A stretch of DNA of 64,000 bases from Bradymonadales bacterium (GTDB taxonomy: Bacteria > Bdellovibrionota > UBA2394). The translations under genes and the position numbers were made by a program. Position 1 is the stretch's first letter; each line of letters opens with the position of its first letter. This document shows, piece by piece, positions 1-64,000 of this stretch. The notes beneath the pieces are model-generated. The model had not been told where the DNA came from. It saw nothing but the letters and a program-made list of their open reading frames with translations, and made no database searches. The stretch is taken from NCBI GenBank assembly GCA_007693605.1, contig REDG01000055.1, positions 14,353 through 78,352 of the forward strand. Reading direction: 5' to 3'.

Positions 1-420
1 TTGAGGATTTCGAGAAGTGATTTAAAGACTCTTGCAGGCGCCTTCGATCCAGGAGAGATCGAAGGACCGGAGCTTCTTTGGGTGCAAGTTTCGGGCTTGA
101 ACCCAACAAATAGAATGGAGGGCATCCGGATGGTCTTTTTCTTTAAGATTGCCCCGTTTCTCGCGGCGGGCGCACTCTATCCGTTTCTTATCACCCCTTC
201 TCCCTTACAGACAGGGGCTTTCATTGGGGCTGGCGCAGGTTTTTTGACTCACTTCGTTGTGGGGAGAGCATCCATTCACGACATCATGCATGACTATCCG
301 CAGTGGTTTCGTTTTAACACAGAGATTGCGATATTGAGGTTGAGCCAGATGGTGGCGGTTGGTGCCGCTGTAGGACTTGGTTGCGCGGCAAGCTTGCGTT
401 GGGTGGGTCTGATTCCATAG
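1..420 (+). CDS. hypothetical membrane protein, 5' end unresolved (open to window edge; internal ATG at 115)
   Basis: Open frame to TAG 418-420; Gly/Ala-rich hydrophobic segments (IAPFLAAGALYPFLI, GAFIGAGAGFLTHFVVG, VAVGAAVGLGCAASL); no family recognised. Confidence 0.3.
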   Translation: MRISRSDLKTLAGAFDPGEIEGPELLWVQVSGLNPTNRMEGIRMVFFFKIAPFLAAGALYPFLITPSPLQTGAFIGAGAGFLTHFVVGRASIHDIMHDYPQWFRFNTEIAILRLSQMVAVGAAVGLGCAASLRWVGLIP

Positions 421-485
421 AGGAACGCCCTTTGTTGGGGCATTGTTTCGGGCCTTCACATCAGAGCGCTAGCATGAAAGCTATC

Positions 486-854
486 CTAAGCCGCCTTTAA
501 ATCAAATTCGATTTGATCATAGTCGACAATAGGTTTTTTTATCTCTCTACCTTTCAGTTTCTTCCTTTGAATATGAAGGACTCCAATTTCTTCGAAGAAG
601 AGAATGATCTTATTGAGATTGGAGACATCCATTTCAATGAGTTTTCCCAATTCATAGATGGAATTAGGTTTGAAGTGAGCGATGCTTGAGAGAATAAAAA
701 TGTTTCGAGCGAACCGATCGAAGTCCTTCTTGTTATCAAAAGAAACCTCGTAGTGAGGGGTTTTTCTCTTCCTCGACTTGCCCGCTTTCAAGGCGGATTC
801 AAAGTCCTGAAGGACCTCTGTTGAAGACTTCAAGGATACAATTAGTTTTTTCAT
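486..854 (-). CDS. putative DNA-binding antitoxin (TumA / HVO_A0114-like winged-helix protein)
   Basis: 122 aa; HTH-like segment SIYELGKLIEMDVSNLNKIILFFEEIGVL; 4-bp overlap with the upstream small toxin-like ORF. Confidence 0.55.
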   Translation of the reverse strand: MKKLIVSLKSSTEVLQDFESALKAGKSRKRKTPHYEVSFDNKKDFDRFARNIFILSSIAHFKPNSIYELGKLIEMDVSNLNKIILFFEEIGVLHIQRKKLKGREIKKPIVDYDQIEFDLKAA

Positions 855-1141
855 AGCTTTACTCCCATATGCTCAAAGACAAGACGCTTAAAATCTTCAA
901 TGAGGCGATCCGGTCCTACAAACTCGTAGGAAACTTCCTTTGCCTCGATGTGAATATGCGGTCCCTTCGGATGATGATTATCCATCAGAACTTTTTTGTT
1001 TGTCTTGAGGTCATAGCAAATCAATCCATACTTCAATCCATCTGGGTAGCCCGCCGATCTGCCGACATCGTGGATCTTCAGTTCGACAACAAAACGCTTG
1101 TGAATCCTCGCCTTGTGCCAATAGATCAGAGTCGCTGCCAC
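851..1141 (-). CDS. putative TumE-family (DUF6516-like) toxin
   Basis: 96 aa; YPDGLKYGLICYD..MDNHHPKGPHIHI..YEF..LIEDF resembles the TumE signature as I recall it; translationally coupled to 486..854. Confidence 0.55.
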   Translation of the reverse strand: MAATLIYWHKARIHKRFVVELKIHDVGRSAGYPDGLKYGLICYDLKTNKKVLMDNHHPKGPHIHIEAKEVSYEFVGPDRLIEDFKRLVFEHMGVKL

Positions 1142-1434
1142 ATATTGGTTATATTATACCAATGTAGGCGAGTCAATGGAAGAGGCTGTGCAGAGTGCTG
1201 ACTCGGGGTTTACGGCCAGCGGGGGCGAGGCTGATTAAGCAATTGAAATTACTTATATTTTTTGGCTCGGGTTGCGCCTCTTTCCAGTCACATCGTCGAT
1301 AGCTCTGTTCATGTTTAGTCCCCTGGTGGTCCAACCGGTAAATTGCTTCCATGTTGTCCTGAGGCCAGTTTGGGACGACAAGGCGACAGCGAGGCTCCCA
1401 AGGAAGTTTACTTCACCGTGGCGGTCGAGGGCGT

Positions 1435-1989
1435 CTAAGAAGAGGCAAGTTCGTATGCAGGATAATGTTTGTCATCATTTTTAACTTCAATGGATCGTTG
1501 GTTTGCCTGCAGGCCGGTGTCTTGAACGAGCTGCCATGTGCTTTCACTCACGAGCACATGGCCCGGTCGACAAGCAGCCTCAAGTCTTTGTGTGAAGTTC
1601 ACCGTCGAACCCAATACCGTATAGTCGAAATGCAGCTCACTTCCCGCATTGCCTAAGAGGGCCTCACCAGAGTTGATCCCAATTCGAAGTTTAATCGACT
1701 TAAGGTTCTCGGAGTCTTCAAAACGAAGCTTCTGTTGAATCTGAAGAGCAGCCGTGACGGCCTGTAGTGCCGGAACTCTCTTTTCTGAAAGGGGATCTTG
1801 AGGGCCTTTCTCTTCTTCACTATCGCCAAAGAAGGCGATCAGTCCGTCCCCCAATTTCTTGTCAATCACCCCCTTGTTGTCAAAAATGAGCGGATCGACA
1901 ATTCGAAAGAGATCTTTAATGACTTCAAAGCTCCTTTCGGGACCAAGCGATTCTGAAATTTTTGAGAAGCCTGCAATGTCTAGAATCAA
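1435..1989 (-). CDS. class III adenylate/guanylate cyclase catalytic domain (upstream TM/linker part separated by in-frame TGA at 2035-2037, see findings)
   Basis: Motifs ILDIAGFS, KKLGDGLIAFFG, RIGINSGEALLGNAG, DYTVLGSTVNFTQRLE typical of class III cyclases; TTG start at 1989 truncates the first beta strand. Confidence 0.8.
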   Translation of the reverse strand: MILDIAGFSKISESLGPERSFEVIKDLFRIVDPLIFDNKGVIDKKLGDGLIAFFGDSEEEKGPQDPLSEKRVPALQAVTAALQIQQKLRFEDSENLKSIKLRIGINSGEALLGNAGSELHFDYTVLGSTVNFTQRLEAACRPGHVLVSESTWQLVQDTGLQANQRSIEVKNDDKHYPAYELASS

Positions 1990-2270
1990 AATACTTAGAA
2001 AGCGACGACGACCCTCAAGCTTTAAGCTTTCCTTTCATGAGAGAATGCGCTGCAAACGAGAGCTACTGACATAACCAGAGAAGGCTCGTTCTAAAACAGA
2101 CCTTTGCTTCGCATCCATCACCGTGCGCAAGCTGACCGCTGTTAAGATTAAGGCGGCTGCCGAAAAGAAAGTCCCCACAGGATAAGTTCGTTCAGCAGGA
2201 GAGTCGGCCTCAATCTAGCGCTGAGTGCGGGTTTGAGGGCTCTCTGAGAGAGGTTGGGAAACAAAGATCA

Positions 2271-2594
2271 ATGGGTTATAATGAGTCTGTGGTCGAGGTC
2301 TCTTCAAAAGTCCGACATCTTCGATATGAGCCCCTCAGGCGGCAACTGAGCGAGGTCTCTGATTGGCCTCACCGTTATCGACATAAGATCATTGGCCTCA
2401 ACAAAGAAGACTTTAAAACCTCAGTTGAGGACTTTAAAAGGCAGTTTCCCTCTCTCAAGCAGAAAGGCAGTAGTTTGAGCCGAAACGGAACCTATCTGTC
2501 GATGACCTTCGAGTTTGAAGCGGAAAATGTCGATGAAATCATCTCCCTCTGGGTGGCCTCCGAAGAAATCTCAGACTTTGTAAGGATTCTCTAA
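2271..2594 (+). CDS. small conserved protein, possibly DUF493/YbeD-like
   Basis: 107 aa; YRHKIIGLNKEDF..MTFEFEAENVDEIISLW resembles the ACT-like YbeD pattern; weak. Confidence 0.35.
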   Translation: MGYNESVVEVSSKVRHLRYEPLRRQLSEVSDWPHRYRHKIIGLNKEDFKTSVEDFKRQFPSLKQKGSSLSRNGTYLSMTFEFEAENVDEIISLWVASEEISDFVRIL

Positions 2595-2873
2595 GCTTTC
2601 ATTGATCTCTTCAGCAAGGGCGATGTCTTTTGGCCCGACACCCCCCAAGTCGTGGGTGGTCAGCCAAACTTTGACCTTCGAATACACATTGAACCACTCA
2701 GGATGGTGGTTTTGTTGTTCTGCCCAAAGCCCAATCCGAGACATCCAAGAAAAGGCCTGTTTAAAATCTTTAAAACTCAACTCGCGATAGAGCTTGCCTT
2801 CGTCTAGCTTCCAATCCGGATGGCGGCTCAGCCAGTCTTCAATCTCCGAGCCACTCAGCTTCTGATCCTTCAT
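2571..2873 (-). CDS. phhB: pterin-4-alpha-carbinolamine dehydratase
   Basis: LSFKDFKQAFSWMSRIGLWAEQQNHHPEWFNVYSKVKVWLTTHD is the classic PCD/DCoH signature; start moved to internal ATG (MKDQKLSGSEIEDWL), giving about 100 aa. Confidence 0.85.
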   Translation of the reverse strand: MKDQKLSGSEIEDWLSRHPDWKLDEGKLYRELSFKDFKQAFSWMSRIGLWAEQQNHHPEWFNVYSKVKVWLTTHDLGGVGPKDIALAEEINESLENPYKV

Positions 2874-2962
2874 GCCCCAAAGCCTAACGAAATGAAGGCC
2901 TATTTGCGAGCTTTTTGCTTGAGGCTCTTGATGGAGCTGGCTAGTGTCCCCCACAAGTCATC

Positions 2963-3694
2963 GTGATTCGGCCTTTGTTCATCTTTGTCATTTTGTCTCT
3001 TGCCTGGGGTGTTTTCCTTGAGGCCGCCTTTGCGAGAGAGCCGATTTCGTGTCCGCATCGGGGGAAATATCTGACTGAAGACGAACAGACCGTGGTGAGT
3101 TTGTTTACGAACCCGCCCACCAACCTGGAAGATAGACTTCAGGCTCTGATTGACTCTTATTCGTCGAACCCCAAAGCCTGGCCTGTGTTTTATGATTCGG
3201 TCATGGTCACGATCTATACCCATCAAGGGGTGAACGAGGCCTTTCTTAAAAATCGGGTTGAGTTCAGCCATCGGCTTCACAAAGTATTTGAAATGTTGAA
3301 CGGCAAAAATGATGAGCTTGAAGAAAGGCGTCGCAAGCGGAATACCAATCCTGCGATTTATCTGGGTGTTGGTGCTGGGGGTGCTTTAGCGGGAGCTTTC
3401 TTTTTTGGCCTGTACCATTTGAATCATAGGCGGTCAGGAGCGGATCAGCCCCCTCTCAGACGAACACTGGGACGGGGTGCTGCGTGGTCAGCCGGCGCGG
3501 GAGTTTGTGCTCTAGCAGTCACTGCTATTGGTCTTCATGCGACAAGCCCAGACTCTGTGGTTCCTCAAACTCCTGAGAGCGTCGAAGCCGCTCATAAAAA
3601 TTTTAGAGGAGGAGATGCTCCCTATCTTCCCCCGCACCTTGAAGCTTTGAGGCGGCCCGCAGGGACTGCTTCTGAACGCTTTCCTCGCCGTTGA
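2963..3694 (+). CDS. hypothetical secreted/membrane protein
   Basis: N-terminal signal-like MIRPLFIFVILSLAWGVFLEAAFA and two later hydrophobic segments; no family recognised; 3' end overlaps the convergent gene by about 90 nt. Confidence 0.4.
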   Translation: MIRPLFIFVILSLAWGVFLEAAFAREPISCPHRGKYLTEDEQTVVSLFTNPPTNLEDRLQALIDSYSSNPKAWPVFYDSVMVTIYTHQGVNEAFLKNRVEFSHRLHKVFEMLNGKNDELEERRRKRNTNPAIYLGVGAGGALAGAFFFGLYHLNHRRSGADQPPLRRTLGRGAAWSAGAGVCALAVTAIGLHATSPDSVVPQTPESVEAAHKNFRGGDAPYLPPHLEALRRPAGTASERFPRR

Positions 3695-4550
3695 AGCCCT
3701 GAATTCCTGCGTGGCAGAGTGCAAAATCGAATCGGATGGGATCCGTCGGATCTATCTTCTGAAGATTTTCTGTGATCTCGAAGACGCTCAGCAGGTCGGG
3801 AGTGCTTCGCGAGCAAATGCCTAATGATCGAGAGGCTCTGAAAATATGAACATCCAGAGGAATCAAAAGCTCTGAGCAAGAGACTGAATTCCACAGTCCC
3901 AAATCGAGCCCGTCACTTCGGACCACCCATCTCATGAACAGGTGAATTCGCTTTGCCGCTCCGCGAAGAATATCCGGAAGCATGAATCGAAGCCCCGGAC
4001 GGTCAGAGAGTGATGGAAGTCTTCTCTTAATCTCGGCCAGAAAGTCATCGAGTCGGTCGACATAAGCGGACTTTTGAGACATCAGAAAAACAGCCTCAAG
4101 GGACTCCTTATCTCTCAGAACTCCTTGGAGCGCTCGAAGCAAATCATAAAAATCTTCGGGGCGATAGAATCGATAGACTAGTCTTGCACTCAGCTCTTTT
4201 AAGTCAGCCCTTGAGGCGTTCATGAGCCGCTCACTCGGAGAAGCTTCAAGTCGAGAAAGAAAAGTCTCTAGAAAACCAAGAATGGCTCTCACATTACCAT
4301 AGGCGCAAAGGGCAGACAGAAAAGCCACAAGCTCTCGATCTTTGGGCTTTGGATATCGATGGGCAAAGCTGAGTGGATCTCCCTGAATGTTTTGAGGGCG
4401 ATGAAATCGTCGATACAAAAACTCAAGCTGCTCTCTAAGTTCTTTGCCGCTCAGCTTTCTTTGCAGCCCTCCAGAGCTCTTCCTTTTTCTGGCGGCTACA
4501 GTCTTCCCAAGTCTGATTTTCCTCTTCAAGGATTCTCTCCATTTCGTCAA
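3603..4550 (-). CDS. DUF2400 / TIGR02757-family protein
   Basis: DPLSFAHRYPKPKDRELVAFLSALCAYGNVRAIL and C-terminal FDFALCHAG resemble this family (from memory); start uncertain because ATG 4550 overlaps mazG by 116 nt. Confidence 0.65.
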   Translation of the reverse strand: MTKWRESLKRKIRLGKTVAARKRKSSGGLQRKLSGKELREQLEFLYRRFHRPQNIQGDPLSFAHRYPKPKDRELVAFLSALCAYGNVRAILGFLETFLSRLEASPSERLMNASRADLKELSARLVYRFYRPEDFYDLLRALQGVLRDKESLEAVFLMSQKSAYVDRLDDFLAEIKRRLPSLSDRPGLRFMLPDILRGAAKRIHLFMRWVVRSDGLDLGLWNSVSCSELLIPLDVHIFRASRSLGICSRSTPDLLSVFEITENLQKIDPTDPIRFDFALCHAGIQGFNGEESVQKQSLRAASKLQGAGEDREHLLL

Positions 4551-5268
4551 AGCGATTTAAAAATTTCTGACAGGCCTTCATGGCGGCAAGCTCTGGCTCT
4601 AAAGCTTCCTTTCTTGCCCACTGAGAAAGTGTGAACAAAAGATCCCCGAGTTCTTCTTCCTTTTCAGCCGGTTCGACGGCCATTTCAAGCTCTTTGACTT
4701 CTTCGAGAACTTTCAGAAAGATCTCTTCAGAATTCTCCCAGTCAAAGTCGTGTTTGCCGGCCGTTTTGCCAATCTCAAAAGCGAGCCGGAGTGAGGGGGC
4801 AGACTTTGGAACCTTCGAGAAGCGGGACGAGAGGCTCTGAGGCCCCGAGCCCTTTTCTTGGTCTTTAATTTTGTTCCAGCTATGAATCACTTCATCTGCA
4901 GTCAGTCTCTCTTTCGACTCAAAAACATGAGGGTGCCTTCGAATCAGCTTTTCCGAGAGGCCCTTTATGATTTCATCGATTATTGGGCGCCCATGAGTTT
5001 CACTCAAGATTTCAGCTTGAAAGACGACTTGTAAGAGGACATCCCCCAGCTCTTCGATCAAGGCTTGATCGCCGTCTTCTTTCCTGCGCTGGCTGGCATC
5101 AATGCACTCGTAAGTCTCTTCGACGAGGAATTTTTGCAGGCTGTCGAGGCTTTGCTCTCTGTCCCAAGGGCAGTCTTTTCTTAAGCGACTCATGATCTCT
5201 AAAAGCCTATTGAAGTTCTCACTCATCATCTGCTTCATATCGTTTTGCTGGCGCTTCGTCGTCAACAA
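4435..5268 (-). CDS. mazG: nucleoside triphosphate pyrophosphohydrolase MazG
   Basis: LLEIMSRLRKDCPWDREQSLDSLQKFLVEETYECIDA plus a second EExxE repeat (VLEEVKELEMA..EELGDLLF): tandem MazG domains. Confidence 0.85.
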   Translation of the reverse strand: MLTTKRQQNDMKQMMSENFNRLLEIMSRLRKDCPWDREQSLDSLQKFLVEETYECIDASQRRKEDGDQALIEELGDVLLQVVFQAEILSETHGRPIIDEIIKGLSEKLIRRHPHVFESKERLTADEVIHSWNKIKDQEKGSGPQSLSSRFSKVPKSAPSLRLAFEIGKTAGKHDFDWENSEEIFLKVLEEVKELEMAVEPAEKEEELGDLLFTLSQWARKEALEPELAAMKACQKFLNRFDEMERILEEENQTWEDCSRQKKEELWRAAKKAERQRT

Positions 5269-5371
5269 ATTGTCAATTTTGAGCGGGGGAGGGCGTCAAA
5301 TTGCCGTGTGGTGCCAAGTCTAAGTCACCAGCTTAAGGCCCTTTTTTTGCCGAGCTGTATTTGCCCAGTCT

Positions 5372-5387
5372 TGGCATCGAGATTGCT
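5372..5387 (+). promoter_or_regulatory. sigma54 (RpoN) -24/-12 promoter upstream of the TPR-HK-RR-flgB operon
   Basis: TGGCAT-cgaga-TTGCT; GG (5373-74) and GC (5385-86) separated by exactly 10 nt; the same TGGCAT-N5-TTGC form recurs at 41214 and 48915. Confidence 0.6.
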
Positions 5388-5401
5388 AGCTTCATAAACT
5401 G

Positions 5402-7591
5402 GTGATGATTCGGGTGATTCAATATTCGGCTGTCTTTTTTTGGATGCTCTGCCTTCACGGCCTTGCGTCTGCATTTGGGGCGCCGAAGATTCAAGATCTG
5501 CCGCTCTCTTTCTATTTGCCGAGCCCTCCGATTCAACTCGAACCCAGCTGGCTCGACCTTTCGACAATCCCCTCTCAGTTGAGAGCGGATCAAGAGTTTC
5601 CTGAAATCTCAAGAATTTTTGATTTAGTGAATGAGTCGGAGTTTCAGAGGGCTTATGTGGAAGCGAGTCGATATATCGATCGTCATCCGACCACACCCTT
5701 TCAAGAGTGGCTTTATTATTTTAAGGCAGATGTTCTTTATCGCATACAGCTGAAGAGCCCAAGGCCTCAGTTGAGTCTAGCTCTCGAGGACTATGAGATG
5801 GCGTCGAGGCTCTACCCCCGCAGTGAGTTTTTGCCGAGGGCGCTCTACCATATGGGCTTGATTCAGTTGGAATCAGGCCACCATGTCGAGGTGGAGCAGA
5901 TTGCTTCTAGAGCGCTCACAGACTTTCCAACTTCCGATTTGGTTCCAATGTTTTCAGTTCTGAGCGGAGAGCAGGCCTTTCGGGCAGGAGACTATGAAAA
6001 GGCCTTGCGGGAATTCTCACTCGTGATTCGCCGCTATCCCCGAAATGAAGCTGCTGCCGATTCGGCTTTTAGGCGAGCTTATCTTCTCTATCGATCGGGT
6101 AATTTTGAGGAGGCCCTCAAGACCTATCAGGACCTTGAGAGATATCATGGTGAAGCATTTCGATTTCTCAGAATGGAGGCTAACCCCAGTTCGCCGAAGA
6201 GGTTTCTTGATCGGATCTTCTTTGGGGAGACGCTCTTTTTAACGGAGCGCTATCAAGAAGCGTCTGATGTCTTTCAAAATCTTGGAAATCGATTTCCGAA
6301 TCATGAGTATGCCCCGCTCGTATGGATTCGATTTGGAGACTCTTACCTTGGGATGCAGCAATTCGTGGCCGCCCAGAGAATCTACGAAAGAACAGCGCAG
6401 GATGCCTCTGCTTTGGATCAATTTAGAGCTTTGGCTCGCATTCAGCAGGCGGGCCTTTTACAGAAAAGAAAGGTTCCGAGTTCAGGTGCGGCCGCAAGAG
6501 GTCTGTTAGATGAAGCCTTCTCGATCGCTCTTGACGCCAACGAGAGAGAGCTTGCCGCTTTGGCGCTCGCTCACCTGGTTGAAGTCAATTTGAGTTTGCC
6601 GAACTTCCCTCGCGCGAAGGCGATTCTTGAACAGCTTCGAGACGAGTTTCCAGAGCATCGCAATCTCGCTTGGCAGCGAGAGAGATTAATCTTTGTGCTT
6701 GAAACCGAGATTGTGGACTATCATCGAGCCGGCGACCTTCTGGCCGCTTTGACGGTTTACCTTGTGAATGAGAGTCGACTGTCAGGTCAGTTTCGCAATG
6801 TCGATACCTTGTTGAAGCTGGCAGATGCCGCCACCGACCTGCAACTTTTTGAGAAGGCGACAGATATTTTGAATCGGGTCATTTACATTGAGTCGAGCGA
6901 TCAAGCTCGTCAGAAAGCCTTTCTGAAATTAGTTCATGTTCTCGTTCATAAGGGAGACTTTCGGAGGGCGAGTGAAAGGCTGAGACGCTTCAATTTTGCC
7001 TATCCAACAACGCCCTTGCGCTATCTTTACGAGAAGCGGTGGGGAGATCTTTACAAGGGCCTTGGTAATTTTCAACGGGCGGTCTCTCACTACGAACGAG
7101 CGCTGAGTTCAGCCGAAAGAGACGGGCCCGCCCTTCATAGCATTCGACGGATTCATATGGAACTGGGGAGGCTTTATCAAGAGCTTGCTCTTCCCTTGAA
7201 AGCGGTAGCCTCTTACCAGCGATTTATTGGCATCTTTGCTGATCGAGAAAGGGTGAAGCTGAGTGGACTTGAGTTCACCGACGCAGATCGCCACCTGGTT
7301 CAGGTGGCTCACTATCGAGTGGCCGATCTTTACTTTGAAACAAGAGACTTCGTTCAAGCCTTAGGAGCGTATCGACAGGTTTTGATGAATGTTCAAGAGG
7401 AGCCATTTCGATCTCATGCGCAGTATCGAATCGGAGAGGCCTATTTGGCCTTGAATGATCGGAGAGCGGCCGTTGAAGCCTTCAGGGAGTTGAAGTCTGA
7501 AGATCCTCAGAATCTCTGGTTTCTCGCGGCACAGGCCTATATCGAAAGTGTGAACTTGGAGGTGGAAAATGAAATCCGAATCTTTCAATGA
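5402..7591 (+). CDS. TPR-repeat protein with signal peptide
   Basis: 729 aa; N-terminal hydrophobic leader, many 34-aa A/Y/L-patterned repeats (e.g. ALYHMGLIQLESGHH, AFRRAYLLYRSGNFEEALKTY, AQYRIGEAYLALNDRRAAVEAF); overlaps the kinase gene by 23 nt. Confidence 0.7.
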   Translation: MMIRVIQYSAVFFWMLCLHGLASAFGAPKIQDLPLSFYLPSPPIQLEPSWLDLSTIPSQLRADQEFPEISRIFDLVNESEFQRAYVEASRYIDRHPTTPFQEWLYYFKADVLYRIQLKSPRPQLSLALEDYEMASRLYPRSEFLPRALYHMGLIQLESGHHVEVEQIASRALTDFPTSDLVPMFSVLSGEQAFRAGDYEKALREFSLVIRRYPRNEAAADSAFRRAYLLYRSGNFEEALKTYQDLERYHGEAFRFLRMEANPSSPKRFLDRIFFGETLFLTERYQEASDVFQNLGNRFPNHEYAPLVWIRFGDSYLGMQQFVAAQRIYERTAQDASALDQFRALARIQQAGLLQKRKVPSSGAAARGLLDEAFSIALDANERELAALALAHLVEVNLSLPNFPRAKAILEQLRDEFPEHRNLAWQRERLIFVLETEIVDYHRAGDLLAALTVYLVNESRLSGQFRNVDTLLKLADAATDLQLFEKATDILNRVIYIESSDQARQKAFLKLVHVLVHKGDFRRASERLRRFNFAYPTTPLRYLYEKRWGDLYKGLGNFQRAVSHYERALSSAERDGPALHSIRRIHMELGRLYQELALPLKAVASYQRFIGIFADRERVKLSGLEFTDADRHLVQVAHYRVADLYFETRDFVQALGAYRQVLMNVQEEPFRSHAQYRIGEAYLALNDRRAAVEAFRELKSEDPQNLWFLAAQAYIESVNLEVENEIRIFQ

Positions 7592-8261
7592 GAACGATCA
7601 AGGCTTCGGGTTTCAGGTTCTAGCGTCGACCCTTGCGCACGAACTCAGAAATCCCTTGCAGAGCATTCGACTTCAAATCGATGCCTCTGAGCGAGGGCAT
7701 TATCACCCCGATTTTCTTCAAAACCTCAAGTCAGACCTTAGCCGCCTAGAGAGAGTCATTCAAAAACTACAGAGCTTTTCTCAGCCGCCTCAGTTACAGA
7801 GAGAGGAGCTGGCGCTTGGCAACTTGATTGACCAGAGTTTTGCGAGCTTGGGCTATTGGCTAACTGCGAATCAAATTCGGATTCATGACGATCTGGGAGA
7901 CATTCGCGATGAGATCTTAGAGGTGGACGGGCAACTCATGGAGCAGGTCTTCCTAAATCTCATTATGAATTCTATACAGGCGATGCCCAACGGAGGAGAC
8001 ATTCATCTTCGGGCCAGAAAAAATGAAGACAATTTAGAAATTGATTTGTCGGACACGGGTCCGGGTCTTAGCCCAGATCAACTGGACAAGATCGGCACCC
8101 CCTTCTTCACGACAAAGTCAAAGGGTTCAGGTTTGGGCATTGCCTTTTGTCGTTCTGTTATTGCTAGGCACGGCGGCTTCTTGAGTCACGCGAACTCAGA
8201 AACTGGCGGATGTCGAGTCAGACTGTCTATGCCATTAAAAACTGCGGGGAGAAAGACATGA
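7569..8261 (+). CDS. cytoplasmic histidine kinase without sensor domain (FlgS/FleS-like)
   Basis: H-box LAHELRNPLQSI about 20 aa from the N-terminus; N-box FLNLIMNSIQAM; G-boxes DTGPGL and GSGLGIAF; no TM segment. Confidence 0.85.
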   Translation: MKSESFNENDQGFGFQVLASTLAHELRNPLQSIRLQIDASERGHYHPDFLQNLKSDLSRLERVIQKLQSFSQPPQLQREELALGNLIDQSFASLGYWLTANQIRIHDDLGDIRDEILEVDGQLMEQVFLNLIMNSIQAMPNGGDIHLRARKNEDNLEIDLSDTGPGLSPDQLDKIGTPFFTTKSKGSGLGIAFCRSVIARHGGFLSHANSETGGCRVRLSMPLKTAGRKT

Positions 8262-9751
8262 CGGAAAATGGGTGTCGGAAAATTCTAGTTGTCGATGATG
8301 AGGTTGGCATTAGAAGAGGCCTGTCGACTTCTCTTCAAGCTTTAGGTTACGAGGTCGTTGAGGCACCGTCCGGAGAAGAGGCGGTTTATCAAATCTCCAA
8401 TCAGCCCGATATTCAGTGCATTCTCACCGATTACAAAATGCCAGGTCTAGACGGATTTGATGTGCTCAAAGAGGCGAAAAAACTTCATCCAGAGACTCCC
8501 GTCATTATGATGACGGGTCACGCTAACATTCATCATGCGGTGAGCGCGATTCAGTCTGGGGCTATTGATTATCTTTGCAAGCCATTTGGCATGGAAGATC
8601 TCGAGAGACTTCTTGGGCGGAGTTTCAAGAATGAGTCAAAGAGAGAAAGTTCTGCAGATTTAGAAACAAGCGATCCTCAATTTTCACTCATTCTGCGAAG
8701 GGCCAAAAAGTTGGCAAAGAGTGAAGTGCCGATTCTTGTCGAAGGCGCCTCTGGAACTGGTAAGGAAGTTCTGGCACGGAAAATTCATGAGTGGTCACTC
8801 CGGTCTAGCGGGCCCTGGGTCGCGATCAATTGCGCCGCCCTTCCTTCGGGTCTTCTAGAAAGTGAACTCTTTGGGTATGAAAGGGGAGCCTTCACTGGAG
8901 CTGTCGAGCGCAAACTGGGGAGATTTGAGCAGGCTTCTGGGGGAACACTTCTGTTGGACGAGATCGGAGATCTGGATCTCAGCCTGCAAGCAAAATTACT
9001 TCGAGTGCTTCAAGAGTCTGAAGTGGATCGGTTGGGGGGTAAGCGACCGATCGCCGTTAATGTGAGAATCATTGCGACAACCAACCAAGACCTTGCGGAT
9101 CTTGTTCGACAGGGTCGATTTCGAGAGGATCTTTACTTTCGACTCTACGGGATGAGATTCAAGCTGCCCTCGCTAAAAGACCGACCGAATGATGTGGTCT
9201 CGCTTGCTGAAAAGTTTCTCGTCAGAGAAGCGAACAAACAGGGGCGGTCGCTTTCCTTTTCAAGTGAAGCGGTCGCCCAGTTAAAAAACTACCCTTGGCC
9301 CGGAAACATTCGCCAACTGGAGCGATGTGTCGAGAAAGCGGCAATATTGGCAGAGGGGAGAGTGGTCGTCGTCGAAGATCTTGAGCTCGATGACGGGGCT
9401 CTGGAGCTAGAGAGAAGGCCTAGCAGAGATCGGTTGTCACAAGAGGGGGCGCAGCCGAACACTCAATCGATAAAAGAAATGGAGCGAGAGGTTATCTTGG
9501 AGTCATTGCGGGCTCATCACGGCAATCGCACCCATACGGCGCGAGCTTTGGGAATGAGCCTACGAACCCTGAGGCACAAACTGAAGCAGTATCGAGAGCA
9601 CGGCTATCAGGTCGAGTTTAATCGGCAAATTTCAATCGGCAAGAACTCGCCACTCGACGCGTCTAACGCGCAGCTCGAAGCCTTTAGAGCGGATTCTTCG
9701 GTTGGTGAAGTTTTTGCATGCCCTGACAAGGGTAAGGGAGAGAATCACTGA
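8258..9751 (+). CDS. sigma54-dependent response regulator (NtrC family; FlgR/FleR-like)
   Basis: Receiver (ILVVDDE..DYKMPGLDG), AAA+ with GASGTGKE, GAFTGA, LLLDEIGDL, C-terminal Fis-type HTH (GNRTHTARALGMSLRTLRHKLKQY); ATGA overlap with the kinase stop. Confidence 0.9.
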   Translation: MTENGCRKILVVDDEVGIRRGLSTSLQALGYEVVEAPSGEEAVYQISNQPDIQCILTDYKMPGLDGFDVLKEAKKLHPETPVIMMTGHANIHHAVSAIQSGAIDYLCKPFGMEDLERLLGRSFKNESKRESSADLETSDPQFSLILRRAKKLAKSEVPILVEGASGTGKEVLARKIHEWSLRSSGPWVAINCAALPSGLLESELFGYERGAFTGAVERKLGRFEQASGGTLLLDEIGDLDLSLQAKLLRVLQESEVDRLGGKRPIAVNVRIIATTNQDLADLVRQGRFREDLYFRLYGMRFKLPSLKDRPNDVVSLAEKFLVREANKQGRSLSFSSEAVAQLKNYPWPGNIRQLERCVEKAAILAEGRVVVVEDLELDDGALELERRPSRDRLSQEGAQPNTQSIKEMEREVILESLRAHHGNRTHTARALGMSLRTLRHKLKQYREHGYQVEFNRQISIGKNSPLDASNAQLEAFRADSSVGEVFACPDKGKGENH

Positions 9752-10101
9752 TGAAAACAGATTTTACAGTCAGCGTTCTAGCAAAGGCCATGAATCTTCG
9801 TTTGCAAAAGCATTCGGCGATTGCGAGTAACCTCGCGAATGCCGACACGCCGGGTTTTCGACCCCGATCGGTGAGTTTTGAAGAGTCTCTTCAACAAGCG
9901 GTTGAGCGAAGAGACACCCGTCAGTTGGGCGGCCTTCAGGCTCGAATTGAAATTACCGATGATGGGGTTCCTCGTTTAGACGGCAACTCGGTGAGTGTCG
10001 ACAAGCAGATGGCAGAGATGACTGAGAACTCAACAGTTTACTCAGCAACTGCTGAGTTTCTTCGACGAAAACTTGGGATGATCAAGAGAGTAATTGAGTA
10101 A
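9751..10101 (+). CDS. flgB: flagellar basal-body rod protein FlgB
   Basis: IASNLANADTPGFRPR rod-protein motif; size and position ahead of flgC. Confidence 0.9.
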   Translation: MKTDFTVSVLAKAMNLRLQKHSAIASNLANADTPGFRPRSVSFEESLQQAVERRDTRQLGGLQARIEITDDGVPRLDGNSVSVDKQMAEMTENSTVYSATAEFLRRKLGMIKRVIE

Positions 10102-10113
10102 AAAGGGGAGCTT

Positions 10114-10554
10114 ATGGACCTTCTAACAGCCATTCGAATTTCAGCATCGGGATTGTCCGCTCAGCGGACACGCCTCAATGTCTTGTCTTCTAACTTGGCC
10201 AATGCCAACTCAACCAGAAGTGCCGACGGTGCCGGTCCTTATCGAAGAAAGGACCCCATCTTTCAAGAGAAGTCCGCCTCAGAGTTTGGATCCATTCTCG
10301 ATCGAGCGAGTCGACAGCTTTCTGGGGTTCAAGTGACTGAGATCAGAGAAGACACGCGGCCGGGTGAGCGAATCTTTGATCCTCATCATCCCGATGCAGA
10401 CGAAGAGGGCTATATCACGATGCCTAATGTGAATGTGGTCACGGAGTTAACGGATATTATGGCGACTTCGGGAACCTACGAAGCCAATACGACCGCGCTT
10501 CGAGTCGCCCGAGAAATGATTAATGCTGCCTTGTCAATTGGGAGGGATGGATAA
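10114..10554 (+). CDS. flgC: flagellar basal-body rod protein FlgC
   Basis: ISASGLSAQRTRLNVLSSNLANANSTR N-terminus and C-terminal YEANTTALRVAREM. Confidence 0.9.
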   Translation: MDLLTAIRISASGLSAQRTRLNVLSSNLANANSTRSADGAGPYRRKDPIFQEKSASEFGSILDRASRQLSGVQVTEIREDTRPGERIFDPHHPDADEEGYITMPNVNVVTELTDIMATSGTYEANTTALRVAREMINAALSIGRDG

Positions 10555-10868
10555 TGAAGATCACAGGAATGCCGCCACTCACTGGGGTCAGGCTTTCTCC
10601 GGATTTAGAGAAAGCCATTCGGTCCCCTAAGGCCTCGTCCTCTTCAGAGGAGTCTTTTGGCGATATGCTCAAAGAGAAGATTAGTCAGGTGGACGAAGCA
10701 CAGAAGGCGGCTGATGTCGCTGCGAAGGACTTTGCGACCGGAAAGTCTAGAAACCTTCATGAGGCGATTCTTGCGATGGAAATGGCAGACACCTCTCTTC
10801 GTATGGCGGTGACGGTTCGAAACAAAGTGATTGAGGCCTATCAGGAAATCATGAGGCTACCGGTATAA
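10554..10868 (+). CDS. fliE: flagellar hook-basal body protein FliE
   Basis: 104 aa; FGDMLKEKISQVDEAQ..LHEAILAMEMADTSLRMAVTVRNKVIEAYQEIMRL typical of FliE. Confidence 0.85.
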   Translation: MKITGMPPLTGVRLSPDLEKAIRSPKASSSSEESFGDMLKEKISQVDEAQKAADVAAKDFATGKSRNLHEAILAMEMADTSLRMAVTVRNKVIEAYQEIMRLPV

Positions 10869-10882
10869 TTTGGGGGTGATGC

Positions 10883-12619
10883 TTGGAGTTTATTCTTAAT
10901 TTTTCGAGTTGGTTCAAGACTCTTCCGGCAAGCGGAAAGATCTCGTTGTTTCTTGTCGTGATTGGGGCGATCACCGCGGGAATACTCCTGCAAACCCATG
11001 TACGACACTCTGGTTACCAATACCTCTATACCAACTTAAGTTTGTCCGATTCCAATATGATCGCTGAGCGACTTCAGTCGATGAATGTTCAGGCTCAACT
11101 TCGAGGAGACTCGATTCTTGTGCCTGGCAACCGAGTCTTAGAGTTAAGAAATATGCTGGCCTCTGAAGGTCTTCCAAAGGGTGGTGGAACTGGGTTCGAG
11201 ATATTTGACGAGAGTCGATTCGGGGCGACGGAGTTTGAACAGCGAGTCAACTATATGCGCGCGATTCAGGGGGAGCTTGCGCGAACGATCTCAGCAATTG
11301 ATGGGGTTGACTCTGCCAGAGTTCATGTGGTCATTCCAGAGCGAACTTTGTTTCGCGACGAGAGTGAGCAGCCCCGAGCCTCCGTCGCTCTCACTTTGCA
11401 TCGAGGTCGACGACTCTCCTCTAGTCAGGTCAGTGGAATCGTCCATCTTCTTTTGACCTCAGTCCAAGGGCTGACTGAGGCAAATCTCAATGTGATTGAT
11501 CAAAATGGGAATACGCTGTTTAAAGGCTCAGGCTCCGACTCTGCTGGACTCTCTGCCAGACATCTTGAAATGAGAAGAAGTCTTGAATCCAATTTAGAGA
11601 GTCGAGTGGTGAGCATGCTGGAGCGAGTCGTTGGTACGGGTCGAGTTTCAGTCAGCGTCTCTGCCGATATGAACTTTTCTCAAGTGGAAAGGACCATCGA
11701 GTCGATTGATCCTGAGAGCCGAGTCGCCATCTCTGAACAGAGCGTGCAAGATCAGAGCAGCGGAAGTTCTGGTGGTGCCGGCGGTGCGCCAGGAGCCGCA
11801 ACAAATCTGCCCGGAGGCGCTGGAGCCGAAGGGGGTGCTGGGCGTTCTGAGACTTCAAGAAGAACAGAAACAAGTGCGACCTATGCGGTGTCGAAAACCA
11901 TTCAGAGAATTTTAGAACCCGTCGGAAATGTCAATCGACTCTCAGTGGCCGTACTAGTCGACGGAAGATACGAAGAAGTTGAAGGGGCCGATGGGGAGAT
12001 CCAAGTCAATTTTCAGCCCCGAGGGGAAGAGGAAGTTGCGAGAATTGAAGAACTGGTCAGAAGAGCCATTGGCTTTGATGCCACTCGGGGCGATGAAGTG
12101 AAGGTGGATAGCCTTCAGTTTGATCGAGTCGATACTTCTGCCGATCTCACTCCAGAATTTGTTTCCGCGATCAACAGTAATCGTATGATGGTCTTCATTA
12201 TGGATAATGCCGTGACCGCAGCACTCGTCTTGATTTTCGGAATCATCTTTCTGTTGTTAGTCAGAATGGTCAACTCCTATGCTCCGCCGATGGAGGTGGC
12301 CTATGCCAACATCATAGGAGAGAGCGCGGGCTCCGTGGCTAAGGCTCTGCCAAGTGGTGCGAATGTGAATATTGTGAAGAGAGACGACGAGGCGGCGAAG
12401 CAAAAGGCTGAAGAAATCTCGTCGAATCCAGAGATTAGCGCGGCTAGAGAGCCTGAGATTGAATTTGTTGAGACAAAACGGCCGATTCGAGTAGAGGCGC
12501 CAACAACTTCTGAAGAGAAGTTGAGATTCCAAGCGGCGAAAATGCAGGCCGAACAGATCATCAACACCAATGTCGATGAGGCTCTTCGGGTGATGAGATC
12601 ATGGATGCAGGAAGACTAA
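10883..12619 (+). CDS. fliF: flagellar MS-ring protein FliF
   Basis: 578 aa; TTG start after GGGGGTGA; N-terminal TM, YLYTNLSLSDSNMIAERLQ, RAIQGELARTI, C-terminal TM. Confidence 0.9.
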   Translation: MEFILNFSSWFKTLPASGKISLFLVVIGAITAGILLQTHVRHSGYQYLYTNLSLSDSNMIAERLQSMNVQAQLRGDSILVPGNRVLELRNMLASEGLPKGGGTGFEIFDESRFGATEFEQRVNYMRAIQGELARTISAIDGVDSARVHVVIPERTLFRDESEQPRASVALTLHRGRRLSSSQVSGIVHLLLTSVQGLTEANLNVIDQNGNTLFKGSGSDSAGLSARHLEMRRSLESNLESRVVSMLERVVGTGRVSVSVSADMNFSQVERTIESIDPESRVAISEQSVQDQSSGSSGGAGGAPGAATNLPGGAGAEGGAGRSETSRRTETSATYAVSKTIQRILEPVGNVNRLSVAVLVDGRYEEVEGADGEIQVNFQPRGEEEVARIEELVRRAIGFDATRGDEVKVDSLQFDRVDTSADLTPEFVSAINSNRMMVFIMDNAVTAALVLIFGIIFLLLVRMVNSYAPPMEVAYANIIGESAGSVAKALPSGANVNIVKRDDEAAKQKAEEISSNPEISAAREPEIEFVETKRPIRVEAPTTSEEKLRFQAAKMQAEQIINTNVDEALRVMRSWMQED

Positions 12620-12634
12620 AGGGGAGTAGAGAGC

Positions 12635-13684
12635 ATGGCTGAAGCGACGAAACAAGAAAGTTCAAACGCCCAAAAAGCAATTGCAGTTCAGCGAACTCGA
12701 TTAAGAGGGAGCCAAAAGGTAGCCGCCTTGCTGTTGGCGGTCGATAAGACCGTGTCGAAAGCAGTTTTTTCCAGAATGGAAGATTTCGAGGTGAAGAAAG
12801 TGACGGATGCCATGTTTGATCTGGGTTCTCTTCATCAGGATGTGACAACGAACATCCTCTCTGATTTCGTTCGAAATGTGGCGGCTGGCGGCTCGATGTC
12901 GGCTTCTGCTGAGGATATTAAGTCGCTTCTCGCAGAGTCTCTTGATGAGCGAAGAGCAAAAGAAATCATGGAGAGCATGACTAGCTTCAAGGACAACACC
13001 TTGAAGAATCTGGGGACCTACGATCCAAAGACGCTCGCAAACTTTCTGAGTAATGAGCACCCCCAAACCATTGCGGTTCTTCTCTGTCATATGGGCTCTG
13101 AAAAAGTGGGAGAAGTGATTAAGCTTTTGCCACAAAGGGTTCAGTCCGAAGTCGTGACTCGGATTGCTTTTCTTGAGGAGATTACTCCCGAGGCGCTAGG
13201 AGATATTGAAGAAGCGGTCAAAGAAGCCCTTAAAGGAATGGGATCAGCGACAAAGCACAAAATGGGGGGCGTCGAGTATGTCGCAGACGCACTCAATAGA
13301 TTGGATAAGAGAACGACCAACGGAATTTTGGAGACTATCTCTTCGGATAACGCTGAGCTGGCCGAACAGATCAAGCAAAATATGTTCGTTTTTGAAGACT
13401 TGATCTCTGTAGACGACAGGGGAATTCAAGAGATTCTTAAGAGCGTGGATCAAAGTGAACTGTCCCTAGCTCTCAAGGTTTGTACCGATGAAATGAAAGA
13501 GAAGATCTTCTCAAATATGTCTGAGAGAGCCGCGAAGATACTTCGTGAAGATCTCGAGGTGATGGGCCCCGTGAAGGTTTCTGATGTCGAAAAAGCGCAG
13601 AACAATATCTTAAAAATTGTCGACCGACTCGTTTCAGAGGGAAAAGTTGTTATTTCCGGGGATGGAGAAGAAGCCGTTGTCTAG
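12635..13684 (+). CDS. fliG: flagellar motor switch protein FliG
   Basis: KVAALLLAVDK, EHPQTIAVLLCHM, MFVFEDL, ILREDLEVMGPVKVSDVEKAQ signatures. Confidence 0.92.
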   Translation: MAEATKQESSNAQKAIAVQRTRLRGSQKVAALLLAVDKTVSKAVFSRMEDFEVKKVTDAMFDLGSLHQDVTTNILSDFVRNVAAGGSMSASAEDIKSLLAESLDERRAKEIMESMTSFKDNTLKNLGTYDPKTLANFLSNEHPQTIAVLLCHMGSEKVGEVIKLLPQRVQSEVVTRIAFLEEITPEALGDIEEAVKEALKGMGSATKHKMGGVEYVADALNRLDKRTTNGILETISSDNAELAEQIKQNMFVFEDLISVDDRGIQEILKSVDQSELSLALKVCTDEMKEKIFSNMSERAAKILREDLEVMGPVKVSDVEKAQNNILKIVDRLVSEGKVVISGDGEEAVV

Positions 13685-14354
13685 AATTGTACGAGGCAGT
13701 TCAGAAGATCTTCAGTCGATTCGGACTGAACCCAAGAGGGCAGAGGCCCAGAGCTATGGGACTCGCGAGTTTCGTCGTCATATCTCTAAGGAGTTGCTGA
13801 CTCTGTCCGAAGCGCAGGCGATGGTTGAAAAAGCGGTTACAGAGGCGAAACGGCAGGGTCAAAAAGAGACAGAGGCAAAACTAAAGCAAAGTGTTCAAGA
13901 GGCTTTGAGTAAAATCGAAGTCTTGGTGTCTGAGCTATCTCAATATCGAGAAGAGATTCTAAAAGAGGCAGAGGCAGATGTTTTGGACCTTTTGGGTCGA
14001 ATCTCAAAAAAGGTTTTGGGGGCAGAACTAGAGATGAAGCCCGAGATCTTAAAGAAAATCGTAGAAGACGCGCTTCGGTTTCTCGCCAAAGAGAAGAAAC
14101 TTAGAATTGGCGTCAATCCCAAAGATCTAACTCTCTTCAAGACGCTTAGCACTGAGAGCCTCTTTGAGGCCAAAGAGAGACCAGATCTTGAAGTGAAAAC
14201 CGAGCCGGAGCTTTCTCCCGGACAGTTTTCGGTTGGAAGTGAGCGAGTCGAACTTGAGGTGAGCATCGATAAGATGGTGGATGAGGTTCTTAAACCACTG
14301 ATCGCAAGTCTGAACTCCGCGAAAGAAACCGGAGATGAGGGGGACAAAGTCTAA
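13662..14354 (+). CDS. fliH: flagellar assembly protein FliH
   Basis: Charged coiled-coil N-half and conserved position between fliG and fliI; start set to in-frame ATG 13662. Confidence 0.65.
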   Translation: MEKKPLSRIVRGSSEDLQSIRTEPKRAEAQSYGTREFRRHISKELLTLSEAQAMVEKAVTEAKRQGQKETEAKLKQSVQEALSKIEVLVSELSQYREEILKEAEADVLDLLGRISKKVLGAELEMKPEILKKIVEDALRFLAKEKKLRIGVNPKDLTLFKTLSTESLFEAKERPDLEVKTEPELSPGQFSVGSERVELEVSIDKMVDEVLKPLIASLNSAKETGDEGDKV

Positions 14355-15709
14355 TGTCAGATCTTCATCTCAATCGCTTTGGCCCTATCGTGGATCTCGC
14401 CGATCCTTACCCTAAGCTGGGATTCGTGACCGATGTCGTCGGTCTTGTGATTGAGGCTTACTGTCCCTCTGCTCAGGTTGGAAGCGTCTTTCAAATTGAG
14501 ACAGAAAATAGAAGTTCTTGGATTGAAGCAGAAGTCGTGGGCTTTCGTCTCGACAAGACTCTTCTCATGCCTCTAGACGAGATGAAGGGTCTACGGCGGG
14601 GAGCCAAACTTCGGCAGTTGAGAAAGGCCGCCACTCTTCGAGTGGGTCCAGAGCTCATGGGAAGGGTCTTGGACGGTCGTGGCCGACCTCTCGACGGAAA
14701 GCCAGACGCGCAGTGTGAAGAGGAGTTTTATTTATACTCCAGTCCAATCAATCCCCTTCGAAGGTCAAGAATCCAAGAACCCTTAGATCTTGGCATTCGG
14801 GCGATCAATTCGATGATTAGTGTGGGCAAGGGAATGCGTCTTGGAATCATGGCAGGCTCTGGCGTCGGAAAGAGTGTTCTCTTGGGAATGATGGCCAAGT
14901 CCTCCTCTGCCCATGTCAATGTGATTGGGATGGTCGGCGAGCGGGGAAGAGAGTTAAGAGAGTTTGTTGAAGAGGTGCTCGGCGAAGAGGGAATGGCGAG
15001 AAGTATTGTAGTTTGTGCGACCAGTGATATGCCCGCGCTCGTTCGAATGCGTGCAGCCTTCGTCGCAACGACCATTGCAGAGTATTTTCGATCTACAGGC
15101 AAAGATGTTCTTCTGATGATGGACTCGGTCTCTCGATTTGCGATGGCTCAAAGAGAGGTGGGACTATCGACTGGAGAGCCGCCGACCACCAAAGGCTATC
15201 CCCCTTCTGTTTTCAGCACCCTTCCCCGAATCTTTGAAAGAGTGGGCGGATTGCAGTCTGGGGGTTCGATCACCGGAATCTACACCGTGTTGACAGAAGG
15301 TGATGAAGTCAACGATGTGATCGGAGACGCGGTTCGTTCAATCGTGGACGGTCATTTGATCCTTTCAAGAAAGCTGGCGGCTAGGGGTCACTTTCCTGCG
15401 ATTGATGTATCTAACTCAACGAGTCGAGTGATGCCCTCAATCACAACTCAAGAGCATCTAGGGTATTCCGCAAGAATTCGAAAGATTATTGCGAGTTACG
15501 CAGAGGCCGAGGATCTGATCAATATCGGTGCCTATGTAAAAGGCAGCAACCCACAAATTGATGAGGCCATTCGTTATATTGGGCCCATCAGAAAGTTTTT
15601 AACGCAAGCGATGGACGAGAGGGCGAGTTTTGAACAATCCCGCTTAGAGATGCAGCGGATCTTTGCAGAAAAGAGTGGCGCGGCTCAGAAAAGTGAGGCG
15701 ACCGGATGA
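14354..15709 (+). CDS. fliI: flagellum-specific ATPase FliI
   Basis: Walker A GSGVGKS, Walker B VLLMMDSVSRFA, GSITGIYTVLTEGDE. Confidence 0.95.
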   Translation: MSDLHLNRFGPIVDLADPYPKLGFVTDVVGLVIEAYCPSAQVGSVFQIETENRSSWIEAEVVGFRLDKTLLMPLDEMKGLRRGAKLRQLRKAATLRVGPELMGRVLDGRGRPLDGKPDAQCEEEFYLYSSPINPLRRSRIQEPLDLGIRAINSMISVGKGMRLGIMAGSGVGKSVLLGMMAKSSSAHVNVIGMVGERGRELREFVEEVLGEEGMARSIVVCATSDMPALVRMRAAFVATTIAEYFRSTGKDVLLMMDSVSRFAMAQREVGLSTGEPPTTKGYPPSVFSTLPRIFERVGGLQSGGSITGIYTVLTEGDEVNDVIGDAVRSIVDGHLILSRKLAARGHFPAIDVSNSTSRVMPSITTQEHLGYSARIRKIIASYAEAEDLINIGAYVKGSNPQIDEAIRYIGPIRKFLTQAMDERASFEQSRLEMQRIFAEKSGAAQKSEATG

Positions 15710-16161
15710 AGCCCTTTCGATTTAGATTTGAAAGCGTGGACCGAGTGAGGAAGATCGCTCTCGATGAACAAAGAAGAGCCTTCTATCGAGCTCAATCGAA
15801 GGTTCAAGAGCTTGTTGATGAAAAGAACCGCCTTCTTCAGATTTTAGAGGGAGAGGTCAAGAGACAGCGAGAGGTGGTTCGGGTGGATGACCTTCCGGAG
15901 TTGTCTAGAAACTTTAAGAAACAGCTCAGATTGAAGATTGATGAGCAAGACGCCAAGATCCTAACCGCCAAACAGGCAGTCTATGAGCAAAGGAAGGTTT
16001 TGAACCAGCGACTTAAGGATAAGCGGATCATGGAGATCTTAAGAGATAAAGAGAGGGAGAAGTACAATGAAGAGCGCGACAGTGCAGAGACAAGGGAGCT
16101 GGATGATGCGTCTGCTAGCATTTGGATTTTTCGTAGGCGTACCGAGCTTTCTTCTAGCTGA
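15706..16161 (+). CDS. fliJ: flagellar export chaperone FliJ
   Basis: 151-aa all-coiled-coil protein directly after fliI with ATGA overlap. Confidence 0.7.
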   Translation: MKPFRFRFESVDRVRKIALDEQRRAFYRAQSKVQELVDEKNRLLQILEGEVKRQREVVRVDDLPELSRNFKKQLRLKIDEQDAKILTAKQAVYEQRKVLNQRLKDKRIMEILRDKEREKYNEERDSAETRELDDASASIWIFRRRTELSSS

Positions 16162-16627
16162 GGAGTCAGAGAACCGGTCCGGACGACTTTTTCCGGATAA
16201 AGAGTTCTATTCTCGAGAAGAAGTGGCCGCTCTACAGACTGTTCTAGAGCAGCGGTCAAATCTTCTCGAGCAGGATATTGAGACGCAGAAGGAGTATGTC
16301 GAGTCGTTGAAGCGACAAGTCAGAGAGCACCTAGAGAAAATTCAAGTCGCTCGGAATGAGATCGCCGACTTTATGAATGCCAGAGATGAACAGGAAGAGG
16401 CAAAGCTTCGAAAACTCGCAAGATTCTATGAAGCGATGGAGCCCGAACAAGCCTCTCCTTTGCTTCAAAGAGTGCAAGATGACCTTGCCATTAAGATATT
16501 TGATCGTATGGATGCCCGAAAGGCCGGAGGAATATTAGCCCTTTATCCGGCGCCGAGGGCTGCAAAAATTACAGCGGCATTTCCTCGTTTGAGGCTGCAA
16601 GTGGAGAGGGTGGCCGGTGCAGACTAA
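16103..16627 (+). CDS. MotE / MgtE-N-like flagellar operon protein
   Basis: Signal/TM (MMRLLAFGFFVGVPSFLLA), coiled coil, then YEAMEPEQASPLLQRV..KIFDRMDARKAGGILALYPA resembling the MgtE_N-type domain seen after fliJ in many operons. Confidence 0.45.
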   Translation: MMRLLAFGFFVGVPSFLLAEESENRSGRLFPDKEFYSREEVAALQTVLEQRSNLLEQDIETQKEYVESLKRQVREHLEKIQVARNEIADFMNARDEQEEAKLRKLARFYEAMEPEQASPLLQRVQDDLAIKIFDRMDARKAGGILALYPAPRAAKITAAFPRLRLQVERVAGAD

Positions 16628-16641
16628 GAGGTTTAAAAAGT

Positions 16642-16666
16642 TTCTTTGGTGGTGGTCACCAAAGAA
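16642..16666 (+). other. intra-operon hairpin (10-bp stem)
   Basis: TTCTTTGGTG-gtggt-CACCAAAGAA between the MotE-like gene and fliK; no U-tract. Confidence 0.35.
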
Positions 16667-16689
16667 GAAACAATAGAAGGGAGGACAGT

Positions 16690-17847
16690 ATGCAGATATC
16701 CATGACAATGGATGGTCTGCTTTCCTCAAACCGGTTGGAGATGGACCGTCCAGGGGTTTCCAACCCAAATCTGAAGGAGAGCAACGAGAGCTTTCTGCAA
16801 GTCTTAGGTCGACTAGTGAATCCGCTAGCCGACTCTAAGCTTGCCGATCATCTCGGGTATGCCAATCCGCCAGATGAGATCTCAGAAGGCTCAGAGCTTG
16901 AGGCAAGGATGCTCGAACTGCTGGCTGCACTAGAAGAGGGGGGGCTTGAAAATCTTCAGGCCGCGCTTTCTTCTGGCGGGGATCTTTCTGATTCAGATTT
17001 GTTGGTGCTTCGTGAAAAACTTCAGGCCCAGTTGGGAAATTTCCCGCCAGGGATGAAGTCTTCAGCAGAGCATTTTCTTAAGGCGAAGCTGCAAGAATCA
17101 GTGAAGGGGGGGCAGGGTCTTCAGGCCTCGGGTCTCTCTACTGAAGAAGCAGAAACGGCCATTGAGAAGATGAACTTTTTTAGTAGAAACTGGAGAGGAG
17201 AGGATTCTTCTCGGTTGATGTCAAGAGAGATGAGGGCTGAAGCGAGGGCATTTGAGGAACTGCGGATGCCGCATGGCCCCTCTGGTAAGAGCAGTGTGGA
17301 TGAGTTTGCAAAACAGCTCATGATCCAAAAGGACTTGGGTGAGACCGCATGGCTCAAATCAGCAGGGAACTCGGTAGAGCGAGCGACTCCGTTTTCAAGA
17401 CCGCTCGGAGAGATGCAACAAAATCTCTTTGAAGATATGCGCGGACAGTTGACAAAGATGGTCAAGACTCAGTCGGGGGGTGATATGACATTGCAGCTCC
17501 GACCAGGAAATCTTGGGCGAGTCGAGGTTCGTGTTGTCGTTGAGGGGGATCTCGTAAGAGTGAACCTCGTTGCGGAACAGAAAGCGGGTGAGCAGGCTTT
17601 GAGGAGCCAGATCACAGAACTTCGAGCACAACTTCAAGGAATTGGTTTGAAGGTGGATGAACTTAACTTGCAGAATCTAAAGTCAAGTTCAGAGACTCAA
17701 GACCATCGAAGCGATCAATCTCAGGATGAGTTTGCACGCGAATTTGCTCGAAATCAGGAAGAAAAAACAAAAAACCAGAGGGCTTCTGAAGAAAATCAAA
17801 GCGAAGTGACAGAAACTTTGATTTTTGAAGAGCTTCTCGCAAGTTGA
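16690..17847 (+). CDS. fliK: flagellar hook-length control protein FliK
   Basis: Low-complexity N-part and C-terminal Flg_hook-type domain (LQLRPGNLGRVEVRVVVEGDLVRVNLVAEQ..ALRSQITELRAQL). Confidence 0.75.
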   Translation: MQISMTMDGLLSSNRLEMDRPGVSNPNLKESNESFLQVLGRLVNPLADSKLADHLGYANPPDEISEGSELEARMLELLAALEEGGLENLQAALSSGGDLSDSDLLVLREKLQAQLGNFPPGMKSSAEHFLKAKLQESVKGGQGLQASGLSTEEAETAIEKMNFFSRNWRGEDSSRLMSREMRAEARAFEELRMPHGPSGKSSVDEFAKQLMIQKDLGETAWLKSAGNSVERATPFSRPLGEMQQNLFEDMRGQLTKMVKTQSGGDMTLQLRPGNLGRVEVRVVVEGDLVRVNLVAEQKAGEQALRSQITELRAQLQGIGLKVDELNLQNLKSSSETQDHRSDQSQDEFAREFARNQEEKTKNQRASEENQSEVTETLIFEELLAS

Positions 17848-17855
17848 GGAAAAGC

Positions 17856-18503
17856 ATGAGAGCAGAAATTATACAAATGCAAAATGCAACGACTGCTTAC
17901 GCACCACCGTCAGATCGGCCTGGTGATCAGATGGGTAAGAATGAGTTTTTAAAACTTCTTCTGACCCAGTTGAGCTATCAAGACCCGATGAGTCCGATGG
18001 ACAACGAGGGAATGCTAGAGCAGCTCACTCAATTTGCTCAACTCGAAGAACTAGAGAATGTCCGAAAGGCAGTCGACATGCTACTGAATGTGACGGGGGC
18101 CGGCAACGCGGCCAATTCCGTTACTCTTCTCGGTAGAGATGTTCGAATCGAAACGAACGAGTTTCGGGGACCAGAGGCAAGACTTCACTTTGAACTTGCC
18201 TCTGAAGCGTCCGAAATCGCTTTGGAGATTCGAGACAAAGATAATCGATTGGTCAAAATCATCAGTGATGTTCCAAGTGAAGCTGGGCTTCATGAGGTCA
18301 TCGTCGATGGTTTAGAGGCCAAAGATTATAAATTTGTGATTGTCGGAAAGGACAAAGCTCGAGCCGAACTCAATCCCGTACTCTCAGTGACAGAGAGAGT
18401 GGAAGGGGTGAATTTCTCGACGGCGATTCCAAATCTGAAATTTGGATCCGGTCGAGAACAACCCATCACTGGGGTGCTTGAGATCAATTTGCCGGAATCT
18501 TAA
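17856..18503 (+). CDS. flgD: flagellar hook capping/assembly protein FlgD
   Basis: MGKNEFLKLLLTQLSYQDPMSPMD is the FlgD signature; start set to ATG 17856 after GAGGA. Confidence 0.85.
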   Translation: MRAEIIQMQNATTAYAPPSDRPGDQMGKNEFLKLLLTQLSYQDPMSPMDNEGMLEQLTQFAQLEELENVRKAVDMLLNVTGAGNAANSVTLLGRDVRIETNEFRGPEARLHFELASEASEIALEIRDKDNRLVKIISDVPSEAGLHEVIVDGLEAKDYKFVIVGKDKARAELNPVLSVTERVEGVNFSTAIPNLKFGSGREQPITGVLEINLPES

Positions 18504-18516
18504 GGAGGAGAATCTT

Positions 18517-18903
18517 ATGGCAGATATTCGAGAAGTCATCATTGCATCACAGGTTTCGCCCGTTAAGGGAGGAGCCAAGCCAAAGGCCCATCAAGCAAAT
18601 CAAGGGTCTGAGGCCGCAAGCTTTGATCAAGCTCTTCGTCATGAGGAGTTGAAGATATCAAAGCATGCTCAGAAGCGTTTGGAGGCGAGAGAGATCTCAC
18701 TCTCTAACTCCGATCAGGCAAGACTGAGTGATGCGATGCAAAAACTAGAGCAAAAGGGGGCAAGAGATTCTCTTGTTCTCATGGGTGAACTGGCTCTGAT
18801 TGTGAATGTTCCAAACAAGACCGTCGTGACGGCCCTGGAGCGGGAGCAAATGAAAGAGCAATTGTTTACAAATATCGACTCTACAATTTTTGTGGATCGA
18901 TAG
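18517..18903 (+). CDS. small flagellar operon protein (between flgD and flgE)
   Basis: 128 aa; KISKHAQKRLEAREISL..LVLMGELALIVNVPNKTVVTAL resembles the conserved flgD-flgE interposed flagellar operon protein; strong RBS AAGGAGG. Confidence 0.55.
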   Translation: MADIREVIIASQVSPVKGGAKPKAHQANQGSEAASFDQALRHEELKISKHAQKRLEAREISLSNSDQARLSDAMQKLEQKGARDSLVLMGELALIVNVPNKTVVTALEREQMKEQLFTNIDSTIFVDR

Positions 18904-18969
18904 GAACTTCACTTGGACTCGTAAGAGAGAGTGAGGTTCCTCTAATGAATAAATTGGAGGGACAAAAAA

Positions 18970-20346
18970 ATGTCAGTACTAGCATCTTTATACTCCGGAA
19001 TTTCTGGAATTGTGTCGAATGGTTCGGCGCTTTCTGTTTCTGGAGATAATATCGCAAATATGAATACGACTGCTTTCAAATCGAGCAACGCTCTTTTTGA
19101 AAGTAATTTAACACAACGAATTGGAGATGTTCAGATCGGTTTGGGATCTCGATTGGCAGCGACGAATACGGCTTTCTCAGTCGGATCCTTCGCCAATTCG
19201 ACACGCAATACCGATATGGCCATTGAAGGAGAGGGATTCTTCGCCGTTCAGAACCCAAGTGGAGAGCGACTCTATACACGGGCGGGGGCATTCAGTCGAA
19301 ATGATCAGGGTCTTCTCGTTACGACAGTCGGAGGCTTTCAGCTTTTGGGCAGTCGAATTAATGAAGAAGGGAACATCGTTGGAACGCCTGGCGCCATTGA
19401 TCTGACCGACTTCTCGTCGGCTCCCTTGGCTTCGAGCAGCATACGAATGAATCTCAATCTTGATCCCATGGCGGCTCTGCCCGGAGGGGTCTTGGATGCC
19501 ACGAGTTTTTCGGCGGCTGAGGCCAGTTCGAACTTTAGTGTGCCTTCGACGATGTATGATTCTCGAGGAACTCCTCGGGAGGTCATCACTTATTTTCGAA
19601 GAACTGGAGACAATGAGTGGCAAGCGGCGACTTTGACCGACGCGGCAAATCTTGGCGCACCGGTCACAGCTGCGGATGGTTCCACCGTTGTTCTGAAGGC
19701 ATGGAATGTGACTTTCAATTCAGACGGAACTCTCAATACCGTTGCTGCAGATAATATTGGACTGGTTGTTTGGGATGATGACACTGCTGGAACGGGTTCT
19801 CCGAATGAGGATGCCGTTCTTGCCGGAGAGATCTTGAATGGGGCGATTCCTTGGTCTGGATCGGACCCGCTGAGCTTTGCTGAGTTCAGTCTGGATCTAG
19901 GTCAGGCGGGTGGTCTCGGTAACGCGACTCAATACGATCTTGGTTCAGGTTCTAATGCCAAATTTGTGGGTAGCAACGGTCGAGGTGTCGGAGAGCTGCA
20001 ATCGATCGATGTGACCGCGGCGGGACGTGTTCGAGGCATCTTTTCGAACGGAGACAGTCGCGATCTTTACAGTATTCCGATCGCCTTGTTCTCCAACAAC
20101 GAAGGTCTGGCTCGAATTGGATCGAATCTTTACCAAGAGACGGCCTCTAGCGGATCAGCCCTCTTGGGGGAGGCTGGTTCAAACGGTCGCGGTCAAGTCA
20201 GGGCCTTTGCCTTGGAGCAAAGTAATGTGGATCTTGCGAGTGAATTCGTAAAGATCATTCAATATCAGAGAGGATTCCAGGCCTCTGCAAGGACCATCTC
20301 AGCCGCTGCGGATATCCTTCAGGAGCTGGTGAACTTGGGTCGATAA
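18970..20346 (+). CDS. flgE: flagellar hook protein FlgE
   Basis: LYSGISGIVSNGSALSVSGDNIANMNTTAFK N-terminus; C-terminal LEQSNVDLASEFVKIIQYQRGFQASARTIS. Confidence 0.92.
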   Translation: MSVLASLYSGISGIVSNGSALSVSGDNIANMNTTAFKSSNALFESNLTQRIGDVQIGLGSRLAATNTAFSVGSFANSTRNTDMAIEGEGFFAVQNPSGERLYTRAGAFSRNDQGLLVTTVGGFQLLGSRINEEGNIVGTPGAIDLTDFSSAPLASSSIRMNLNLDPMAALPGGVLDATSFSAAEASSNFSVPSTMYDSRGTPREVITYFRRTGDNEWQAATLTDAANLGAPVTAADGSTVVLKAWNVTFNSDGTLNTVAADNIGLVVWDDDTAGTGSPNEDAVLAGEILNGAIPWSGSDPLSFAEFSLDLGQAGGLGNATQYDLGSGSNAKFVGSNGRGVGELQSIDVTAAGRVRGIFSNGDSRDLYSIPIALFSNNEGLARIGSNLYQETASSGSALLGEAGSNGRGQVRAFALEQSNVDLASEFVKIIQYQRGFQASARTISAAADILQELVNLGR

Positions 20347-20371
20347 GCGAGAGACAACGAGAACCGAAGTC

Positions 20372-20417
20372 AGCGGGGCGTCAGAACTTTAAGAGTCTGA
20401 CGCCCCGCTTTTCTTTT
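20372..20417 (+). terminator. rho-independent terminator after flgE
   Basis: AGCGGGGCGTCAGA..TCTGACGCCCCGCT 14-bp GC-rich stem followed by TTTTCTTTT. Confidence 0.85.
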
Positions 20418-20486
20418 AGAGGAGACTAAAAAGCTCTGTTTTTCATCGAGTTAAACGAGTCGGCAAGATACAATGAGAGGGAAGCC

Positions 20487-21527
20487 ATGGGATCACCGCA
20501 AGCCAGTGAGGGCAGCTATCTTGTTGATTTTTTTGATGATCTTTTGAGGTCTGATCTTGAGTGGTCTATTCGCGAAGAGTATCCACTGCTTTTTGATTCT
20601 GTAGAGACTCGTTCGCAAGTCTTTCAGCTTTCTGAGTTGGAGTCATCGGAGCCAACGACGAGGGCCAAAGAACCAAGCACCCCAGAAGAGAGATTTGAAT
20701 TGCTTTCAAGTTCTCCAAAGCCTGTCGAAAAATTTGGAGGTCCGAATCAGATCTTCGTGGTGCAAGACGAGGGGAAGCTCGTGGCGGGTCTGGGCGTTTT
20801 GTTAAAGGAGATTCCCGCACGAATTGATAGAAAACTTCTTGTGGCCTTTATCGGAAATGTCGTGACCCACCCAGACTATAGAAACCAGGGTTTGCAGAGA
20901 AAATTGTTTGATCGGGTCGACAGAGAATTGGAACAGATCGGTTGTGACCTCAGCTTGCTTTGGAGCAATCAAATTGATTTTTACCAAAGGCTGGGCTTTC
21001 GGCTTGGAGGTCTTCAGGTCACATGGGCGCCTCCAATGATCAAGACAGAAAGTCCCGTCCAGCACTCGGAGCATTGGGAGTTGAGTAAAGAGCTGGGCTT
21101 TCGAGATGTTTGGTATGAAGCGATGAAAGCAAGAAGTTTTGTGCCTCACCGAACCTATGAAGAGGCGAAAGCTCTCTTTCAAATTCCAGAGATGTATCTG
21201 ATTACTCACGGAGATGCCTACGCGCTGGTGGGTAAGGGGGCAGACTTTGAGGGGGTTTGTCATGAGTGGGGCGGGCCGGCAGAAGATTTAGCAGAGTGCT
21301 TTAAAAAGATTCAATCGGTAGATAAGTCGGTTCGGATTCTGGGCCCGGGTGTTTTGCATTCTGAGTCTGAAATGAAAGCCGTGCGTTCACTTCAGACCGC
21401 CGGCTTTGAGCCTCGCCTTGAATACTTGGGGCTCTTTCGAGCCCATTTGGATGCCGTGAATTTGGACGACCTCCAGCCAGATCAACTCAAATATCCTTTT
21501 TTTGTGTGGGGCTTAGACTCGATATGA
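20487..21527 (+). CDS. GNAT-family N-acetyltransferase
   Basis: VAFIGNVVTHPDYRNQGLQRKLFDRV..FYQRLGF acetyl-CoA-binding motif; ATGA-coupled to the downstream Maf gene. Confidence 0.75.
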   Translation: MGSPQASEGSYLVDFFDDLLRSDLEWSIREEYPLLFDSVETRSQVFQLSELESSEPTTRAKEPSTPEERFELLSSSPKPVEKFGGPNQIFVVQDEGKLVAGLGVLLKEIPARIDRKLLVAFIGNVVTHPDYRNQGLQRKLFDRVDRELEQIGCDLSLLWSNQIDFYQRLGFRLGGLQVTWAPPMIKTESPVQHSEHWELSKELGFRDVWYEAMKARSFVPHRTYEEAKALFQIPEMYLITHGDAYALVGKGADFEGVCHEWGGPAEDLAECFKKIQSVDKSVRILGPGVLHSESEMKAVRSLQTAGFEPRLEYLGLFRAHLDAVNLDDLQPDQLKYPFFVWGLDSI

Positions 21528-23350
21528 AAGCACTCGAAGATAATCTCGGACTACTGATGCAGCGCTACCCCGACTATCAGGCTCAAGTGAGCCGATTTGG
21601 AGACGAAAAGTTCTTTCGAAAGTTCTCACTCTCTGAGTCAGAGGCTGGTCTAGAGCTTTTCGAAGGGGAGAAGCTAGTCGATTCTACGAAGGATGATTTT
21701 CTAGACTTTCGACTTCCAACAGAGACCAATACTCAAATCTTGGTGGTTTTTGGCTTTGGCTTGGGGGTTTCTCTCTTGAAGTTGTTGGAGTTGACGAAAG
21801 AAGACTTTCAGAGGGTGATTGTTGTGGAGCCTTCTTGGGAGAGGTTCATCTATGCACTGGGTCTCACCAACTTAGAGTCTGTGCTCTCGCATCCAAAGAT
21901 TGAGTGGTGCATCGGAAGGTCTAGAGAGGCTTGCTTCGCCAGTTTCTTTGAGGTTCTTCACCAAAAGGAGCTGGCTGCGGTGCTCTCTACCAGTCTTATC
22001 TACAAGCATCCCATGATCTACCCAATGTATCAGGATTACTTTGATGCGATTGAAGATGAGCTTGAAGCCTCGAAGAAGGCCATCAAAAGGAGTTTCGGAA
22101 ACTTCGAAGACTCCCTTCTGGGGCTTCAATTCAGCCTTGAAAATCGAAAGTGGATTGAGAAGACGAGTGGAGTTCGATACTTGAAAGACGCTTTCAAGGG
22201 AGTTCCCGCTCTTGTTCTTTCTGCCGGACCTTCTCTTGCTAAGTCTCTTCCGCAGGTGAAGAAGCTGCAGAATAAGGCTTTGATCATTTCTGTGGATGCG
22301 AGTCTAAAGCCCGTGCTGGAAGCTGGGATTCAGCCCCATTTTGTCACGAGCTTAGAGAGAAGCCACGAGACCAAGAAATTTTTTGAATCGATCGGTCAAG
22401 GGTCTTCTATCAAGACAGATTTGATTGCCTACCCACTGGTGCCAAACGAAGTAATAGAGAGCTATCCTGGCAAGACATGGGTCAGTTATCGAGATCATGC
22501 TTATTTTCAGTTTTTTGAAAAGACTTGTCCTCGAGGGATTGTTCCGAGCAAGACATCTGTCTCTCACTTTAGCGCTCGTCTGGCCGACTGGATGGGCTGC
22601 TCTGAGATTGTCTTGTTGGGCCAAGACCTTTCTTACGACCCCAAGAGCTTGAGTTCTCATGTGGATGGGGTGGCGATTCCGGCCTGGTCTCAGTCAAAGT
22701 CCTTGGAGGAGCTGAGTCTGGAGTTGCAGAAGTCCCAAGGGACCGCACCATTTTATGTTCCTGGCAACGAAGGGGGAATGTTGCCCACCAATCCGCAGTG
22801 GTTCAGCATGATGAAAGAGTTTAGCTGGGAGGCGACGCAGCTTGCGGCCCCTCTGTTAAATGCCAGCTTTGGAGGGGCCAAGATCCCTGGAGTGCCCTGG
22901 GTGAAACTGGAAGAAGTGGCAAAGGAGTGGCAGGAGCGAGAGGATCTCTTTGGCGTTCGGGATGATCTTCACCCGCCAGAAGTTTCGGGCTCGTTGGACT
23001 TGGCGGAGATCATCGAAAGGTTGGAGAGTTTTGAAGTCCGCCTTCAGCAGCTGCATGATCAGAGCCAGGCCTTGGTTCAGGACTTGAAGACATTGCAGCC
23101 CGCCCTTCAGATGAAGATGATGACATTGCTTCGAGAGTCACTTCGGAGTCTGATGTCAGACCCCGTATTTGTCGCTTTTGTGGCGGAGTTGAAGTCGGCG
23201 GTTCACTTCGAGCTTGAAAATGAGTGGAATGTGCTTCGGGCTCGAATCGAAAGCGTTCCCGTCTTTTCTAAAATTCTTTCTCGTTGGTATGCTGAGATGT
23301 TGGATGCTCTGCAACGAGTCTTGCCTTTATTGAAAGAATCCCAAAAATAA
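21524..23350 (+). CDS. motility-associated factor (Maf, DUF115-type) putative flagellin glycosyltransferase
   Basis: ALVLSAGPSLAKSLPQVKKLQNKALIISVDASLKPVLEAGIQPHFVTSLER..IVLLGQDLSY matches the Maf core as I recall it; located directly upstream of flagellin. Confidence 0.7.
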   Translation: MKALEDNLGLLMQRYPDYQAQVSRFGDEKFFRKFSLSESEAGLELFEGEKLVDSTKDDFLDFRLPTETNTQILVVFGFGLGVSLLKLLELTKEDFQRVIVVEPSWERFIYALGLTNLESVLSHPKIEWCIGRSREACFASFFEVLHQKELAAVLSTSLIYKHPMIYPMYQDYFDAIEDELEASKKAIKRSFGNFEDSLLGLQFSLENRKWIEKTSGVRYLKDAFKGVPALVLSAGPSLAKSLPQVKKLQNKALIISVDASLKPVLEAGIQPHFVTSLERSHETKKFFESIGQGSSIKTDLIAYPLVPNEVIESYPGKTWVSYRDHAYFQFFEKTCPRGIVPSKTSVSHFSARLADWMGCSEIVLLGQDLSYDPKSLSSHVDGVAIPAWSQSKSLEELSLELQKSQGTAPFYVPGNEGGMLPTNPQWFSMMKEFSWEATQLAAPLLNASFGGAKIPGVPWVKLEEVAKEWQEREDLFGVRDDLHPPEVSGSLDLAEIIERLESFEVRLQQLHDQSQALVQDLKTLQPALQMKMMTLLRESLRSLMSDPVFVAFVAELKSAVHFELENEWNVLRARIESVPVFSKILSRWYAEMLDALQRVLPLLKESQK

Positions 23351-23553
23351 TACAAGGCGTTATTTTTTTTGCGGCAGAGCATCAAGTCTTTGATTTTACA
23401 AAGCCGATTTAGTTTTTTCTGATTTCTTTGAGATTTTGCTGCCGTCAATTCAGGCTTTGGTCGAAAGCATGCTTGTCATTTCACGGGGCCATTGGATGGT
23501 ACGGAATGGAAAGTGCTCAATAACGAGCAAGGAACTTTAACGGAGAAAAAAAT

Positions 23554-25119
23554 ATGGGACTTCGTATTAACACAAATGTTGCTTCTTTGAATGCTCAAAG
23601 AAACCTACAATCAACTTCTAGGGCCTTGGGCCGATCTCTTGAGAGATTGTCTTCAGGTTCTCGTATCAACCGCGCCGGAGATGACGCCGCGGGCCTCGCG
23701 ATTTCTGAGGGTCTTCAGTCTCAGGTGAGAGGTCTTCGACAAGCCGTTCGAAACGCGAACGACTCGTTGGGATTCTTGAACACTGCAGAGGGTGCTCTTG
23801 GGGAGATCACAAATATTACGCAAAGGCTTCGTGAGTTGGCCATTCAGGCAGCCAACGGTGCCATTGGTAACAACGAAAGACGATTTCTTAACGAAGAGAT
23901 GCAAGCTCTTCTTCAAGAGTTTGATCGTATCGCTGTTCAAACAGAATTTAACGGAACCAAACTCTTGGACGGTAGTTTCGTCGAAACAGACCTTCAAGTG
24001 GGTGTGAACAAGGGGGAGTCGATCAGCTTCACGATCGGTGATGCGCGAGCGAGCTCACTCGGTGCTCTGGCTTCTCTTTCGGGTCAACAAAACCGAATCA
24101 ATGATGACGCCATGGGCAATGAGATCACTCTTGGAACGGGCAACCGACAAGCGAGCGTGACTCTTTCAGAAAACAACGGTTTTGACACCTCTTCTCCTGA
24201 CAATTCGGCTCGAGACTATAGTGCCATTGCGGTGGCTGCAGCCATCAATTCGATTGCCAATGTCACAGGAGTTCAGGCCAGTGTTAAGGAATCCGTTTTT
24301 CAACTTAACAACCTAAGCCTATACTCCTTGGGTCAAACAGAAGCAGTTGTTTCTGGCGACTTGACCATTAACGGTCAAGAGATCGTCGGAAGCGTCGGGA
24401 GCATTGACGGTCTTGTCAACACTATTAACAACTTTTCAAGTGTTACGGGTGTTGAGGCTCGATTGAATGGATCAAATAGTGTTGAGCTTTTTGCAAGAGA
24501 CGGACGGAATATTCAGTTTGTGGTCGGAGAGCAAACCACTGGTCTTTCTGTTGGGTCCTTCTCTAACGGCTTCCGGGCGGCCTTTAACCACGCAGATAAC
24601 GAAGTAAATGATGCGAATCTAAATAGAATCTTCACTGCGGGATCATATTTTTCATTTGGTGGTGCCGATCGAGGAAGGGCGATTGATCTTACTTCCGTTG
24701 GAGCGGTTGAAATCAGCTCAGCAGATCTGATTCTGATTTCGGGAGACAATAGCGCAGACTTCTTCGGATTCTCTGAAACGGTCGCTGTTGTCGATAAGTC
24801 GACTTCTGTTTCAAGCTTGGATATCAGTAATCAAGCAAGTGCGCAAAACGCTCTTCAGAATATCGATGCGACGCTCAACCAGTTGAACGAGCTGCGATCT
24901 CGATTGGGAGCGGTTCAGAACCGACTAGAGTCGACCATTCGAAACTTGGGGATTGGCTTGGAGAACATTTCTTCTGCCCAATCTCAGATTCGAGATGCCG
25001 ACATCGCTGAGGAAACAGCCGAGTTGACTCGAGCTCAGATCCTTCAGCAGGCGGGTATTGCGGTCCTTGGACAGGCCAATACTTCTGCCCAGGTGGCACT
25101 GGCACTCCTTCAGTTCTAA
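23554..25119 (+). CDS. fliC: flagellin with long central variable domain
   Basis: MGLRINTNVASLNAQRNL..RLSSGSRINRAGDDAAGLAISE N-terminus; C-terminal SRLGAVQNRLESTIRNL..RDADIAEETAELTRAQILQQAGIAVLGQAN; 521 aa. Confidence 0.95.
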   Translation: MGLRINTNVASLNAQRNLQSTSRALGRSLERLSSGSRINRAGDDAAGLAISEGLQSQVRGLRQAVRNANDSLGFLNTAEGALGEITNITQRLRELAIQAANGAIGNNERRFLNEEMQALLQEFDRIAVQTEFNGTKLLDGSFVETDLQVGVNKGESISFTIGDARASSLGALASLSGQQNRINDDAMGNEITLGTGNRQASVTLSENNGFDTSSPDNSARDYSAIAVAAAINSIANVTGVQASVKESVFQLNNLSLYSLGQTEAVVSGDLTINGQEIVGSVGSIDGLVNTINNFSSVTGVEARLNGSNSVELFARDGRNIQFVVGEQTTGLSVGSFSNGFRAAFNHADNEVNDANLNRIFTAGSYFSFGGADRGRAIDLTSVGAVEISSADLILISGDNSADFFGFSETVAVVDKSTSVSSLDISNQASAQNALQNIDATLNQLNELRSRLGAVQNRLESTIRNLGIGLENISSAQSQIRDADIAEETAELTRAQILQQAGIAVLGQANTSAQVALALLQF

Positions 25120-25146
25120 AACCTTAGTTGGGTGGGATGAGGTCAA

Positions 25147-25177
25147 GTGATCTGAGACTCACCGAGTCTCAGATCAC
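25147..25177 (+). terminator. strong hairpin after flagellin (terminator or mRNA stabiliser; no U-tract)
   Basis: GTGATCTGAGACTC-acc-GAGTCTCAGATCAC, perfect 14-bp stem, 28 nt after the stop. Confidence 0.5.
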
Positions 25178-25252
25178 AAACACCTCAAGAAAGCTCCCAC
25201 ACACTGAGGTTAAAAACTGAATTGAGTGACCCGAGTCAGCAGGAGGTGGAAG

Positions 25253-25642
25253 ATGGGAAGCGTTCGAGGTCCTGAAGACCAGGACCAAAACTCCCCGAGA
25301 CGGAGTCCGCTCCTCTCTCCCGAAGGTCTGGCTGCTTTGAAAGCCCTTGCGCCCAAAGCTGGAGGAAGTTCTTCAGCATGTATTTGGGCCTGCCATCAAC
25401 TGACGCGAGAGCTGAGGTTTGTGGCAGAGAGCTATCAGAGGCAGAAGATTGGTGGGGCAGAGAGTCATGTTCGATTTGAACTGGACCCTGAAACCGGAAA
25501 GATTCTGGTCCAAGTAAAGGATGAAACCACGGGAGACTTCAGTTTGAAGCTCACCGAGAAAGAGGTAGAAACAATTTTAAAGACGCTGGAAGAGACCGAC
25601 GACAATCAAAGCACTCTAACCAGCTTGATTCTAGATTGTTAG
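25253..25642 (+). CDS. flaG: FlaG-like flagellar protein
   Basis: VRFELDPETGKILVQVKDETTGDFSLKLTEKEVETILKTLEE resembles the FlaG core; RBS AGGAGG before ATG 25253. Confidence 0.65.
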   Translation: MGSVRGPEDQDQNSPRRSPLLSPEGLAALKALAPKAGGSSSACIWACHQLTRELRFVAESYQRQKIGGAESHVRFELDPETGKILVQVKDETTGDFSLKLTEKEVETILKTLEETDDNQSTLTSLILDC

Positions 25643-25651
25643 TATGAAAGT

Positions 25652-25688
25652 GACGCCAGGAGTTAAAGCTCCTGGCGTTATTTTTTTC
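25652..25688 (+). terminator. rho-independent terminator after flaG
   Basis: ACGCCAGGAG-ttaaag-CTCCTGGCGT followed by TTATTTTTTTT. Confidence 0.85.
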
Positions 25689-25778
25689 ACAGGAAGTTTT
25701 GAGAGTGTTGACATGCTCTGTCATAGTTAAAAACCGCCTATAATAGGCTAGGGGCAAAGAATTTAGGATGCGATCAAA

Positions 25779-27251
25779 ATGACCTTTGGATTGAGTGGAT
25801 TAGGAAGTGGTATCAATTGGCGACAGCTAATCGATACGATCATTCGTGCCGATGAAGAATCCGTCGCTCGAACACTTGGGCGTCGGGAAGTTCTTGTGAA
25901 TGTGGAGAGAACCGTTTTTTCCAATTTACAAGGCGCCATGACAGGTCTTAGGACTTCGATTCAGGCGCTCAACTCCACAGGGAATTTTCGAACAAAGACG
26001 GTCACCTCGTCTGATCCATCAATAGTTACGGCCTCAGCCACAAATTCTGCGAGTGTTCAATCAGCAAAAGTAGAAGTGCTTTCATTGGCCACACAAGCGC
26101 AAGCGAGAATGAAGTTTGCAAGCACAGACGCAGTCGTTCACGAAGCGGCGGGCAATGCCGAGATTACGCTGAAGGTTCGAGGAGTGGAAAGAAAATTAGA
26201 GGTTCCTACGGGCACGACTCTCTCTCAGTTGGCGGAACTCATCAACTCATCCAATATGGGAGTGCGAGCCACAGTTTACAATACCAACGATGGCACTGAC
26301 ACTCCCGCTCGACTCAGCCTGACAGATAATCAGTTGGGGACTTGGACGGACCCGAGCGCAGAGGGTGACGAGGATTCGGTAAATATTGAATTTGTGGACT
26401 TCAGTAGCGTTCTTGACCAGGTGGATGAAGATCCTGAATACATTCCTGCAGAACAAACCGTGGTGAAAATTAACGGTGAGGAAGTTCGAAGAAACAATCA
26501 CTCGATTACCGATGTTTTGCCTGGCATGACCCTAAGCCTGAGAGACGCGAAACCCGGCACCACGGTCACGCTGTCTGTGAATGAATCCACAGGCAATGCG
26601 CTTTCTGCGATGAAAAGATTTGTGGAGTCCTACAATGAAGTGATTAACATCCTTCGCTCTTCTCTACGAGTGGACCTCTCTGAAGAAGTTCAGAGCAATC
26701 CGACGGCAGGAAACTCCACCCTAAGGGGAATCCTGACTCAGCTTCAGGCAGCAGTGACTCGACCGATTGATTCTGGCGGGCTTGACTCTATGTTTTCTTC
26801 GATGACGGATTTAGGGATCACTTCCGTTCGGAACACAACGGATCCCAGCAAAAATGGGCATCTACAGTTGAATGAGGCCCTTTTCAATGCGGCAATCAAC
26901 ACAGACTTTGATGGAGTGATTGATTTCTTAGAGGGCGCTCTCAAAGAGGACGGGCAAAGAGGAAAGGGCTTTGCTGACAAGATGGGTGACTTGATGACCA
27001 GTTTCTTGGCGAGTGAGACGGGCTCTATCACATCAACAATCAAGAGTTTAGACTCTACACTTCGAAGAGTCTCGGCAGATAAAATTAAAAGAGTGGAGCA
27101 GATCAATGCCAAAGAGAAACGGCTGGTTGAGAGGTTTGCAAGATTAGAGAGTCAGTTGGCGGGCCTCAATCAACAGCAGAACACTTTGGACTCAGCTCTT
27201 AACTCTTTGAATCAATTGCAGACTTTTATTTCAAGAAGAGGCAAGGGCTAA
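25779..27251 (+). CDS. fliD: flagellar filament cap protein FliD
   Basis: GLGSGINWRQLIDTIIRADEE N-terminus, C-terminal coiled coil (RFARLESQLAGLNQQQNTLDSAL), 490 aa. Confidence 0.9.
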   Translation: MTFGLSGLGSGINWRQLIDTIIRADEESVARTLGRREVLVNVERTVFSNLQGAMTGLRTSIQALNSTGNFRTKTVTSSDPSIVTASATNSASVQSAKVEVLSLATQAQARMKFASTDAVVHEAAGNAEITLKVRGVERKLEVPTGTTLSQLAELINSSNMGVRATVYNTNDGTDTPARLSLTDNQLGTWTDPSAEGDEDSVNIEFVDFSSVLDQVDEDPEYIPAEQTVVKINGEEVRRNNHSITDVLPGMTLSLRDAKPGTTVTLSVNESTGNALSAMKRFVESYNEVINILRSSLRVDLSEEVQSNPTAGNSTLRGILTQLQAAVTRPIDSGGLDSMFSSMTDLGITSVRNTTDPSKNGHLQLNEALFNAAINTDFDGVIDFLEGALKEDGQRGKGFADKMGDLMTSFLASETGSITSTIKSLDSTLRRVSADKIKRVEQINAKEKRLVERFARLESQLAGLNQQQNTLDSALNSLNQLQTFISRRGKG

Positions 27252-27266
27252 GCGAGGAGGCAAAAG

Positions 27267-27686
27267 GTGAGCGGATTTACAAGAGGTCGAATCAATTCTT
27301 ATCAGAAGACATCGATTCAAACCGCAAGCAAAGAAGAGCTAATTCTAATGCTCTACAATGGGGCGATTCGTTTTACTCACCAGGCGATTGATCATATTGA
27401 CAAGAAAGAATTTCCCGATGGAGCGAAGAATATCTGTCGAGCTCAAGCCATTGTTGTGGAGCTGATGAACGCCCTCAACTTTGATCAGGGCGGTGACATC
27501 GCAAAGAATCTTGAATATCTCTACTCGGTGATGGTCGACAATCTAACAACGGCCAACTTCGATCGAGTGGTTGAGCCCTTGAGAGTGAATTTGGAGATTT
27601 TAGATCGGCTCAAGTCTGCTTGGGAAGGGGTCCTCCAACAAATCAAAGAGGGAAAGATTCAGGCCACACCCTCACAACTTCGCTAA
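27267..27686 (+). CDS. fliS: flagellin-specific chaperone FliS
   Basis: YQKTSIQTASKEELILMLYNGAIRF..NICRAQAIVVELMNALN..LYSVM pattern; GTG start. Confidence 0.9.
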   Translation: MSGFTRGRINSYQKTSIQTASKEELILMLYNGAIRFTHQAIDHIDKKEFPDGAKNICRAQAIVVELMNALNFDQGGDIAKNLEYLYSVMVDNLTTANFDRVVEPLRVNLEILDRLKSAWEGVLQQIKEGKIQATPSQLR

Positions 27687-27719
27687 CGGCCCATCTGCTT
27701 TACCGGTTGGACCACTAGG
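27681..27719. repeat. interspersed intergenic repeat, copy A
   Basis: CGCTAACGGCCCATCTGCTTTACCGGTTGGACCACTAGG; shares the core and the GGTTGGACCACT tail with the copy at 48709; spans both convergent stop codons. Confidence 0.7.
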
Positions 27720-28605
27720 ATCGAAGCAAATGTTCAAGAGAGTCTTCCAGGCGAGGATACTTAAACTGAAAGCCATTTTGAATCAAACGAGTGGGTTCCA
27801 CTCGCGCGCTTGAGAGAAGAAGGGCTTCAGCCATTTCACCCAACAGCAATTTCAAGCCCCAAGCGGGTGCTGGAAGAATTGCTGGGCGCTTCAGCTTTTT
27901 CGAGAGAATTCGACCGAACTCGGCTTGGGGGAGAGCTTCGGGTGCAGTGCCATTGAAGACCCCCTCCAGCCTCTCATTGAAAGCCAGATACTCTAGGCTT
28001 CGCACGAGATCTTCAATGTCGATCCAGCTCCAAAATTGCTTTCCATCTCCTAATCGCCCCCCGAGCCCCAGTTTAAACGGAAGCAGCATCTTTTGTAGCG
28101 CCCCCCCATCAGGCGAAAGCACGACGCCAATTCGAAGCCAGCAGACTCGAAGCCCTCGATCTTTGAGGCCTTGAACGGAGGCCTCCCAGTCGACACAGGT
28201 CTTTGCTAGAAAGCCCTGTCCGGCAGGGGACTCTTCTGTCAGCCGCTCGTTGCCTCGGTTTCCGTAATAACCGATTGCCGAAGCAGAGATGAAAAACTGA
28301 GGCGGATTTTCCAGCTGTTGGATCGTGCGCGAGAGAAGCTCACTTCCCTTGATGCGGCTGTCGTAGATTCGGCGCTTGGCATTCTCTGTCCAGCGACCCG
28401 ACGCGATATTCTCTCCGGCCAGATGAATCACTCCGTCAAAAGCTTCAATCTCACCTGCCTTCAAGACTTCTGCATCGGGATCCCATTGAATTCGCTTTTC
28501 ACCTGGGCTTCGGGACAAGATGCGGCAGTCGTGTCCCGCCTCTTCTAGGCGGTCGATGAGTTTCCGGCCGACTAGCCCACTGCCGCCAGTGATGAGAATT
28601 TTCAT
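27715..28605 (-). CDS. TIGR01777-family (YfcH-like) NAD-dependent epimerase/oxidoreductase
   Basis: MKILITGGSGLVGRKL Rossmann N-terminus, about 296 aa, C-terminal DUF1731-like GFQFKYPRLEDSL. Confidence 0.85.
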   Translation of the reverse strand: MKILITGGSGLVGRKLIDRLEEAGHDCRILSRSPGEKRIQWDPDAEVLKAGEIEAFDGVIHLAGENIASGRWTENAKRRIYDSRIKGSELLSRTIQQLENPPQFFISASAIGYYGNRGNERLTEESPAGQGFLAKTCVDWEASVQGLKDRGLRVCWLRIGVVLSPDGGALQKMLLPFKLGLGGRLGDGKQFWSWIDIEDLVRSLEYLAFNERLEGVFNGTAPEALPQAEFGRILSKKLKRPAILPAPAWGLKLLLGEMAEALLLSSARVEPTRLIQNGFQFKYPRLEDSLEHLLRS

Positions 28606-28680
28606 AAGGGGAGCCTAGCCGGAAATGGGGTGGACTTAAAGCAATTTGAAATTGGGCCTGGCTTCGGTTAGAAGGGGGGT

Positions 28681-29325
28681 ATGAAGCTTGTAAGCCCAGA
28701 AATCGAGGCCTATTGTTTGTCGAAGACCTCTTCAGAATCAGAAGTTCGAAGAGAACTTGCGGAGTTTACGAGAGCGAATGTGTCTCAGTCTCAGATGTTG
28801 ATTGGCCAGATTGAGGCGAGCTTTCTTCAGCTCTTGATTCGACTTGGAGGCTTTACAAGAGCTCTTGAGATCGGCTGTTTTACAGGTTACTCGGCTTTGG
28901 CCATGGCAGAAGCCCTTCCAGACGGCGGCCAAGTTCTGACCTTGGATATTAATGAAGAGACGACTCAGATAGCGAAGAAGTTCTGGGCCAAAAGTCCTCA
29001 CGGGAAGAAAGTGGAAGCTCGTGTCGGACCAGCTCTTGAGTCTTTGGCGCAGTTGAAGCCGAGTTTTGATCTCGTATTTGTCGATGCGGATAAGCAAAGC
29101 GTTTTGGCCTATGTGGAAAGAGCTTTGGAACTCTTGTCGAATCGAGGCTGCATTGTGGTCGATAATGTTTTGTGGAGTGGCCAGGTTTTGAGCCCTGAGC
29201 CGGAAGATCAGAGTAGTCTGGCTCTTCGGGGCCTTGCCGATTGGGCCGTTCGGCAGCCTTCACTGAGAACAGCACTTTACCCCATTCGAGACGGCATTTT
29301 GGTGATTCGAAAAGATCTTTACTAA
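28681..29325 (+). CDS. class I SAM-dependent O-methyltransferase (caffeoyl-CoA OMT-like)
   Basis: ALEIGCFTGYSALAMAEALP, FDLVFVDADK, LSNRGCIVVDNVLWSGQV typical of family-3 OMTs. Confidence 0.85.
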   Translation: MKLVSPEIEAYCLSKTSSESEVRRELAEFTRANVSQSQMLIGQIEASFLQLLIRLGGFTRALEIGCFTGYSALAMAEALPDGGQVLTLDINEETTQIAKKFWAKSPHGKKVEARVGPALESLAQLKPSFDLVFVDADKQSVLAYVERALELLSNRGCIVVDNVLWSGQVLSPEPEDQSSLALRGLADWAVRQPSLRTALYPIRDGILVIRKDLY

Positions 29326-29373
29326 ATCTTCACTCGATTTTGGGTTCTCTCAGCCCTTAGCCTTAAGTTCGGA

Positions 29374-29967
29374 GTGGGGATTGGATTTTTTAGATTAGTC
29401 GCTTTCGTTTTGTTTCCGTTCTTTTTGTCTGGGTCTGTCGAGGCGGCCCATACGGAGCACTGCCAGTGGGCTTTGGCGCAGTGGTCTGGGCTTGATACAA
29501 CTGAACGGGATTTGCCCGATGCTCTCGAGTCTCCTGTTCGGCCCATAAAGGGTGCGCAGGATGTGGTCGTCGTTCTTTTAAGACGAGAGGCAGAGATTCT
29601 TTTCGGGAAACGATATGGAGCCGAAGGCAGCGGAACTTGGGGCAATCTGGGAGGGAAGATTGAAGTCGGCGAAAGTATTGAGGCGGCCGCGCGCCGAGAG
29701 GCCTGGGAAGAAGCAGAGATTCAACTCAGAGACTTGAAGTGGGTCGACACCGACTTTGTCTTTCAGTCGGAGAATCAAACGCTCTACCGAGTGTTTATCG
29801 TGACTGCGACCACGCCAGACAAACCCCGCATTGTTGAGGACAAGGTGGTCGACTTTGTTTGGGCAGAGTTGGATAGACTGCCGGAGCCTCTCTTCAAGCC
29901 GAACGAAGATTGGCTTGTGCGAAGGCTTGAAATGTTCCAAAGTCTCTTGGGGCAAACTCTTCAATAG
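29374..29967 (+). CDS. NUDIX hydrolase with hydrophobic N-terminal leader
   Basis: Nudix box GGKIEVGESIEAAARREAWEEAEI; N-terminal MGIGFFRLVAFVLFPFFLSGSVEA looks like a signal peptide; start uncertain. Confidence 0.7.
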   Translation: MGIGFFRLVAFVLFPFFLSGSVEAAHTEHCQWALAQWSGLDTTERDLPDALESPVRPIKGAQDVVVVLLRREAEILFGKRYGAEGSGTWGNLGGKIEVGESIEAAARREAWEEAEIQLRDLKWVDTDFVFQSENQTLYRVFIVTATTPDKPRIVEDKVVDFVWAELDRLPEPLFKPNEDWLVRRLEMFQSLLGQTLQ

Positions 29968-30034
29968 CATTGGTTCTCGAAAAGCGAGGATTCTAGCTGG
30001 ACCCCCTGCCCCGATCTCTGATTAGTTTTTTAAT

Positions 30035-30895
30035 ATGCAGATTAAAGAATTTTTTGATCCGGCGACCTCGACTTTGTCTTATGTGGTTTCTGGTTCAGCC
30101 TCAGCAGAGGCTGTGGTGATCGATCCCGTATGGAATTTAGATCTGGCTTCTGGGCAACTGTCTCAGGCTTCAGTGAACAAGATTTTGGAGTACTTAGAGG
30201 AGGAAAATCTAGAGCTCAAGATGATTCTAGAGACACATGCCCATGCCGACCATTTGACAGGGGCGCAGCTTCTCAAGAAGAAGTACCCGAAAGCGGTTCT
30301 TGCGATTGGAGATCGGATTGCAGAGGTGCAAGGGCTTTTTCGAGATCATTTGAATTTTCCTTCTGAGTTTCGGGCGGACGGCTCGCAGTTTGATCGTCTT
30401 TTGAAAGACGGAGAAGACTTTAGTCTAGAGGAGCTTCATTTTCAGGTGATGCATACGCCTGGGCATACTCCTGCTTGCTGCGTCTATTTGATTGGAGGCT
30501 ATGCCTTTGTGGGAGATCTGATCTTTATGCCGGACGGTGGGACGGGCCGTTGCGACTTTCCAGGCGGAAGTGCTAAGCAGCTGTATCATTCGATTCACGA
30601 GAAGTTGTATTCTCTTCCGGATGCCACTCAGCTGATGATGTGTCACGACTATCAGCCCGACGGTCGAGACTTGAAGTTTCAAGTGAGTCTGAGAGATCAG
30701 AAAGAGGGAAACATTCATCTGAAGGCCAGCACAACGGAACAAGAGTTTGTGGAGTTTCGTGAAGATCGAGACCGATCTTTGAGCGCGCCTCGACTGCTAT
30801 ATCCAAGTCTTCAAGTGAATTTAACTGGAGGCCGCCTGCCCGAAGCGGATTCTAAGGGGCGGCGGTTTTTGTCGATTCCTTTACACGAAGCTTGA
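30035..30895 (+). CDS. MBL-fold metallo-hydrolase (glyoxalase II / persulfide dioxygenase-like)
   Basis: ILETHAHADHLTGA, HTPGHTPA, GDLIFMPDGGTGRCDF motifs. Confidence 0.85.
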   Translation: MQIKEFFDPATSTLSYVVSGSASAEAVVIDPVWNLDLASGQLSQASVNKILEYLEEENLELKMILETHAHADHLTGAQLLKKKYPKAVLAIGDRIAEVQGLFRDHLNFPSEFRADGSQFDRLLKDGEDFSLEELHFQVMHTPGHTPACCVYLIGGYAFVGDLIFMPDGGTGRCDFPGGSAKQLYHSIHEKLYSLPDATQLMMCHDYQPDGRDLKFQVSLRDQKEGNIHLKASTTEQEFVEFREDRDRSLSAPRLLYPSLQVNLTGGRLPEADSKGRRFLSIPLHEA

Positions 30896-30900
30896 GTCTA

Positions 30901-30942
30901 GGGGAGTGTCGCTAAGGGCCCATCAGCTTTATCGCCACTGCC
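30901..30942. repeat. interspersed intergenic repeat, copy B
   Basis: GGGGAGTGTCGCTAAGGGCCCATCAGCTTT; near-identical over about 29 nt to GGGAGTGTCGCTAAAGGCCCATCTGCTT at 48709. Confidence 0.7.
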
Positions 30943-30964
30943 CAATCAAGAGTTTTCGGGGTCA

Positions 30965-31354
30965 CTATTGAAGTCGGCAACCCGTTTCTGGCCCGAGCCA
31001 GTTAGCCGTTGCTTTTTGCCAGAGCCCCACAACCACAACTTCGTGGCGCTCTGGCTGGTGTTCAAAAGATTGAATGGGAATCCATTGCTGTGTCCAGTCG
31101 TGGCAAAACTCCTCAGACTGTTGCATCACATAGACACAAGAGCAAAAGTGGCGCGCGTAATAATTAGAAATGATTCCAGGAAAATTGGAAAGATAGTTCC
31201 AATGAGTCCAGAGCCAAAGAAAACTCGGCACCAAGACGGCCAAGAGAAGGACGAGCCCAAGCGGGGACTGTCTTGCCCCTCTCCAATTCAAAGTTGAGCG
31301 CCTCAGGCTCCGAGATTTTCTTCTGCTTTGGCTCAATGTTTTGCGGCTCCCCAT
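30965..31354 (-). CDS. hypothetical membrane protein
   Basis: 129 aa, basic N-terminus then a TM (LGLVLLLAVLVPSFLWLW); overlaps the stop of the upstream hydrolase gene by 22 nt; no family recognised. Confidence 0.3.
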   Translation of the reverse strand: MGSRKTLSQSRRKSRSLRRSTLNWRGARQSPLGLVLLLAVLVPSFLWLWTHWNYLSNFPGIISNYYARHFCSCVYVMQQSEEFCHDWTQQWIPIQSFEHQPERHEVVVVGLWQKATANWLGPETGCRLQ

Positions 31355-32541
31355 TTTGACAGCAGTGAAATCACTTTATTTTTGTCGGTGGATCGGGCGA
31401 GTTCATCTCCAAAGCGCACGAGCACCAGAGACTGAGAGGGAATCAGTACCAAAAGTTGTCCCCAATGCCCTTGGGCGAGCACGGCATCTTCGGGGGCATC
31501 GGGCCAGGCCTTTTGTCGGCCTTTTGATTCATCCCTTCGATTGAGCCACCAGTGTCTTCCTGGAAATCCGTCTCGCGCCGGCCCAAGGCCTTGGTAAGTA
31601 TCAACCACCTGAAATGAGTTTTCAAACCAGTCTTTGGAAATCAGCTGTTCGCCATTCCAACGCCCTTGGTTCAAAACAAAGAGGCCAATCTTTGCGAGAT
31701 CCGGAGCCGAGGCGTATGCGAGTGCGCCACCCACGAGCTGATCTTTCGAGTCAGACTCCCAGACGGCTGAATTGATTTGAAGTTTGTCAAAGAACTCCCG
31801 TTGAACGAAGTCTCGGCCAGTTTGAGGAAGAGAGGGTCTCAAGCCCTTTCGGTGAGAGAGTTTTAGCGCCCGATCCAGAACTCCCATCAACAGTGTGCTG
31901 TCTCCGGTAGAGTAGTTGAAGGCTTCTCCGGGCGCTGCTCGCGCTTTTCTACCCAAAACATCTTTTGACATATCCCTTCGGCCTCTGGTGTAGAGCATCG
32001 CCACCACATCCGAAAAGAGGGGAGAAAATTCGTAGGTCTCTTGCCACGAAACTCCGGAACTCCAGTCCAGAAGATGGATAAGCTTTAGATCTCGCAAGAA
32101 GGGATAGCGAGACTCTGGGAAATAGAGAGACAGAGGGTCAGAGAGGGACAGAAGGCCCAACTCCACCGCTCGACCAATCACCAGATTGCTTAAGCTTTTA
32201 CTGACAGACCACAACAGATGGGGATTGTCAGGCCCAAACCCGAGGTCGTACAACTCAAGATGAACGCAATGGCCCTTCATGAGCAAGAGCGCGTGGCTTC
32301 TTCTTTTTTGTCTGCGGGGTCCCGCCTGCTGATTTTCAAAGAGGTAGTCGACTAGCTTTGCTTCGTACTTTTCCATGGCAGGGCTTCTCTCACAGGCCTC
32401 CGCCTTTGGCTCGAAAAACTCAGGCTGAAAAAGCTCATTGGGCTGAGCGAGAAGCCCGCTCGGTGGCCAGCATATGAAAGCAGCCACCACGAGGCTTAAG
32501 ATTTGACCGAAGCCTTTGCTTCGGCGGGGCCAGCCGATCAT
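31333..32541 (-). CDS. serine hydrolase, beta-lactamase/PBP-like family
   Basis: S-x-x-K motif LWSVSKSLSNLVIG, YSTGDS motif, signal-like N-terminus. Confidence 0.8.
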   Translation of the reverse strand: MIGWPRRSKGFGQILSLVVAAFICWPPSGLLAQPNELFQPEFFEPKAEACERSPAMEKYEAKLVDYLFENQQAGPRRQKRRSHALLLMKGHCVHLELYDLGFGPDNPHLLWSVSKSLSNLVIGRAVELGLLSLSDPLSLYFPESRYPFLRDLKLIHLLDWSSGVSWQETYEFSPLFSDVVAMLYTRGRRDMSKDVLGRKARAAPGEAFNYSTGDSTLLMGVLDRALKLSHRKGLRPSLPQTGRDFVQREFFDKLQINSAVWESDSKDQLVGGALAYASAPDLAKIGLFVLNQGRWNGEQLISKDWFENSFQVVDTYQGLGPARDGFPGRHWWLNRRDESKGRQKAWPDAPEDAVLAQGHWGQLLVLIPSQSLVLVRFGDELARSTDKNKVISLLSKWGAAKH

Positions 32542-32673
32542 CTTAAAAGTTTTGCAAAGTCTTTCTAAGAAGTCGATCAGCAGTCTCCAATCTTGGCTGT
32601 TTATTGAAAAAACTCAGAAAATGAGTTCAGATCCCCTTGATTTTCGGCCACTGCTGTCTATGTTAGGAGGGTT

Positions 32674-33552
32674 ATGTTTAGGCGCATATTTCTCTTTGTT
32701 TTAACGAATATCTTGGTTTTAACCACCATCACCCTGGTGATGTCGGTTTTTGGTTTGAGGCCTTATCTTTCTGACTACGGCATCGATTATATTTCTTTGG
32801 CCGTCTTTTGCCTGCTTTGGGGTTTTGGGGGTGCGTTCATTTCTCTGGGGCTCTCCAGAATCATGGCGAAGATGGCGATGCGAGTAAAGGTGATCAAACC
32901 GAACGAAGCTCATGGAGCAGAGTCTTGGGTTTTGGAGACCACCCACCGGTTGGCCCGAGATGCAGGCCTGAGCCATATGCCAGAGGTGGGCATCTACGAC
33001 AGTGCCGAAGTGAATGCCTTTGCAACGGGGCCGACGAAGAAGCGATCTTTGGTGGCCGTTTCGACCGGTCTTTTGAGGCAAATGAGCCAAGATGAGGCAG
33101 AGGGAGTTTTGGCTCATGAGGTGGCTCATATCGCCAACGGCGATATGGTGACGATGACGCTGGTGCAGGGCGTTGTGAACGCTTTTGTGATGTTCTTTGC
33201 TCGGATCATTGCTTTTGCTCTCAGTATGTATGTGAGAGCCGAGATGAGGGCCATCGTTCATATTGTGACCGTGATTGTTTTGCAGATCCTCTTTAGCTTC
33301 TTAGGAATGATGGTGGTCTCTTTCTTTTCAAGGTATCGAGAGTACCGGGCCGACCAGGGGGGTGCTGATCTCGCAGGAAGGCATAAGATGAAAGCGGCCC
33401 TGCAGCGCTTGCAGTCTATCGTTCAGCCGGTAGCCGCTCAAAGAGATCAGGACGCCTTTTCCACCCTGAAGATATCGGGCAGCAATCGAGGTTTGGCCGC
33501 TCTGTTTGCGACTCATCCTCCATTGAAGGAGAGGATTGCTAGGCTTAGCTAG
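32674..33552 (+). CDS. htpX: M48 zinc protease HtpX
   Basis: [12 protein letters not shown] zinc motif, four TM segments, C-terminal [10 protein letters not shown]. Confidence 0.92.
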
Positions 33553-33693
33553 GGACTGGCGATAAGGGCCCATCTACGCAAAGGCAAGGAGCGAACATCG
33601 CAGCGTGGTTTAGATGCCACTCGAGAAGCGCAGCGACGCAGCCGGCAAAGCAGGCGGGCATGCCAGTGAAAAAGAGCTAAACGCCCATCTACC
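33551..33693. repeat. composite interspersed repeat, copy C (two cores flanking about 100 bp)
   Basis: GGCGATAAGGGCCCATCTACG at the 5' end and GGCGGGCATGCCAGTGAAAAAGAGCTAAACGCCCATCTACC at the 3' end; the 3' block is about 90 percent identical to 38212-38250. Confidence 0.7.
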
Positions 33694-35257
33694 TTTGGTT
33701 CAGGGCAATGCGCCGTATGTCGTCTGCCAGCTGTGGGAAGCCGTGAGCCGCTGCGGCTTGATCTAAGCTTTTGCCGTCTGTGCATCGTATCAGAGAGTAT
33801 CTGATGGGATATTGGGCGAGCAAAGCCTTTAGGCTAGTCAGAATCTCGGACTGTTTCAGTTGAAGATTTTCGTCCGAAAGCTCGGCAAGAGCGGCGACTT
33901 CTTCAAAGAGTTGATCGACTTGATGATCCCAGTTTCTTTGAATCTCCTCAAACCTTGCGCTAATCCTCTCTGTCAACAGAGCAGCTCTTTGAGACTCCAC
34001 CGTGTCGGAATGAGAGTCTTTAATGTCCTTTAACAACTCCAAAAAAAGTTTGCCGAATCGTCGGCTCAGTTCATTTTGAGGCTCACCTGTCCAGCTTTCA
34101 AACAGGGCCAATGAGAGAAGAGGGGAGTATTCAATTCCCAAGATGGGCTCAAAGACGGCTTCGGATTTTCGCCATGAGAGAAAAATGGGTAGGGGCTCGT
34201 CCAGCTCTCCATTATGTGTCTTGGGTTGATAATAAACAAAGTGAGACCGAAAGCTTCCTTGTGTATGCTTGAGATTGAGCGCCGCATTTGCACCGACCCC
34301 ACCTTGGGCTCTCGACCTAAAATGATCTCGTAAAATCTCGTCTAGCACCCTGTAAACCGCAAGAGCTTCGAGCGAAGTATTCACGCTCTGATCAAGCCCC
34401 CCTTCCTCCAAAATACTGAGATATCTTTCTTGTTGATCGGCAGTAATCTCTCGGCCAAAAACTTTAGCTGCCCGTAGCTGACTCAAGAGACAGTCAAACT
34501 TAAGTGTGAAAAGTGTTGGCAGTATCGTTTTCAGTTCAGCTCTCATTTCAATCCAATTTTGCCATGTCGCTCGCTCAGGTGCCATATCCCTTGGGCCTCG
34601 AGCTTTTGGAAATTCCCGCTGAGAAAGCCTTTGCAGCTCAAGATAAAGAGGCCACAGCCCAGAGCGTACTAACTGCCGGATTTCTTCGTCGGGATGATGA
34701 ATCGATCGAAGGAGTGCAGCGAAGACCCCCGGTGTGCTTGAGGGATGAAGCACGGCTAGCAGAAGAGACTCAACCAAGTCGTTTTTCTGATTGGACTCTA
34801 AACTGTTTGGGTTCTGTTCAGATCTCTCAAGGCCTTGTAACAGCCAAAAAATAGAGTCTTTACGAGTTTGCTCCAAAGCATCGCGAGCCTCTTTAGACTT
34901 GTGCGATAGATTTCTGCTCAGTCCGGTGGCTTGGACCAGGCGGTGAAGCTCAGCCTCAACTTTTCCAAAGACTCTCCAGACACCAAAGAAATCAGTTTGA
35001 GCTGTCGAAACATCTCCTTCATTGAGGCGCCGAGTGATCTCGTCCCGAATCCCCTGAATCTGTCCAAGAATGTTCTCTAAGTGCTGCTCAATATCGACCT
35101 GTCGACTTTGTCGAAACCGACCCTGATTTCCCGTGAGCAGATCGCCAAGCGCTTCAGCCGCTCTTAGGCAGCTCTCCACGGGGCTTCCCTCTGCTGAGCT
35201 CTCACACAGAAATAGCAGGGCAAAAATCAAATGAAATGGAAATCGGATCTTTTTCAT
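33689..35257 (-). CDS. hypothetical secreted alpha-helical protein
   Basis: Signal peptide MKKIRFPFHLIFALLFLCESSA; 522 aa; no family recognised. Confidence 0.5.
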   Translation of the reverse strand: MKKIRFPFHLIFALLFLCESSAEGSPVESCLRAAEALGDLLTGNQGRFRQSRQVDIEQHLENILGQIQGIRDEITRRLNEGDVSTAQTDFFGVWRVFGKVEAELHRLVQATGLSRNLSHKSKEARDALEQTRKDSIFWLLQGLERSEQNPNSLESNQKNDLVESLLLAVLHPSSTPGVFAALLRSIHHPDEEIRQLVRSGLWPLYLELQRLSQREFPKARGPRDMAPERATWQNWIEMRAELKTILPTLFTLKFDCLLSQLRAAKVFGREITADQQERYLSILEEGGLDQSVNTSLEALAVYRVLDEILRDHFRSRAQGGVGANAALNLKHTQGSFRSHFVYYQPKTHNGELDEPLPIFLSWRKSEAVFEPILGIEYSPLLSLALFESWTGEPQNELSRRFGKLFLELLKDIKDSHSDTVESQRAALLTERISARFEEIQRNWDHQVDQLFEEVAALAELSDENLQLKQSEILTSLKALLAQYPIRYSLIRCTDGKSLDQAAAAHGFPQLADDIRRIALNQR

Positions 35258-35355
35258 GTTTGGACGATCGGCGACCAGCTTTAAGAGAGAAATGGCAAGG
35301 CGTCAAGATGCCTAAAGCCTCTATTTTTAGAAATTCAAAATGCCTTGCAGACCCC

Positions 35356-35403
35356 TAACTAGTTCGTACTGAAAAATTTACATTTTTCAGTACGAACTAG
35401 TTA
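35356..35403. terminator. perfect 22-bp inverted repeat (bidirectional hairpin) at the 3' end of 35397..37037
   Basis: TAACTAGTTCGTACTGAAAAAT-ttac-ATTTTTCAGTACGAACTAGTTA; the right arm contains the TAG stop of the minus-strand gene; no canonical U-tract. Confidence 0.45.
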
Positions 35404-37037
35404 AGGTCGGTGATGACTCTTGAGCAGTCGCCTAGAAATCGCTCTACCACCAGAACGACCTTGCGAAGGTCAGCCATCAGTTGGTCTTTCTCAGAAAATC
35501 GCAGGCCCCGCTTTCCGTAGGCTGCGGAGCCCGCTCTCGGGCGACCCCCGGCATCAAGACCCTCTGCCTGAAGTGAGGCATACACTTCAGTGAGATCGAT
35601 GCCTGGCGCGGAGCGGAGCATGATTTTGTAGTTTTGCCTTTCAGTCAGAATCAGGCTCACCAAGATCCGAGCAGGACTTGGAAGTCTTTCGTTGGCTACT
35701 CTCGCAAGAAGGCTCGCAGGAGTGCCCTGAATGTTGGCAACCGAGAGGTAAGCCCCATGCGCAAGTTCATAAATGCCTCCCTCAGGCACGGATTGCCCAA
35801 GGCCCGCTTCGCGACTCTGCAATTGACGAAAGGACTGGGAGACTGAACCTATTTGCTCTCTCTCTCGATGGTAGGACTGCAAAAACAAACTAAGAAAGAG
35901 CGGTCCGTATTCCACTTCCTGAGAGGCGTGAACGACCCTTGAGTCGAGATCCAACGCAGGTCTGTATCGATCTCGTTGATCAATCTTGATCTCTTGATAA
36001 AGGAGTTCTAAGGGAGACAGTCCTTCAGGGCTAGCAAAATGGAGTTTCTCAAAAAGATGCTCGATAAAGGCCGGAAATGACTTCAGAAGTTCTCGAACTT
36101 TATCAACTTGCCAAGCTTCTTGTTCTTCTGGAAGCGGGGATAGAACATTTCTCTCCACCTCTTGAAGAACAAGTTGAGCGAATTCAATCTTAAGTCGCAG
36201 CGGCCCCTGATCACTTGGGGGCAGATCGAGATAGTCGTTAAACAATGAAATGCCCCGAATCAATTCTTGGTGGGTCCTCAGAAAGTTAATGTCTTCCGCC
36301 CGATCAAAGACCAGATTGGCTAATAGGATGTCTGAGTCTGCATGATCGAGAACGGGGATTGAAAGAGCCAAGGCGCGAAGGACAGATTCCTTTGTCCATT
36401 CGATCGTGCCAGCATTTGCTTTTCTAGGCCAGGCGGCACTTTCATGAAGCCAGAGCAAAAAGTCGAGACTCAGCACACTGGTGGAGATCTCTCTCAGTGC
36501 CGGGTGAGGGTAGTGGTGGTCGATATGAATGATCCCCACCGGAGCCTGTTGATTGTCAATCTTTAGAACTTCAAAGGCTTCAAGATTCCGCAATATTCGG
36601 TACAGAAAATTTTCAAAATGCCAACTCCGTTCTGCTCCTGAAAGCTCTTGATAAGAGAGGGGCCGTGCCAGCATACCGACTTCAAATGGAATGAGATTTT
36701 GTATGCTTATGTTTTGGCTTTCATCCTGAGTCTGAGGATTGATGCCGGGATTCCAATCGAGAATTCGAACTAGAGGAGTAGCACCCACCTGGTGAGCCTC
36801 CCTTCGAGCTGAGAGGAAAGCCCTTCGAATCTGGGTTCCAAACTGGCTTGGGTCCGTGTGTGATCGGTTGAAGAAGACCGCTGGCGAAGGCCCCGAATTG
36901 ATTCGAGCCCAAACAGACTGGATGGGGCAGCAAAGAACGGCAGACAGAAGGACAAAAGCCATCTTCTGCGTCAGTTGAGCCTTCGAGCGGAGTCGATTCA
37001 TAAAGCCCTTTCTGTACAAAGGCTGGGCCCCCCTCAC
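35397..37037 (-). CDS. hypothetical secreted protein with DHH-like motifs
   Basis: Signal/TM MAFVLLSAVLCCPIQSVWA; IIHIDHHYPHP, VLDHADSD and C-terminal GGRPRAGSAA faintly recall DHH/DHHA1 phosphoesterases; weak. Confidence 0.45.
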   Translation of the reverse strand: MRGAQPLYRKGFMNRLRSKAQLTQKMAFVLLSAVLCCPIQSVWARINSGPSPAVFFNRSHTDPSQFGTQIRRAFLSARREAHQVGATPLVRILDWNPGINPQTQDESQNISIQNLIPFEVGMLARPLSYQELSGAERSWHFENFLYRILRNLEAFEVLKIDNQQAPVGIIHIDHHYPHPALREISTSVLSLDFLLWLHESAAWPRKANAGTIEWTKESVLRALALSIPVLDHADSDILLANLVFDRAEDINFLRTHQELIRGISLFNDYLDLPPSDQGPLRLKIEFAQLVLQEVERNVLSPLPEEQEAWQVDKVRELLKSFPAFIEHLFEKLHFASPEGLSPLELLYQEIKIDQRDRYRPALDLDSRVVHASQEVEYGPLFLSLFLQSYHREREQIGSVSQSFRQLQSREAGLGQSVPEGGIYELAHGAYLSVANIQGTPASLLARVANERLPSPARILVSLILTERQNYKIMLRSAPGIDLTEVYASLQAEGLDAGGRPRAGSAAYGKRGLRFSEKDQLMADLRKVVLVVERFLGDCSRVITDLN

Positions 37038-37097
37038 AAGTAAAAAAGCAGGATTTTATTGCGGTAAGAAGCTCAAGAGCCAGCTATAGAGAGCAGG

Positions 37098-37784
37098 GTG
37101 AAGCAGGACTTTTGTTTTTTGGCGGTCACAGGCCCGACCGCTTCGGGCAAAACCGCTTGGGCTGAATCTTTTGCTGCCGAGCGCGGCTTGGAACTCGCCA
37201 ATGCCGATCCCTTTCAGCTCTATCGAGAGATTCCTATTCTGGGCAATCAACCGAAGGCGGCAAAGAATTGGCATTTTTTGTCAGATCGAAGTCTTCAGCA
37301 AGCAGCCACGGCGGGCTCTTTCGCCAAAGAAGCAGAGCCCCATCTAAAGAAGCCATGGCTTTGGGTGGGGGCGGGGCTTTATCTGGGCGCATTGCTTTAC
37401 GGTCTAGACTCTCCAGGCAAAAAGGGAACCCCCTTTCAAGGGCGGCCCCGTTTTGAGAACTATCGCATCTTTGTACTGAATCCGAATCGACAGACTCTCT
37501 ACGATCGAATCGATCAGCGGGTCGAAGAGATGATTCAGAAGGGGGCTTTCGAAGAAGCGGAGGTCATCTGGAAAGGAGTTCAAGCTGGGGAGTTTTCTGC
37601 CAGTTTGCCCGGCTTAAAAGCGATTGGACTTCGGCAGCTTTTGTCTTTCTTTGCGGGCGATTTGTCGAGAGACCGAGCCATCGAGCTATGGAAGCAAGAG
37701 ACTCGCAGGCTGGCCAAGAGGCAGTTGACTTGGCTTCGCAAGTTCTCAGCGCCAAGTGAAAGGATTCAGTGGATTGATCTTTAA
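37098..37784 (+). CDS. miaA: tRNA dimethylallyltransferase (short form)
   Basis: P-loop AVTGPTASGKT, NADPFQLYREIPILGNQP, RRLAKRQLTWLRKF; GTG start; 228 aa is shorter than typical MiaA. Confidence 0.75.
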   Translation: MKQDFCFLAVTGPTASGKTAWAESFAAERGLELANADPFQLYREIPILGNQPKAAKNWHFLSDRSLQQAATAGSFAKEAEPHLKKPWLWVGAGLYLGALLYGLDSPGKKGTPFQGRPRFENYRIFVLNPNRQTLYDRIDQRVEEMIQKGAFEEAEVIWKGVQAGEFSASLPGLKAIGLRQLLSFFAGDLSRDRAIELWKQETRRLAKRQLTWLRKFSAPSERIQWIDL

Positions 37785-37926
37785 AGAGGTCATCGAGACC
37801 AGATCAAGAGAGGGGCTACTCACCAAAGAGAGGGGAGCCCGAACTTTGGTTGGTATTGCTTCTTGAATCTTCCGTTTAGGCTCAAGACAGTCCTCAAATT
37901 ATCCACTCTAGAAAAAGGAAACTCCT

Positions 37927-38061
37927 ATGCCACAAAAGAATAGTCAACAGAATCAGAAGAAACCAAATCAAAACACTCAACATAAATCTCAGGCCAAGAA
38001 TGATGAACAAAACTGGAAAGCAAAAAATCAACAACAAGGGCAAAGAGCCTCATCGAAGTAA
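37927..38061 (+). CDS. possible 44-aa Gln/Asn/Lys-rich small protein
   Basis: ATG 37927 preceded by AAAGGAAACTCCT; MPQKNSQQNQKKPNQNTQHKSQAKNDEQNWKAKNQQQGQRASSK; not in the ORF track (below 60 aa). Confidence 0.3.
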   Translation: MPQKNSQQNQKKPNQNTQHKSQAKNDEQNWKAKNQQQGQRASSK

Positions 38062-38115
38062 GTTAGCATCCGATGGGATGGGCGCGTGGCTATGGCTCGC
38101 GCTCATTTCATCTTA

Positions 38116-38252
38116 GGGGGCTGGCGCTAAAGGCCCATCTGCTTTGTTCGGAACACTTGGTGGAACGAAAGAAAACTGAGGAGTTGAACTTGAGTGTCCT
38201 AAGGTCTTGGGCGGGCTTGCCAGTGAAAAAGAGCTAAAGGCCCACCTGCCCC
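38116..38252. repeat. composite interspersed repeat, copy D
   Basis: GGCGCTAAAGGCCCATCTGCTTT at the 5' end and GGCGGGCTTGCCAGTGAAAAAGAGCTAAAGGCCCACCTGCC at the 3' end; same architecture as copy C; abuts the stop of the SDR gene. Confidence 0.7.
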
Positions 38253-38257
38253 CAGTC

Positions 38258-39010
38258 TCAGGTCGATCTTCGAGCGACTTGACCGACGGCCGCTTGGGCG
38301 GTTGGCATCAGGAGAAGAGATTCGACATTGACCCTTCGTGGGCAAGACAGACTCCAAACGATGGCTTCGGCGACATCTTCACTCGTTAAAGCATCAAAGC
38401 CCTGATAGACAGCCTTCGCCCGTTCTCGGTCTCCCTTGAATCGAACTTCACTGAACTCGGTTTCCACCATTCCCGGATGGATGCCGATTACTCTGATGTT
38501 TTTCCCCAACAGGTCCTTTCTCCAGGCTTCGGTAAGAGCTCGGACGGCGAACTTCGTCGCACAATAAACCGAACCACCGGCGTAAGTCTGGCTACCCGCG
38601 ACCGATCCAATATTCACAATATCGCCGCCCCCCCTTTTTAACATTTCTGAAATCACGGCCTGGCTCAACTCAATCAAAGACAGGACATTGGTCTCAAACA
38701 TCTGTCGAACGGCCTCCGTCTCCAGTTCTTGAATCGGATCAGTGCCGAGGGCCAGTCCGGAATTGTTAACAAGAACGCCGATCTGAGATAGATCCACTTG
38801 CGACTTGATGGCCGCCAGTCCTTCATTGAGGTCCTGAACGATCGGATGAATGTTTTTGGGATTTTCTTCCTGGAGCTTAAGAAGGCGGTCCTTCCGACGA
38901 GCAAGAGCATAAACCTCCGCTCCCCTCTCGGCGAGAAGTTGAGCCGTTGCTCGGCCAATTCCAGAACTCGCCCCTGTAACCAAGACTTTTAGATTTTCAA
39001 AGGTCGTCAT
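38258..39010 (-). CDS. SDR-family NADP-dependent oxidoreductase (YdfG-like)
   Basis: VLVTGASSGIGRATA, NNSG, YCATKFAV catalytic Y-x-x-x-K; start set to MTTFENLKVLV. Confidence 0.9.
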   Translation of the reverse strand: MTTFENLKVLVTGASSGIGRATAQLLAERGAEVYALARRKDRLLKLQEENPKNIHPIVQDLNEGLAAIKSQVDLSQIGVLVNNSGLALGTDPIQELETEAVRQMFETNVLSLIELSQAVISEMLKRGGGDIVNIGSVAGSQTYAGGSVYCATKFAVRALTEAWRKDLLGKNIRVIGIHPGMVETEFSEVRFKGDRERAKAVYQGFDALTSEDVAEAIVWSLSCPRRVNVESLLLMPTAQAAVGQVARRST

Positions 39011-39156
39011 TTCTCTCTTTTGCCAGCTTCTAGAAGGCCTGTCGACTGTACTCTGTGTTCTCAAGCGGCCCCGAAGAACTGCGTTTTGCAGAGAGGAGGC
39101 CTAAGATCAGGCGCTCCGAGAGAAGTCAAATCGCCTTCAAAAAATGACAATCTCGC

Positions 39157-39828
39157 TTAGGGCTTACATTTCTTGCAGGCCCGATAACCTGCTTTCAAAA
39201 ACTCGATTCTTGTCGCGGCAAAAACTCGGTGTTCCGTGTAGTAGCCCCGCCGAATCCACGAAAGCGCCGATCGACAGTCGAGACGACCGTAAATCTTCAG
39301 TCCTCGGTGGCCACCAAAAGCTCCTGGAAGGGGGCTCAAGTAGATTTCACCCGAGGAGTTGATCAATTTGAATTCCTTTTTAAAGTATTGAGGATGAAAC
39401 ACGAAGACTTGTCGTCCGTTCTCATGAAAGTAGGCTTTCTTGGCAGAACGAATCGGTCTAGCGGAAGAGACCAGCTGAAACCAATTCATCTCGAAAGGAT
39501 TGTAGCGGACTTCGTGCCAAGATTTGCTTGGGGGTTCTGGTTCAACGGCTTGAAGTTTTCCGTAAACGCCCGCGTGAGGTCGGCGTCGACCTTGTATTAG
39601 AATACCCTCTCGAATTTCTTGGTCGACTTCAAATCGAATGTCATCCAGAAGAAGGCTCTTGGCATAGAAAAGATGCCTTCCGTTCAGACGATCCCAAACT
39701 GTCCATATTCCTCTGGAATTCTCACGAAAGACGAAAACCTCTTTGCCGATCCAGCTTGTGCTCTGATCTGCCAACAGGCCAACGGGGAATATGATGAGAG
39801 AAAGAAAGAAAAGCCTCAAAAGCCTCAC
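39157..39828 (-). CDS. secreted protein with C-terminal Ada-type zinc-binding-like motif
   Basis: Signal peptide MRLLRLFFLSLIIFPVGLLA; C-terminus CRSAL..FLKAGYRACKKCKP resembles the Ada metal-binding domain. Confidence 0.4.
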   Translation of the reverse strand: MRLLRLFFLSLIIFPVGLLADQSTSWIGKEVFVFRENSRGIWTVWDRLNGRHLFYAKSLLLDDIRFEVDQEIREGILIQGRRRPHAGVYGKLQAVEPEPPSKSWHEVRYNPFEMNWFQLVSSARPIRSAKKAYFHENGRQVFVFHPQYFKKEFKLINSSGEIYLSPLPGAFGGHRGLKIYGRLDCRSALSWIRRGYYTEHRVFAATRIEFLKAGYRACKKCKP

Positions 39829-39926
39829 TACTCGAACCTATATGAGGGAAAGGGCCTGTTGAGCAAGAGAGAATCGCACCCAAAGCCCCCTTTGACGGGG
39901 CTGACGACCTGAGCTAAGGAGGGGCC

Positions 39927-41087
39927 GTGAAAGAGAGAGACATCATCGCAGCTCCTGTTTCAGATGGGTCGCGCAAATCCTTAAGTAAGACAGGCATCTA
40001 CTTTGGGCAAACTGGCCAGCCAGTGCTTGTGCTTGCAACGAGCTGTCAGGAGCTGAGCGCCCCTGTCTACGAGATTACTGATCCGGCCCCCGTTTGCGAT
40101 AGGCTCTCTGCGAGCCAACACCTCTTAGATAAAAGCTTTGTTGTCTGCTTGAAGTCTTTTTTTCAACTGGGTGGAAAGAGACTGATTGTGATGCCGATTC
40201 AGATTGAGACCGGCGTCGAAGATTTGGCTTCAGAGTATCGGACGAAGCTTCTGGGTGTTGACGGTGGCTTTGGCAATCGAACGGGCATTCATCGTTTGAG
40301 GGACTTTGAGGCCTGCGGCGACTTGTTGGCTTTCCCGCAGGCTGCGGTTGTCCTCGGATCTGAAGATCTCAGCGCGTTTTATCAGGAAGTTCAGAATTTT
40401 CTGGAACGGAGAAGCCATCATTTTTTACTGATGGATCCGCCCTGCTATACAGACTCAGAAAAGCTGAGAATTTGGGCCAGGACATTTCAGTCTGAGATGA
40501 GCGCTTTGTTTTTTCCTTGGGTTTCGGTGCCTGGCTTAGGCCTCACGCCCGCGTCCATTTTGGCGGCAGCACTGATTCAGCGGAATGATTTTCAGCATAG
40601 CATTTCGACGACACCAGCGAATCAGGTGATCGATGCCAAACTTGAGCTCCTGAAAGAGATTCCGAAGGCTGAAGTCGAGGCTCTTAATCAAGTTCATGTG
40701 AATGTCTTTAGGCGAAAGCCAAACTCGGACCTCGTTCTCTGGGGAGCCTTTACTACCTCTAAGGCCGGAGATCATCGCTCGCTCATTCACTTAAGTCGAA
40801 GCCTTTGGAGCCTGAAAGACGCCTTTGAGAGAGTCACAGAATCGCTCGTTCTTGAGGCTCGAACGGAATCCACCTGTGAAAAAATCCATCGAAGTCTTGA
40901 GGCCTTTTTAGAGAACTGTCAGCGAGAGGGACTCTTGGTCGCTCGACCTGGTCAAAAGGCTTATCGCATTGAGGTGGAGTTGATGGCACAAGGGAAAGGG
41001 CAGTGGGATTCTGGCATTCAGATTCGCGTTGATGTCGCTCTCGAAAGTGCCGACCGTTTTGTAGGATTGCAGCAGGAAATTTCGTAG
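39927..41087 (+). CDS. divergent CIS tail-sheath paralog
   Basis: Colinear with the sheath at 41902: NRTGIHRLRDF / KRTGINVFNN, FLLMDPP / FALLDCE, ALFFPWVSVPG / ACYFPWVRVYD, VNVFRRKPNSDLVLWGAFT / INLIRDFGDMGIKVYGARTLT; lacks the N-terminal PGVY motif; GTG after AAGGAGG. Confidence 0.7.
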   Translation: MKERDIIAAPVSDGSRKSLSKTGIYFGQTGQPVLVLATSCQELSAPVYEITDPAPVCDRLSASQHLLDKSFVVCLKSFFQLGGKRLIVMPIQIETGVEDLASEYRTKLLGVDGGFGNRTGIHRLRDFEACGDLLAFPQAAVVLGSEDLSAFYQEVQNFLERRSHHFLLMDPPCYTDSEKLRIWARTFQSEMSALFFPWVSVPGLGLTPASILAAALIQRNDFQHSISTTPANQVIDAKLELLKEIPKAEVEALNQVHVNVFRRKPNSDLVLWGAFTTSKAGDHRSLIHLSRSLWSLKDAFERVTESLVLEARTESTCEKIHRSLEAFLENCQREGLLVARPGQKAYRIEVELMAQGKGQWDSGIQIRVDVALESADRFVGLQQEIS

Positions 41088-41110
41088 GGCTCGCCCTACA
41101 GGCTGTAGGG
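41083..41110. promoter_or_regulatory. candidate enhancer (UAS): three GTAGGG/CCCTAC hexamers including the palindrome CCCTACAG-g-CTGTAGGG
   Basis: CGTAGGG (41083-89), CCCTAC (41094-99), TGTAGGG (41104-10), 105-130 bp upstream of the sigma54 promoter; the same CGTAGGG/TGTAGGG pair recurs at 48827-48853. Confidence 0.45.
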
Positions 41111-41213
41111 TTTTCACAACATACTCAATTGATTGAATTCAGACTTTGTCTCCCGGCTCCCCTTGTAGAGCCTTTTTTCTCGATATTGAGCCTCTTGCTG
41201 CATTGAAACTTTT

Positions 41214-41229
41214 TGGCATGCCTCTTGCT
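41214..41229 (+). promoter_or_regulatory. sigma54 -24/-12 promoter of the main CIS operon
   Basis: TGGCATG-cctc-TTGCT; one mismatch to TGGCACG-N4-TTGCW; GG/GC spacing exactly 10 nt; 40 nt upstream of ATG 41270. Confidence 0.65.
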
Positions 41230-41269
41230 CCTTCCTGGTTCCTGAAATGAGCCAGTGGAGTAAATAGAA

Positions 41270-41905
41270 ATGCAGTCAAAGGATTTTCTGAAATCATTAA
41301 CTCAGTTCTTAGTTCAGTTTTTGAATCGAGAACTTGAACGAGAAGGCTTCGGCAGTCGCTTTCGAGTGGAGGCGGGCTTAGAAGAAGTCAGCTCAGATGT
41401 CGACAAGAGAGGCTTCTGGAATCGTCTTGGTGGTCAAAGCCTTACTCGAGCCTTTCTACAGTCTTACTCCGTCCAGCGGATTCAGAACTCTCGAAACTCA
41501 GTTCTCAAAACAGAAGAGGTCGAGAAAGACGGAGAACGATTCTTTGTCAATCGTCGTAGCCCAGAGACCCTTGAAATCAAGTATCTTTTGGTGGGACCTT
41601 CTTTGGCCTCGAACGAAGGTCAAGAGCTCTACGCCGCCCTCTTTACAATCTTTTTTGATCACCTTCAAGTCGAGTGGTCCCGTGGGGATCAGACGGAGAC
41701 TCTTAAGCTCAATGATCTAAACGAAGAGGATGAGCCTCGAGCTCAAGCTTTACTTACAGAGCAGGGTATCTCAACGCTGCCTCTCTATTCATTTAGTGTT
41801 CGCGTGCCAATTGCGTCGGGTCGAGTGATATCTCAAGACCATCGTGTTTTGCACCGAGATCTTCAATTCAAACGAAAAACAACATCTGGAGGAAAACAAT
41901 CATGA
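41270..41905 (+). CDS. putative DUF4255 (Pvc16/Afp16 N-domain-like) tail terminator/cap protein
   Basis: About 210 aa, first gene of the operon just before the sheath as in many eCIS loci; LEIKYLLVGPS..EGQELYAALFTIFFDH resembles the DUF4255 core; moderate. Confidence 0.5.
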   Translation: MQSKDFLKSLTQFLVQFLNRELEREGFGSRFRVEAGLEEVSSDVDKRGFWNRLGGQSLTRAFLQSYSVQRIQNSRNSVLKTEEVEKDGERFFVNRRSPETLEIKYLLVGPSLASNEGQELYAALFTIFFDHLQVEWSRGDQTETLKLNDLNEEDEPRAQALLTEQGISTLPLYSFSVRVPIASGRVISQDHRVLHRDLQFKRKTTSGGKQS

Positions 41906-43044
41906 GCGAAATGACAGCGCCCGGCGTGTATACCAATATTACATCGAGCGGAAACAAACCTATTGCCTCGGTCGGATCTTCGACAGCGGCATTCATCGGA
42001 CAATCTTCACGAGGGCCTGAGAACCAAGCCACTCTCGTAACGAGCTGGGCTCAATATGAGAAGCAATTTGGGTCTTTCGGAGAATCCCAATACCTGGCCC
42101 ATGCCGTCTATGGATTCTTTGCGAACGGCGGAAGCAAAGCCTTCATCTGCAATATCGGAGCCGAAAAAGACGGACAAACCGACAATGATGTAACCGCGGC
42201 CTTAATGGGCGAAGATAAAGGTCCTGCCAAACGGACAGGCATCAATGTCTTCAACAACATTGAAGAGATCAGTCTGGTGGCTGCACCCGGAATCACTTCA
42301 CCAGAAGCCCAAGGCATTCTGATTGATCACTGCGAAAAATTAGGAGATCGATTCGCTCTTTTAGATTGTGAAGAGACCTTGCAGTCAGGGCTCGATGAGA
42401 TGTACCGACCAAAAGCATCAACCAATGCGGCTTGTTATTTTCCATGGGTACGAGTCTACGATCCCATCAAAAAAGAGAATGTCTATCAACCCCCGACGGG
42501 TTTTGTGGCTGGTCTGTATTCTCGTGTGGATTCTCAACGAGGTATTCACAAAGCGCCTGCCAATGAAACTCTTAATGGAGTGACGGGCCTCAAGTACAGT
42601 CTTACGAAAGAGGAGCAGAGCTTATTGAATCCAAGAGGAATCAATTTGATTCGAGATTTTGGGGATATGGGGATTAAAGTCTATGGGGCTCGCACGCTTA
42701 CGAATGACGCTGAGTGGAAATACATCAATGTTCGTCGACTCTTTCTCAATGTCAGAGAGAGCTTGCAAAAGGGCACGGAGTGGGCGGTTTTCGAGCCGAA
42801 CAACGAAACCCTTTGGGGAAATGTGAAGCGAAACATCGCAGCCTACCTCAAGACTCTTTGGAAGCAGGAAGCTTTGGTGGGGACCACTCCAGAAGAGGCC
42901 TTTTATGTAATTTGTGACCAAACGAATAATCCTCAAGAGTCTATCGACCAAGGGATTCTTAATGTCAGCATCGGAATCGCCCCTGTGAAACCAGCTGAAT
43001 TCGTTAGCATCACAATTCAACAAAAATACGAAGAAGATAATTAA
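41902..43044 (+). CDS. CIS/phage tail sheath protein (Afp2-like)
   Basis: N-terminal MTAPGVYTNI, AAFIGQSSRGP, GINLIRDFGDMGIKVYGARTLT, YINVRRLFLNVRESL, FYVICD; ATGA overlap with the upstream gene. Confidence 0.92.
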   Translation: MSEMTAPGVYTNITSSGNKPIASVGSSTAAFIGQSSRGPENQATLVTSWAQYEKQFGSFGESQYLAHAVYGFFANGGSKAFICNIGAEKDGQTDNDVTAALMGEDKGPAKRTGINVFNNIEEISLVAAPGITSPEAQGILIDHCEKLGDRFALLDCEETLQSGLDEMYRPKASTNAACYFPWVRVYDPIKKENVYQPPTGFVAGLYSRVDSQRGIHKAPANETLNGVTGLKYSLTKEEQSLLNPRGINLIRDFGDMGIKVYGARTLTNDAEWKYINVRRLFLNVRESLQKGTEWAVFEPNNETLWGNVKRNIAAYLKTLWKQEALVGTTPEEAFYVICDQTNNPQESIDQGILNVSIGIAPVKPAEFVSITIQQKYEEDN

Positions 43045-43068
43045 TTAAGAAATTAAGGAGTAATAGAA

Positions 43069-43491
43069 ATGGCAGAATATTTTTCAACATCTAATTTTGA
43101 GGTCAGTGTCGAAGGTCTTCAATCGAAGCAATTCAGTGAAGTTGAAGGTCTGAGGGTGAGTATTGAGAATCTTCCCTACCAAGAGGGAGCCATGCATCTT
43201 CAGCAAACCAAAAAGGGTCGTACTCGGTTCGATGACTTGGTTTTGAGAAGACGCTTTGATGGCGACAAGGAGTTTATTGGCTGGCTGCAGGAATGCTCTC
43301 AGAAGAAAGTCTTAAAGCGGAGTGGATCGATTATTCTAAAAGATGATGATCAGAAAGAAGTGCTTCGCTTTAACTTTACAGGGGCGTGGCCGGTCGCTTG
43401 GAAGGCCCCCTCCTTCACTACGAAGCCAAATGAGAATGAAATTGGAATGGAAGAAATTGTTTTGAGCGTCGAGACGCTTGAAATGGCTTAA
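43069..43491 (+). CDS. CIS tail tube protein (gp19/Afp1-like)
   Basis: 140 aa; FEVSVEGL..FSEVEGL..FDDLVLRR..FNFTGAWPVAWKAPSF typical of T4 gp19-type tube proteins. Confidence 0.9.
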   Translation: MAEYFSTSNFEVSVEGLQSKQFSEVEGLRVSIENLPYQEGAMHLQQTKKGRTRFDDLVLRRRFDGDKEFIGWLQECSQKKVLKRSGSIILKDDDQKEVLRFNFTGAWPVAWKAPSFTTKPNENEIGMEEIVLSVETLEMA

Positions 43492-43496
43492 ATCAG

Positions 43497-43540
43497 ATTG
43501 GGGTCGGGCTGAGATAGTCTCGACCCCAATTTCGCTTTGT
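43497..43540 (+). terminator. hairpin after the tube gene (possible attenuator setting sheath/tube excess)
   Basis: ATTGGGGTCG..CGACCCCAAT 10-bp stem followed by TTCGCTTTGT. Confidence 0.45.
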
Positions 43541-43557
43541 AACTAAAGGAGTGTGGG

Positions 43558-45081
43558 ATGAGCTTAGCGACTGCGGCACGAGACATTGATATCCTTATTC
43601 GGGCTCGATATCCGATCATCTATTGCAGCTCGTTCGAAGAGGCAAGGGTAGAGCGCCTATTGGAGGAGGTGTCCATTCAGAGAAAAGCCAAGCTCGTGGC
43701 CTGGACCCGTACTCGGGGCTTCGTTGATTCCAATGAAAAATCGATTGAAAAGATCCACTCTCCTGAGAAGGCCCTCGATTTTATCTCTGAAAAGGAAGGC
43801 CGTTTTTGTTTTCTTTTAAAAGACTTTCATCCCTATCTCAAAGACCCAGGAATCATCAGAAAATTGCGGGATCTATGTCGAGATTTAAAACTGACCCAGA
43901 AAAATGTGATTCTCCTTTCGCCCTGCTTGAACATTCCGTTGGAACTCTCGAAAGAGATGGCGGTTCTAGACATGCCGCTGCCAGATAGAAAAGAGATCGA
44001 GCAAATCTACAAAAAGATTCCTGCCGAAGTGGTCAGTTCCGATGCCGACGAGCTTGATGCCTGTATTGAGGCGGCCCTCGGGCTCACGGAAGAAGAAATC
44101 GAGAATGTTTTCGCCAAATCCGTCGTGTCGAAAGGGCAGGTGAATGTGGAAACAATTTTGAGCGAAAAGAGACAGTTGGTTCAGAAGTCGGGTATTCTCG
44201 ATTTCATTCCCGTACAAGAGAGTTTTGAAAACATCGGTGGCTTAGAGAATCTGAAAAGCTGGCTCGTTAGGCGTAGAGGTGGCTTTTCTCAAGAGGCAAG
44301 AGATATTAAGCTTCCTTGCCCTCGTGGAATTCTTCTGACGGGAATCCCTGGATGTGGAAAGTCTTTGACCGCAGTATGTACTGGTGCCGCATGGAAGCTT
44401 CCTGTCTTACGGCTTGATTTGGGCAAAGTCTTTAGTGGCCTGGTAGGCTCTTCTGAAGAAAATATGCGATTGGCCATTAAGACGGCAGAGAGCGTCGCGC
44501 CTTCAATTCTGTGGATCGACGAGATTGAAAAGGGGATGGCAGGAGGTTCCTCGAGTGGAGCAAGTGATGGTGGTACAGGCTCCCGTGTTTTTGGGACCTT
44601 CTTAACTTGGATGCAAGAAAAGAAGAAACCCGTTTTTGTTCTGGCGACCGCTAACGACATTTCCGGCTTGCCACCAGAGATGCTTCGAAAGGGTCGATTT
44701 GACGAGATCTTCTTTGTGGACTTGCCCAGCGAGTCGGAGCGCTTGTCGATCTTAGAAATTCACCTCAGTAAACGATCTTGGACTGTTGAAGGCTTCTCTA
44801 CCGAAGAGTTTTTAAAGCTATCCGAGGGGTTTACCGGGGCTGAAATCGAGCAGACCCTCATTGATGCTCGATTTGATGCTTTTTTTAGAGGAGATTCCCT
44901 GACCATGTCTGGCTTGAAGGAGGCCTTTTCCTCAACAGTGCCATTGTCTCGCTCCATGTCAGAGAAGATCAATGCGCTGAGAGCTTGGGCAAAGGATCGT
45001 GCCGTGTTGGCGTCAGGTCAAAGGTTGACCGAGACAAAAATTCAAGCCGTGCGAGCGCTTGAAATTGGAGGAGGTCTGTAA
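43558..45081 (+). CDS. Ycf46-like AAA+ ATPase
   Basis: N-terminus [22 protein letters not shown] resembles Ycf46-type ATPases; Walker A GIPGCGKS, Walker [11 protein letters not shown]-terminal [14 protein letters not shown]. Confidence 0.85.
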
Positions 45082-45473
45082 TGTCTCACTTCACAGAAAT
45101 CAAAACAAAACTGAAGAATCTTGAAACAATAAAAGAGGCGCTCGACGCACTCAACCTAGACTATGAATACTCTGAGGCGCTCACGCAGGTTCGGGGTTTC
45201 TATGGAGATCATATTGCCGCTGACTTTCGAATCTCTACCGGCACCGACTATGATTTGGGTCTCCGCCGAACGGAGTCTGGAGAGTATGAGTTTGTTGCCG
45301 ATTTCGAGATGTTAAGCGCACACAAATGCGATTACAAAGCCCTGCAATCAAAGATTCAGCAGAGCTATTCAATGATTCAGGTCAAAGAAGTCTTGAAAGA
45401 GCAGGGCTACGAGCTTGGTGAAGAACAGCTCGATGAGTCTGGTAATCTTCAGATGGTGGTGTCGAAATGGTAA
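45081..45473 (+). CDS. DUF1257 (Ycf35-like) protein
   Basis: [30 protein letters not shown] is the characteristic DUF1257 N-terminus; start overlaps the ATPase stop (TAATG). Confidence 0.75.
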   Translation: MSHFTEIKTKLKNLETIKEALDALNLDYEYSEALTQVRGFYGDHIAADFRISTGTDYDLGLRRTESGEYEFVADFEMLSAHKCDYKALQSKIQQSYSMIQVKEVLKEQGYELGEEQLDESGNLQMVVSKW

Positions 45474-45661
45474 AAAAGCGAGAAATCAGAATTGTCGTGG
45501 ATCCTGAAGGCAATACCCAGATTGAGGTCCTGAACGCAGAGGGGCAGGAGTGTCTCGAGTGGACAAGAGAGCTAGAATCTAAGCTGGGAGAGGTCGCGAA
45601 GAGAGATTTAAAAGAGGCTTATTATGTTGAGAGCTCAGAGAAGCTTCACCAAGAGTCTTGA
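45467..45661 (+). CDS. DUF2997 protein
   Basis: 64 aa; IRIVVDPEGNTQIEVLNAEGQECLEWTRELESKLG matches the DUF2997 pattern; usual partner of DUF1257. Confidence 0.7.
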   Translation: MVKKREIRIVVDPEGNTQIEVLNAEGQECLEWTRELESKLGEVAKRDLKEAYYVESSEKLHQES

Positions 45662-46508
45662 GCCGCCTCATCGGACTCGCGCCTTTTTAGTCGGGGACGA
45701 CAAGTTGGTCATTACCGACATGTGGCAAAGCTGGCAGGGATCCTTTTATCTCAGTCCAGAGGGCGGACAAAAGTCTCAGAGAGTGGGAGTGAATGACTTT
45801 GGGATTTTGCGGGGTGAAGAGCCTCCCATTGATCGAAACAAGGGGACCGGAGCGGTCTATATCTTTGGATGTCCCCTGCGGTGCAAGACCTGCTACCAGC
45901 CTGAGTTCTTCGGACGCAAGGCCCGAATGGAGTTCAGTGTTTCTGACTTGGCGCGACTATTTCTGGAGCTTCAAAGGGAAGGAGCAGCGACTTTGTCTAT
46001 TGTGATGGCGACACTTCAAAAGCCTGTTGTCAAAGCACTGATCAAGGCGAAAGAGATGGGTTTGAGCATCGATTGTGTTTTGAATTATTCTGGTTTTGTT
46101 TCGTCGAAGGATCTTTCAGAAGTTCAAGATCTCTTTGAAATCTTTGTTCCTGATGTCAAAGCCTTGAGTGAAAAATATCGCAAGGCACATGCTTTGTCTG
46201 AGGGCTATACAAAGACTGCTTTAGAGGGTGTTCGATATCTTGCTGAGAGCCAAAAGAACTTGATTGTGAGGCATCTCGTCTTGTCTCCTTTGCCAGATCC
46301 TCTGTCAGACATTCGGATTCTGTTTGATTGGATGAATCGGCAGGCCTTTCGTTTTCCTTTGTCAATTTTAACTCAGTACCTCTGCCCCATCGAGAAAAGG
46401 CTGTTTAGCTTGAGTGAAGAGCTTCTGAGTCAGCTACACGAACTCTCTGATCAATTTAGAGTTCCAATCTTTTTACAAGGAAGTGGAGACTATGATTACA
46501 AACTTTGA
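45624..46508 (+). CDS. radical SAM enzyme (activase-like); start uncertain
   Basis: CX3CX2C cluster motif GCPLRCKTCYQPEFF; about 290 aa; overlaps the neighbouring genes at both ends. Confidence 0.65.
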   Translation: MLRAQRSFTKSLEPPHRTRAFLVGDDKLVITDMWQSWQGSFYLSPEGGQKSQRVGVNDFGILRGEEPPIDRNKGTGAVYIFGCPLRCKTCYQPEFFGRKARMEFSVSDLARLFLELQREGAATLSIVMATLQKPVVKALIKAKEMGLSIDCVLNYSGFVSSKDLSEVQDLFEIFVPDVKALSEKYRKAHALSEGYTKTALEGVRYLAESQKNLIVRHLVLSPLPDPLSDIRILFDWMNRQAFRFPLSILTQYLCPIEKRLFSLSEELLSQLHELSDQFRVPIFLQGSGDYDYKL

Positions 46509-47565
46509 AATTCAAGTGCAGGGAATCTCAACAGACCGAGATCGGCTGCAGCAATTGAACTCTCCCACAGAGATGCTTGTAGAGAAGAGCCTCAATTCAG
46601 TGAGTGCCGCTTGGTTGGTTTATCCTGCTTCTTTCGAAGACTCATTGTTTTCCACAGATGAAGATTTTTTGTTTCCAGCAGCGATGCGTCTTATGACGCA
46701 GCTTCAAGAGCCCGAGTCGAATGACATTTCTGAAAGCATTTTCTTTCAAGGGCTACTTTGCTCCTACTCCATTCAAGCAAGTGGTTGTTTGGTGCTTGAG
46801 TATCGAGACCCTTTGATTGTGGCGACCGAGGTCGATCGGTCAGAGGCCTGGCAAAAGACCTCCCTGAAAGAGGTTGTTTCGCAAGCACTGCGAAATGCTT
46901 CAGCCGAAAGAGGGGGCCGAAGCCTCAAGGTGAGTTTTCAAGATGAGGCGGAGTTTCCAATTGAAAGCCTTACCAATATCGGTCAAACAGACTTTGAGTT
47001 TGTAAGAGATTTAGCTGAAAAGTTCGGCTTTAGATTTTTCTTCCATCACGCTGAAAAAGGTTCTGACGAAGTGACATTCTTCAAGCCGAATTTCTCTCGA
47101 CTTCCTGACTCAGAGCTAGCCTATGAAGACATCCAAAGCACGGCTTCGATTAAAATCTCTACTTTAAAGGCTCCCAACACGGTCTTTGTGCAGAGAGGGA
47201 CGGGCGTTGAAGAAGTTGGGATTGAGACCTATCAAAATCAGTTTTCGAAGTGCTTTGAGAAGAAGGTTGCGCTGAGAGAAAGGCTCGGCATTGAGCTAAA
47301 TTCCCATCTTTATTGTCCGGGGATATCTCAGCGAGAGGCACAGGAGATGGCTCAGGGGGAGTTTCTGGGTCGAATTCTTGAAGGGGATCGGTTGCACTTC
47401 CAGTCAGAGAGGGTTTTTCCCATTGGCAGTCTGATAAAGGTCAATCCTTCAGACGATTCGATTGTCACGGGCAGAAGGTTTCATGGAGTCTATCTGATCG
47501 ATCGTGTTCGGTCTCGGCTTGATGGATTTCGTTGGCTACACGAATACGAAGGAGTGAGACCATGA
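46492..47565 (+). CDS. gpD / VgrG-N (gp27-like) baseplate hub protein
   Basis: GQTDFEFVRDLAEKFGFRFFFHHAEKGSDEVTFFKP is the late-control-D/VgrG signature; no gp5-type OB or beta-helix follows. Confidence 0.75.
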   Translation: MITNFEIQVQGISTDRDRLQQLNSPTEMLVEKSLNSVSAAWLVYPASFEDSLFSTDEDFLFPAAMRLMTQLQEPESNDISESIFFQGLLCSYSIQASGCLVLEYRDPLIVATEVDRSEAWQKTSLKEVVSQALRNASAERGGRSLKVSFQDEAEFPIESLTNIGQTDFEFVRDLAEKFGFRFFFHHAEKGSDEVTFFKPNFSRLPDSELAYEDIQSTASIKISTLKAPNTVFVQRGTGVEEVGIETYQNQFSKCFEKKVALRERLGIELNSHLYCPGISQREAQEMAQGEFLGRILEGDRLHFQSERVFPIGSLIKVNPSDDSIVTGRRFHGVYLIDRVRSRLDGFRWLHEYEGVRP

Positions 47566-48335
47566 AATTTAACGCGTTTGAGAAACTGGCTTTTCAGGAA
47601 GAGAAAAGAAAGAGATCCCAGGGCTTTGAGAGCCTGACTTTAGAGGGCCTAGAGCTGTCGAGTCGGGACCTCAGCGATATAAGTAGTCAGGCGCTTGAAC
47701 TGCTCGGAGTAAAGATTTTACCGGAGGGAAAGCTGCGAAACCTTCAGGCTTTATCCGGATCTATTCGGGGTCTTCAATTGGTCAACTGCGAGATCTTTCA
47801 AAGCAATCTGACAGAGATTAACTGCCAAAGGGCCTTTGCGGTCGAGACGATTTTCGATCTCGTGTATTTTAGCCGCTGTAAACTCCAGGCTTCGGACTTT
47901 CGAAATGCACGATTTGTCTACTCGAGTCTGCAGGAGTGTGAGGCAGTCGACAATGATTTTAGTTTTAGTCAGTGGAAGTCTGTCCGCTTCATTCGATCTT
48001 CGATCTTTCATGAGAATCTTTGGTCTCAGGCCATGTTTTCTGGCTGTCTGTTTCTTGAGATTGACTTTAGCAAATCTGAATCCTTGAACTTTCAGAGTGT
48101 TCGACACTCCCAATTCTTCAATTGCGATTTTCGATCAGATCAAAGAGAGGCTTTAGAGGGAAGCAATTTGGTCAGTAAAGGTCCGCCCCCTTCAGTTTCG
48201 CTGAAGCCTTCTGAGGCGGAAGTCGATGAGTCAAGCTTAGAGCGCCCACGACCGCTTCGCCCTTCGGCGACAACGGACTTGAGCCCATCGAGGCTTGGCC
48301 GTTTTTCTGCGATCGAGGTGCCCCATGCAAAGTAG
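47562..48335 (+). CDS. pentapeptide-repeat protein with disordered Pro/Ser-rich tail
   Basis: About 20 consecutive pentads with central L/F (CKLQA SDFRN ARFVY SSLQE CEAVD NDFSF ...); ATGA overlap with the hub gene. Confidence 0.65.
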   Translation: MKFNAFEKLAFQEEKRKRSQGFESLTLEGLELSSRDLSDISSQALELLGVKILPEGKLRNLQALSGSIRGLQLVNCEIFQSNLTEINCQRAFAVETIFDLVYFSRCKLQASDFRNARFVYSSLQECEAVDNDFSFSQWKSVRFIRSSIFHENLWSQAMFSGCLFLEIDFSKSESLNFQSVRHSQFFNCDFRSDQREALEGSNLVSKGPPPSVSLKPSEAEVDESSLERPRPLRPSATTDLSPSRLGRFSAIEVPHAK

Positions 48336-48708
48336 CAAGGCGTTCAACTGTTTTTCATTTTGGGCTGAAGCGGATTCCGCTTCTGTGATCGCGCGTACGA
48401 GTTTAGAAGAGCATATTCGCCAGTCCATTTTGATTTGTCTCTTTACAGAAAAGGGAGAACGGCCGCTGCAGCCAGAATTTGGCAGTCGCCTCAGCCAGTT
48501 TGTCTTTCGTTCCGCCGATGCCAGCTATCTCAGTCAACTTTGCAAAGAGGTGAGGACTTGTTTGGAGGCTTTTGAGCCCCGAATCGAGCTTAGAGAGCTC
48601 TATTGCGAGACTTCCGAGCATGAGTCCGCTCCGTTGAGCATTCATTTGAGTTATCTCATCAAAGAGCTGGGGACTCATCAGTCGATGAAGATTCCATTCA
48701 ATCTTTAA
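48325..48708 (+). CDS. GPW/gp25-family baseplate wedge protein (Afp9-like)
   Basis: IRQSILICLFTEKGERPLQPEFGSRLSQFVF and EAFEPRIEL are the gp25 motifs. Confidence 0.85.
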   Translation: MQSSKAFNCFSFWAEADSASVIARTSLEEHIRQSILICLFTEKGERPLQPEFGSRLSQFVFRSADASYLSQLCKEVRTCLEAFEPRIELRELYCETSEHESAPLSIHLSYLIKELGTHQSMKIPFNL

Positions 48709-48780
48709 GGGAGTGTCGCTAAAGGCCCATCTGCTTCGGCTGCTCGGTTGGACCACTGGGCCAGCAAAGGCGATGAAATG
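48709..48780. repeat. interspersed intergenic repeat, copy E (inside the CIS locus)
   Basis: GGGAGTGTCGCTAAAGGCCCATCTGCTTCGGCTGCTCGGTTGGACCACTGGG immediately after the gp25 stop. Confidence 0.7.
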
Positions 48781-48816
48781 TGTTGTCTTTTCTTGTCTGG
48801 CACTTTCGTCTCCCGA

Positions 48817-48856
48817 CCCCAACGAATGTAGGGAATCCCCCACATTCGTAGGGGCT
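48817..48856. promoter_or_regulatory. tandem 20-bp units carrying TGTAGGG and CGTAGGG (candidate UAS)
   Basis: CCCCAACGAATGTAGGGAAT / CCCCCACATTCGTAGGGGCT; 60-90 bp upstream of the sigma54-like promoter at 48915. Confidence 0.4.
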
Positions 48857-48914
48857 CCCCAACACAGGGCTTCTTTGAAATGGCCGAAAACCCCCTTCTG
48901 GGGGCTTTTCGGGA

Positions 48915-48930
48915 TGGCATACGACTTGCG
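48915..48930 (+). promoter_or_regulatory. second sigma54-type -24/-12 element, upstream of baseplate J
   Basis: TGGCAT-acgac-TTGCG with correct GG-N10-GC spacing; only 14 nt before ATG 48945, the same spacing as 5387 to GTG 5402, implying a near-leaderless transcript. Confidence 0.4.
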
Positions 48931-48944
48931 TTATCCCATGAGCG

Positions 48945-50687
48945 ATGAGCCTGCCTCAACTAACAGAACGAGAAAAACAGCTAAGTGAAGACCTATTCCG
49001 TCAGGCTCCTCTAGCCGACTCTTCAAGTGGTGGTCCTGGGTCTAGACCTCTTGCGTCCGATCCCCTGAGAATTTTGACTGAGTTTGTTGCCTGCGTGGCG
49101 GGGCAGATTCGAGCTGATATTGAGCAGATTCCCTCTGGCCTGATTCATGAGATTCCAGCGCTCTTCGGGTTGGGTGCAGAGAAGGCAAAGCCGGCTCGGG
49201 CTTTCGTGCGAATCTCCTTGGGGGATAAAATCAGCGAGAGCTTTTATCTTCCGGCCGACACGGACTTTAGCATTTCGAATGCCTCTCAAAGCTTCCACTT
49301 TCGAAGTCGAGAAAGCCTGCTCCTTTTCTCTGTCGGACAGATGGACATTGTATATGAGAAGGGAGCGCTTTTCTTGGGATTTGAACGGCTTCCTCAGTCT
49401 CACAATCCTCGTTTCTATTTTGAGCTAGAGAGCTCTCACGAGCGAGTGAAGGGTCAGTGGTCGATTTTAACAGAGTCGACATGGCTTCCGTTGTCCACAG
49501 CAGATCGTACCGAGCAGTTCAGCAAAAGTGGATTCATTCAATTTTTTCTCTCTGACTTCGATTTGCGTTCTCAAAACCTTCATGGACAGAACCGCATCTG
49601 GCTGCAATTCAGGTCAGAGGCTCAGCAGGAGGTGCTTCCGGTTCGTCAGATCTATGACAATGTGGTTGAGTGCGAGAACTCGAAAACCTATACCGAGCTT
49701 TGTTTGGGATCTGGAGATGCACGAGTGTCGCAGACATTTTCTCTACCCCATGGTCAGGTCACAGACGACTTTCAGGTCAAGGTGTTCAATGGCGAGAAGG
49801 GGGGCTTTGAGCTGTGGCATCAGGTGTCGAACTTTCTCTTGTCTTCTGATCGGTCGAATCATTTTACCTATGATCCAAAAAATTCAGAAATTCAGTTTGG
49901 CGACGGATACCGTGGAAGAAGACTTCCGCCAGGATATGACAATGTTTGGATCGAGTCGTTGAGCCTTTGCGACGGTAGTGCTGCCAATCTCGGCAGAGAG
50001 GCTGAGGTGGCTCTTTCGAGTGAAGACTGGCGGATACAATCGCTTGCTCTCATTTCTGACATTCAGGGAGGGGTTGATGCGGTCACGGGCCAAGATCAGA
50101 TAAAACGGCTTCGAGCGTTGCTGATTAATCGGCAGAGGGCAGTGACCCTAAAGGACTTCGAAGATCTAGCAGTAGAGTTGGCCCCGAGAGTGGGGCGAGC
50201 CTATGCCCAGTATAAAGATTTCGGTGTTCTAGTGCTTCCCATTTTAAAGCCCAATTATTCGAAAAAAGCCTCCACACTCAACTTTGAGCCGAGAGACTCC
50301 GATCTTGAATTTCTAAAGAGGGAGTTGCAGGATTTAAAACTTCTCAACACCGACATGAGGGTTCAAAGCCCAAGCTATCGAGCCTTTCGGGTAGAAGCGT
50401 CCATCTTTATCAAAACACTTACTTCAGAAAACAAAACAGAACTTGAGGAGACTATTCTCAGCTTCTTTTCGCCCTTTGGACCCCTCCAGCAGAGAGTGAG
50501 GCCCGGCATGATGATTCAAAGAGATGAGTTTCATCAGTTTATTGAAAAAATTCCAGAAGTGATCACGGTAAGGAATCTACGAATCATAGATGAAGTTTCT
50601 AAGCTCTGCGTTGACCAGCTTGATCTTGTCCACGATGAGCTTCCCGCCGTGAAGCTGGCACTCAAAATCGAGGAGAGAATGAGATGA
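48945..50687 (+). CDS. baseplate J-like protein (Afp11-like)
   Basis: 580 aa; SDPLRILTEFVACVAGQI, KPARAFVRISL and RAVTLKDFEDLAVE resemble Baseplate_J family landmarks. Confidence 0.8.
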   Translation: MSLPQLTEREKQLSEDLFRQAPLADSSSGGPGSRPLASDPLRILTEFVACVAGQIRADIEQIPSGLIHEIPALFGLGAEKAKPARAFVRISLGDKISESFYLPADTDFSISNASQSFHFRSRESLLLFSVGQMDIVYEKGALFLGFERLPQSHNPRFYFELESSHERVKGQWSILTESTWLPLSTADRTEQFSKSGFIQFFLSDFDLRSQNLHGQNRIWLQFRSEAQQEVLPVRQIYDNVVECENSKTYTELCLGSGDARVSQTFSLPHGQVTDDFQVKVFNGEKGGFELWHQVSNFLLSSDRSNHFTYDPKNSEIQFGDGYRGRRLPPGYDNVWIESLSLCDGSAANLGREAEVALSSEDWRIQSLALISDIQGGVDAVTGQDQIKRLRALLINRQRAVTLKDFEDLAVELAPRVGRAYAQYKDFGVLVLPILKPNYSKKASTLNFEPRDSDLEFLKRELQDLKLLNTDMRVQSPSYRAFRVEASIFIKTLTSENKTELEETILSFFSPFGPLQQRVRPGMMIQRDEFHQFIEKIPEVITVRNLRIIDEVSKLCVDQLDLVHDELPAVKLALKIEERMR

Positions 50688-51274
50688 TGTCGTTCTCAAA
50701 GAGCGCACTGCCTCTTCCTTCTGTTCTAGATCGAATCTCAGGAGATCAGCGCGAAAAGTGGACACAAGACTTCTTCACATTGTTGCGGCCTCTCGATCAA
50801 ACAGATGAACTCAAAAGAATTGTTCACGCACTAGTGGCTGCCCCCGTTGTTCTGGACAGGGTTTTTAGTGACGAGTGGACCCCAGAAGTCAGAACGAAGC
50901 TTATGCCCGTGTTGCATGAGTATATCAGCTGCCGAGGCACTCCAAGGGCACTTAGACTTCTTGTGCAAAGCTTAACGGGCCTGTCTCGCTTCAAGATTTT
51001 TGAAAGAACACTTCCGAAGCCGCATCTTGCAATCGCTACGCATCGGCTTGGGGCAGATGCCCGCCTGTTTTCAGAGGGAGCCAAACGACAGTTCGTTCTG
51101 ATTCAGTTTGATCACTACGAACGGGAGCTAGGCGAGATCGATCGCAAAGAGCTTGAGAAAATTATTCAGTCTGAGGTCGATCCTTCCTTGGTATGTCTTT
51201 TGGACTTTAAAAAGAAAAAGCTTCGGAGGAAGCTACCCCAACTCAGTCAGTTCAAAATAGGAGAGTCTTTATGA
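50684..51274 (+). CDS. P2 gpI-like tail/baseplate protein (Afp12 N-domain-like)
   Basis: LPSVLDR..FFTLLRPLD..CRGTPRALRLLVQSLTG matches the phage tail protein I-type domain; ATGA overlap. Confidence 0.65.
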   Translation: MMSFSKSALPLPSVLDRISGDQREKWTQDFFTLLRPLDQTDELKRIVHALVAAPVVLDRVFSDEWTPEVRTKLMPVLHEYISCRGTPRALRLLVQSLTGLSRFKIFERTLPKPHLAIATHRLGADARLFSEGAKRQFVLIQFDHYERELGEIDRKELEKIIQSEVDPSLVCLLDFKKKKLRRKLPQLSQFKIGESL

Positions 51275-52788
51275 ATCAAGCCATTTCACCACAGCGTTGT
51301 GTTTACTTTTCTCAAGGTCAAAGGTTAACCCCAGAAGATCTCAATGCTCTGAATGACTTTTCTTTGAAGAGATCTGCCCTGGTGAGTAGAAGCTTGCTGG
51401 GAGCTTCAGGTATTGTCGAGGGCATTATGCAGAGCTTGAGGCTGAAGCCCTTGGCGGACGATCCTCTTTCGTTGAAGCTCGAACCCGGCATTGCGATCAA
51501 TGAATTCGGAGATCTATTGCCGATCGAAGAGGAGCGACTGATCAGGCTCTCAGATTTGGCAGGCCCAGAGACTCAGACCTATTTCTTGCAGCTTCAGTCT
51601 GACGAAAGTTTAGAGGGCGCGTTTGTCGATGAAGAGCTCGACCAGTTAAAGTCTTTCAAGTTTAGAAATATCAGCACTCGTCTATTCATCTCAGCAGAGC
51701 GAGTCGAAGGCGCAGTAGAAATTGCAAGAGTTCGATTGAACAGTAGCGTCTTTGCGCTGAAAGAGTGCCGCGAAGATGAAGCGATCGAGGCCGGATTGGG
51801 CGTCATCGATCAGCGGCACGCCCCTAGAATCCAGCTCTACAGCGCTCGCGCCGTGGATTTTTCAAGACATCAGCAGATGAAACAAAGTCTTCAGTCCTTA
51901 AAAGAGGCGCTCTATGAGATGAAGAGCCGATACCCTTCGCTAAGTTCCATCGAGAGGGCTTTGCAAGATTTGAGCTCCCTAGAGCTGGAGATTGCTGAAA
52001 GAAACCTTGCTTTGTCTCGTTTAGATCTCGTGCTCATAAGGAGTCAGAGAAGCCTGAGGGATTTGATCGAAGAGTTGCGAGAAGTTCACCAGCCTCTGAG
52101 AGATATGGGTGTCGATTTTTGGGAAAGGCTCTTTAGTCTGATAAGCGATCTTCCGGGTGTGAGTCTTGTTCAAGAGGCGGCGGTAAAGTTTCAGAAGTTG
52201 AGCCACTTGGATCTTGAGATTCGAGAGCAGATTCTTGACAAACGAACGGATGAGGAAAAGCGAGTTCTGATTCAGCAAGCTTTGAACGACCTTCAGCCCT
52301 TTCGGTTTTCGTTTTCGAACACCCATGCCCTGGGCGGCAGTCTCTTTCGCAGACTGATCTTTTGGGACGGAGACGAGGTCTTTCAGAACAGTTCATTCGA
52401 GGGAGAATATCGAACCCTCAAAACTCTAAGGGCTGCCTACGAGCAGTCCGAGCTTAGCACAGAGAAGGGACTTTTCGTTTCTCCAGGAAAACTTCACTTC
52501 AATTTGCCCGCAATGGACCCAGAGGTCCTCAGTCTCTTGTTTCTGAAAATTTATAAGCGAAGGGGTCGCCAAGAATTCAGTCTCTCTTTAAACGCTTCTC
52601 CGTTGAAAGCGCTGGCCCTTCGGCCTCATGAGTCTGTTGATCGGTTTTTAAACATCGCCGTACAGATCCGCCCTGAACAGCTCGTCAAAGGGGTGAATCA
52701 GCTGGTGATTGATGTGGCAGAAGTGGATTTAGACTTCGGTTTGATGGCCTTGGCCGTCTACCAAGAAACAACAGGAGGAAAGCCATGA
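51271..52788 (+). CDS. hypothetical protein, likely baseplate-associated
   Basis: 505 aa; ATGA-coupled after the gpI-like gene, where eCIS loci place wedge extension or fibre-like proteins; N-terminal FSQGQRLTPEDLNALNDF; no family recognised. Confidence 0.4.
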   Translation: MNQAISPQRCVYFSQGQRLTPEDLNALNDFSLKRSALVSRSLLGASGIVEGIMQSLRLKPLADDPLSLKLEPGIAINEFGDLLPIEEERLIRLSDLAGPETQTYFLQLQSDESLEGAFVDEELDQLKSFKFRNISTRLFISAERVEGAVEIARVRLNSSVFALKECREDEAIEAGLGVIDQRHAPRIQLYSARAVDFSRHQQMKQSLQSLKEALYEMKSRYPSLSSIERALQDLSSLELEIAERNLALSRLDLVLIRSQRSLRDLIEELREVHQPLRDMGVDFWERLFSLISDLPGVSLVQEAAVKFQKLSHLDLEIREQILDKRTDEEKRVLIQQALNDLQPFRFSFSNTHALGGSLFRRLIFWDGDEVFQNSSFEGEYRTLKTLRAAYEQSELSTEKGLFVSPGKLHFNLPAMDPEVLSLLFLKIYKRRGRQEFSLSLNASPLKALALRPHESVDRFLNIAVQIRPEQLVKGVNQLVIDVAEVDLDFGLMALAVYQETTGGKP

Positions 52789-53291
52789 TTTTTCGATTCT
52801 TTAAAGCCCTTTGGGCCTCTCTGGTCGCGTTTGTTCGACCCTATGATTCAGAGGGAGGAAAGAATCAGAGGGGGATGCCGTTACTCAGCGAGTGGAAGCA
52901 TCACGATCCCTATCAAGCCTTCTTTAAGAGTCCGGGACTTAAATCTAAAGGGCAGGCTTGTGCGGCCCTCATTTTCGAATCGGGCCGTGGCAAAGGGGAG
53001 ATGATTCAGCTGCCCGCGGGTCGTTTTAGGCTTGGGGCTTGCTTAGATCAGGAGATTGTTGTTCGAGAGACAGCACGAGATTGTGAGTCTTTCTCGTTAG
53101 AAGTGAGCTCTGAAGTCGTCACGGCTCAGGCGGAAAAGGGAGACTTCAAGGTGAACGGACACAAACTCAGCTTTGCACGGCTTGTCGACCAAGATGAGTG
53201 TGAATTCAACGGGGTTAGATTTTTCTTTTTAGAGATTCAAAGCACAGAATTGGAGAGCGACGATGAGATTCTTCTTAAAGAAGCAGTTTAG
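52785..53291 (+). CDS. FHA-like domain protein
   Basis: LPAGRFRLGACLDQEIVVRE...FKVNGHKL..LVDQDECEFNGVRFFF follows the FHA G-R ... N-G ... D pattern; degenerate. Confidence 0.5.
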   Translation: MIFRFFKALWASLVAFVRPYDSEGGKNQRGMPLLSEWKHHDPYQAFFKSPGLKSKGQACAALIFESGRGKGEMIQLPAGRFRLGACLDQEIVVRETARDCESFSLEVSSEVVTAQAEKGDFKVNGHKLSFARLVDQDECEFNGVRFFFLEIQSTELESDDEILLKEAV

Positions 53292-54972
53292 TTTGAGAGA
53301 TTTTACTCAAAAGCTGAGATCCGAATGGATTAAACGCGCAGAAAAGGCCACTACTGCTTTTCAGAAAGCCCTGGTTCCGGCTGAAAAGGAAAGCGATGAG
53401 CTGCCCTGGGTTGAGCAAACGGCCTGTATTGGTTTTGTGGAGGATCTGGCTGAGCAACAGATTTATGGACTCCAATTCGGACTGAATGAGCTGGGGACTT
53501 CGAAGATTCAATTGAGCAAAGAGGGGGCGAAGTGCTTGGAGGCCTCGAAGGCCCAAGAGATTTATCACGGAGATGTTTTTGAGACAGCCGGGAAGGCTTA
53601 CCGGCTAAGTCTACTATCTCTACGATCGATGGGTCGTTACTTTAGCCTACTTCTCCTGGTGCTTGGACCCTCCCTTTTCCCCTTGATGGCCCAAGAGAGC
53701 GCCATTGAGGTGACTGCCAGGAAGGCCTTCTCAATCGACTTTCATCTTTCAGGAACTCGCCAGATCGATTCTAAAGACATTCGAATGAATGTCTTTGGCG
53801 ACTCTGAGATTTCCACATTGAATCGGGTGAGCTCAAGATTACAGCCAGAAGATCTTCATGTGTTTGTGGATGCCAGTGGTCTGTGCCTTCAGAGAGGAAT
53901 GGAGGGAGTGATCAATCAGGGACTCTCTGACTTGCTTTCTAAGCTCTCTAGCCAATCAAGAGTGTCGATCTCAGAGTTCTACCAAGATAGTGATGGCACA
54001 GAAGTCTATCGGCGCCGAATCGACGAGCAGAGGCCCGCACAGATTGCTGAACGAAGAAGCTTAATTAACTGTCAAGAGGATCGACGCAGTCTCAACGCTT
54101 TGAGTGTTTTTCAACGACTCGGCGACTCAGAGCTTGGGGGCAGCTTTCTTCTGATTTCATCAGGAAACATTCGAGCGATAGAGGGAATTCAATCTCGACT
54201 GGCAGAGGCTGGAACGAAGCTGGTGGTGGCTCTCTATTCCCCAGAGCTTACCCCTTACGCGAACGAAGTGCTCAGCCCATTGACCGAAGCTCGCGGGGGT
54301 CATCACTTTATCTGGGCTCGAGATAGCGTTCTTGATCTCTCTCAAAACTACCCCTTCTTTTGGCGCTTTCGCTTCTCAAACCAACTACCAGTCTCGTGGG
54401 ACTCCAAGGCGTACTCTTACGAGATCCTCATGGGCGAAGACCCGTTGATGACGGGTAGCTTGAATTATAAACGCAGTCCGATCAGAGCCTTCTTCTTCTG
54501 GCTCGGGCTAGCCGCTTTGATTGTGCTCGCATTGGCTCTAGTTTCGTTGGCTGTTTGGTCTGTCGTCAAGTTCTACCGCCGACCGCTGTGTTCCGAAACC
54601 GGTCAAGTGATGTCTCGATCTTGGAGAGGCTCCCTTTTTGCCGCACTTGGAAAAAGGCCCGTATTGATTGTTTTTAAGAGAGGGGAATACCATCGATCTC
54701 TTGTTCTGAAAAACTATAAAACACAAGTCGGCAGAGGGCTCGGATCTCCTCTTAAGTTGAAGTACAGGGGTTCAGACTCTGGGTTGCTGTTTACCGAAGT
54801 GGCCGAGCGCTGCTTCGAAGTGGATTCGATGAGTGCCAATGCTTTGATTCTGAATGGAATGAGACAGAAGGGGCCCCTGGCTCTTCGACAGGGTGATCGC
54901 ATTCAATGGGGCCCCTACGAAATCCACTTCTGCTTTGGGAGTAGTCAAGAGATGGCGAAGGAGGCCGCATAA
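53263..54972 (+). CDS. bitopic/loop membrane protein: FHA-like, TM, about 260-aa extracytoplasmic domain (possibly vWA-like), TM, FHA
   Basis: TMs YFSLLLLVLGPSLFPLM and AFFFWLGLAALIVLALALVSLAVWSVV; C-terminal VGRGLGS..SMSANALILNGMRQKGPLALRQGDRIQWGPYEIHF is a good FHA match; the vWA call (HVFVDASGLC) is weak. Confidence 0.55.
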   Translation: MRFFLKKQFSLRDFTQKLRSEWIKRAEKATTAFQKALVPAEKESDELPWVEQTACIGFVEDLAEQQIYGLQFGLNELGTSKIQLSKEGAKCLEASKAQEIYHGDVFETAGKAYRLSLLSLRSMGRYFSLLLLVLGPSLFPLMAQESAIEVTARKAFSIDFHLSGTRQIDSKDIRMNVFGDSEISTLNRVSSRLQPEDLHVFVDASGLCLQRGMEGVINQGLSDLLSKLSSQSRVSISEFYQDSDGTEVYRRRIDEQRPAQIAERRSLINCQEDRRSLNALSVFQRLGDSELGGSFLLISSGNIRAIEGIQSRLAEAGTKLVVALYSPELTPYANEVLSPLTEARGGHHFIWARDSVLDLSQNYPFFWRFRFSNQLPVSWDSKAYSYEILMGEDPLMTGSLNYKRSPIRAFFFWLGLAALIVLALALVSLAVWSVVKFYRRPLCSETGQVMSRSWRGSLFAALGKRPVLIVFKRGEYHRSLVLKNYKTQVGRGLGSPLKLKYRGSDSGLLFTEVAERCFEVDSMSANALILNGMRQKGPLALRQGDRIQWGPYEIHFCFGSSQEMAKEAA

Positions 54973-55958
54973 TGAGAACTTTCCCGATTTTAATACTTTG
55001 GATCATTTCTCTTTCAGCCTGTTCGACGAAGCAATTTGAGCTCGGCCATAAACGACACGAAAGCATTGATCGAGGCCGGTTTGAGGTGAAAACAGATGGA
55101 GTTCCAAGGGTCTTGGTGGAGGCGAGCAATCTGTCTGACCTCTGCCAGCAGAACCGATTGCCGCCAGTTGTCTTAAGGGGAAAGAATCTCTCGCAAGAAA
55201 TTCCAGCAGAAGTCTACTGCGATCGAGATCAAAAAATGATGATTGCTCGATTCCGTGATCGCTTAAGTCCTGGCGAATATCAGATTCGAACCAATAGTCA
55301 GCTGTTCTCTCGACCTCTCTCAAGCGTCGTTGTTTTCAGTCCTCTGAGGCCGGAAGAGTTTTCAGGGGCCGATCGACTCATCGAGGGAGCTCGAAACCTA
55401 CAAGAGGGAGTGAACGAGGGGAGTATCAATAGCAGTGCGGCGGACCGAACCGACTGGTGGCGATTCGATGTATCAAGTTTTGCAAGATACTCCCTTGTGT
55501 TTTCAGAGACTGCCGAGCCAAAGGAGTTGTCGGCTGAGTTGTTTCGTGTGATCGGAGGCGAGCTCGAAAAAGTTCGCAACCTTCGATCGGATCGAAGCCT
55601 TCAAATACCAATGGAGGGGGAGTATCTCCTGAAGGTCTCTGGAGCTCTCTTTGGGCAGCACAGGAACTACCATATTGCCGTGAGAAAGCTGAGTCAGGCC
55701 GTGGCTCAACCAAGGTCAGCGAATCAGCATCTACCGATTCTTGACGCGTGGCCCATTGACTTTCAGTCGTCAGCCATACTTCTAGGGGCGGGCAGTCGAA
55801 TGGGCTTAAGTCCGAACCAAGACTTAAAGGTCTTTTCTAAATCAGGTGAGCTTATCGACATTTGCAAGATTAGGACTTTGGTTGAAGAAGAAGCCGAATG
55901 CCATATTCAGAAATACATCAGTGATGCGCAGACTGTAGTCGTTAGGAGTGCTTTATGA
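54972..55958 (+). CDS. lipoprotein with PPC-like beta-sandwich region
   Basis: Lipobox LILWIISLSAC-S; DRTDWWRFDVSSFARYSLVF..EGEYLLKVSG resembles a pre-peptidase C-terminal domain. Confidence 0.55.
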   Translation: MRTFPILILWIISLSACSTKQFELGHKRHESIDRGRFEVKTDGVPRVLVEASNLSDLCQQNRLPPVVLRGKNLSQEIPAEVYCDRDQKMMIARFRDRLSPGEYQIRTNSQLFSRPLSSVVVFSPLRPEEFSGADRLIEGARNLQEGVNEGSINSSAADRTDWWRFDVSSFARYSLVFSETAEPKELSAELFRVIGGELEKVRNLRSDRSLQIPMEGEYLLKVSGALFGQHRNYHIAVRKLSQAVAQPRSANQHLPILDAWPIDFQSSAILLGAGSRMGLSPNQDLKVFSKSGELIDICKIRTLVEEEAECHIQKYISDAQTVVVRSAL

Positions 55959-56704
55959 CAGATTTTGGATTAGTTCGGGCGACTGTGACTGACAATGAAG
56001 ACCCCGATCTTTTGGGTCGAGTTCGGGTGCGATACCAGTGGCTTGGAGGGCCGAGCGCCCAGCAACAAAGCGCATGGGCTCGTGTTGCTCGTCCGCAAAG
56101 TCATGCAGGGGCGGGCGATTGGTTTCTGCCTGAAGTGGGCGATGAGGTGTTGGTTGGATTTGAGTTCAATCGAGTCGAGGCTCCCATTGTTCTTGCCTCG
56201 CTCTTTACAGATCAATCGGCACCGCCCAAATCAGATTTGGAGGGTGATCACAATCAGAACGGAAAGAACAATCTTCGCTTTCTAAGAACCAAGGCGGGGC
56301 ACCTTTTGTGCTTCGACGATCTAGAAGGTCGAGAATCGATTCGCCTACAAGACTCGAAAAACAATCGTCTTCTAATAGAGAGCCACTCGGGCAAGGTGAC
56401 ATTGGAGGACAGTTCCGGAAATCGACTCTGCTTGGACAATGAAAAGATTAGTCTGGAGGATAAGAATGGGAACGGTTTCGAGTTGCAGGGGGCTGAGATA
56501 AGGATTCGCTCTAGTTCAAGTGTCAAGATTGAGACGGCCTCTCGTGTGGAGATTGGGAAGGGCGCCTCTGAGGCCTTAGTGAAGGGAGACAGCTTTATGC
56601 AGCTATTCAATGCGCACACTCACCCAACGCCTCGCGGTCCGTCGGGGCCACCGCAGGTTCCTATGACTCCCGCCCAACTTTCACAGAAGGTGAAAACCGC
56701 ATGA
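55955..56704 (+). CDS. gpV / gp5-type spike protein (OB fold plus beta-helix)
   Basis: GLVRATVTDNEDPDLLGRVRVRYQW..AWARVARP..GDWFLPEVGDEVLVGFEFNRVEAPIVLASLF, then repetitive beta-helix and HTHPTP near the C-terminus. Confidence 0.85.
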   Translation: MTDFGLVRATVTDNEDPDLLGRVRVRYQWLGGPSAQQQSAWARVARPQSHAGAGDWFLPEVGDEVLVGFEFNRVEAPIVLASLFTDQSAPPKSDLEGDHNQNGKNNLRFLRTKAGHLLCFDDLEGRESIRLQDSKNNRLLIESHSGKVTLEDSSGNRLCLDNEKISLEDKNGNGFELQGAEIRIRSSSSVKIETASRVEIGKGASEALVKGDSFMQLFNAHTHPTPRGPSGPPQVPMTPAQLSQKVKTA

Positions 56705-58509
56705 CTGATTGGATGAGATATGTTGAGACCGAGCTGGCCGGCTTAGATTCAGATTTTTCGAAGGAGCTGAAGCCGTCCCTCGGAGCCCTGAAGGACTTCG
56801 ATTTCGATGATGAAATGCTGACTCGATTTGAGCGAATCAGAGAAGTTTTCTCCCTTTCGAAGGGGGAGATGAGGCTCGTGATTCTGGCCTTTGTCGACCG
56901 AGCCTTGTCCCATCAAGTCTTGGGGCCGATCAGGTCTCTTGATGATCTTTGTTTGTACTCGACTGAGCATACGATTCAACTCGATTCAAGAGATTCATTG
57001 AAAAGGCTTTTCAGCGAAAATATCCAGTTGCGAGATTCTCTGTTTTACTTCTTAGCCAACAGAGATTGCTGCCCAGTCTCATTGAAAAAGACTCCTGCAA
57101 AGAGCGTGTTCGGGATGTCAAAATTCCCAGTGGATAAGATTCTAAGGCTGGCCGCTGGAGGCGCTAAAGTAGAGATACTCACAGAAGACCCATTGCTAAT
57201 GGGGGCTCGTTTGGGTGGAGAAAATGTTTTTGAACTTACAGAGCCGACAGGGGCCGTTGAAGAAGTAAAGCTTTTCAAAGACTTGTTTGGGGCCATTGTT
57301 TGGTGTTCTCGAATTGACAAGCCTGAGGCTCCCATTTTTTCAATGGTTGATATTTGTATCACTTCAGTCGACTCTCGCAGGCAGCCCTCGGCGCAAGAGT
57401 ACCGCTTTAAATTTACTGACACTGAGTTTGAAAAGATTGACGCGATAAACTTGTGGCAAGCTGAGACTGAGGCCGCCAAGCTTCGATGTTCCACGGAAGA
57501 TTTGAAACGAGTATCCACCGTTTTTTCTTACGGGCTGACACAAATCCGTCCGATCGTCCAAGAGATGAAGGCCGAGCAGAGAGAGGCCTGGAGTTTCGAA
57601 GAGATGGCTCGGCTCTGTCGAAAGAGAAACTCCATTGAGCTTGAGGCTTATGCGCGAAGAATCGAAAGTCGATACGACTGGGAAGACCTGGTCCTTCCAC
57701 CTCCTTGCTTGTTGCAGCTCAAGGAAGCTGAGCGATTTATTCTTACTCGCCGCTCACGAAAAGAGCTGTCTCGGAGACACTCTCGTGGACAGGGTGTCAG
57801 TCTGGTCTTTGAAGGCCCCAGTGGAACTGGAAAGACGATGGCAGCGGAAGTTCTCGCAAAGTCTTTGGGCTTAGATCTCTATCAAGTCAATCTCTCTAAG
57901 CTGACGAGCCAGTTTATTGGAGAAACGGAAAAGAATCTGAGTGCCGTCTTTCGGGCGGCGCAGGATGCCGCAGGCATTCTCTTCTTCGACGAAGGAGAGT
58001 CTCTGTTTTCGAAGAGAAGCCAGGGCGCGACGGTTCAAGACAAATATAGCAATCTAGAGGTGAATCATCTCTTGCAAGAACTTGAGAGCTTCGAAGGCAT
58101 TGTCGTAATTTCGACGAATCTAGGCGAGAACATCGATTCAGCCTTTCTGAGAAGAATCAATTTCGAACTGCGCTTTCCCCGACCCAATGGAGGGGCTCGG
58201 CAGAAGATTTGGGAGCTTCATTTAAAGAAAGACTGTGGCGATTTGAGTGATATTGACTATCACGCGCTTTCAGAGCTTCCGTTGACGGGCGGGTTTATAC
58301 GAAATGTGGTCGATCGGGCGTCGGCCGCCGCACTTTATGAATCTCGACCGGTCTCCATGAAAGATCTGATGCATGCGATCAAGAGAGAGTATCAGAAAGT
58401 GAAGTGGCCCATTCAGCGGGAGCAGTTTGATAGTAAATATTGGAAGCTCGTATCTCCGGACTGGGATGAAAATCAAGCACGACGACGCTTAAAGGACTGG
58501 GCCGCATGA
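56701..58509 (+). CDS. AAA+ ATPase, Afp15-like
   Basis: Long N-terminal domain, then Walker A GPSGTGKTMAAE, Walker B ILFFDEGESLF, LLQELE..VVISTNL..AFLRRI. Confidence 0.9.
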   Translation: MTDWMRYVETELAGLDSDFSKELKPSLGALKDFDFDDEMLTRFERIREVFSLSKGEMRLVILAFVDRALSHQVLGPIRSLDDLCLYSTEHTIQLDSRDSLKRLFSENIQLRDSLFYFLANRDCCPVSLKKTPAKSVFGMSKFPVDKILRLAAGGAKVEILTEDPLLMGARLGGENVFELTEPTGAVEEVKLFKDLFGAIVWCSRIDKPEAPIFSMVDICITSVDSRRQPSAQEYRFKFTDTEFEKIDAINLWQAETEAAKLRCSTEDLKRVSTVFSYGLTQIRPIVQEMKAEQREAWSFEEMARLCRKRNSIELEAYARRIESRYDWEDLVLPPPCLLQLKEAERFILTRRSRKELSRRHSRGQGVSLVFEGPSGTGKTMAAEVLAKSLGLDLYQVNLSKLTSQFIGETEKNLSAVFRAAQDAAGILFFDEGESLFSKRSQGATVQDKYSNLEVNHLLQELESFEGIVVISTNLGENIDSAFLRRINFELRFPRPNGGARQKIWELHLKKDCGDLSDIDYHALSELPLTGGFIRNVVDRASAAALYESRPVSMKDLMHAIKREYQKVKWPIQREQFDSKYWKLVSPDWDENQARRRLKDWAA

Positions 58510-59717
58510 GGTTGAAGTCGAACAGAAGTCAGTCCAAGCGATTTGAGGCTTTTGAGCTGATTCATCAGCAAAGACAGCAAGCTCGTGAAGATGAGGTCTT
58601 TCAATTGAATTTGAATCGAGCTTTTGAGCAGGGGAAGAAAGACTTCAAAAAAGTGGAGAGCTTGATCTCCGCTTGGGAGACCCTAAGCGAAGATCATCGG
58701 TTGGATTTGAGTCTGACTGAAGAGCTTTTGTTGTTGGCCTATTGGAGGGCGAAAGCAAAGGGGACTTCTAAGACTTTGAGTCTAGGGGATCTCTATGGAG
58801 TTCACATCTGGGTTCTTGTCTCTTTGGCTTCTCAAGACAGACACTCCTTGTCGAAGAGGGGGGAGCTGCAGACAAAATCCGAGCTTTCTCGCCGAGCTTT
58901 TATGGGTTCTGAGAAGCTCGTCGAACGCCTTCAACCCGAGAGAGAGAGCTTTCTGGAACCTTCGTTTGCAGGGATTTGGGATGATTTGAGTTTAGCTCGC
59001 GTTCACTTTGCTGACTGTTTTGATGAGATGCAGGTTGCGTTTAGGTCCAAGAATATCGATGAAAGCTTTTTGTTTTGGCGACGGGTAGAGATGAGTCTTT
59101 GGTTGACCTCTGCTGTGTTTTTGGTGGGTCGAGCGGCTCTCTACACCAGCTTGGGCCCCATTGGCTGGAGCCTCTTGGCGGCGGATTTGATAGCGAGCAC
59201 AGCCTTTTTGCTGAAGGCCTCTCATGAATTAGAGGCGCATCAAACCACCGGCTCAGTCGCAAGAGTGCAAAACTTTAGAGAGGTCTTTGGGTCGGGTGGG
59301 GGTGCCATGGAAGGCTTCTTGTGGGCTCATCTTTCGCTCGGGCTCGGGACGCTTCTGGTTGGCTCTCGATCTCTCAGGCGACTGCTCAGTTGGCAATCTC
59401 AAAAATCCGGCCTTCAAGGCCATAGCTTTAGACGGCTGGCAGCCTTTCAGAGGCTTCACTACCGGAAGGGTCTCGTGCGGCAGGCCGAATGGGAGTCTTT
59501 TGCGAGAGGCTTCCAGCGAGCGAACGATACATTTGATTTCATTCGCACTACAGGATTTCTATACCAAGATGTCTCTAGACTCATGAACGAAGGAGAACTC
59601 AGTGTTCGAGACCTTCTCAGAAGAGCGCGGAGATACAACATCTACAGAAAGACGGTCTATCAACAGATCAAAAGTCTTTCGAGACTAGCTGCAGGAGGTG
59701 CATATGTTGCCCGGTAA
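58506..59717 (+). CDS. hypothetical helical protein with hydrophobic segments (tape-measure or membrane-protein candidate)
   Basis: 403 aa; helical N-half; hydrophobic stretches MSLWLTSAVFLVGRAALYTSLGPIGWSLLAADLIASTAFLL and FLWAHLSLGLGTLLVG; ATGA overlap with the ATPase gene. Confidence 0.4.
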   Translation: MRLKSNRSQSKRFEAFELIHQQRQQAREDEVFQLNLNRAFEQGKKDFKKVESLISAWETLSEDHRLDLSLTEELLLLAYWRAKAKGTSKTLSLGDLYGVHIWVLVSLASQDRHSLSKRGELQTKSELSRRAFMGSEKLVERLQPERESFLEPSFAGIWDDLSLARVHFADCFDEMQVAFRSKNIDESFLFWRRVEMSLWLTSAVFLVGRAALYTSLGPIGWSLLAADLIASTAFLLKASHELEAHQTTGSVARVQNFREVFGSGGGAMEGFLWAHLSLGLGTLLVGSRSLRRLLSWQSQKSGLQGHSFRRLAAFQRLHYRKGLVRQAEWESFARGFQRANDTFDFIRTTGFLYQDVSRLMNEGELSVRDLLRRARRYNIYRKTVYQQIKSLSRLAAGGAYVAR

Positions 59718-60171
59718 TCAAAATCATCGAGTGAGTTTTCGCTTTGAAGGATCTGAAGAGGCCTTGTTTGAAGGGGTTGTCATTAGTGGGATTGGAACAC
59801 AGATCGCGCCTGTTTCTGTTGGCCAGGGGGCCCACCGCCATCAAGTCGCCATGGAAGATCCCGGTTCACAAAGCTTTTCTATTGAGTACGACTTGGATGC
59901 CGAACGAGGGAAACAGACAGAATTGTTGATGTCTTGGTACCGAATGCTGCGATCAGCTCATGCACTCGGATTGTATCAATCTTCGCAAAACAAAGAATAC
60001 TATCAAATGCGCAGGACGGCGAGCATTGAGATTTCTTTGAGCACCAATAAGTTGAGATACGAACTGAGTGGAGTGTTTCCGATCTCTTGGAAAGTGAAGT
60101 CTCTTTCGGAGGGCAAGCGGGCTCGTATGCTTTGGGAGTTTAGTTTTGAAGAAGGAGACAAGATTTTATGA
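59704..60171 (+). CDS. second tail-tube-family protein (Afp5-like)
   Basis: VSFRFEGSEEALFEGVVISGIG and RYELSGVFPISWKVKSLSEG..WEFSFEEG parallel the tube at 43069; ATG 59704 after AGGAGG. Confidence 0.55.
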   Translation: MLPGNQNHRVSFRFEGSEEALFEGVVISGIGTQIAPVSVGQGAHRHQVAMEDPGSQSFSIEYDLDAERGKQTELLMSWYRMLRSAHALGLYQSSQNKEYYQMRRTASIEISLSTNKLRYELSGVFPISWKVKSLSEGKRARMLWEFSFEEGDKIL

Positions 60172-61631
60172 ATCAGTTTGCGGCCGCAGCGACCCAGTCC
60201 TCACGGCAGACGGAGAGAGATCTTAGTAAGGGAGTCATTCTCGCCTGGGCGGATTACAGCCTTCGCTTTGATGAGTGCTCGGATATAGGAGAGGCCCTCA
60301 CGACTTATCCTCTCTTGTCCAAGACCAAGCCGCGTTTAGGCACGCCAGACCCTGAAGCCCTGCGGCAACCTGACAAGGACGGATATCTGAGACCTAGTGC
60401 GATGAAAGACTATGTCGCCCCATTGGCCACAAAGTGGATCCAATGCTTAGCGCCGGGCCGACAGTCCCCTTCCATCCGCTTGAGGGTAGATGCAGGAAGT
60501 TTGACGAATCAGAAGGCCTTTGAGGATTTGTATAAGCTGCAAGAGGCCGCTCTTTCACTTGGAGTTCGACTGGGCCAGACACAGGGATCATCAACGCGCA
60601 AGATCTCACATCTTCAGTTCTGCAGTCGAGAAGCCTTGAGTTTAGATTTTCAGCTCATCAACGCCTTTCCTTCGGCGATTGAGTTTATCAATGTCGATGA
60701 AGAGGCTCGGCAACAACTTGTAGTTGAGCTGAGCTTCGATGAGGTTGTCATCGACTCTATTGAAGCAGAGGGGGCTTCAGACTCTGGGGTTTCATCATCA
60801 TTCGTTTTTTCAGCGGACGATGAACGGCTGTCCTTGTTCAAACAAGAATCTGATTTGAGAGGATATTTTTCGGTGGGCGTTAAGGCGGTGGAAGATGTGA
60901 AGATTCGGAGCAGAAACGAGGAGCTTCTCTTAGATTTATACGACCTTGATTTTCGCTATGGATGTAGTGATCTAGAGATCCGCAGCTTTGTCAGTGTTGA
61001 GACGGATCGAACGGCTAAGAGGCTTCAAGGGATAGAAAACTTGAGTGAATCTCTCTCTCAGGGCGATCGTCGAAGACATCAGGCCCATTCCTTTCCAGGA
61101 GAAGTTGGGCTTCGACATCGTTCGTGGGGGAACTTCGTGGAGATTCTCTCATTTAAGGCCATTTTGTTTGGGGAACTTTTGGGCATTGATTCCGAAAATT
61201 CCGAGGGCTTGCAGAATCGAATTGAAAGCCTATTTCTGCCCATGATCTATGCTCGGAATGCGTTTGCAAACCTCGGTGTAAGCTCTAGGGCGTTGCCAGA
61301 GGTTCCAACAGATGAGATTTTAAAGACTCATCTGTTGAAGGAGAAAGAGTCAAAGGCCTTGGTGCTGCCTCTACACTCGGAGCTGAAGTACCCTCAGCAG
61401 TTTTTTGCAGCGTCCAGGGGTGGTGTTAAGTCCGTTCTCTGGGATCGTGGTCGGCATTTTCATACACCGGTTCGAGTGCTTTTGCCTGAGGGACGATCGT
61501 TCTGTGGGACCATTCATGACTGGAGTGTCCGCTACTTTGACTTTGATCAGAATGGAGAGGCTCAGAGAGCAGAGATCCATTTGAATATCTTGGGAATTCA
61601 CGAATTGAATGCAAGAGAGGAGAGCCTCTGA
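60168..61631 (+). CDS. hypothetical protein with N-terminal tube-like domain (tube initiator/adaptor candidate)
   Basis: LDFQLINAFPSAIEFINVDEEARQQLVVELSFDEVVI resembles the tube C-terminal strand pattern; 487 aa; ATGA overlap. Confidence 0.35.
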   Translation: MNQFAAAATQSSRQTERDLSKGVILAWADYSLRFDECSDIGEALTTYPLLSKTKPRLGTPDPEALRQPDKDGYLRPSAMKDYVAPLATKWIQCLAPGRQSPSIRLRVDAGSLTNQKAFEDLYKLQEAALSLGVRLGQTQGSSTRKISHLQFCSREALSLDFQLINAFPSAIEFINVDEEARQQLVVELSFDEVVIDSIEAEGASDSGVSSSFVFSADDERLSLFKQESDLRGYFSVGVKAVEDVKIRSRNEELLLDLYDLDFRYGCSDLEIRSFVSVETDRTAKRLQGIENLSESLSQGDRRRHQAHSFPGEVGLRHRSWGNFVEILSFKAILFGELLGIDSENSEGLQNRIESLFLPMIYARNAFANLGVSSRALPEVPTDEILKTHLLKEKESKALVLPLHSELKYPQQFFAASRGGVKSVLWDRGRHFHTPVRVLLPEGRSFCGTIHDWSVRYFDFDQNGEAQRAEIHLNILGIHELNAREESL

Positions 61632-62206
61632 TGTTGAGCATCAAGACCTTACAAAAATCAAAGACACAAAAGACATACGAGCTTGATGTGAAGTTAAGCT
61701 CAATTGGATGCCATATCGAAGAGGAGCTTTTGTTTAAGGACGGGATGGCTCGCGAGCGAGTCTATTCTAGGGGCGATGAGGACGGAGTTCCTATAAGCCA
61801 TGAAGCACGGGATATATCCTATTGGGGAGGGGCTGCCGTCGTCCCAAATCACACGAATCTGCCAGAAGCCTCGCATCTCAGCTTGCAATACGAGCGGCGA
61901 GGTCGAGTTTCAATGCCCAAATATCAAATTGAATTTGAAATCGGTCCAGATCGCTATTCTGAAGTGGCGGGGGTGATCCAAGAGATTAGGCACTCTCCAT
62001 TGGGCCGATCGGAGACTCGGGGAGCCATGAAAGAGCTTGTTTCCGTCTCAGTGGGAGAGGGGGACAAGCTCCATCTCATTTCGATGGGGATTCTTACAAG
62101 CCTTCATTTAAAACTCATTCGGGGGCAGCGCCGAAGTCTTGGTGGTCAAGGGCTTTTAATGATACAAGATCAGAGATTGAACTCTCAGTTTTTGAGTGCC
62201 ATATAA
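61631..62206 (+). CDS. hypothetical protein (CIS operon member)
   Basis: 191 aa; start overlaps the upstream stop (TGATG); no family recognised. Confidence 0.3.
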   Translation: MLSIKTLQKSKTQKTYELDVKLSSIGCHIEEELLFKDGMARERVYSRGDEDGVPISHEARDISYWGGAAVVPNHTNLPEASHLSLQYERRGRVSMPKYQIEFEIGPDRYSEVAGVIQEIRHSPLGRSETRGAMKELVSVSVGEGDKLHLISMGILTSLHLKLIRGQRRSLGGQGLLMIQDQRLNSQFLSAI

Positions 62207-63616
62207 ATGTTAGGAGTAAGCTGCGCGATGACCTATTTTGTTTTTCTCGTTAGTCTGATGAGTACTTTTAGTTTGGCAGCGGCCACGCCCTCGCCGGTAG
62301 CCAACGGATTGTATCAGGTCGCGACAGGGGTGTGTCATGACGGTGAAGGAAATCTGACGGCCAAGCCAGACTATGCTCGCAAAAAGGTGATTGAAAGCTT
62401 CGTTGTGGATGAGGAATTCGTAAGCGTTCAGATGGGTAGGGAGCGGCACTGGTGTCGAGTAACGGAAAAGTATCGAAGGCTCAAGACTTCAGAGTATGCC
62501 CCGATGCGTGGAGGCTCCCCAGACTATTTGGCTGACTGGGGCCAGTTGATGTTGTTGAGGCTTGAATCGGTGGGCTTCGAGAATTGCACAGAAAAGCAAC
62601 AGGTAGAAATTCAAGAGCGTTATCGTCACTATCTCAATGAATCGACAGTTCTTCGCATTGCCTTTGGGCTCGGACTCTACGGAGATGATCGTTACTCTCA
62701 AGCTCTTCCGGCGCTTTGGTCGAGCCTTGTTCAAGAGGATTTCAAGAGGGATAGTATCCGAAGTTCAGACATTTACCTCTTTGAGTTTTTTGCGGATCAA
62801 AGCTCGTCAGAAGCTAGCTCCGAGCGATCGCGAGAGGCGAGGCAGTCGCTCGATGAGCGACTGCGATCAGGATCAGGAGATTGCCCTTTCATTGAGACAT
62901 TTGTGGTTGTGCATCCCGTCACGCCTTGGCCGGAGATGAAAGTGGCAGCGGGTAGTTACGAATCTCAAGGGCTCGGATGTTTTGGGCAGCCGCCGATTCG
63001 GGGCAGCGAACTTCAAGGGCATATTGCTGAGAGTTTAGTGCTGCAAGTCGATGCGAATCAGGGAATGGAGCTTGAAGTTCGGGCTGAGTCTTGTCGCCTC
63101 CGGATGAAGTTTGACGGAGGCAGCGCAAAGAGATCGCCTTCTCGCGAGGGCTTGGAGGCTCTGGTTTTCTCACAAACTGATTCCGATGGCTTAGAAGTAT
63201 CTTGTGACGGACTAGTGAAAGAAGAGGCAGACTCAAAGACCGCCTCGTTGATCAGAGGCTTTTCAGGTGTTCAGTTGCAATGGCTTCGACCGAGCAATCC
63301 CTATGCCTTCTGGCGATATGGGAGTTTCTTGGGAATGGACTGGGAAGAGCCAGCATCCTGGGGACTTCGCCTTGTGAGTGGAGGTAGAGATTTTCTGTTG
63401 GACGGAATTTCCGAAGATCGATGTGAGATTCCGGAACTGTTTAGAGTTAGCCCGAGCGACTCGAATCAAAAACTCATTCCTGAGTTGCCAGCCTTTCAAA
63501 CGAAAGTCGTTAGAGCCGACGCATCTGAAATCCATTGGGTTTCATCAGAGTCTGCGGCAAAGACAGGGGAGTCCCCTAGTTTTTGGCACAGGCTCCGGAG
63601 CTTTTTTGTCAGGTAG
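62207..63616 (+). CDS. secreted hypothetical protein, last gene of the CIS operon
   Basis: Signal peptide MTYFVFLVSLMSTFSLAAA; ATG immediately after the upstream TAA; Cys-containing, no family recognised. Confidence 0.4.
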   Translation: MLGVSCAMTYFVFLVSLMSTFSLAAATPSPVANGLYQVATGVCHDGEGNLTAKPDYARKKVIESFVVDEEFVSVQMGRERHWCRVTEKYRRLKTSEYAPMRGGSPDYLADWGQLMLLRLESVGFENCTEKQQVEIQERYRHYLNESTVLRIAFGLGLYGDDRYSQALPALWSSLVQEDFKRDSIRSSDIYLFEFFADQSSSEASSERSREARQSLDERLRSGSGDCPFIETFVVVHPVTPWPEMKVAAGSYESQGLGCFGQPPIRGSELQGHIAESLVLQVDANQGMELEVRAESCRLRMKFDGGSAKRSPSREGLEALVFSQTDSDGLEVSCDGLVKEEADSKTASLIRGFSGVQLQWLRPSNPYAFWRYGSFLGMDWEEPASWGLRLVSGGRDFLLDGISEDRCEIPELFRVSPSDSNQKLIPELPAFQTKVVRADASEIHWVSSESAAKTGESPSFWHRLRSFFVR

Positions 63617-63671
63617 CTTTGGCAGCTTGCTTCAGAGGCTCCATAGTTTTGAGCTACATCCTTCGAATGAC

Positions 63672-64000
63672 TTAGGTTGCCACTTCCTTAAGCGAGAAAA
63701 ACAATAATATTATGGACAAGTTGATCAAGAGAAGCAGGGCAGCCGGAAGAAGTTGAGGCCAAGGGTCTCTCAATCGAAAACGAACTCCCAGGCCTAAAAG
63801 CATCAAGAGACAAAGGCCCGTTGCAGAGACAAGAGTGAGAGGAGGCCAAAGAAGACCGATTAGAAGGCCAAGTCCTCCAAGGCTTTCTAAAAGTCCAACA
63901 AGCAGACGAAATCGAGACAACCCGTAGCGCTGGAACTCTGACTTCATATGAGAAGTGAAAAGGCAAAGAGGGCCGTAAACTAAAAAGGCGGCAGCCGACA
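63672..64000 (-). CDS. DoxX-like membrane protein (5' end beyond window)
   Basis: Frame stays open upstream of ATG 63947 to the window edge (..AAFLVYGPLCLFTSHMKSEFQRYGLSRFRLLVGLLESLGGLGLLIG), typical of the DoxX-like family. Confidence 0.55.
   Translation of the reverse strand, partial: SAAAFLVYGPLCLFTSHMKSEFQRYGLSRFRLLVGLLESLGGLGLLIGLLWPPLTLVSATGLCLLMLLGLGVRFRLRDPWPQLLPAALLLLINLSIILLFFSLKEVAT

Follow-up and report, generated by a model that had tools for sequence, protein, structure and literature searches.

In the 64,000-nt window (the whole stretch of DNA that was analysed), positions 39927-63616 encode a contractile injection system (CIS; Table 1) in about 24 genes, all on one strand and mostly overlapping. 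Searches against Pfam, PHROGs and PDB profiles and with hhalign supported the core calls for almost all genes, and the sheath, tube and baseplate identities of the original prediction were confirmed. Nine junctions show the ATGA (-4) overlap and three a -1 overlap, the others being short overlaps or gaps; larger gaps occur twice, between g1 and g2 (182 bp) and between g11 and g13 (236 bp). The ORF listed at 48713-48988 probably does not represent a true gene. No reading frame in the locus is disrupted, and coupling between the frames is tight. The upstream flank contains a flagellar operon, housekeeping genes and, just before the locus, a Phage_L5_gp82-domain gene; the downstream flank contains DoxX genes. 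Capsid, portal, terminase, lysis and integrase genes were not found in the window, and the 2.3 kb outside the window likewise showed no head, terminase or lysis gene, in agreement with the prediction that this is a CIS locus rather than a prophage. Judged by sequence, this is a real, chromosomal phage-tail-like CIS; its subtype is rare and appears not to have been described.

Table 1. Genes and putative regulatory elements of the CIS locus, in window coordinates.
Feature	Coordinates	Strand	Evidence or remark
g1, divergent sheath paralog, 386 aa	39927..41087	+	Pfam Phage_sheath_1 E 2.6e-8
Terminator-like hairpin and T-run	41155..41172	+	Just 3' of g1; consensus match only
Sigma-54-like -24/-12 element TGGCATGCCTCTTGCT	41214..41229	+	40 nt 5' of g2 ATG
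g2, candidate cap/tail terminator, Cis16/Pvc16_N-like	41270..41905	+	hhalign 28.6%, E 6e-4
g3, main sheath, 380 aa, minimal form	41902..43044	+	Pfam Phage_sheath_1 and Phage_sheath_1C
g4, inner tube, gp19 type	43069..43491	+	Pfam Phage_T4_gp19 E 5.8e-26
g5, single-ring AAA+	43558..45081	+	Pfam AAA E 1.2e-25; PDB p97 E 2e-44
g6, DUF1257 (Ycf35-type)	45081..45473	+	Pfam E 1.5e-17
g7, DUF2997	45467..45661	+	Pfam E 1.6e-13
g8, small radical-SAM protein, glycyl-radical-activase/NrdG-like class	45624..46508	+	Pfam Radical_SAM E 3.5e-10
g9, baseplate hub, gp27/gpD-like	46483..47565	+	Pfam Phage_GPD 30.1 bits, exactly at cutoff
g10, pentapeptide-repeat protein	47532..48335	+	Pfam Pentapeptide and Pentapeptide_4
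g11, wedge protein, gp25/TssE-like	48295..48708	+	Pfam GPW_gp25 E 2.2e-19
Sigma-54-like element TGGCATACGACTTGCG	48915..48930	+	14 nt 5' of g13 ATG, in 236-bp gap
g13, baseplate J, gp6/Cis11/TssF-like	48945..50687	+	PDB profile 9gtp_1K (CIS-Sc Cis11) E 8e-34
g14, wedge, gpI/Cis12-like, TssG analogue	50684..51274	+	hhalign 93% to canonical Tail_P2_I families
g15, TssK/receptor-binding-protein-like, 505 aa	51271..52788	+	AF2 pLDDT 74.6 and Foldseek
g16, small FHA-like protein	52785..53291	+	Pfam Yop-YscD_cpl E 0.0033
g17, predicted inner-membrane protein, FHA-TM-vWA-TM-FHA	53263..54972	+	AF2 pLDDT 81.4 and Foldseek
g18, lipoprotein	54972..55958	+	Lipobox LSAC
g19, spike, gp5/gpV OB domain and beta-helix	55955..56704	+	Pfam Phage_base_V E 2.4e-21
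g20, AAA+, Afp15/Cis15-type	56701..58509	+	Pfam AAA E 9.9e-25
g21, protein with hydrophobic segments	58506..59717	+	Position kept in L088, L089, L091, L093, L094
g22, weakly tube-like, Cis5/Cis1b-like tube initiator candidate	59698..60171	+	Pfam gp19 E 0.0095
g23, Cis7-like tube initiator	60168..61631	+	hhalign 84%, E 7e-6, to CIS_tube+LysM family
g24, poorly conserved	61631..62206	+	Positional orthologs ~20% identical
g25, signal-peptide protein	62228..63616	+	Start from L006 gene call

The profile of the main sheath protein g3 is nearest to the solved Cis2 of CIS-Sc (8bky/9gtp, E 4e-142). The divergent paralog g1 matched the PHROG tail sheath (E 2e-14) and, in hhalign, the sheath family (99.8%); it is kept in L090, L001 and L002 and, by analogy, may serve as a sheath-baseplate adaptor like Afp4. 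Directly 5' of g3, a position shared with some canonical loci, lies g2. Its hhalign match to the Pvc16_N family spans the full length, and no match was obtained in Pfam, PDB or PHROGs, which leaves the predicted DUF4255-like cap as a weak candidate. Two further tube-like proteins had also been proposed. For g23 this was supported, with a CIS_tube-type domain at approximately residues 301-430 behind a long N-terminal extension and no detectable LysM domain; g22 is tube-like only weakly and matched an AlgoCIS baseplate chain in the PDB (7aeb_Y) at E 0.47. For g21, no match was found in Pfam, PHROGs, PDB or hhalign searches, and its position and composition make it a candidate tape-measure-like or membrane protein. 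The product of g24, at whose position L093 encodes an 824-aa protein, could be cargo or a terminal component. The start of g25 was corrected from 62207. Since no ortholog of g25 was found in the other loci, its membership of the system is doubtful.

Lineage II eCIS/cCIS come closest to the core in sequence, and among solved structures the best match is CIS-Sc from Streptomyces coelicolor (dbeCIS subtype IId). Baseplate protein g13 additionally matched the PDB profiles of AlgoCIS, Pvc11, All3317 and Afp11 (hhalign 100%). The hub g9 corresponds to the N-terminal half of a VgrG-type protein and aligns with the N-terminal part of fused Cis8 (hhalign 98.8%), and the spike g19 aligns with the C-terminal part of the same family (99.8%). 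The split of hub and spike was first regarded as a departure from known systems, but gp27 and gp5 are encoded by two ORFs in subtypes IIa-IIc (Chen et al., 2019, PMC6899500); what is unusual is their separation by 8 kb. Likewise, the proposed absence of fibre and tape measure is not a novelty, as Afp12/13/14 are lost or strongly divergent in lineage II (Chen et al., 2019, PMC6899500). The permuted gene order, including initiator genes 3' of the ATPase, did prove unusual compared with canonical loci. Homologs of g20 are eCIS ATPases, and its clade is without the PF22977 N-terminal domain. The locus shares with lineage II eCIS the split gp27/gp5, the absent or divergent Afp12/13/14, subtype-specific extra genes and an Afp15-type ATPase (PMC6899500), but differs in the non-adjacent hub and spike, the position of the initiator genes and the shorter domain set of the ATPase. 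Moreover, the subtype-specific genes of lineage II are without recognisable domains (Chen et al., PMC6899500), whereas the extra genes here encode AAA+, DUF1257, DUF2997, radical-SAM, pentapeptide, FHA, vWA and lipoprotein products.

The first accessory module, g5-g8, starts with an AAA+ protein that combines an uncharacterised N-terminal domain with a p97/Cdc48-D2-like module (residues 220-440). This module is closest to p97 D2, and the earlier 'Ycf46' label stays tentative. With 62-82% identity, g5 is surpassed in conservation by only one other protein of the locus, and g5, g6 and g7 are all better conserved than the baseplate proteins. The radical-SAM protein g8 carries a CPLRCKTC motif (CxxxCxxC), and its nearest NCBIfam models, all below cutoff, are PFL, NrdG and other activases. 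The pentapeptide protein g10, which likely starts at the ATG at 47562, has no counterpart in canonical loci. Both g6 and g10 are kept in all relatives covering the region, g6 also in the Spirochaetales locus L021. No publication was found that connects eCIS-type loci with DUF1257/DUF2997, radical-SAM, pentapeptide or FHA proteins.

The whole gene order, including three inserts (g5-g8, g10 and g16-g18), is kept in at least six independent metagenomic contigs, and the order from g2 to g23 in L090, L001, L093, L094, L088, L089 and L091. The sheath is 74-93% identical within the subtype where covered, and most other proteins are 23-55% identical. The subtype was absent from 80 canonical lineage-II loci and from 80 viral contigs (IMG/VR). 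The cluster is a member of a rare clade with one gene order, in which the three accessory modules are fixed parts. As predicted, the inserts are real; they are conserved gene for gene in relatives and therefore part of the system. That they are hitch-hikers or independent systems, such as signalling or defence genes that entered a CIS operon, appears improbable. DUF2997-DUF1257 pairs do adjoin a ferredoxin gene in cyanobacteria, in a context described without CIS (PMC4284462), FHA and vWA proteins are known to make up a signalling module of their own (ArnA/ArnB, the top Foldseek match of g17), and L001 shows that foreign genes can enter the operon. However, the modules occupy the same position in seven contigs despite the divergence of the structural proteins, g5-g7 rank near the top of the locus in conservation, relatives of g17 are extremely rare and tied to this position, a distant Spirochaetales locus also has DUF1257 and pentapeptide genes after the sheath and tube genes, and PADLOC assigned no locus gene to a defence system. 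The conserved order across divergent relatives under purifying selection, together with the intact, coupled frames, also makes it hard to see the locus as the decayed tail region of a prophage or as a leftover R-type tailocin that no longer functions. Such an origin would suit the phage-tail ancestry of all core genes and the Phage_L5_gp82-domain gene upstream, but would leave decayed copies in most relatives or adjacent head or terminase genes, the opposite of what we observed; head, terminase, integrase and lysis genes are missing, the subtype does not occur among the IMG/VR contigs and an Afp15-type ATPase is present.

For g15, which follows the wedge genes, AF2 predicted a shoulder formed by a beta-sandwich, a neck of helices and a CBM35/C1q-like jelly-roll head. 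The best six Foldseek matches in the PDB are all TssK (5y0e, E 2.5e-8; 6n38, E 1e-6), and in BFVD phage tail fibre, minor tail and receptor-binding proteins were matched at E 1.6e-8 and weaker, so that the fibre/receptor-binding match is as good as that to TssK. CBM and jelly-roll domains are typical of receptor binders. A Pfam TssK signal was absent in seven g15 orthologs. The position of g15 is that at which eCIS fibres are encoded (PMC12237407). The claim that no recognisable tail fibre is present therefore did not hold. Next, g16 has a conserved N-terminal amphipathic helix, and its orthologs in L088, L089 and L094 show the same weak FHA (YscD-type) match. In g17, an FHA-like domain (residues 57-117) is followed by a putative TM segment (~122-142), a beta-sandwich and vWA region (148-403), a second TM segment (406-438) and an FHA domain (467-557), a topology based on hydrophobic segments and on a model with low confidence at TM1. 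Residues 148-403, with two conserved Cys, are probably periplasmic according to this model. The vWA region matched ArnAB (8s05, E 1.6e-7), integrin beta and 4fx5, and the FHA domain matched Ki67 (TM 0.82). Only 18 relatives of g17 were found among 1.84 billion (1.84e9) representative proteins, which marks the subtype as very rare, and all homologs with a recovered neighbourhood sit at the same position in this locus type; one more distant homolog lies on a 2-kb contig with uninformative context. The lipobox Cys of g18 is kept in five of five orthologs, and no homolog was found in canonical loci. The module g16-g18 is located between wedge genes and spike, joined by ATGA/TAATG overlaps, and is kept in every relative covering the region.

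Sequence is no reliable guide to the mode of action of a CIS (PMC12998442). On the genes at hand, we lean towards a cell-bound CIS docked at the envelope of its own producer. The envelope anchoring proposed earlier is strengthened, short of proof, by the TssK-like g15, the membrane architecture of g17 and the lipobox of g18. The particle would be assembled in the cytoplasm and its baseplate would dock to the envelope: the gp25-J-I (TssE-F-G-like) wedge would carry g15 trimers, whose heads might touch the FHA-type domains that g16 and g17 expose to the cytoplasm, while g17 would span the inner membrane with its vWA domain in the periplasm, where the lipoprotein g18 would complete the complex. 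On firing, the particle could cross the envelope outwards in the manner of a T6SS, or it could be driven into the membrane of its producer to kill the cell under stress, in the manner of CIS-Sc/CisA; the two options are close to balance, with a slight lean to the former. For g5-g8 and g10, roles can purely be inferred. Together, g5, g8 and the DUF1257 and DUF2997 proteins form a core accessory module that potentially remodels or disassembles a polymer such as the contracted sheath, or matures a component, and g10 may act at the hub or spike by analogy with pentapeptide-repeat TagA/B of Burkholderia T6SSs. The predicted 're-usable' machine is speculation from the second AAA+ alone, which is highly conserved and unfoldase-like.

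Retained eCIS hallmarks, the Afp15-type ATPase and a possible Afp16-type cap, speak against docking. With the eCIS-like core they would fit a classical extracellular CIS or tailocin, released by lysis or another route, in which g15 would serve as a short fibre for receptor binding, the FHA/membrane/lipoprotein genes would control how particles are made or released, and g5-g8 would aid assembly or cargo loading. The fibre/receptor-binding matches of g15, its jelly-roll head and its exact placement at the eCIS fibre position (PMC12237407) point the same way. Nevertheless, we consider release unlikely: no holin, endolysin or other lysis gene was found in or adjoining the locus, the membrane module is translationally coupled between wedge and spike in every relative that covers it, and the closest solved relative, CIS-Sc, is not released (PMC10066040). 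CIS-Sc is fibre-less and cytoplasmic, and its firing depends on CisA, a dedicated membrane protein encoded beside the baseplate genes (PMC12237407). It resembles the present system in lacking a conventional long fibre and a typical tape measure, in its small gpI-like Cis12 and, most closely, in sheath and J/Cis11. However, the host here is a flagellated diderm and not an actinomycete, the sheath is of the minimal form, the gene order is permuted and separate genes encode the hub and the spike, which in IId form a single contiguous gene (PMC6899500). In place of CisA, g16-g18 are present, and the TssK/RBP-fold protein, the second AAA+ with DUF1257, DUF2997 and radical SAM, and the pentapeptide protein are added; none of these has a counterpart in the 80 canonical loci.

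A docked system also invites comparison with T6SS i-iii, which it resembles in functional logic: gp25/J/I (TssE/F/G-like), a TssK fold, FHA, an inner-membrane protein, a lipoprotein, an extra AAA+ and a pentapeptide accessory protein. Known T6SS accessories include TagH/FHA proteins, lipoproteins and pentapeptide TagA/B (PMC13584744). T6SS-specific proteins are nevertheless without sequence homologs here: TssJ, TssL, TssM, ClpV, TssA and a Ser/Thr kinase or phosphatase were not found at the locus, the sheath is single and phage-type instead of TssB/C, the tube is gp19-type and not Hcp, and the extra AAA+ is single-ring and p97-D2-like. The thylakoid-anchored tCIS of Anabaena (subtype Ib) is likewise cell-bound, anchored by baseplate-peripheral proteins, and the g15 N-terminus weakly resembles its trimeric 'crown' protein Cis19 (E 0.074). 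It is of another lineage and lacks all three accessory modules; its genes follow the canonical Afp order, and extensions of Cis11/12 together with a Cis13 that has a TM segment serve as its anchor (PMC8894136). New in the present locus is the gp25-J-I-TssK-like run with, directly after it, the FHA protein g16, the FHA-TM-vWA-TM-FHA membrane protein g17 and the conserved lipoprotein g18, and so is the p97-like AAA+/DUF1257/DUF2997/radical-SAM cassette.

Finally, sigma-54-like elements were noted in both larger gaps. Similar elements occur 5' of the g2 ortholog in L001 and 5' of g13 in L090 and L001, and L001 carries a two-gene insertion at the same spot as the gap with TGGCATACGACTTGCG. Because motif matches across the window were not more numerous than expected by chance, the case for these elements lies in position and conservation. 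Transcription may be sigma-54-dependent, and sigma-54 activator genes adjoin the locus in L001 and L088.

The gene run at 39927-63616 is a member of the contractile injection system (CIS) superfamily. A sheath and an inner tube are encoded by g3 and g4, and the g3 profile matches solved CIS sheaths (E 4e-142). Likewise, the baseplate core of the superfamily (gp25, J/gp6, gp27 hub and gp5 spike) is present. An ortholog profile of g13 matches solved J-type proteins, namely Cis11 of CIS-Sc (9gtp, 8e-34) and those of AlgoCIS, PVC, the Anabaena tCIS and Afp. Profile-to-profile comparison (hhalign) against families built from 80 canonical loci, with one-pass HMM searches, placed g14 in the Tail_P2_I/Cis12 type (93%) and linked g9 and g19 to the N-terminal and C-terminal parts, respectively, of one fused VgrG-like family. 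In the same way, residues ~301-430 of g23 resemble the CIS_tube domain of the Cis7 family (84%), and g2 weakly resembles the Pvc16_N (DUF4255/Afp16) cap family over its full length (28.6%, E 6e-4). A LysM domain, a trait of the Afp7 initiator, was not detected in g23 by Pfam; g2 has no Pfam or PDB match, and PDB profile searches with g2, g14, g22 and g23 returned no match or only matches with E>0.4. PHROGs matched only g1, as a sheath. Most of the eCIS core is present, and g20 is the Afp15-type AAA+ ATPase. In g20 and its orthologs (P0125-P0134) the N-terminal PF22977 domain, which nearly all other eCIS ATPases in the match list have, is missing, and the N-terminal 340 residues of these ATPases are clade-specific.

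Features of the CIS locus (window coordinates) and identity of relatives to the window proteins
Feature	Position	Strand	Assignment and evidence	Identity (%)
g1	39927-41087	+	sheath domain, Pfam 2.6e-8; PHROGs tail sheath 2e-14
g3	41902-43044	+	sheath; Pfam Phage_sheath_1 and sheath C-terminal domain (Phage_sheath_1C)	74-93
g4	43069-43491	+	tube; Pfam gp19, 5.8e-26
g5	43558-45081	+	AAA+; Pfam AAA	62-82
g6	45081-45473	+	Pfam DUF1257	40-71 (g6, g7)
g7	45467-45661	+	Pfam DUF2997	40-71 (g6, g7)
g8	45624-46508	+	Pfam radical SAM; canonical CPLRCKTC motif
g9	46483-47565	+	gpD hub; Pfam, exactly at cutoff; hhalign 98.8%
g10	47532-48335	+	Pfam pentapeptide repeats
g11	48295-48708	+	gp25; Pfam 2.2e-19
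g16	52785-53291	+	weak YscD-type FHA, Pfam
g19	55955-56704	+	gpV/gp5 spike; Pfam 2.4e-21; hhalign 99.8%	45-55 (g19, g20)
g20	56701-58509	+	ATPase; Pfam AAA; homologs are eCIS ATPases	45-55 (g19, g20)
g22	59698-60171	+	Pfam gp19, 0.0095
Baseplate and periphery				23-55
g21-g24			mostly no tblastn match; alignments of positional orthologs	about 16-31

All long ORFs of 39927-63616 lie on the + strand. Their junctions are mostly ATGA or TAATG overlaps, and the only two real gaps separate g1 from g2 (182 bp) and g11 from g13 (236 bp). The ORF at 48713-48988 is probably spurious, as it is uncalled in an identical Logan contig, a full-length ortholog is lacking and a conserved sigma-54-like element overlaps with it. 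A flagellar operon occupies 10-28 kb of the window, and housekeeping genes come next, as far as 39.8 kb; the Logan contig extends 2.3 kb beyond the window end and carries DoxX genes and small unknown genes there. No head, portal, terminase, integrase or lysis genes were found in the window or in these 2.3 kb, and traits of R-type tailocins or prophages (lysis cassette, tape measure, fibre with chaperone, regulatory or integration genes) were not detected in the locus or its flanks. In relatives, LPS-heptose genes flanking one locus (L001), ExbBD genes flanking another (L002) and lipoproteins are consistent with a diderm envelope. The locus is a chromosomal CIS of a flagellated diderm bacterium, with a complete CIS core, conserved accessory genes and no lysis genes. 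A decayed prophage tail is a very improbable explanation, since the genes are intact, coupled and conserved, and the subtype is absent from the viral contigs searched. A sheath-alignment scan of IMG/VR viral contigs gave a best match of 51% identity, and none of 80 such contigs contained the subtype-specific genes, which argues against a prophage origin.

Sheath homologs number in the thousands, the closest being up to 93% identical, and the named sheath relatives of g3 are 'Deltaproteobacteria'/Myxococcota MAGs. The gene order from g1/g2 to g23 is the same in loci on other contigs (L090, L001, L002/L093, L094, L088, L089 and L091), which come from different samples, and every "insert" (the g5-g8 cassette, g10 and the g16-g18 module) is included. 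It is improbable that the accessory genes are unrelated passengers, because their positions are fixed and their conservation is high. Per-gene identities to relatives differ sharply, and the accessory AAA+ module is therefore more strongly constrained than most structural genes. The subtype itself is rare. The best sheath among GTDB species representatives is 52% identical to g3, and none of 80 loci of sheath relatives in these genomes carries g5-g8, g10 or g15-g18. For g17, only 18 relatives (E<=1e-3) were found among 1.84 billion representative proteins. A word search retrieved only three J-type orthologs; a scan of JGI metagenomes with the J alignment gave one further hit only, on a 4-kb contig, and a scan of GTDB genomes with the single g13 protein gave no relatives. 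In a Spirochaetales MAG with a sheath of 47% identity (L021:860-5370), genes for sheath, tube, a 447-aa protein, a 157-aa protein, DUF1257 and pentapeptide repeats lie in a row; the 447-aa and 157-aa proteins have no Pfam match. As this distant locus has them, the association of DUF1257 and pentapeptide genes with sheath and tube is older than the close clade. The sheaths of further loci from Myxococcota/Kofleriaceae MAGs (L007-L020) are 47-52% identical to g3, and gp25, spike and J were undetectable by tblastn within 10 kb on either side, which hints at another divergent CIS layout.

The locus was compared with the described systems. In contrast to T6SS i-iii, which use a TssB/TssC sheath and an Hcp tube, it encodes a single phage-type sheath and a gp19-type tube, and no Pfam or NCBIfam match to the TssJLM/TssNOPQR membrane complex or to ClpV was found in it. 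g17 and g18 are analogous at most to that membrane complex: the logic is alike but the sequences are not. Subtype IId of dbeCIS (the Streptomyces/Chloroflexota cCIS) has a single contiguous Afp8/VgrG gene, whereas here this gene is split and the gene order permuted. In architecture, g17 (FHA-TM-vWA-TM-FHA) also differs from the bitopic membrane partner of the CisA type known from IId. The original prediction counted a separate hub and spike among the departures of the locus. g9 and g19 are indeed separate genes, 8.4 kb apart, but a gp27/gp5 split alone is already known from subtypes IIa-c (Chen 2019, PMC6899500). The lack of a recognisable fibre, PAAR or tape measure loses its novelty, since Afp12/13/14 are absent or divergent in lineage II, which also has subtype-specific genes without recognisable domains (Chen 2019, PMC6899500). 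In the searchable papers we did not find a description of the present gene order, of a non-adjacent hub and spike, of initiator genes after the ATPase or of an ATPase without PF22977. Nor did these papers link eCIS-type loci with DUF1257/DUF2997, radical SAM or FHA proteins; for pentapeptide-repeat proteins in eCIS-type loci, the searchable literature gave T6SS papers only. The locus is a real CIS, ordinary in kind and unusual in design, and represents a rare and conserved subtype that is apparently undescribed. Its accessory genes lead to concrete, testable hypotheses on envelope anchoring and on sheath/tube processing.

One of these concerns the g5-g8 cassette. The AAA module of g5 resembles p97/Cdc48 D2 most (2e-44) and is not Clp/Hsp100-like, and the first 210 residues of g5 match nothing. 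For g8, the nearest NCBIfam models are glycyl-radical-enzyme and NrdG activases, all below their own cutoffs. Given the very high conservation, the position right after sheath and tube, the AAA core of unfoldase type and the presence of an activase-type radical-SAM enzyme, g5 together with g6-g8 might form a remodelling or maturation module acting on a polymeric component. A defence system was considered and rejected, as PADLOC gave only generic IetA-type AAA similarity and weak BrxA and PDC-M09A matches above E 0.001. An anti-phage IteA/IetA identity of both AAA+ proteins was discarded as well, because the similarity is generic to the AAA core and far under the family cutoffs. The widespread and uncharacterised DUF1257/DUF2997 pair (Ycf35 family) here receives its first structural-machine context, and the cassette ties a radical-SAM enzyme of activase type and a second AAA+, of unfoldase type, to a contractile machine. 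If g5-g8 do recycle or modify the sheath or tube, this would be new CIS biochemistry of possible use for engineered programmable injection systems. A role at the hub or spike is possible for the pentapeptide-repeat protein g10, by comparison with TagA/B, which are pentapeptide-repeat proteins of Burkholderia T6SSs (PMC13584744).

The second hypothesis concerns g15 and the FHA/membrane/lipoprotein module g16-g18. In an AlphaFold2 model (7 sequences, pLDDT 75), g15 consists of a shoulder formed by a beta-sandwich, a neck of helices and a head with a jelly-roll fold. In the PDB, the six top matches to this model are all TssK (5y0e 2.5e-8; 6n38 1e-6); with the head alone, CBM35, BcsB and C1q-type jelly rolls follow. 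Among predicted viral structures, tail-fibre, minor-tail and receptor-binding proteins are matched just as well (1.6e-8 and weaker). TssK and the receptor-binding proteins (RBPs) of siphophages have related shoulders, thus a resemblance of g15 to both is expected. The N-terminus of g15 is weakly similar to Anabaena Cis19, a trimeric "crown" protein, which points the same way as the TssK/RBP fold. Seven g15 orthologs, scanned against Pfam at a weak threshold, showed no sequence signal of TssK. The fold evidence is symmetric between TssK and a fibre or RBP, and would equally suit a released eCIS with g15 as its receptor-binding fibre; we consider this unlikely, as lysis genes are absent from the locus and its flanks and a membrane module is embedded in the locus. 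In g16, an N-terminal amphipathic helix is conserved and weak YscD-type FHA matches recur. The AlphaFold2 model of g17 (16 sequences, pLDDT 81) begins with a helix, to which an FHA-like sandwich (57-117) and a hydrophobic segment (~122-142) are joined; then come a beta-sandwich with a vWA domain (148-403), a long TM helix (406-438) and a C-terminal FHA domain (467-557). Foldseek retrieved vWA proteins, first the archaeal ArnAB FHA/vWA complex and then integrin beta I-like domains, and the FHA of Ki67 (TM 0.82). A periplasmic location of the vWA domain is suggested by two nearly invariant cysteines and by AxA-like residues past the first hydrophobic segment. A lipobox is present in all five g18 orthologs. 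The FHA domains could be readers of pThr, for which no kinase is encoded nearby; alternatively, they could be structural docking modules as in SctD of T3SS.

The run of genes for gp25, J, I, the TssK/RBP-fold protein, the FHA protein, the FHA/TM/vWA/TM/FHA protein, the lipoprotein and the spike is translationally coupled by overlaps, and its order is invariant across relatives. In the simplest reading, the products of this run would form a chain of physical contacts that starts at the baseplate wedge and ends in an envelope-spanning complex. There are three precedents. In T6SS, TssEFG is connected through TssK to TssJLM, with the FHA protein TagH and accessory lipoproteins (PMC13584744). CIS-Sc has no fibres, and its firing requires the membrane protein CisA, encoded beside the baseplate genes (PMC12237407). 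The third is the thylakoid-anchored CIS (PMC8894136). On the strength of the gene run and these precedents, we favour, with a modest lean, a machine that is cell-bound and docked to the envelope. Firing would be outward and T6SS-like, or self-directed and stress-triggered. Only tentatively can it be proposed that the clade represents an independently evolved, T6SS-like, envelope-anchored and recyclable machine on a lineage II eCIS core. Such a machine would include a dedicated membrane complex (FHA-TM-vWA-TM-FHA protein and lipoprotein), a TssK-like connector, an FHA-based assembly switch and a p97-like AAA+/DUF1257/DUF2997/radical-SAM module that disassembles or chemically matures the sheath-tube polymer. 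CIS are recognised to act in four modes (T6SS, eCIS, thylakoid-anchored and cytoplasmic). If the recyclable, envelope-anchored machine is real, a further mode of action, or a new 'T6SS subtype', would exist in uncultured diderm bacteria. For the evolution of a phage tail into a cell-bound machine, the clade is a compact test case: to an eCIS-type core it adds, as fixed genes, those for an adaptor of the TssK/RBP fold, for FHA proteins, for a vWA protein that spans the membrane and for a lipoprotein. An intermediate in convergent evolution to a T6SS-like anchor would be expected to have a gene set of this kind.

The locus has only two intergenic gaps of any size, and each contains a sigma-54-like -24/-12 element (41214 and 48915). 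Relatives have such elements at the same places, and in two of these relatives sigma-54 activator genes adjoin the locus; over the whole window, the motif count is not above chance. In L001 (16902-19360), gp25 and J are separated by two inserted genes, a Methyltransf_21 gene and one of 603 aa on the minus strand, exactly where the window has the 236-bp gap with a sigma-54-like element. Therefore, this gap (48709-48944) looks like a hotspot or an operon boundary. Elsewhere in the window, a good sigma-54-like element (TGGCATCGAGATTGCT, 5372-5387) lies 15 nt upstream of a TPR/YfiO-like gene at 5402, and a FleQ-like sigma-54 activator gene is present at 8210-9751. At the 3' end of the locus, g21, g24 and g25 (start at 62228) obtained no assignment from Pfam, PHROGs, hhalign or PDB profile searches, and a concatenated PDB query of g21, g24, g25 and g18 gave no match. 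In the relative GCA_963169695.1 (L093:20957-21524), an 824-aa gene takes the place of g24 and continues past the end of the stretch retrieved. The 3' end of the locus is variable, a pattern that cargo or effector genes would be expected to show.

About 100 bp upstream of g1, a divergent gene (39157-39828, minus strand) encodes a protein that combines a Phage_L5_gp82 domain with an Ada Zn-binding domain and could be a regulator or of DNA-repair type; in relatives it is not next to the locus. Two adjacent minus-strand ORFs of 522 and 546 aa (33689-35257 and 35397-37037) are without any Pfam match. In the flagellar operon, the flagellin gene is directly preceded by genes for a GNAT acetyltransferase (20487-23350) and an MptE/Maf-like protein (23554-25119), which are candidates for flagellin glycosylation or modification.

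Follow-up and report, generated by a model that had tools for sequence, protein, structure and literature searches.

The window, a 64,000-nt stretch of contig REDG01000055.1 from an uncultured Bradymonadales bacterium (phylum Bdellovibrionota), carries a cluster for a contractile injection system (CIS), for which we computed sequence elements, genome-wide specificity, conservation, helical phasing, and gene neighborhoods. A sheath-like paralog (Pfam Phage_sheath_1) is encoded on the + strand at 39927-41087 and is 28% identical to its equivalent in the more distant cluster L014. It is followed by the P1 operon, which opens with a 211-aa gene of no family (41270-41905, + strand) and continues with sheath, tube, AAA+, DUF1257, radical SAM, hub, pentapeptide, and gp25 genes up to 48708. 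No relatives of the 211-aa product were found in 40 related genomes, metagenome contigs, or the protein database. The P2 operon then begins with a 580-aa gene, also of no family (48945-50687, + strand), translation of which, judging from the related cluster L019, probably begins at the ATG at 48952. The original prediction had placed a regulatory region in front of the main CIS operon. A promoter does precede the operon gene at 41270, but the region lies inside the cluster, as the upstream ORF is sheath-like.

Both operons are preceded by sequences resembling sigma-54 promoters. P1 (TGGCATgcctcTTGCT, 41214-41229, + strand) reads TGGCATGCCTCTTGCT, in which the GG-N10-GC spacing is exact, and ends 40 nt 5' of the ATG at 41270. 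P2 (TGGCATacgacTTGCG, 48915-48930, + strand) reads TGGCATACGACTTGCG, with GG and GC elements again exactly 10 nt apart. RpoN -24/-12 elements were recognized as GG and GC 10 nt apart within YTGGCACG-N4-TTGCW, an arrangement found in both P1 and P2. Within the window, TGGCAY-N5-TTGCW has two matches against 0.04 expected, and genome-wide, TGGCAY-N5-TTGC yields 43 matches at N5 compared with 3-8 at other spacings (N2-N9). The genome encodes rpoN itself (Sigma54_DBD match on contig C30, E=1e-63) and 12 bacterial enhancer-binding protein (bEBP) genes. P1 is retained between the sheath-like gene and a gene of ~210 aa in five related metagenomic clusters (L019, L020, L021, L023, and L034), and P2 is retained in L019 as TGGCATaggctTTGCG. 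The sigma-54 assignment therefore holds, with rpoN present, a strong excess at the N5 spacing, and conservation in all five relatives. P1 and P2 are very likely real RpoN promoters, for which the sequence predicts RpoN dependence and transcription starts near 41239 and 48941, respectively.

Upstream of P1 lie CGTAGGG (41083-41089), CCCTAC (41094-41099), and TGTAGGG (41104-41110), including the palindrome CCCTACAG-g-CTGTAGGG at 41094-41110, and a second pair, TGTAGGG at 48827 and CGTAGGG at 48847, lies upstream of P2. All of the element positions originally given at 41083-41229 and 48827-48853 proved correct. The letters had been read as a hexamer array with a palindrome, but each hexamer is one half-site of an 18-bp dyad, TGTWGG-N6-CCWACA. 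The dyads come in tandem pairs 19-23 bp apart, and the palindrome is simply where dyad A's right half meets dyad B's left half. At P1, dyad A1 (CGTAGG-GCTCGC-CCTACA, 41083-41100, centered ~-148 from the predicted start) is the predicted distal activator site and contains the TAG stop of the sheath-like gene (41085-41087). Dyad B1 (TGTAGG-GTTTTC-ACAACA, 41104-41121, centered ~-127) is the predicted proximal site, and its orthologous sites are TGTGGGCATTTCACAACA in L019 and TGTTGGTTTTTCACAACA in L034. A spacing of 21 bp puts A1 and B1 on the same side of the helix. The same sites had been noted at the second promoter, and are present there as dyads A2 (TGTAGG-GAATCC-CCCACA, 48827-48844, centered ~-105) and B2 (CGTAGG-GGCTCC-CCAACA, 48847-48864, centered ~-85). 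The flagellar promoter at 5372, which was said to lack them, has no YGTAGGG nearby. Sites matching YGTWGG-N6-CCNACA were found at all 11 promoters examined (P1, P2, and 9 further), with half-site consensus counts of T 36/44, G 42, T 40, W 35, G 42, and G 36; the inner N6 is fixed, and the A/B junction spacing elsewhere is 2 to 5 nt. The tandem scan also returned a third dyad (TGTAGGATTGCAGCAGGA, 41060-41077), located 23 bp 5' of A1 and within coding sequence. It is weak, with 3 mismatches, and may be of chance origin.

Other elements surround the dyads. A terminator-like hairpin, GGCTC-N8-GAGCC then TTTTTT (41155-41178, + strand), was found by consensus scan between the dyads and P1, with the terminator scan flagging 41155-41172. 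T-runs at this position recur in L021 and L034, and the hairpin may act as a stop for read-through from the sheath-like gene or as a bendable T-tract. The overlapping segment 41140-41163 was considered as a degenerate copy of a ~29-nt repeat and rejected; BLAST found no repeat in the first gap, and the segment aligns better with the L019/L021 spacer. In the second gap, an insertion of two dispersed short repeats (48709-48822, + strand; X end ~48712-48742, Y end 48795-48822) follows the gp25 stop and precedes dyad A2. It is absent from the equivalent L019 gap and is no part of the switch. A strong inverted repeat, CCGAAAACCCCC-ttct-GGGGGCTTTTCGG (48884-48912, + strand; from sequence and fold), abuts the P2 -24 element and is not conserved in L019. 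Shaped like a bidirectional terminator, it may form the end of the P1 transcript. One point against the sigma-54 reading is that the predicted start at P2 and in most relatives falls only 3-11 nt before the start codon, which is unusual and leaves the Shine-Dalgarno sequence outside the mRNA.

We then examined specificity across the genome. YGTAGGG occurs in the window about as often as by chance (6 copies versus 4.2 expected). Across both strands of the genome, GTAGGG is rare rather than simply common, with 421 copies compared with a hexamer mean of 1067. Hexamer clusters were weakly above chance (7 versus 4.6 random), and as this was too weak a statistic, the dyad model was used in its place. 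Single dyads with ≤1 mismatch numbered 24 at N6, whereas the six control spacings gave 6-12 (mean about 10). Tandem dyad pairs (≤3 summed mismatches) in the 2.19-Mb genome numbered five at N6 and zero at each of the six control spacings, and with this unit the signal is decisive. The expectation that the paired motif would be found beside sigma-54-type promoters was borne out, with such a promoter 56-110 nt 3' of all five pairs. Three pairs lie outside the window, at C18:19414-19452, C72:36057-36095, and C9:1384-1423; those on C18 and C72 were found blind, and both are in front of T4 gp19-like tube genes. Four of the five dyad-marked promoters precede injection-system genes, including these two unlinked tube paralogs, and the remaining one precedes a lipoprotein-like gene without known function. 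A CIS-specific activator, as first proposed, agrees with the four pairs at injection-system genes but not with the lipoprotein-like target, nor with other Bdellovibrionota families, where the same dyads stand in front of unrelated genes. The predicted regulon is thus not strictly confined to injection-system genes.

The dyad-promoter layout recurs in the five related clusters, which are few and partly orthologous comparators, so that conservation counts are partly non-independent. These close relatives were reached solely via sheath homologs and the contigs carrying them, and sheath alignment gave distant metagenome loci only. The sheath-like gene is likewise 5' of the regulatory region in all five, and L014, L024, and L025, which are more distant clusters without the promoter, are also without the dyads. 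Proximal dyad and promoter keep helical register, their separation following a 10.5-bp period (Rayleigh R=0.81, p=2e-4, n=11) that persists when orthologs are collapsed (R=0.79, p=0.003, n=8). In L019 and L034, as in the window, the P1 spacer is 91-92 nt long, though its sequence diverges. The stretch from enhancer to promoter contains no IHF consensus, which counts against the enhancer reading. Enhancer-type sites at the distance typical of bEBPs had been proposed, and tandem dyads that are genome-specific, conserved, and phased to the promoter support that proposal.

An activator encoded outside the window had been anticipated, and a candidate was found on contig C76, where 33737-35167 encodes a response-regulator bEBP with a receiver domain (receiver aspartates present), an AAA+ domain with GAFTGA, and a Fis-type HTH (HTH_8). 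Its NtrC class is assigned by domain architecture only, and it scores below the NCBIfam equivalog cut-offs for AtoC (361 bits versus 714), NtrC (341 versus 559), and NtrX (338 versus 600). The protein is 66% identical to the L020 bEBP whose gene immediately precedes the sheath-like gene, for which the next best paralog is 34% identical. It is also 74% identical to the bEBP of L034, where the gene order is binding protein, kinase, bEBP, and sheath-like gene, with the first gene of the periplasmic-binding-protein type. Its orthologs adjoin the injection cluster in two relatives. In the genome of the window (G000), the C76 bEBP gene is unlinked to the cluster, and no dyads were found near it; in genomes G072 and G251, dyads precede the start codons of the family members themselves by 19-70 nt. 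Across 400 genomes of the phylum, the bEBP family is present in 10 of 15 with the dyad pattern versus 64 of 385 without it (Fisher p=4e-5). The L014 genome has no ortholog (best match 37%), and two genomes of the same family, G005 and G008, encode homologs (50-59%) yet have no strict-pattern match. Across this wide family, the HTH recognition helix hardly varies and so cannot discriminate. From synteny and co-occurrence, the C76 bEBP is most likely the activator of the dyad-marked promoters; that it binds the dyads, and that it is the one acting among the 12 bEBPs, we infer from the same evidence.

Other explanations were weighed against this one. The inverted repeats could act as RNA, forming an intrinsic terminator or an attenuator where the sheath-like gene ends and setting the ratio of paralog to main operon, with the sigma-54 match separate or incidental. 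The stop codon of the sheath-like gene inside the first arm would suit such an element, as would the T-runs after the sites in L021 and L034, the attenuator-like alternative pairings 1:2 or 2:3 (GTAGGG/CCCTAC or junction), and the folding of the A1/B1 junction (CCCTACAG/CTGTAGGG) as a 7-8 bp hairpin with UUUU at -11.2 kcal/mol. The GTAGGG hairpin was not called by the terminator scan, however, because it has only 4 T, and it is not the stable GC-rich hairpin with a U-tract conserved at the gene end that marks a Rho-independent terminator. Folds of both gaps and ten sites differ among orthologs, with no common hairpin. Mismatches within the dyads are uncompensated, with 94 of 132 positions complementary and position 4 paired in 8 of 22 dyads; half-sites keep sequence over pairing, and TGTAGG...CCAACA, the form seen most often, contains an A-A mismatch. 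The same dyads are found on C18, C72, and C9 where no gene ends upstream, the inner N6 is fixed whereas the junction is variable, phasing to the promoter would be meaningless for RNA, and Rfam gave no match beyond one chance-level hit. We therefore regard an RNA element as very unlikely to explain the region, though the modeled fold leaves room for a second role of the A1/B1 junction as a weak terminator.

The dyads might instead be bound by a regulator that is not a bEBP, such as a repressor or nucleoid-type protein, or by one of the other 11 bEBPs in place of the C76 protein. The separation of the C76 gene from the cluster in G000, the conservation of the Fis-type recognition helix over a very wide family, and the unrelated genes behind the dyads in other families would each be compatible with this. 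The position at -73 to -148, the tandem layout, and the helical phasing are nevertheless hallmarks of bEBP enhancers, and a sigma-54-type promoter follows each tandem pair in G000. Orthologs of the C76 bEBP that abut the cluster in L020 and L034, dyads ahead of the genes that encode family members in G072 and G251, and the cross-genome co-occurrence (p=4e-5) also speak for this protein, and we consider a different binder unlikely. Finally, the hexamer clustering could be functionless, arising by chance or as a remnant of the dispersed repeats of this genome, in keeping with the unremarkable YGTAGGG count in the window, the 7 simple clusters against 4.6 at random, and the repeat insertion directly 5' of the second pair. 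BLAST of both gaps against the genome found the dyad regions to be unique and only 48709-48822 to be repeated, and with the tandem pairs at five versus zero in controls and the layout kept in five other assemblies, this explanation can hardly be credited.

An activated sigma-54 promoter of this kind has parallels in well-studied systems. The NtrC (NR-I) enhancer of enteric glnAp2 combines a TGGCAC-N5-TTGC promoter with two dyads 100-140 bp upstream, about two to three helical turns apart, and acts by looping. The region shares the promoter type, the paired upstream dyads, and a response-regulator bEBP with a Fis-type HTH, predicted here to bind them, and in G072 and G251 the regulator gene itself is preceded by the sites, a further likeness to NtrC. 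The operator differs, however, being TGTWGG-N6-CCWACA here and TGCACC-N5-GGTGCA for NtrC, the protein falls below the NtrC, AtoC, and NtrX cut-offs, and the target is a contractile injection system rather than nitrogen assimilation. The NifA upstream activator sequence is TGT-N10-ACA, and the dyads resemble it in their invariant TGT...ACA ends, their location 80-150 bp 5' of a sigma-54 promoter, and their dependence on the face of the helix. They differ from it in being TGT-N12-ACA with an extended half-site, TGTWGG, and the C76 candidate has a receiver domain and no GAF domain. VasH-type bEBPs are not known to carry a receiver domain, unlike the C76 candidate, which is a two-component response regulator. 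Type VI secretion system (T6SS) clusters are under sigma-54/bEBP control through VasH in Vibrio cholerae and through Sfa2/Sfa3 and RpoN in Pseudomonas aeruginosa (reviewed in PMC10482370, PMC3804575). The parallels with T6SS, predicted here as far as regulation is concerned, are a contractile sheath-tube machine, RpoN promoters, a dedicated bEBP often in or beside the cluster, and satellite tube (Hcp-like) loci co-regulated with the main cluster. The cluster here is non-canonical by comparison, with a phage-type sheath, a gp19-type tube, an AAA+/DUF1257/radical-SAM cassette, and gp25/gpD baseplate genes. In the literature searched, no paper connects RpoN with extracellular or phage-like injection systems.

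Taken together, these data identify the region, with good though not complete confidence, as a sigma-54 promoter of the classical type that has upstream enhancer dyads and is driven by an NtrC-class bEBP of which the C76 protein is the likeliest candidate. RpoN-RNA polymerase would sit on TGGCAT-N5-TTGCT (41214-41229) as a closed complex, and the bEBP would occupy the dyads at 41083-41100 and 41104-41121 as a dimer of dimers or hexamer. DNA looping would carry the bEBP ATPase to the polymerase, and ATP hydrolysis would open the promoter. The same module, 48827-48864 with 48915-48930, would drive the second half of the cluster. Of the three further copies elsewhere in the genome, two would drive the unlinked tail-tube paralogs, so that the whole machine would be switched on together. 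The C76 bEBP is presumably phosphorylated by a histidine kinase, and in relatives a kinase gene and a periplasmic-binding-protein gene lie beside the bEBP gene.

A broader reading, on which we are evenly divided, is that a response-regulator bEBP family found across Bdellovibrionota, with the previously undescribed operator TGTWGG-N6-CCWACA in phased tandem pairs, has been recruited here as the master switch of a non-T6SS injection system. It would take its signal from a histidine kinase that relies on a periplasmic binding protein and would co-ordinate the two operons of the main cluster with the two satellite tube loci. To our knowledge, the switching-on of non-T6SS phage-tail-like injection systems is poorly known, and in Bdellovibrionota not known at all. 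The mechanism is textbook sigma-54 enhancer biology and offers no new principle; the value lies in the regulon, which ties unlinked tube paralogs and a lipoprotein-like gene of unknown function to the machine. The circuit can be read from promoter, operator with spacing rules, five-promoter regulon, named candidate activator, and kinase and binding-protein partners in relatives, and it provides a route to heterologous induction and to the natural trigger of the injection system. If the broader reading is true, phage-tail-like injection systems other than T6SS would gain their first described sigma-54/two-component regulon, and the machine would be built only upon sensing a specific extracellular small molecule, possibly derived from prey or host.

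The source genome is a 2.19-Mb assembly in 79 contigs (49% GC, 90% complete), in which the window occupies C16:14353-78352, and the closest named relative for its contractile injection system (CIS) cluster is a Bdellovibrionota MAG. The regulatory region sits between two CIS genes. A diverged sheath-like gene (39927-41087) lies on its upstream side, and on its downstream side is a string of genes (41270-48708) encoding an unknown 211-aa protein, sheath, gp19-type tube, AAA+ protein, DUF1257 protein, radical SAM protein, gpD-type hub, pentapeptide protein, and gp25, followed after a 236-bp gap by more baseplate genes from 48945. All elements listed in the original prediction, which proposed a sigma-54 promoter behind an enhancer-like array of GTAGGG hexamers, were recovered in place. 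The promoters considered here are P1 (41214-41229) and P2 (48915-48930); two sigma-54 matches were found in the window against 0.04 expected, far beyond chance. The genome encodes RpoN together with 12 proteins that carry a sigma-54 interaction domain. Genome-wide, TGGCAY-N5-TTGC has 43 matches, compared with 3-8 for the same words at N2-N4 and N6-N9, so that about nine in ten of the N5 matches are expected to be functional.

Sheath homologs, and then their contigs, led to close relatives of the cluster. In five of these (L019, L020, L021, and L023, with sheath identities of 93%, 84%, 82%, and 78%, and L034), the motif occurs at the place equivalent to P1, in the gap between the sheath-like gene and a gene of ~210 aa. 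P2 is also kept in L019, after gp25. The motif was not found in the more distant clusters L014, L024, and L025 (75-78%), where the gap is longer and AT-rich or the upstream context is different. At L019:2822-2846 and L034:8964-8988, the -24 element is doubled in tandem (TGGCAYGA-TGGCATA); the window is without this doubling and instead repeats the -12 block GCCTCTTGCT (41190-41199 and 41220-41229). The start codon lies 3-11 nt past the predicted sigma-54 start in all five relatives (L019:2831-2866, L020:7332-7365, L021:1125-1156, L023:4500-4532, and L034:8973-9004) and likewise at P2 (48915-48952); mRNAs from these promoters would be nearly leaderless, without a Shine-Dalgarno sequence. The P1 leader in the window is 31 nt long, with GGAG.

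The hexamer by itself does not carry the signal, since its count in the window is as expected (6 versus 4.2) and its clusters are only slightly in excess (7 versus 4.6 at random). That it might simply be common genome-wide had been raised as a possible refutation, but GTAGGG is rare, with 421 copies against a hexamer mean of 1067. Aligning the seven upstream regions on GTAGG showed an 18-bp dyad, TGTWGG-N6-CCWACA, of which each hexamer forms the left half; the dyads are paired 19-23 bp start to start. The sites of the proposed array therefore stand, but its unit is the paired dyad: distal A1 (41083-41100, CGTAGGGCTCGCCCTACA) and proximal B1 (41104-41121, TGTAGGGTTTTCACAACA) at P1, and distal A2 (48827-48844, TGTAGGGAATCCCCCACA) and proximal B2 (48847-48864, CGTAGGGGCTCCCCAACA) at P2. 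The palindrome CCCTACAG-g-CTGTAGGG noted previously is present, but is merely the junction of two dyads; this junction is 2 to 5 nt elsewhere, and the inner spacer is constantly 6. Tallied across 22 dyads, the half-site reads T(36/44) G(42) T(40) W(35) G(42) G(36).

Across the genome, single dyads with ≤1 mismatch number 24 at N6, compared with 6-12 at N3-N5 and N7-N9. Tandem pairs (≤3 summed mismatches) number five at N6 and zero at each of six control spacings. Besides the two window sites, these pairs lie at C18:19414, C72:36057, and C9:1384, and each of the five is followed at 56-110 nt by a sigma-54-type promoter (on C18, TGGCACatctcTTGC; on C72, TGGCACgcaatCTGC; on the minus strand of C9, AGGCACagaacTTGC). 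T4 gp19-like tube genes lie downstream of the C18 and C72 promoters, with a LysM protein after one of them; as the search was ignorant of gene content, CIS genes were returned blind. These two loci (C18:19414-19987 and C72:36057-36646) carry unlinked gp19-type tail-tube paralogs, with dyads and sigma-54 promoters as in the main cluster. After one paralog come two unknown genes of 348 and 146 aa; after the other come the LysM protein, an unknown of 295 aa, and a C-type-lectin-like protein of 651 aa. The fifth promoter (C9:1-1423, minus strand) precedes a gene whose product, >430 aa, has a lipoprotein-type signal peptide (…LLVSC) and a poly-Gly run at its end, at the contig edge; it had no match in Pfam or NCBIfam and may be an unrecognised CIS component or cargo. 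On C48, a single good dyad lies ~40 nt ahead of a sixth sigma-54 promoter, which precedes a small membrane protein; this site is a candidate only.

The dyad junction could alternatively act as an RNA element, and the window copy is able to form a 7-8 bp hairpin with UUUU after it (-11.2 kcal/mol). The folds of orthologous sites, however, are different, with no stem in common, and half-site deviations are uncompensated in the partner half-site. An Rfam search gave no match, and a terminator scan did not call the junction. Proximal dyad centres lie at -73.5, -83.5, -83.5, -84.5, -85.5, -87.5, -94.5, -105.5, -126.5, -127.5, and -127.5 from the predicted start, near 7, 8, 9, 10, and 12 turns of the helix. 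A Rayleigh test of these distances peaked at 10.5-11 bp (R=0.81, p=2e-4, 11 promoters); with orthologs collapsed to eight cases, R was 0.79 and p was 0.003, as also by Monte Carlo. The window, L019, and L034 all have a P1 spacer of 91-92 nt, despite divergence in its sequence. Such phasing and kept spacer length would be meaningless for an RNA element, but fit the need of a looping activator.

The terminator scan did report a hairpin, GGCTC-N8-GAGCC then T6, at 41155-41178. A strong terminator-shaped repeat, CCGAAAACCCCC-ttct-GGGGGCTTTTCGG (48884-48912; A-tract, GC stem, T-tract), stops 3 nt short of the P2 -24 element; it is shaped like an intrinsic terminator acting in both directions, and may keep the P1 and P2 transcripts apart. 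Both hairpins may matter for transcript ends; neither is conserved. Two short dispersed repeats are also spread across the genome: X (core GTCGCTAAAGGCCCATCTG, ~98 copies at ≤2 mismatches, often lengthened to ...CTTCGGCGGCTGCGTCGCTGCGCTTCTCGA) and Y (CTAGTCTGGCACTTYCGTCTCCCGACCCC, ~45-55 copies). In many cases Y follows X in the same orientation at a distance of 27-316 nt, or the two form head-to-head pairs, and they resemble the ends of a MITE-like element. An X...Y unit inserted between the gp25 stop and A2 (48709-48822) accounts for the longer gap here than in L019 (111 bp); more X copies lie at ~27679, 30908, and 38123 (C16:42031, 45260, and 52475). In distant clusters without sigma-54 control (L024/L025:4599-5703, JGI contig), MotA/ExbB-ExbD genes immediately precede the sheath-like gene, and at L036:9979-10704 a MotA/ExbB gene lies near a homolog of the bacterial enhancer-binding protein (bEBP) described below.

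The original prediction also suggested a CIS-specific activator, and correctly held that the sole bEBP in the window is the flagellar one. L020 carries a response-regulator bEBP gene that stops 3 nt short of its sheath-like gene. L034 has the order periplasmic binding protein, histidine kinase, bEBP, sheath-like gene, dyads and promoter, and L023 has a hybrid kinase in the corresponding position. The source genome has one clear ortholog, at C76:33737-35167, with 66% identity to the L020 protein and 74% to that of L034; the next paralog has 34%. It comprises a receiver, an AAA+ domain with GAFTGA, and a Fis-type HTH, and fell under every NCBIfam equivalog cut-off. The genome of L014, whose cluster is without the promoter and dyads, has no ortholog (best match 37%). 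Divergent from the C76 gene is a 415-aa gene of no known family, preceded by a sigma-54-like motif, TGGCCCctgtcTTGCA (C76:35391-35406; L027:7392-7407), near which dyads were not found.

Collectively, these data make it very likely that a sigma-54 promoter and a two-site enhancer make up the region, and the C76 bEBP is a reasonably likely activator here; binding, RpoN dependence, and transcription starts are predicted from sequence. The mechanism is classical, whereas the operator sequence, regulon, and candidate regulator are new as far as the literature was searched. The nearest known parallel is sigma-54/bEBP control of T6SS (PMC10482370, PMC3804575).

Scanning 400 genomes of the phylum for the strict tandem pattern gave 17 matches in 15 genomes, against 8 for a backwards control. 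The bEBP family is present in 10 of these 15 genomes and 64 of the 385 others (p=4e-5, kinship ignored). In two of these genomes, G072 and G251, which belong to different families, the bEBP family's own gene has dyads 19-70 nt in front of it, the customary autoregulatory layout of NtrC-type regulators, and in G149, G065, and G263 dyads and sigma-54 promoters precede unrelated genes. The bEBP family and its operator thus appear older and wider than their CIS link. In the source genome, the five promoter and two-site enhancer modules appear to constitute a regulon with the injection system at its centre, and the link of this bEBP family and operator to injection would be specific to this lineage.

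Follow-up and report, generated by a model that had tools for sequence, protein, structure and literature searches.

Organization of the locus

The window (the whole stretch of 64,000 nucleotides that was analyzed) encodes a contractile injection system (CIS), for which sheath, tube, gp25, hub, spike, baseplate wedge and AAA+ genes were all found. The source bacterium is flagellated. The sheath gene (41902-43044, + strand; PF04984/PF17482) and the tube gene (43069-43491, +; PF06841) are followed by a cassette of four genes. These encode an AAA+ ATPase of 507 aa (43558-45081, +; PF00004, 90.9 bits, E = 1.2e-25), a DUF1257 protein of the Ycf35 type (130 aa; 45081-45473, +; PF06868, 64.2 bits, 1.5e-17), a DUF2997 protein (64 aa; 45467-45661, +; PF11211, 50.7 bits, 1.6e-13) and a radical-SAM enzyme (294 aa; 45624-46508, +; PF04055, 40.7 bits, 3.5e-10). 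The next gene encodes the gpD-like baseplate hub (46492-47565, +; PF05954), downstream of which lie a pentapeptide-repeat protein and then gp25. All four cassette domains scored above their Pfam gathering cut-offs (22.2 for PF06868, 24.1 for PF11211 and 29.5 for PF04055).

The ATPase and DUF1257 genes are joined by the sequence TAATG at 45079-45083, the DUF1257 and DUF2997 genes overlap by 7 nt (45467-45473), and the DUF2997 and radical-SAM genes by 38 nt (45624-45661). The radical-SAM gene overlaps the hub gene by 17 nt with a hub start at the ATG at 46492, and by 26 nt with a start at the GTG at 46483. The former start is favored because the orthologs begin 'MIT...', and the 17-nt overlap proposed in the first-pass annotation is borne out with it. 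The description of 43558-46508 as four coupled genes with these domains was confirmed in every detail by the open reading frames, the junctions and the profile-HMM matches.

A second AAA+ (602 aa; 56701-58509, +; PF00004) is encoded 3′ of the spike gene, in the Afp15 position. It belongs to a different family and shares 24% identity with the cassette ATPase, over the ATPase core only; the cassette ATPase is, as had been claimed, surplus to it. The extracellular systems (eCIS) Afp, PVC, MAC and AlgoCIS likewise have sheath, tube, gpD hub, gp25, wedge, spike and a post-spike AAA+. Described eCIS differ in lacking the cassette, with its ATPase of another family. The DUF4255 tail terminator (Afp16) of eCIS had no Pfam match in the downstream ORFs of the window, where a divergent homolog is possible. 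Rfam and tRNA scans of the window returned no matches, and consensus scans for promoters and terminators gave results at chance level.

The cassette begins just 3′ of a hairpin that follows the tube gene. This GC-rich hairpin and the T-rich tract after it (43495-43539, +) lie in the spacer between the tube and ATPase genes, and are followed by the ribosome-binding site AAGGAG (43546-43551, +). The hairpin was predicted to fold with an energy of -30.7 kcal/mol (z = -3.3 relative to shuffled sequences). Strong hairpins of other sequence occupy the same spacer in four related loci (L001, L002, L003 and L168), so that the position is kept in five loci. Judged from these predictions, the hairpin is probably a leaky terminator or attenuator between the abundant sheath/tube transcripts and the cassette and baseplate genes.

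Distribution of the cassette

Thirteen independent related contigs keep the cassette wherever they are long enough to show it, and in all seven contigs that span the interval it lies between the tube and gpD-hub genes. The same cassette occupies this position in L001-L004, L168 and L173, with ATPase identities of 82, 74, 63, 63 and 67%. Six metagenome contigs were found through the radical-SAM gene, by a scan run with a narrow radical-SAM alignment as the broad alignment was too divergent. DUF2997 directly precedes this gene in 6/6 and DUF1257 is present in 5/6, and gpD is present in all three that extend downstream. Chance is excluded because the synteny is conserved in independent contigs, and in the CIS lineage of the window the cassette genuinely belongs to the operon and is inherited with it.

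Two further CIS architectures contain these genes. In one (L007 and L169) all four are present but rearranged; in the other (L005 and L006, which include Breznakiella homolactica) gpD, the radical-SAM enzyme, the ATPase and one small protein are encoded. The gpD hub gene alone among the CIS genes adjoins the radical-SAM gene in each of the three architectures (the window, L005/L006, L007/L169, L171, L174 and L175), an adjacency that could simply be an inherited insertion site. The cassette was absent from all 72 loci whose sheaths are more distant (at most 51% identical), indicating that CIS assemble without it. The first-pass annotation had named its absence, without a phenotype, from the CIS loci of relatives as evidence against a role; such absence was found throughout the distant CIS, but the close relatives all keep the cassette. 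In a published survey of 1,425 eCIS operons DUF1257 occurred once and radical SAM was depleted, and no paper in the searchable literature ties the AAA+, DUF1257, DUF2997 and radical-SAM families to CIS. Both results agree with the earlier view of the cassette as foreign to described CIS.

The four-gene module was also found apart from any sheath gene, in large phage contigs and in Melainabacteria, rumen bacteria, archaea and Myxococcota, and a two-gene core in cyanobacteria. In 79 of 80 GTDB loci and all 80 viral loci, no sheath gene lay within 10 kb of the module. Because the module occurs in such genomes, CIS are not its ancestral client; the cassette is neither a general part of CIS nor specific to them. 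In the phage contigs the gene order is DUF2997, radical SAM, DUF1257, with overlaps. The conserved neighborhood of AAA+, DUF1257 and DUF2997 that had been named for cyanobacteria and phages was supported. The radical-SAM enzyme, which had been regarded as a separate adjoining enzyme, is instead an integral and recurrent fourth member of the module, present also in phage contigs and non-CIS bacteria. Being portable and not confined to CIS, the module must have a largely self-contained function, whatever it may be.

In phage records, homologs of the ATPase were found in siphophages, e.g. of Mycobacterium cluster O, none of them within the tail module, and DUF1257 was found in cyanomyophages, outside the tail modules. 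All three matched PHROGs are annotated without function; the ATPase matched phrog_8638 at 9e-141. The closest GTDB match to the ATPase was 54% identical, and the neighbor-joining tree of the ATPase was star-like, compatible with one capture by CIS as well as with several. Cyanobacterial homologs adjoining DUF1257 (L040, L044, L060, L077 and others) aligned over residues 9-482 with 44-47% identity, and the Ycf46-type N-terminus noted at first pass is thus real. The ycf46/ycf35/DUF2997 genes of cyanobacteria and plastids resemble the cassette in the full-length ATPase, including its N-domain, and in the adjoining DUF1257, but the cyanobacterial loci fetched contained only the AAA+ and DUF1257 within 10 kb, whereas the window adds the CIS operon and the radical-SAM enzyme.

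Predicted properties of the cassette proteins

The cassette ATPase consists of a degenerate, D1-like N-domain (residues 1-215) and a classical AAA D2 domain, after which the C-terminal tail is disordered and carries a conserved R-x-L-E motif. The N-domain is called D1-like on the basis of the AF2 model (pLDDT 83), which in Foldseek superposed over its full length on D1-D2 of p97/Cdc48 (TMq up to 0.68, ~550 columns). A profile search of the PDB with the N-domain gave marginal matches only, and when the profiles of the N-domain and the AAA domain were compared with each other, the single match was an artifact of overlapping boundaries. Conservation of the ATPase motifs was read from alignments of 18 and 60 sequences. 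The Walker A (G262-S269), Walker B (D321/E322), sensor 1 (N366) and arginine finger (R377/R380) residues of D2 were invariant across the 60 homologs, and from these intact motifs D2 is apparently active. In the model the protein is a p97-like tandem whose D1 domain is dead. Type-II unfoldases (p97/Cdc48/VAT) gave the best sequence and fold matches, their tandem D1-D2 spanning the whole cassette ATPase. Unlike them, the cassette ATPase has no N-terminal substrate or adaptor domain, its D1 has lost Walker A, and the pore-loop-1 residue of the window ATPase is aliphatic (Leu).

Across an alignment of 44 DUF1257 homologs the flexible N-terminus, MSHF(T/S), is invariant and a VRG[YFW]xG turn is conserved. 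The AF2 model of DUF1257 (pLDDT 85.6, pTM 0.78) had no significant structural neighbor in the PDB (best E 0.5). In 34 aligned DUF2997 homologs, one Cys (G-x-x-C) was invariant and the C-terminus carried an E-Y-Y motif. A natural DUF1257-DUF2997 fusion is encoded by a single ORF in L109. Word-index homolog searches returned only 4 proteins for the radical-SAM enzyme and 6 for the DUF1257-DUF2997 concatenate, with alignment depth limited accordingly.

The cluster motif of the radical-SAM enzyme, CX3CX2C (C83/C87/C90; nt 45870-45893), is invariant in the window-type family. The nearest solved structure is that of PFL-AE (3c8f; profile E 2.3e-7), and NCBIfam matches to PFL/NrdG-type activases were weak and below the equivalog level (39 bits against cut-offs of 174-232). 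Shorter versions of the enzyme from other modules matched NrdG at 1e-22 to 1e-39, of which only that of L035 passes the NrdG cut-off (133.8 against 126.1). By its sequence the window enzyme appears related to the activases of glycyl-radical enzymes, at scores far below the family cut-offs. It has the CX3CX2C motif in common with PFL-AE and NrdG, but differs from them in these low scores, in an extra N-terminal hairpin and in a locus without a glycyl-radical enzyme: no Gly_radical or PFL-like match was obtained in 38 window ORFs, which cover all ORFs of the CIS cluster (39927-63616).

Two candidate glycyl-radical sites were rejected: the 'RLDGF' near the gpD C-terminus is not conserved in orthologs, and 'SRVFG' in the AAA+ corresponds in the alignment to the helix that normally follows pore loop 2 in classical AAA proteins. 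The VRG[YFW]xG turn of DUF1257 bears only a loose resemblance to RVxG[FYW]. The radical-SAM alignment contained no GGE motif.

The window-type radical-SAM family has few members (of 1.84 billion representatives, 10 reach E<=1e-30), and its nearest relatives belong to no named NCBIfam family. The enzyme diverges fast, retaining 53% identity where the sheath keeps 93%. Its N-terminal hairpin, with the motif TRAFLVGDDKLVITDMW (45675-45731, +), corresponds to free ORFs of 48-55 aa in L007 (1811-1978, -) and L169 (1714-1860, -), with which the motif is shared.

Proposed function and alternatives

The explanation preferred here, held tentatively and at somewhat less than even confidence, is that a portable module for protein remodeling and radical modification was recruited to the maturation or control of the CIS baseplate hub. 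The module would combine a hexameric unfoldase like p97, with a dead D1 and an active D2, the DUF1257-DUF2997 pair and a radical-SAM enzyme resembling the activases of glycyl-radical enzymes; in the window lineage a small hairpin protein is fused to this enzyme. From the natural fusions and the overlapping genes, we infer that the radical-SAM enzyme and the small proteins belong to a single complex. The enzyme may abstract a hydrogen atom from a protein substrate, or modify it otherwise, and the ATPase ring would thread, present or release that protein. In CIS the module is predicted to serve the maturation or control of the baseplate hub at low copy number, and not to be a structural part of the particle. 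CIS biology would thus gain a new, genetically tractable accessory function, since no described CIS has a radical-SAM enzyme or a Ycf46-type ATPase.

Alternatively, the module could be a stress or redox checkpoint, in which oxygen-labile Fe-S/radical chemistry and the ATPase sense the state of the cell and gate CIS assembly or firing rather than mature a part. Consistent with a checkpoint, the three-gene ycf46 operon of cyanobacteria is induced under severe oxidative stress, in darkness and by (p)ppGpp, and an interaction of Ycf46 with KaiC is reported (bioRxiv 10.1101/2025.07.21.665879). In cyanobacteria DUF2997 and ycf35 also adjoin the ferredoxin gene fed7 (PMC4284462), linking the small-protein pair to an Fe-S protein, a further likeness to the cassette. 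Signaling proteins with FHA and VWA domains flank the module in Myxococcota and occur in Breznakiella-type CIS loci, and a weak FHA-like ORF lies in the window at 52785-53291. However, the cassette contains no regulator-type output domain, and the fact that its translation is coupled to that of the hub gene points to production in stoichiometric amounts together with baseplate parts, which leaves the checkpoint unlikely, if the best-surviving of the rival explanations.

A more doubtful proposition is that this CIS lineage depends on radical chemistry, the activase-like radical-SAM enzyme installing a protein radical or covalent modification on the hub or DUF1257 and the p97-like ring handling the modified protein. 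If it were true, assembly or firing would be gated by redox state or oxygen, and the orphan Ycf46 and Ycf35 of cyanobacteria and plastids would receive their first biochemical function.

The portability of the module, with its occurrence in large phage contigs, archaea and many phyla, would also suit a self-contained defense, counter-defense or selfish unit that hitch-hikes in the CIS operon without a CIS role. Its neighbors include Mre11/Rad50-like genes in L027 and, in L008, genes for an eCIS_core/M91 peptidase and a protein with a caspase domain. The resemblance of the AAA core to the IetA defense ATPase is only generic (generic IetA AAA matches were the only ones from PADLOC). Against a hitch-hiker, operon position and overlapping genes were retained while the ATPase diverged from 100% to ~50% identity, the module persists through three gene orders, and the window-type radical-SAM enzyme was seen only in the CIS arrangement of the window. 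A unit of this kind is accordingly considered improbable.

The proposal that the ATPase is a ClpV analog, which takes contracted sheath apart so that it can be recycled and uses DUF1257 and DUF2997 as adaptors, is very unlikely. An apparently active, threading-type AAA+ is indeed encoded directly 3′ of sheath and tube, as the ClpV (TssH) of T6SS is encoded inside a contractile-sheath cluster, and a separate ATPase, in the Afp15 position, is available for other tasks. ClpV differs from it, however, in AAA+ clade and architecture: the cassette ATPase is p97-like, and its matches were to classical-clade p97, FtsH and PAN only, with none to Clp/Hsp100 or the Clp N-domain. The N-domain does not look specialized for sheath binding, because it is conserved, at the full-length identity given above, in cyanobacteria without a nearby sheath. 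The ATPase gene is not beside the sheath gene in the other architectures, and the radical-SAM enzyme would be left unexplained.

Least probable is the loading of cargo, with the ATPase feeding effectors into the tube and the radical-SAM enzyme modifying them: Afp15/Pvc15-type AAA+ do load cargo in eCIS (PMC11495950), and L005, L006 and L169 have no second AAA+ within the stretch fetched, but the window already encodes an Afp15-position AAA+, the module exists where neither tube nor cargo is present, and no effector gene is consistently linked to it. Both of these first-pass hypotheses, ClpV analogy and cargo loading, were left without positive support.

The orphan Ycf46, Ycf35 and DUF2997 families, which are conserved from plastids to large phages, gain a context in which particle assembly, firing and hub mass offer a clear read-out and which could reveal their role. 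The module itself is now defined by four recurrent members and a small hairpin element, and its fusions argue for a physical complex.

Organization and expression of the cassette

The four cassette genes are located on the plus strand and encode a Ycf46-type AAA+ ATPase (43558-45081), a DUF1257 protein (45081-45473), a DUF2997 protein (45467-45661) and a radical-SAM enzyme (45624-46508). ORF calling and inspection of the junction sequences placed the four coupled ORFs exactly where the first-pass annotation had them, and each domain assignment made there exceeded its Pfam gathering threshold (4/4). The AAA+ and DUF1257 genes are joined at TAATG (45079-83), DUF1257 and DUF2997 overlap by 7 nt, DUF2997 and the radical-SAM gene by 38 nt, and the radical-SAM and gpD-like hub genes by 17 nt given a hub start at ATG 46492, which was favored because orthologues begin 'MIT...'. 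This unbroken series of overlapping junctions from the AAA+ start into the hub gene predicts that cassette and hub are translated together. Minus-strand ORFs within the cassette are short, lie inside strongly conserved coding sequence and were treated as spurious.

The cassette is preceded by contractile injection system (CIS) genes for a sheath-like protein, a 211-aa ORF, sheath and tube, and is followed by those for the gpD hub, a pentapeptide-repeat protein, gp25, baseplate wedge, several unknowns, an OB-fold spike and a second AAA+ protein. The latter, in the Afp15 position, is separate from the cassette ATPase, as had been proposed; the two share 24% identity, confined to the core.

In the 66-nt spacer between the tube gene and the AAA+ gene, a GC-rich hairpin (-30.7 kcal/mol, z = -3.3) precedes a T-rich tract, after which comes a good ribosome-binding site. 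Each of four related loci also has a hairpin in this spacer, unrelated in sequence, and one such hairpin is followed by a long U-run like that of an intrinsic terminator. We infer that the spacer hairpin acts as a leaky terminator, so that the cassette and baseplate genes are expressed less than sheath and tube.

Distribution of the module in CIS loci and beyond

Eight of the top-ranking ATPase homologues, with identities from 100% to 51%, were looked up directly, and each lies in a CIS locus; a ninth, P0005, was found on contig L173 in a metagenome scan. The architecture of the window recurs in loci L001, L002, L003/L004, L168 and L173. In a second architecture (L007, L169), the baseplate genes come first, then DUF1257, DUF2997, a hairpin ORF, radical SAM and gpD, with the ATPase gene in divergent orientation. 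In a third (L005 and L006, including Breznakiella homolactica), gpD, an NrdG-like radical SAM and the ATPase precede a VgrG-like gene, and the small protein near the baseplate genes is DUF1257 in L005 and DUF2997 in L006. The radical-SAM gene abuts the hub gene in every architecture. Six metagenome contigs retrieved via the window-type radical-SAM gene all carried DUF2997 directly 5′ of it, five with DUF1257 as well, and gpD was present in the three that reach downstream. Identity between the window and L001 was 93% for sheath, 82% for ATPase, 72% for DUF1257, 53% for radical SAM and 50% for hub.

The cassette is not a general CIS feature. None of its four genes was found in 72 loci from a sheath-alignment scan with sheaths 30-51% identical, many of which have tube, gpD and gp25 in line. 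In the survey of 1,425 eCIS operons by Geller et al. (PMC8213781), DUF1257 appears once, without enrichment, and radical SAM is depleted; the cassette families go unmentioned by Chen et al. (PMC6899500). No paper connecting CIS with DUF1257, DUF2997, Ycf46 or radical SAM came up in full-text searches.

Nor is the module CIS-specific. An HMM search around the ATPase (44-54% identical) in 80 loci from GTDB species genomes found DUF1257 and DUF2997 in 15, DUF1257 only in 19 (mostly cyanobacteria), DUF2997 and radical SAM in 10, radical SAM only in three, all three partners in two, DUF1257 with a sheath gene nearby in one and no partner in 30. In IMG/VR, 18 of 80 contigs carry all four genes, usually with overlapping DUF2997, radical-SAM and DUF1257 genes in that order; many contigs are 100-480 kb, and none had a sheath gene within 10 kb. 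Clustering of all neighbors yielded no universal fifth family. In Myxococcota the AAA+/DUF1257/DUF2997 trio has FHA, VWA, pentapeptide, eCIS_core (formerly DUF4157), caspase and Afp15-like genes as neighbors, and a tree of poor resolution places its ATPase close to the CIS copies of the Breznakiella type; the myxobacterial copies may work for a CIS located elsewhere in their genomes. The cassette is established as a real accessory that particular CIS lineages have long retained, and it derives from a portable module.

Two further arrangements were observed. Archaeal MAG locus L027 (11533-16203) encodes, in order, DUF1257, DUF2997, AAA+, a Mre11-like phosphoesterase, a Rad50/SbcC-like ATPase and an NrdG-like radical SAM, and looks DNA-related or defence-like. 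In candidate division KSB1 MAG locus L031 (7353-13624), three Ycf46-type AAA+ genes lie in tandem, the first two separated by DUF1257 and DUF2997.

Predicted proteins and role of the module

Alignments showed Walker A, Walker B, sensor 1 and arginine fingers of the ATPase intact and its pore-loop region conserved; the disordered C-terminal tail ends in a conserved R-x-L-E motif. The conserved N-domain is predicted to be a D1-like AAA module that has lost its P-loop because the AF2 model (pLDDT 83) can be superposed from end to end on p97/Cdc48 D1-D2 (TMq up to 0.68, ~550 columns), a likeness not revealed by sequence profiles alone. The DUF1257 model was confident (pLDDT 85.6), with no neighbor in the PDB by structure search; its homologues share an invariant, flexible MSHF(T/S) N-terminus and a VRG[YFW]xG hairpin turn. 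DUF2997 homologues have a single invariant Cys and a terminal E-Y-Y. A viral ORF in L109 is a DUF1257-DUF2997 fusion.

The radical-SAM enzyme (cysteines C83/C87/C90) has PFL-activating enzyme as its nearest solved relative (profile E 2.3e-7), scores far under the activase family cut-offs and belongs to a tiny family (10 representatives at E<=1e-30 among 1.84 billion). The short radical-SAM versions of the module are NrdG-like (1e-22 to 1e-39). The window enzyme is a fusion with a fifth element, since its residues ~18-36 match the free-standing 48-55-aa hairpin ORF between DUF2997 and the radical-SAM gene in the L007/L169 architecture.

It is very probable that the parts of the module assemble into a complex. 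The module would be expected to act on a protein, given that its ATPase is an unfoldase of the threading type and that its radical-SAM enzyme has protein-acting activases as relatives; in CIS the target would most likely be either the hub or a protein of the module that in turn acts on the baseplate. The strongest rival is a stress or redox checkpoint, for which cyanobacterial expression data and the FHA/VWA genes in the module's company argue. The first-pass annotation, which had offered a ClpV analogue, cargo unfolding and loading, or radical-SAM modification of a structural or cargo protein, was borne out in part: the ClpV-like and cargo-loading roles lack positive support, and both leave the radical-SAM enzyme and the non-CIS distribution unexplained. 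That the module merely hitch-hikes in the CIS operon is unlikely because it has been retained through deep divergence and three gene orders.

Other genes of the CIS loci

Two sheath paralogues (386 and 380 aa; 39927-43044, plus strand) flank the 211-aa ORF, which matched no family; this trio occurs in all related loci. The pentapeptide-repeat protein (47532-48335, plus strand) keeps its slot between gpD hub and gp25 in L001-L003 and L168, and in myxobacterial locus L008 the AAA+/DUF1257/DUF2997 trio is likewise followed by a pentapeptide protein. A small protein at 52785-53291 (plus strand) has a weak FHA/YscD-cytoplasmic match; clear FHA and VWA proteins are encoded in Breznakiella-type CIS loci and around the myxobacterial AAA+/DUF1257/DUF2997 trio. 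Divergent from the first CIS gene is an ORF with Phage_L5_gp82 and Ada-type zinc-binding domains (39157-39828, minus strand). Further upstream are a sigma-54 response regulator (8210-9751) and a flagellar cluster (10883-27251, plus strand; FliF, FliG, FliI, FliK, FlgE, Maf-like glycosyltransferase, flagellin, FliD), and the source is therefore a flagellated bacterium.

ExbB/ExbD (MotA/TolQ-type) genes lie immediately 5′ of the first sheath-like gene in L003, L004 and L168 (~4800-6100), a position held in L002 by a sigma-54 activator. Between gp25 and baseplate wedge (15260-17718), L002 also carries two inserted genes, one for a methyltransferase and one of 603 aa on the minus strand, a pair absent from the window and the other relatives. 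The cassette-bearing CIS locus of L169 ends with a holin-like gene (Phage_holin_4_2, 16648-17094), which hints at particle release by lysis.
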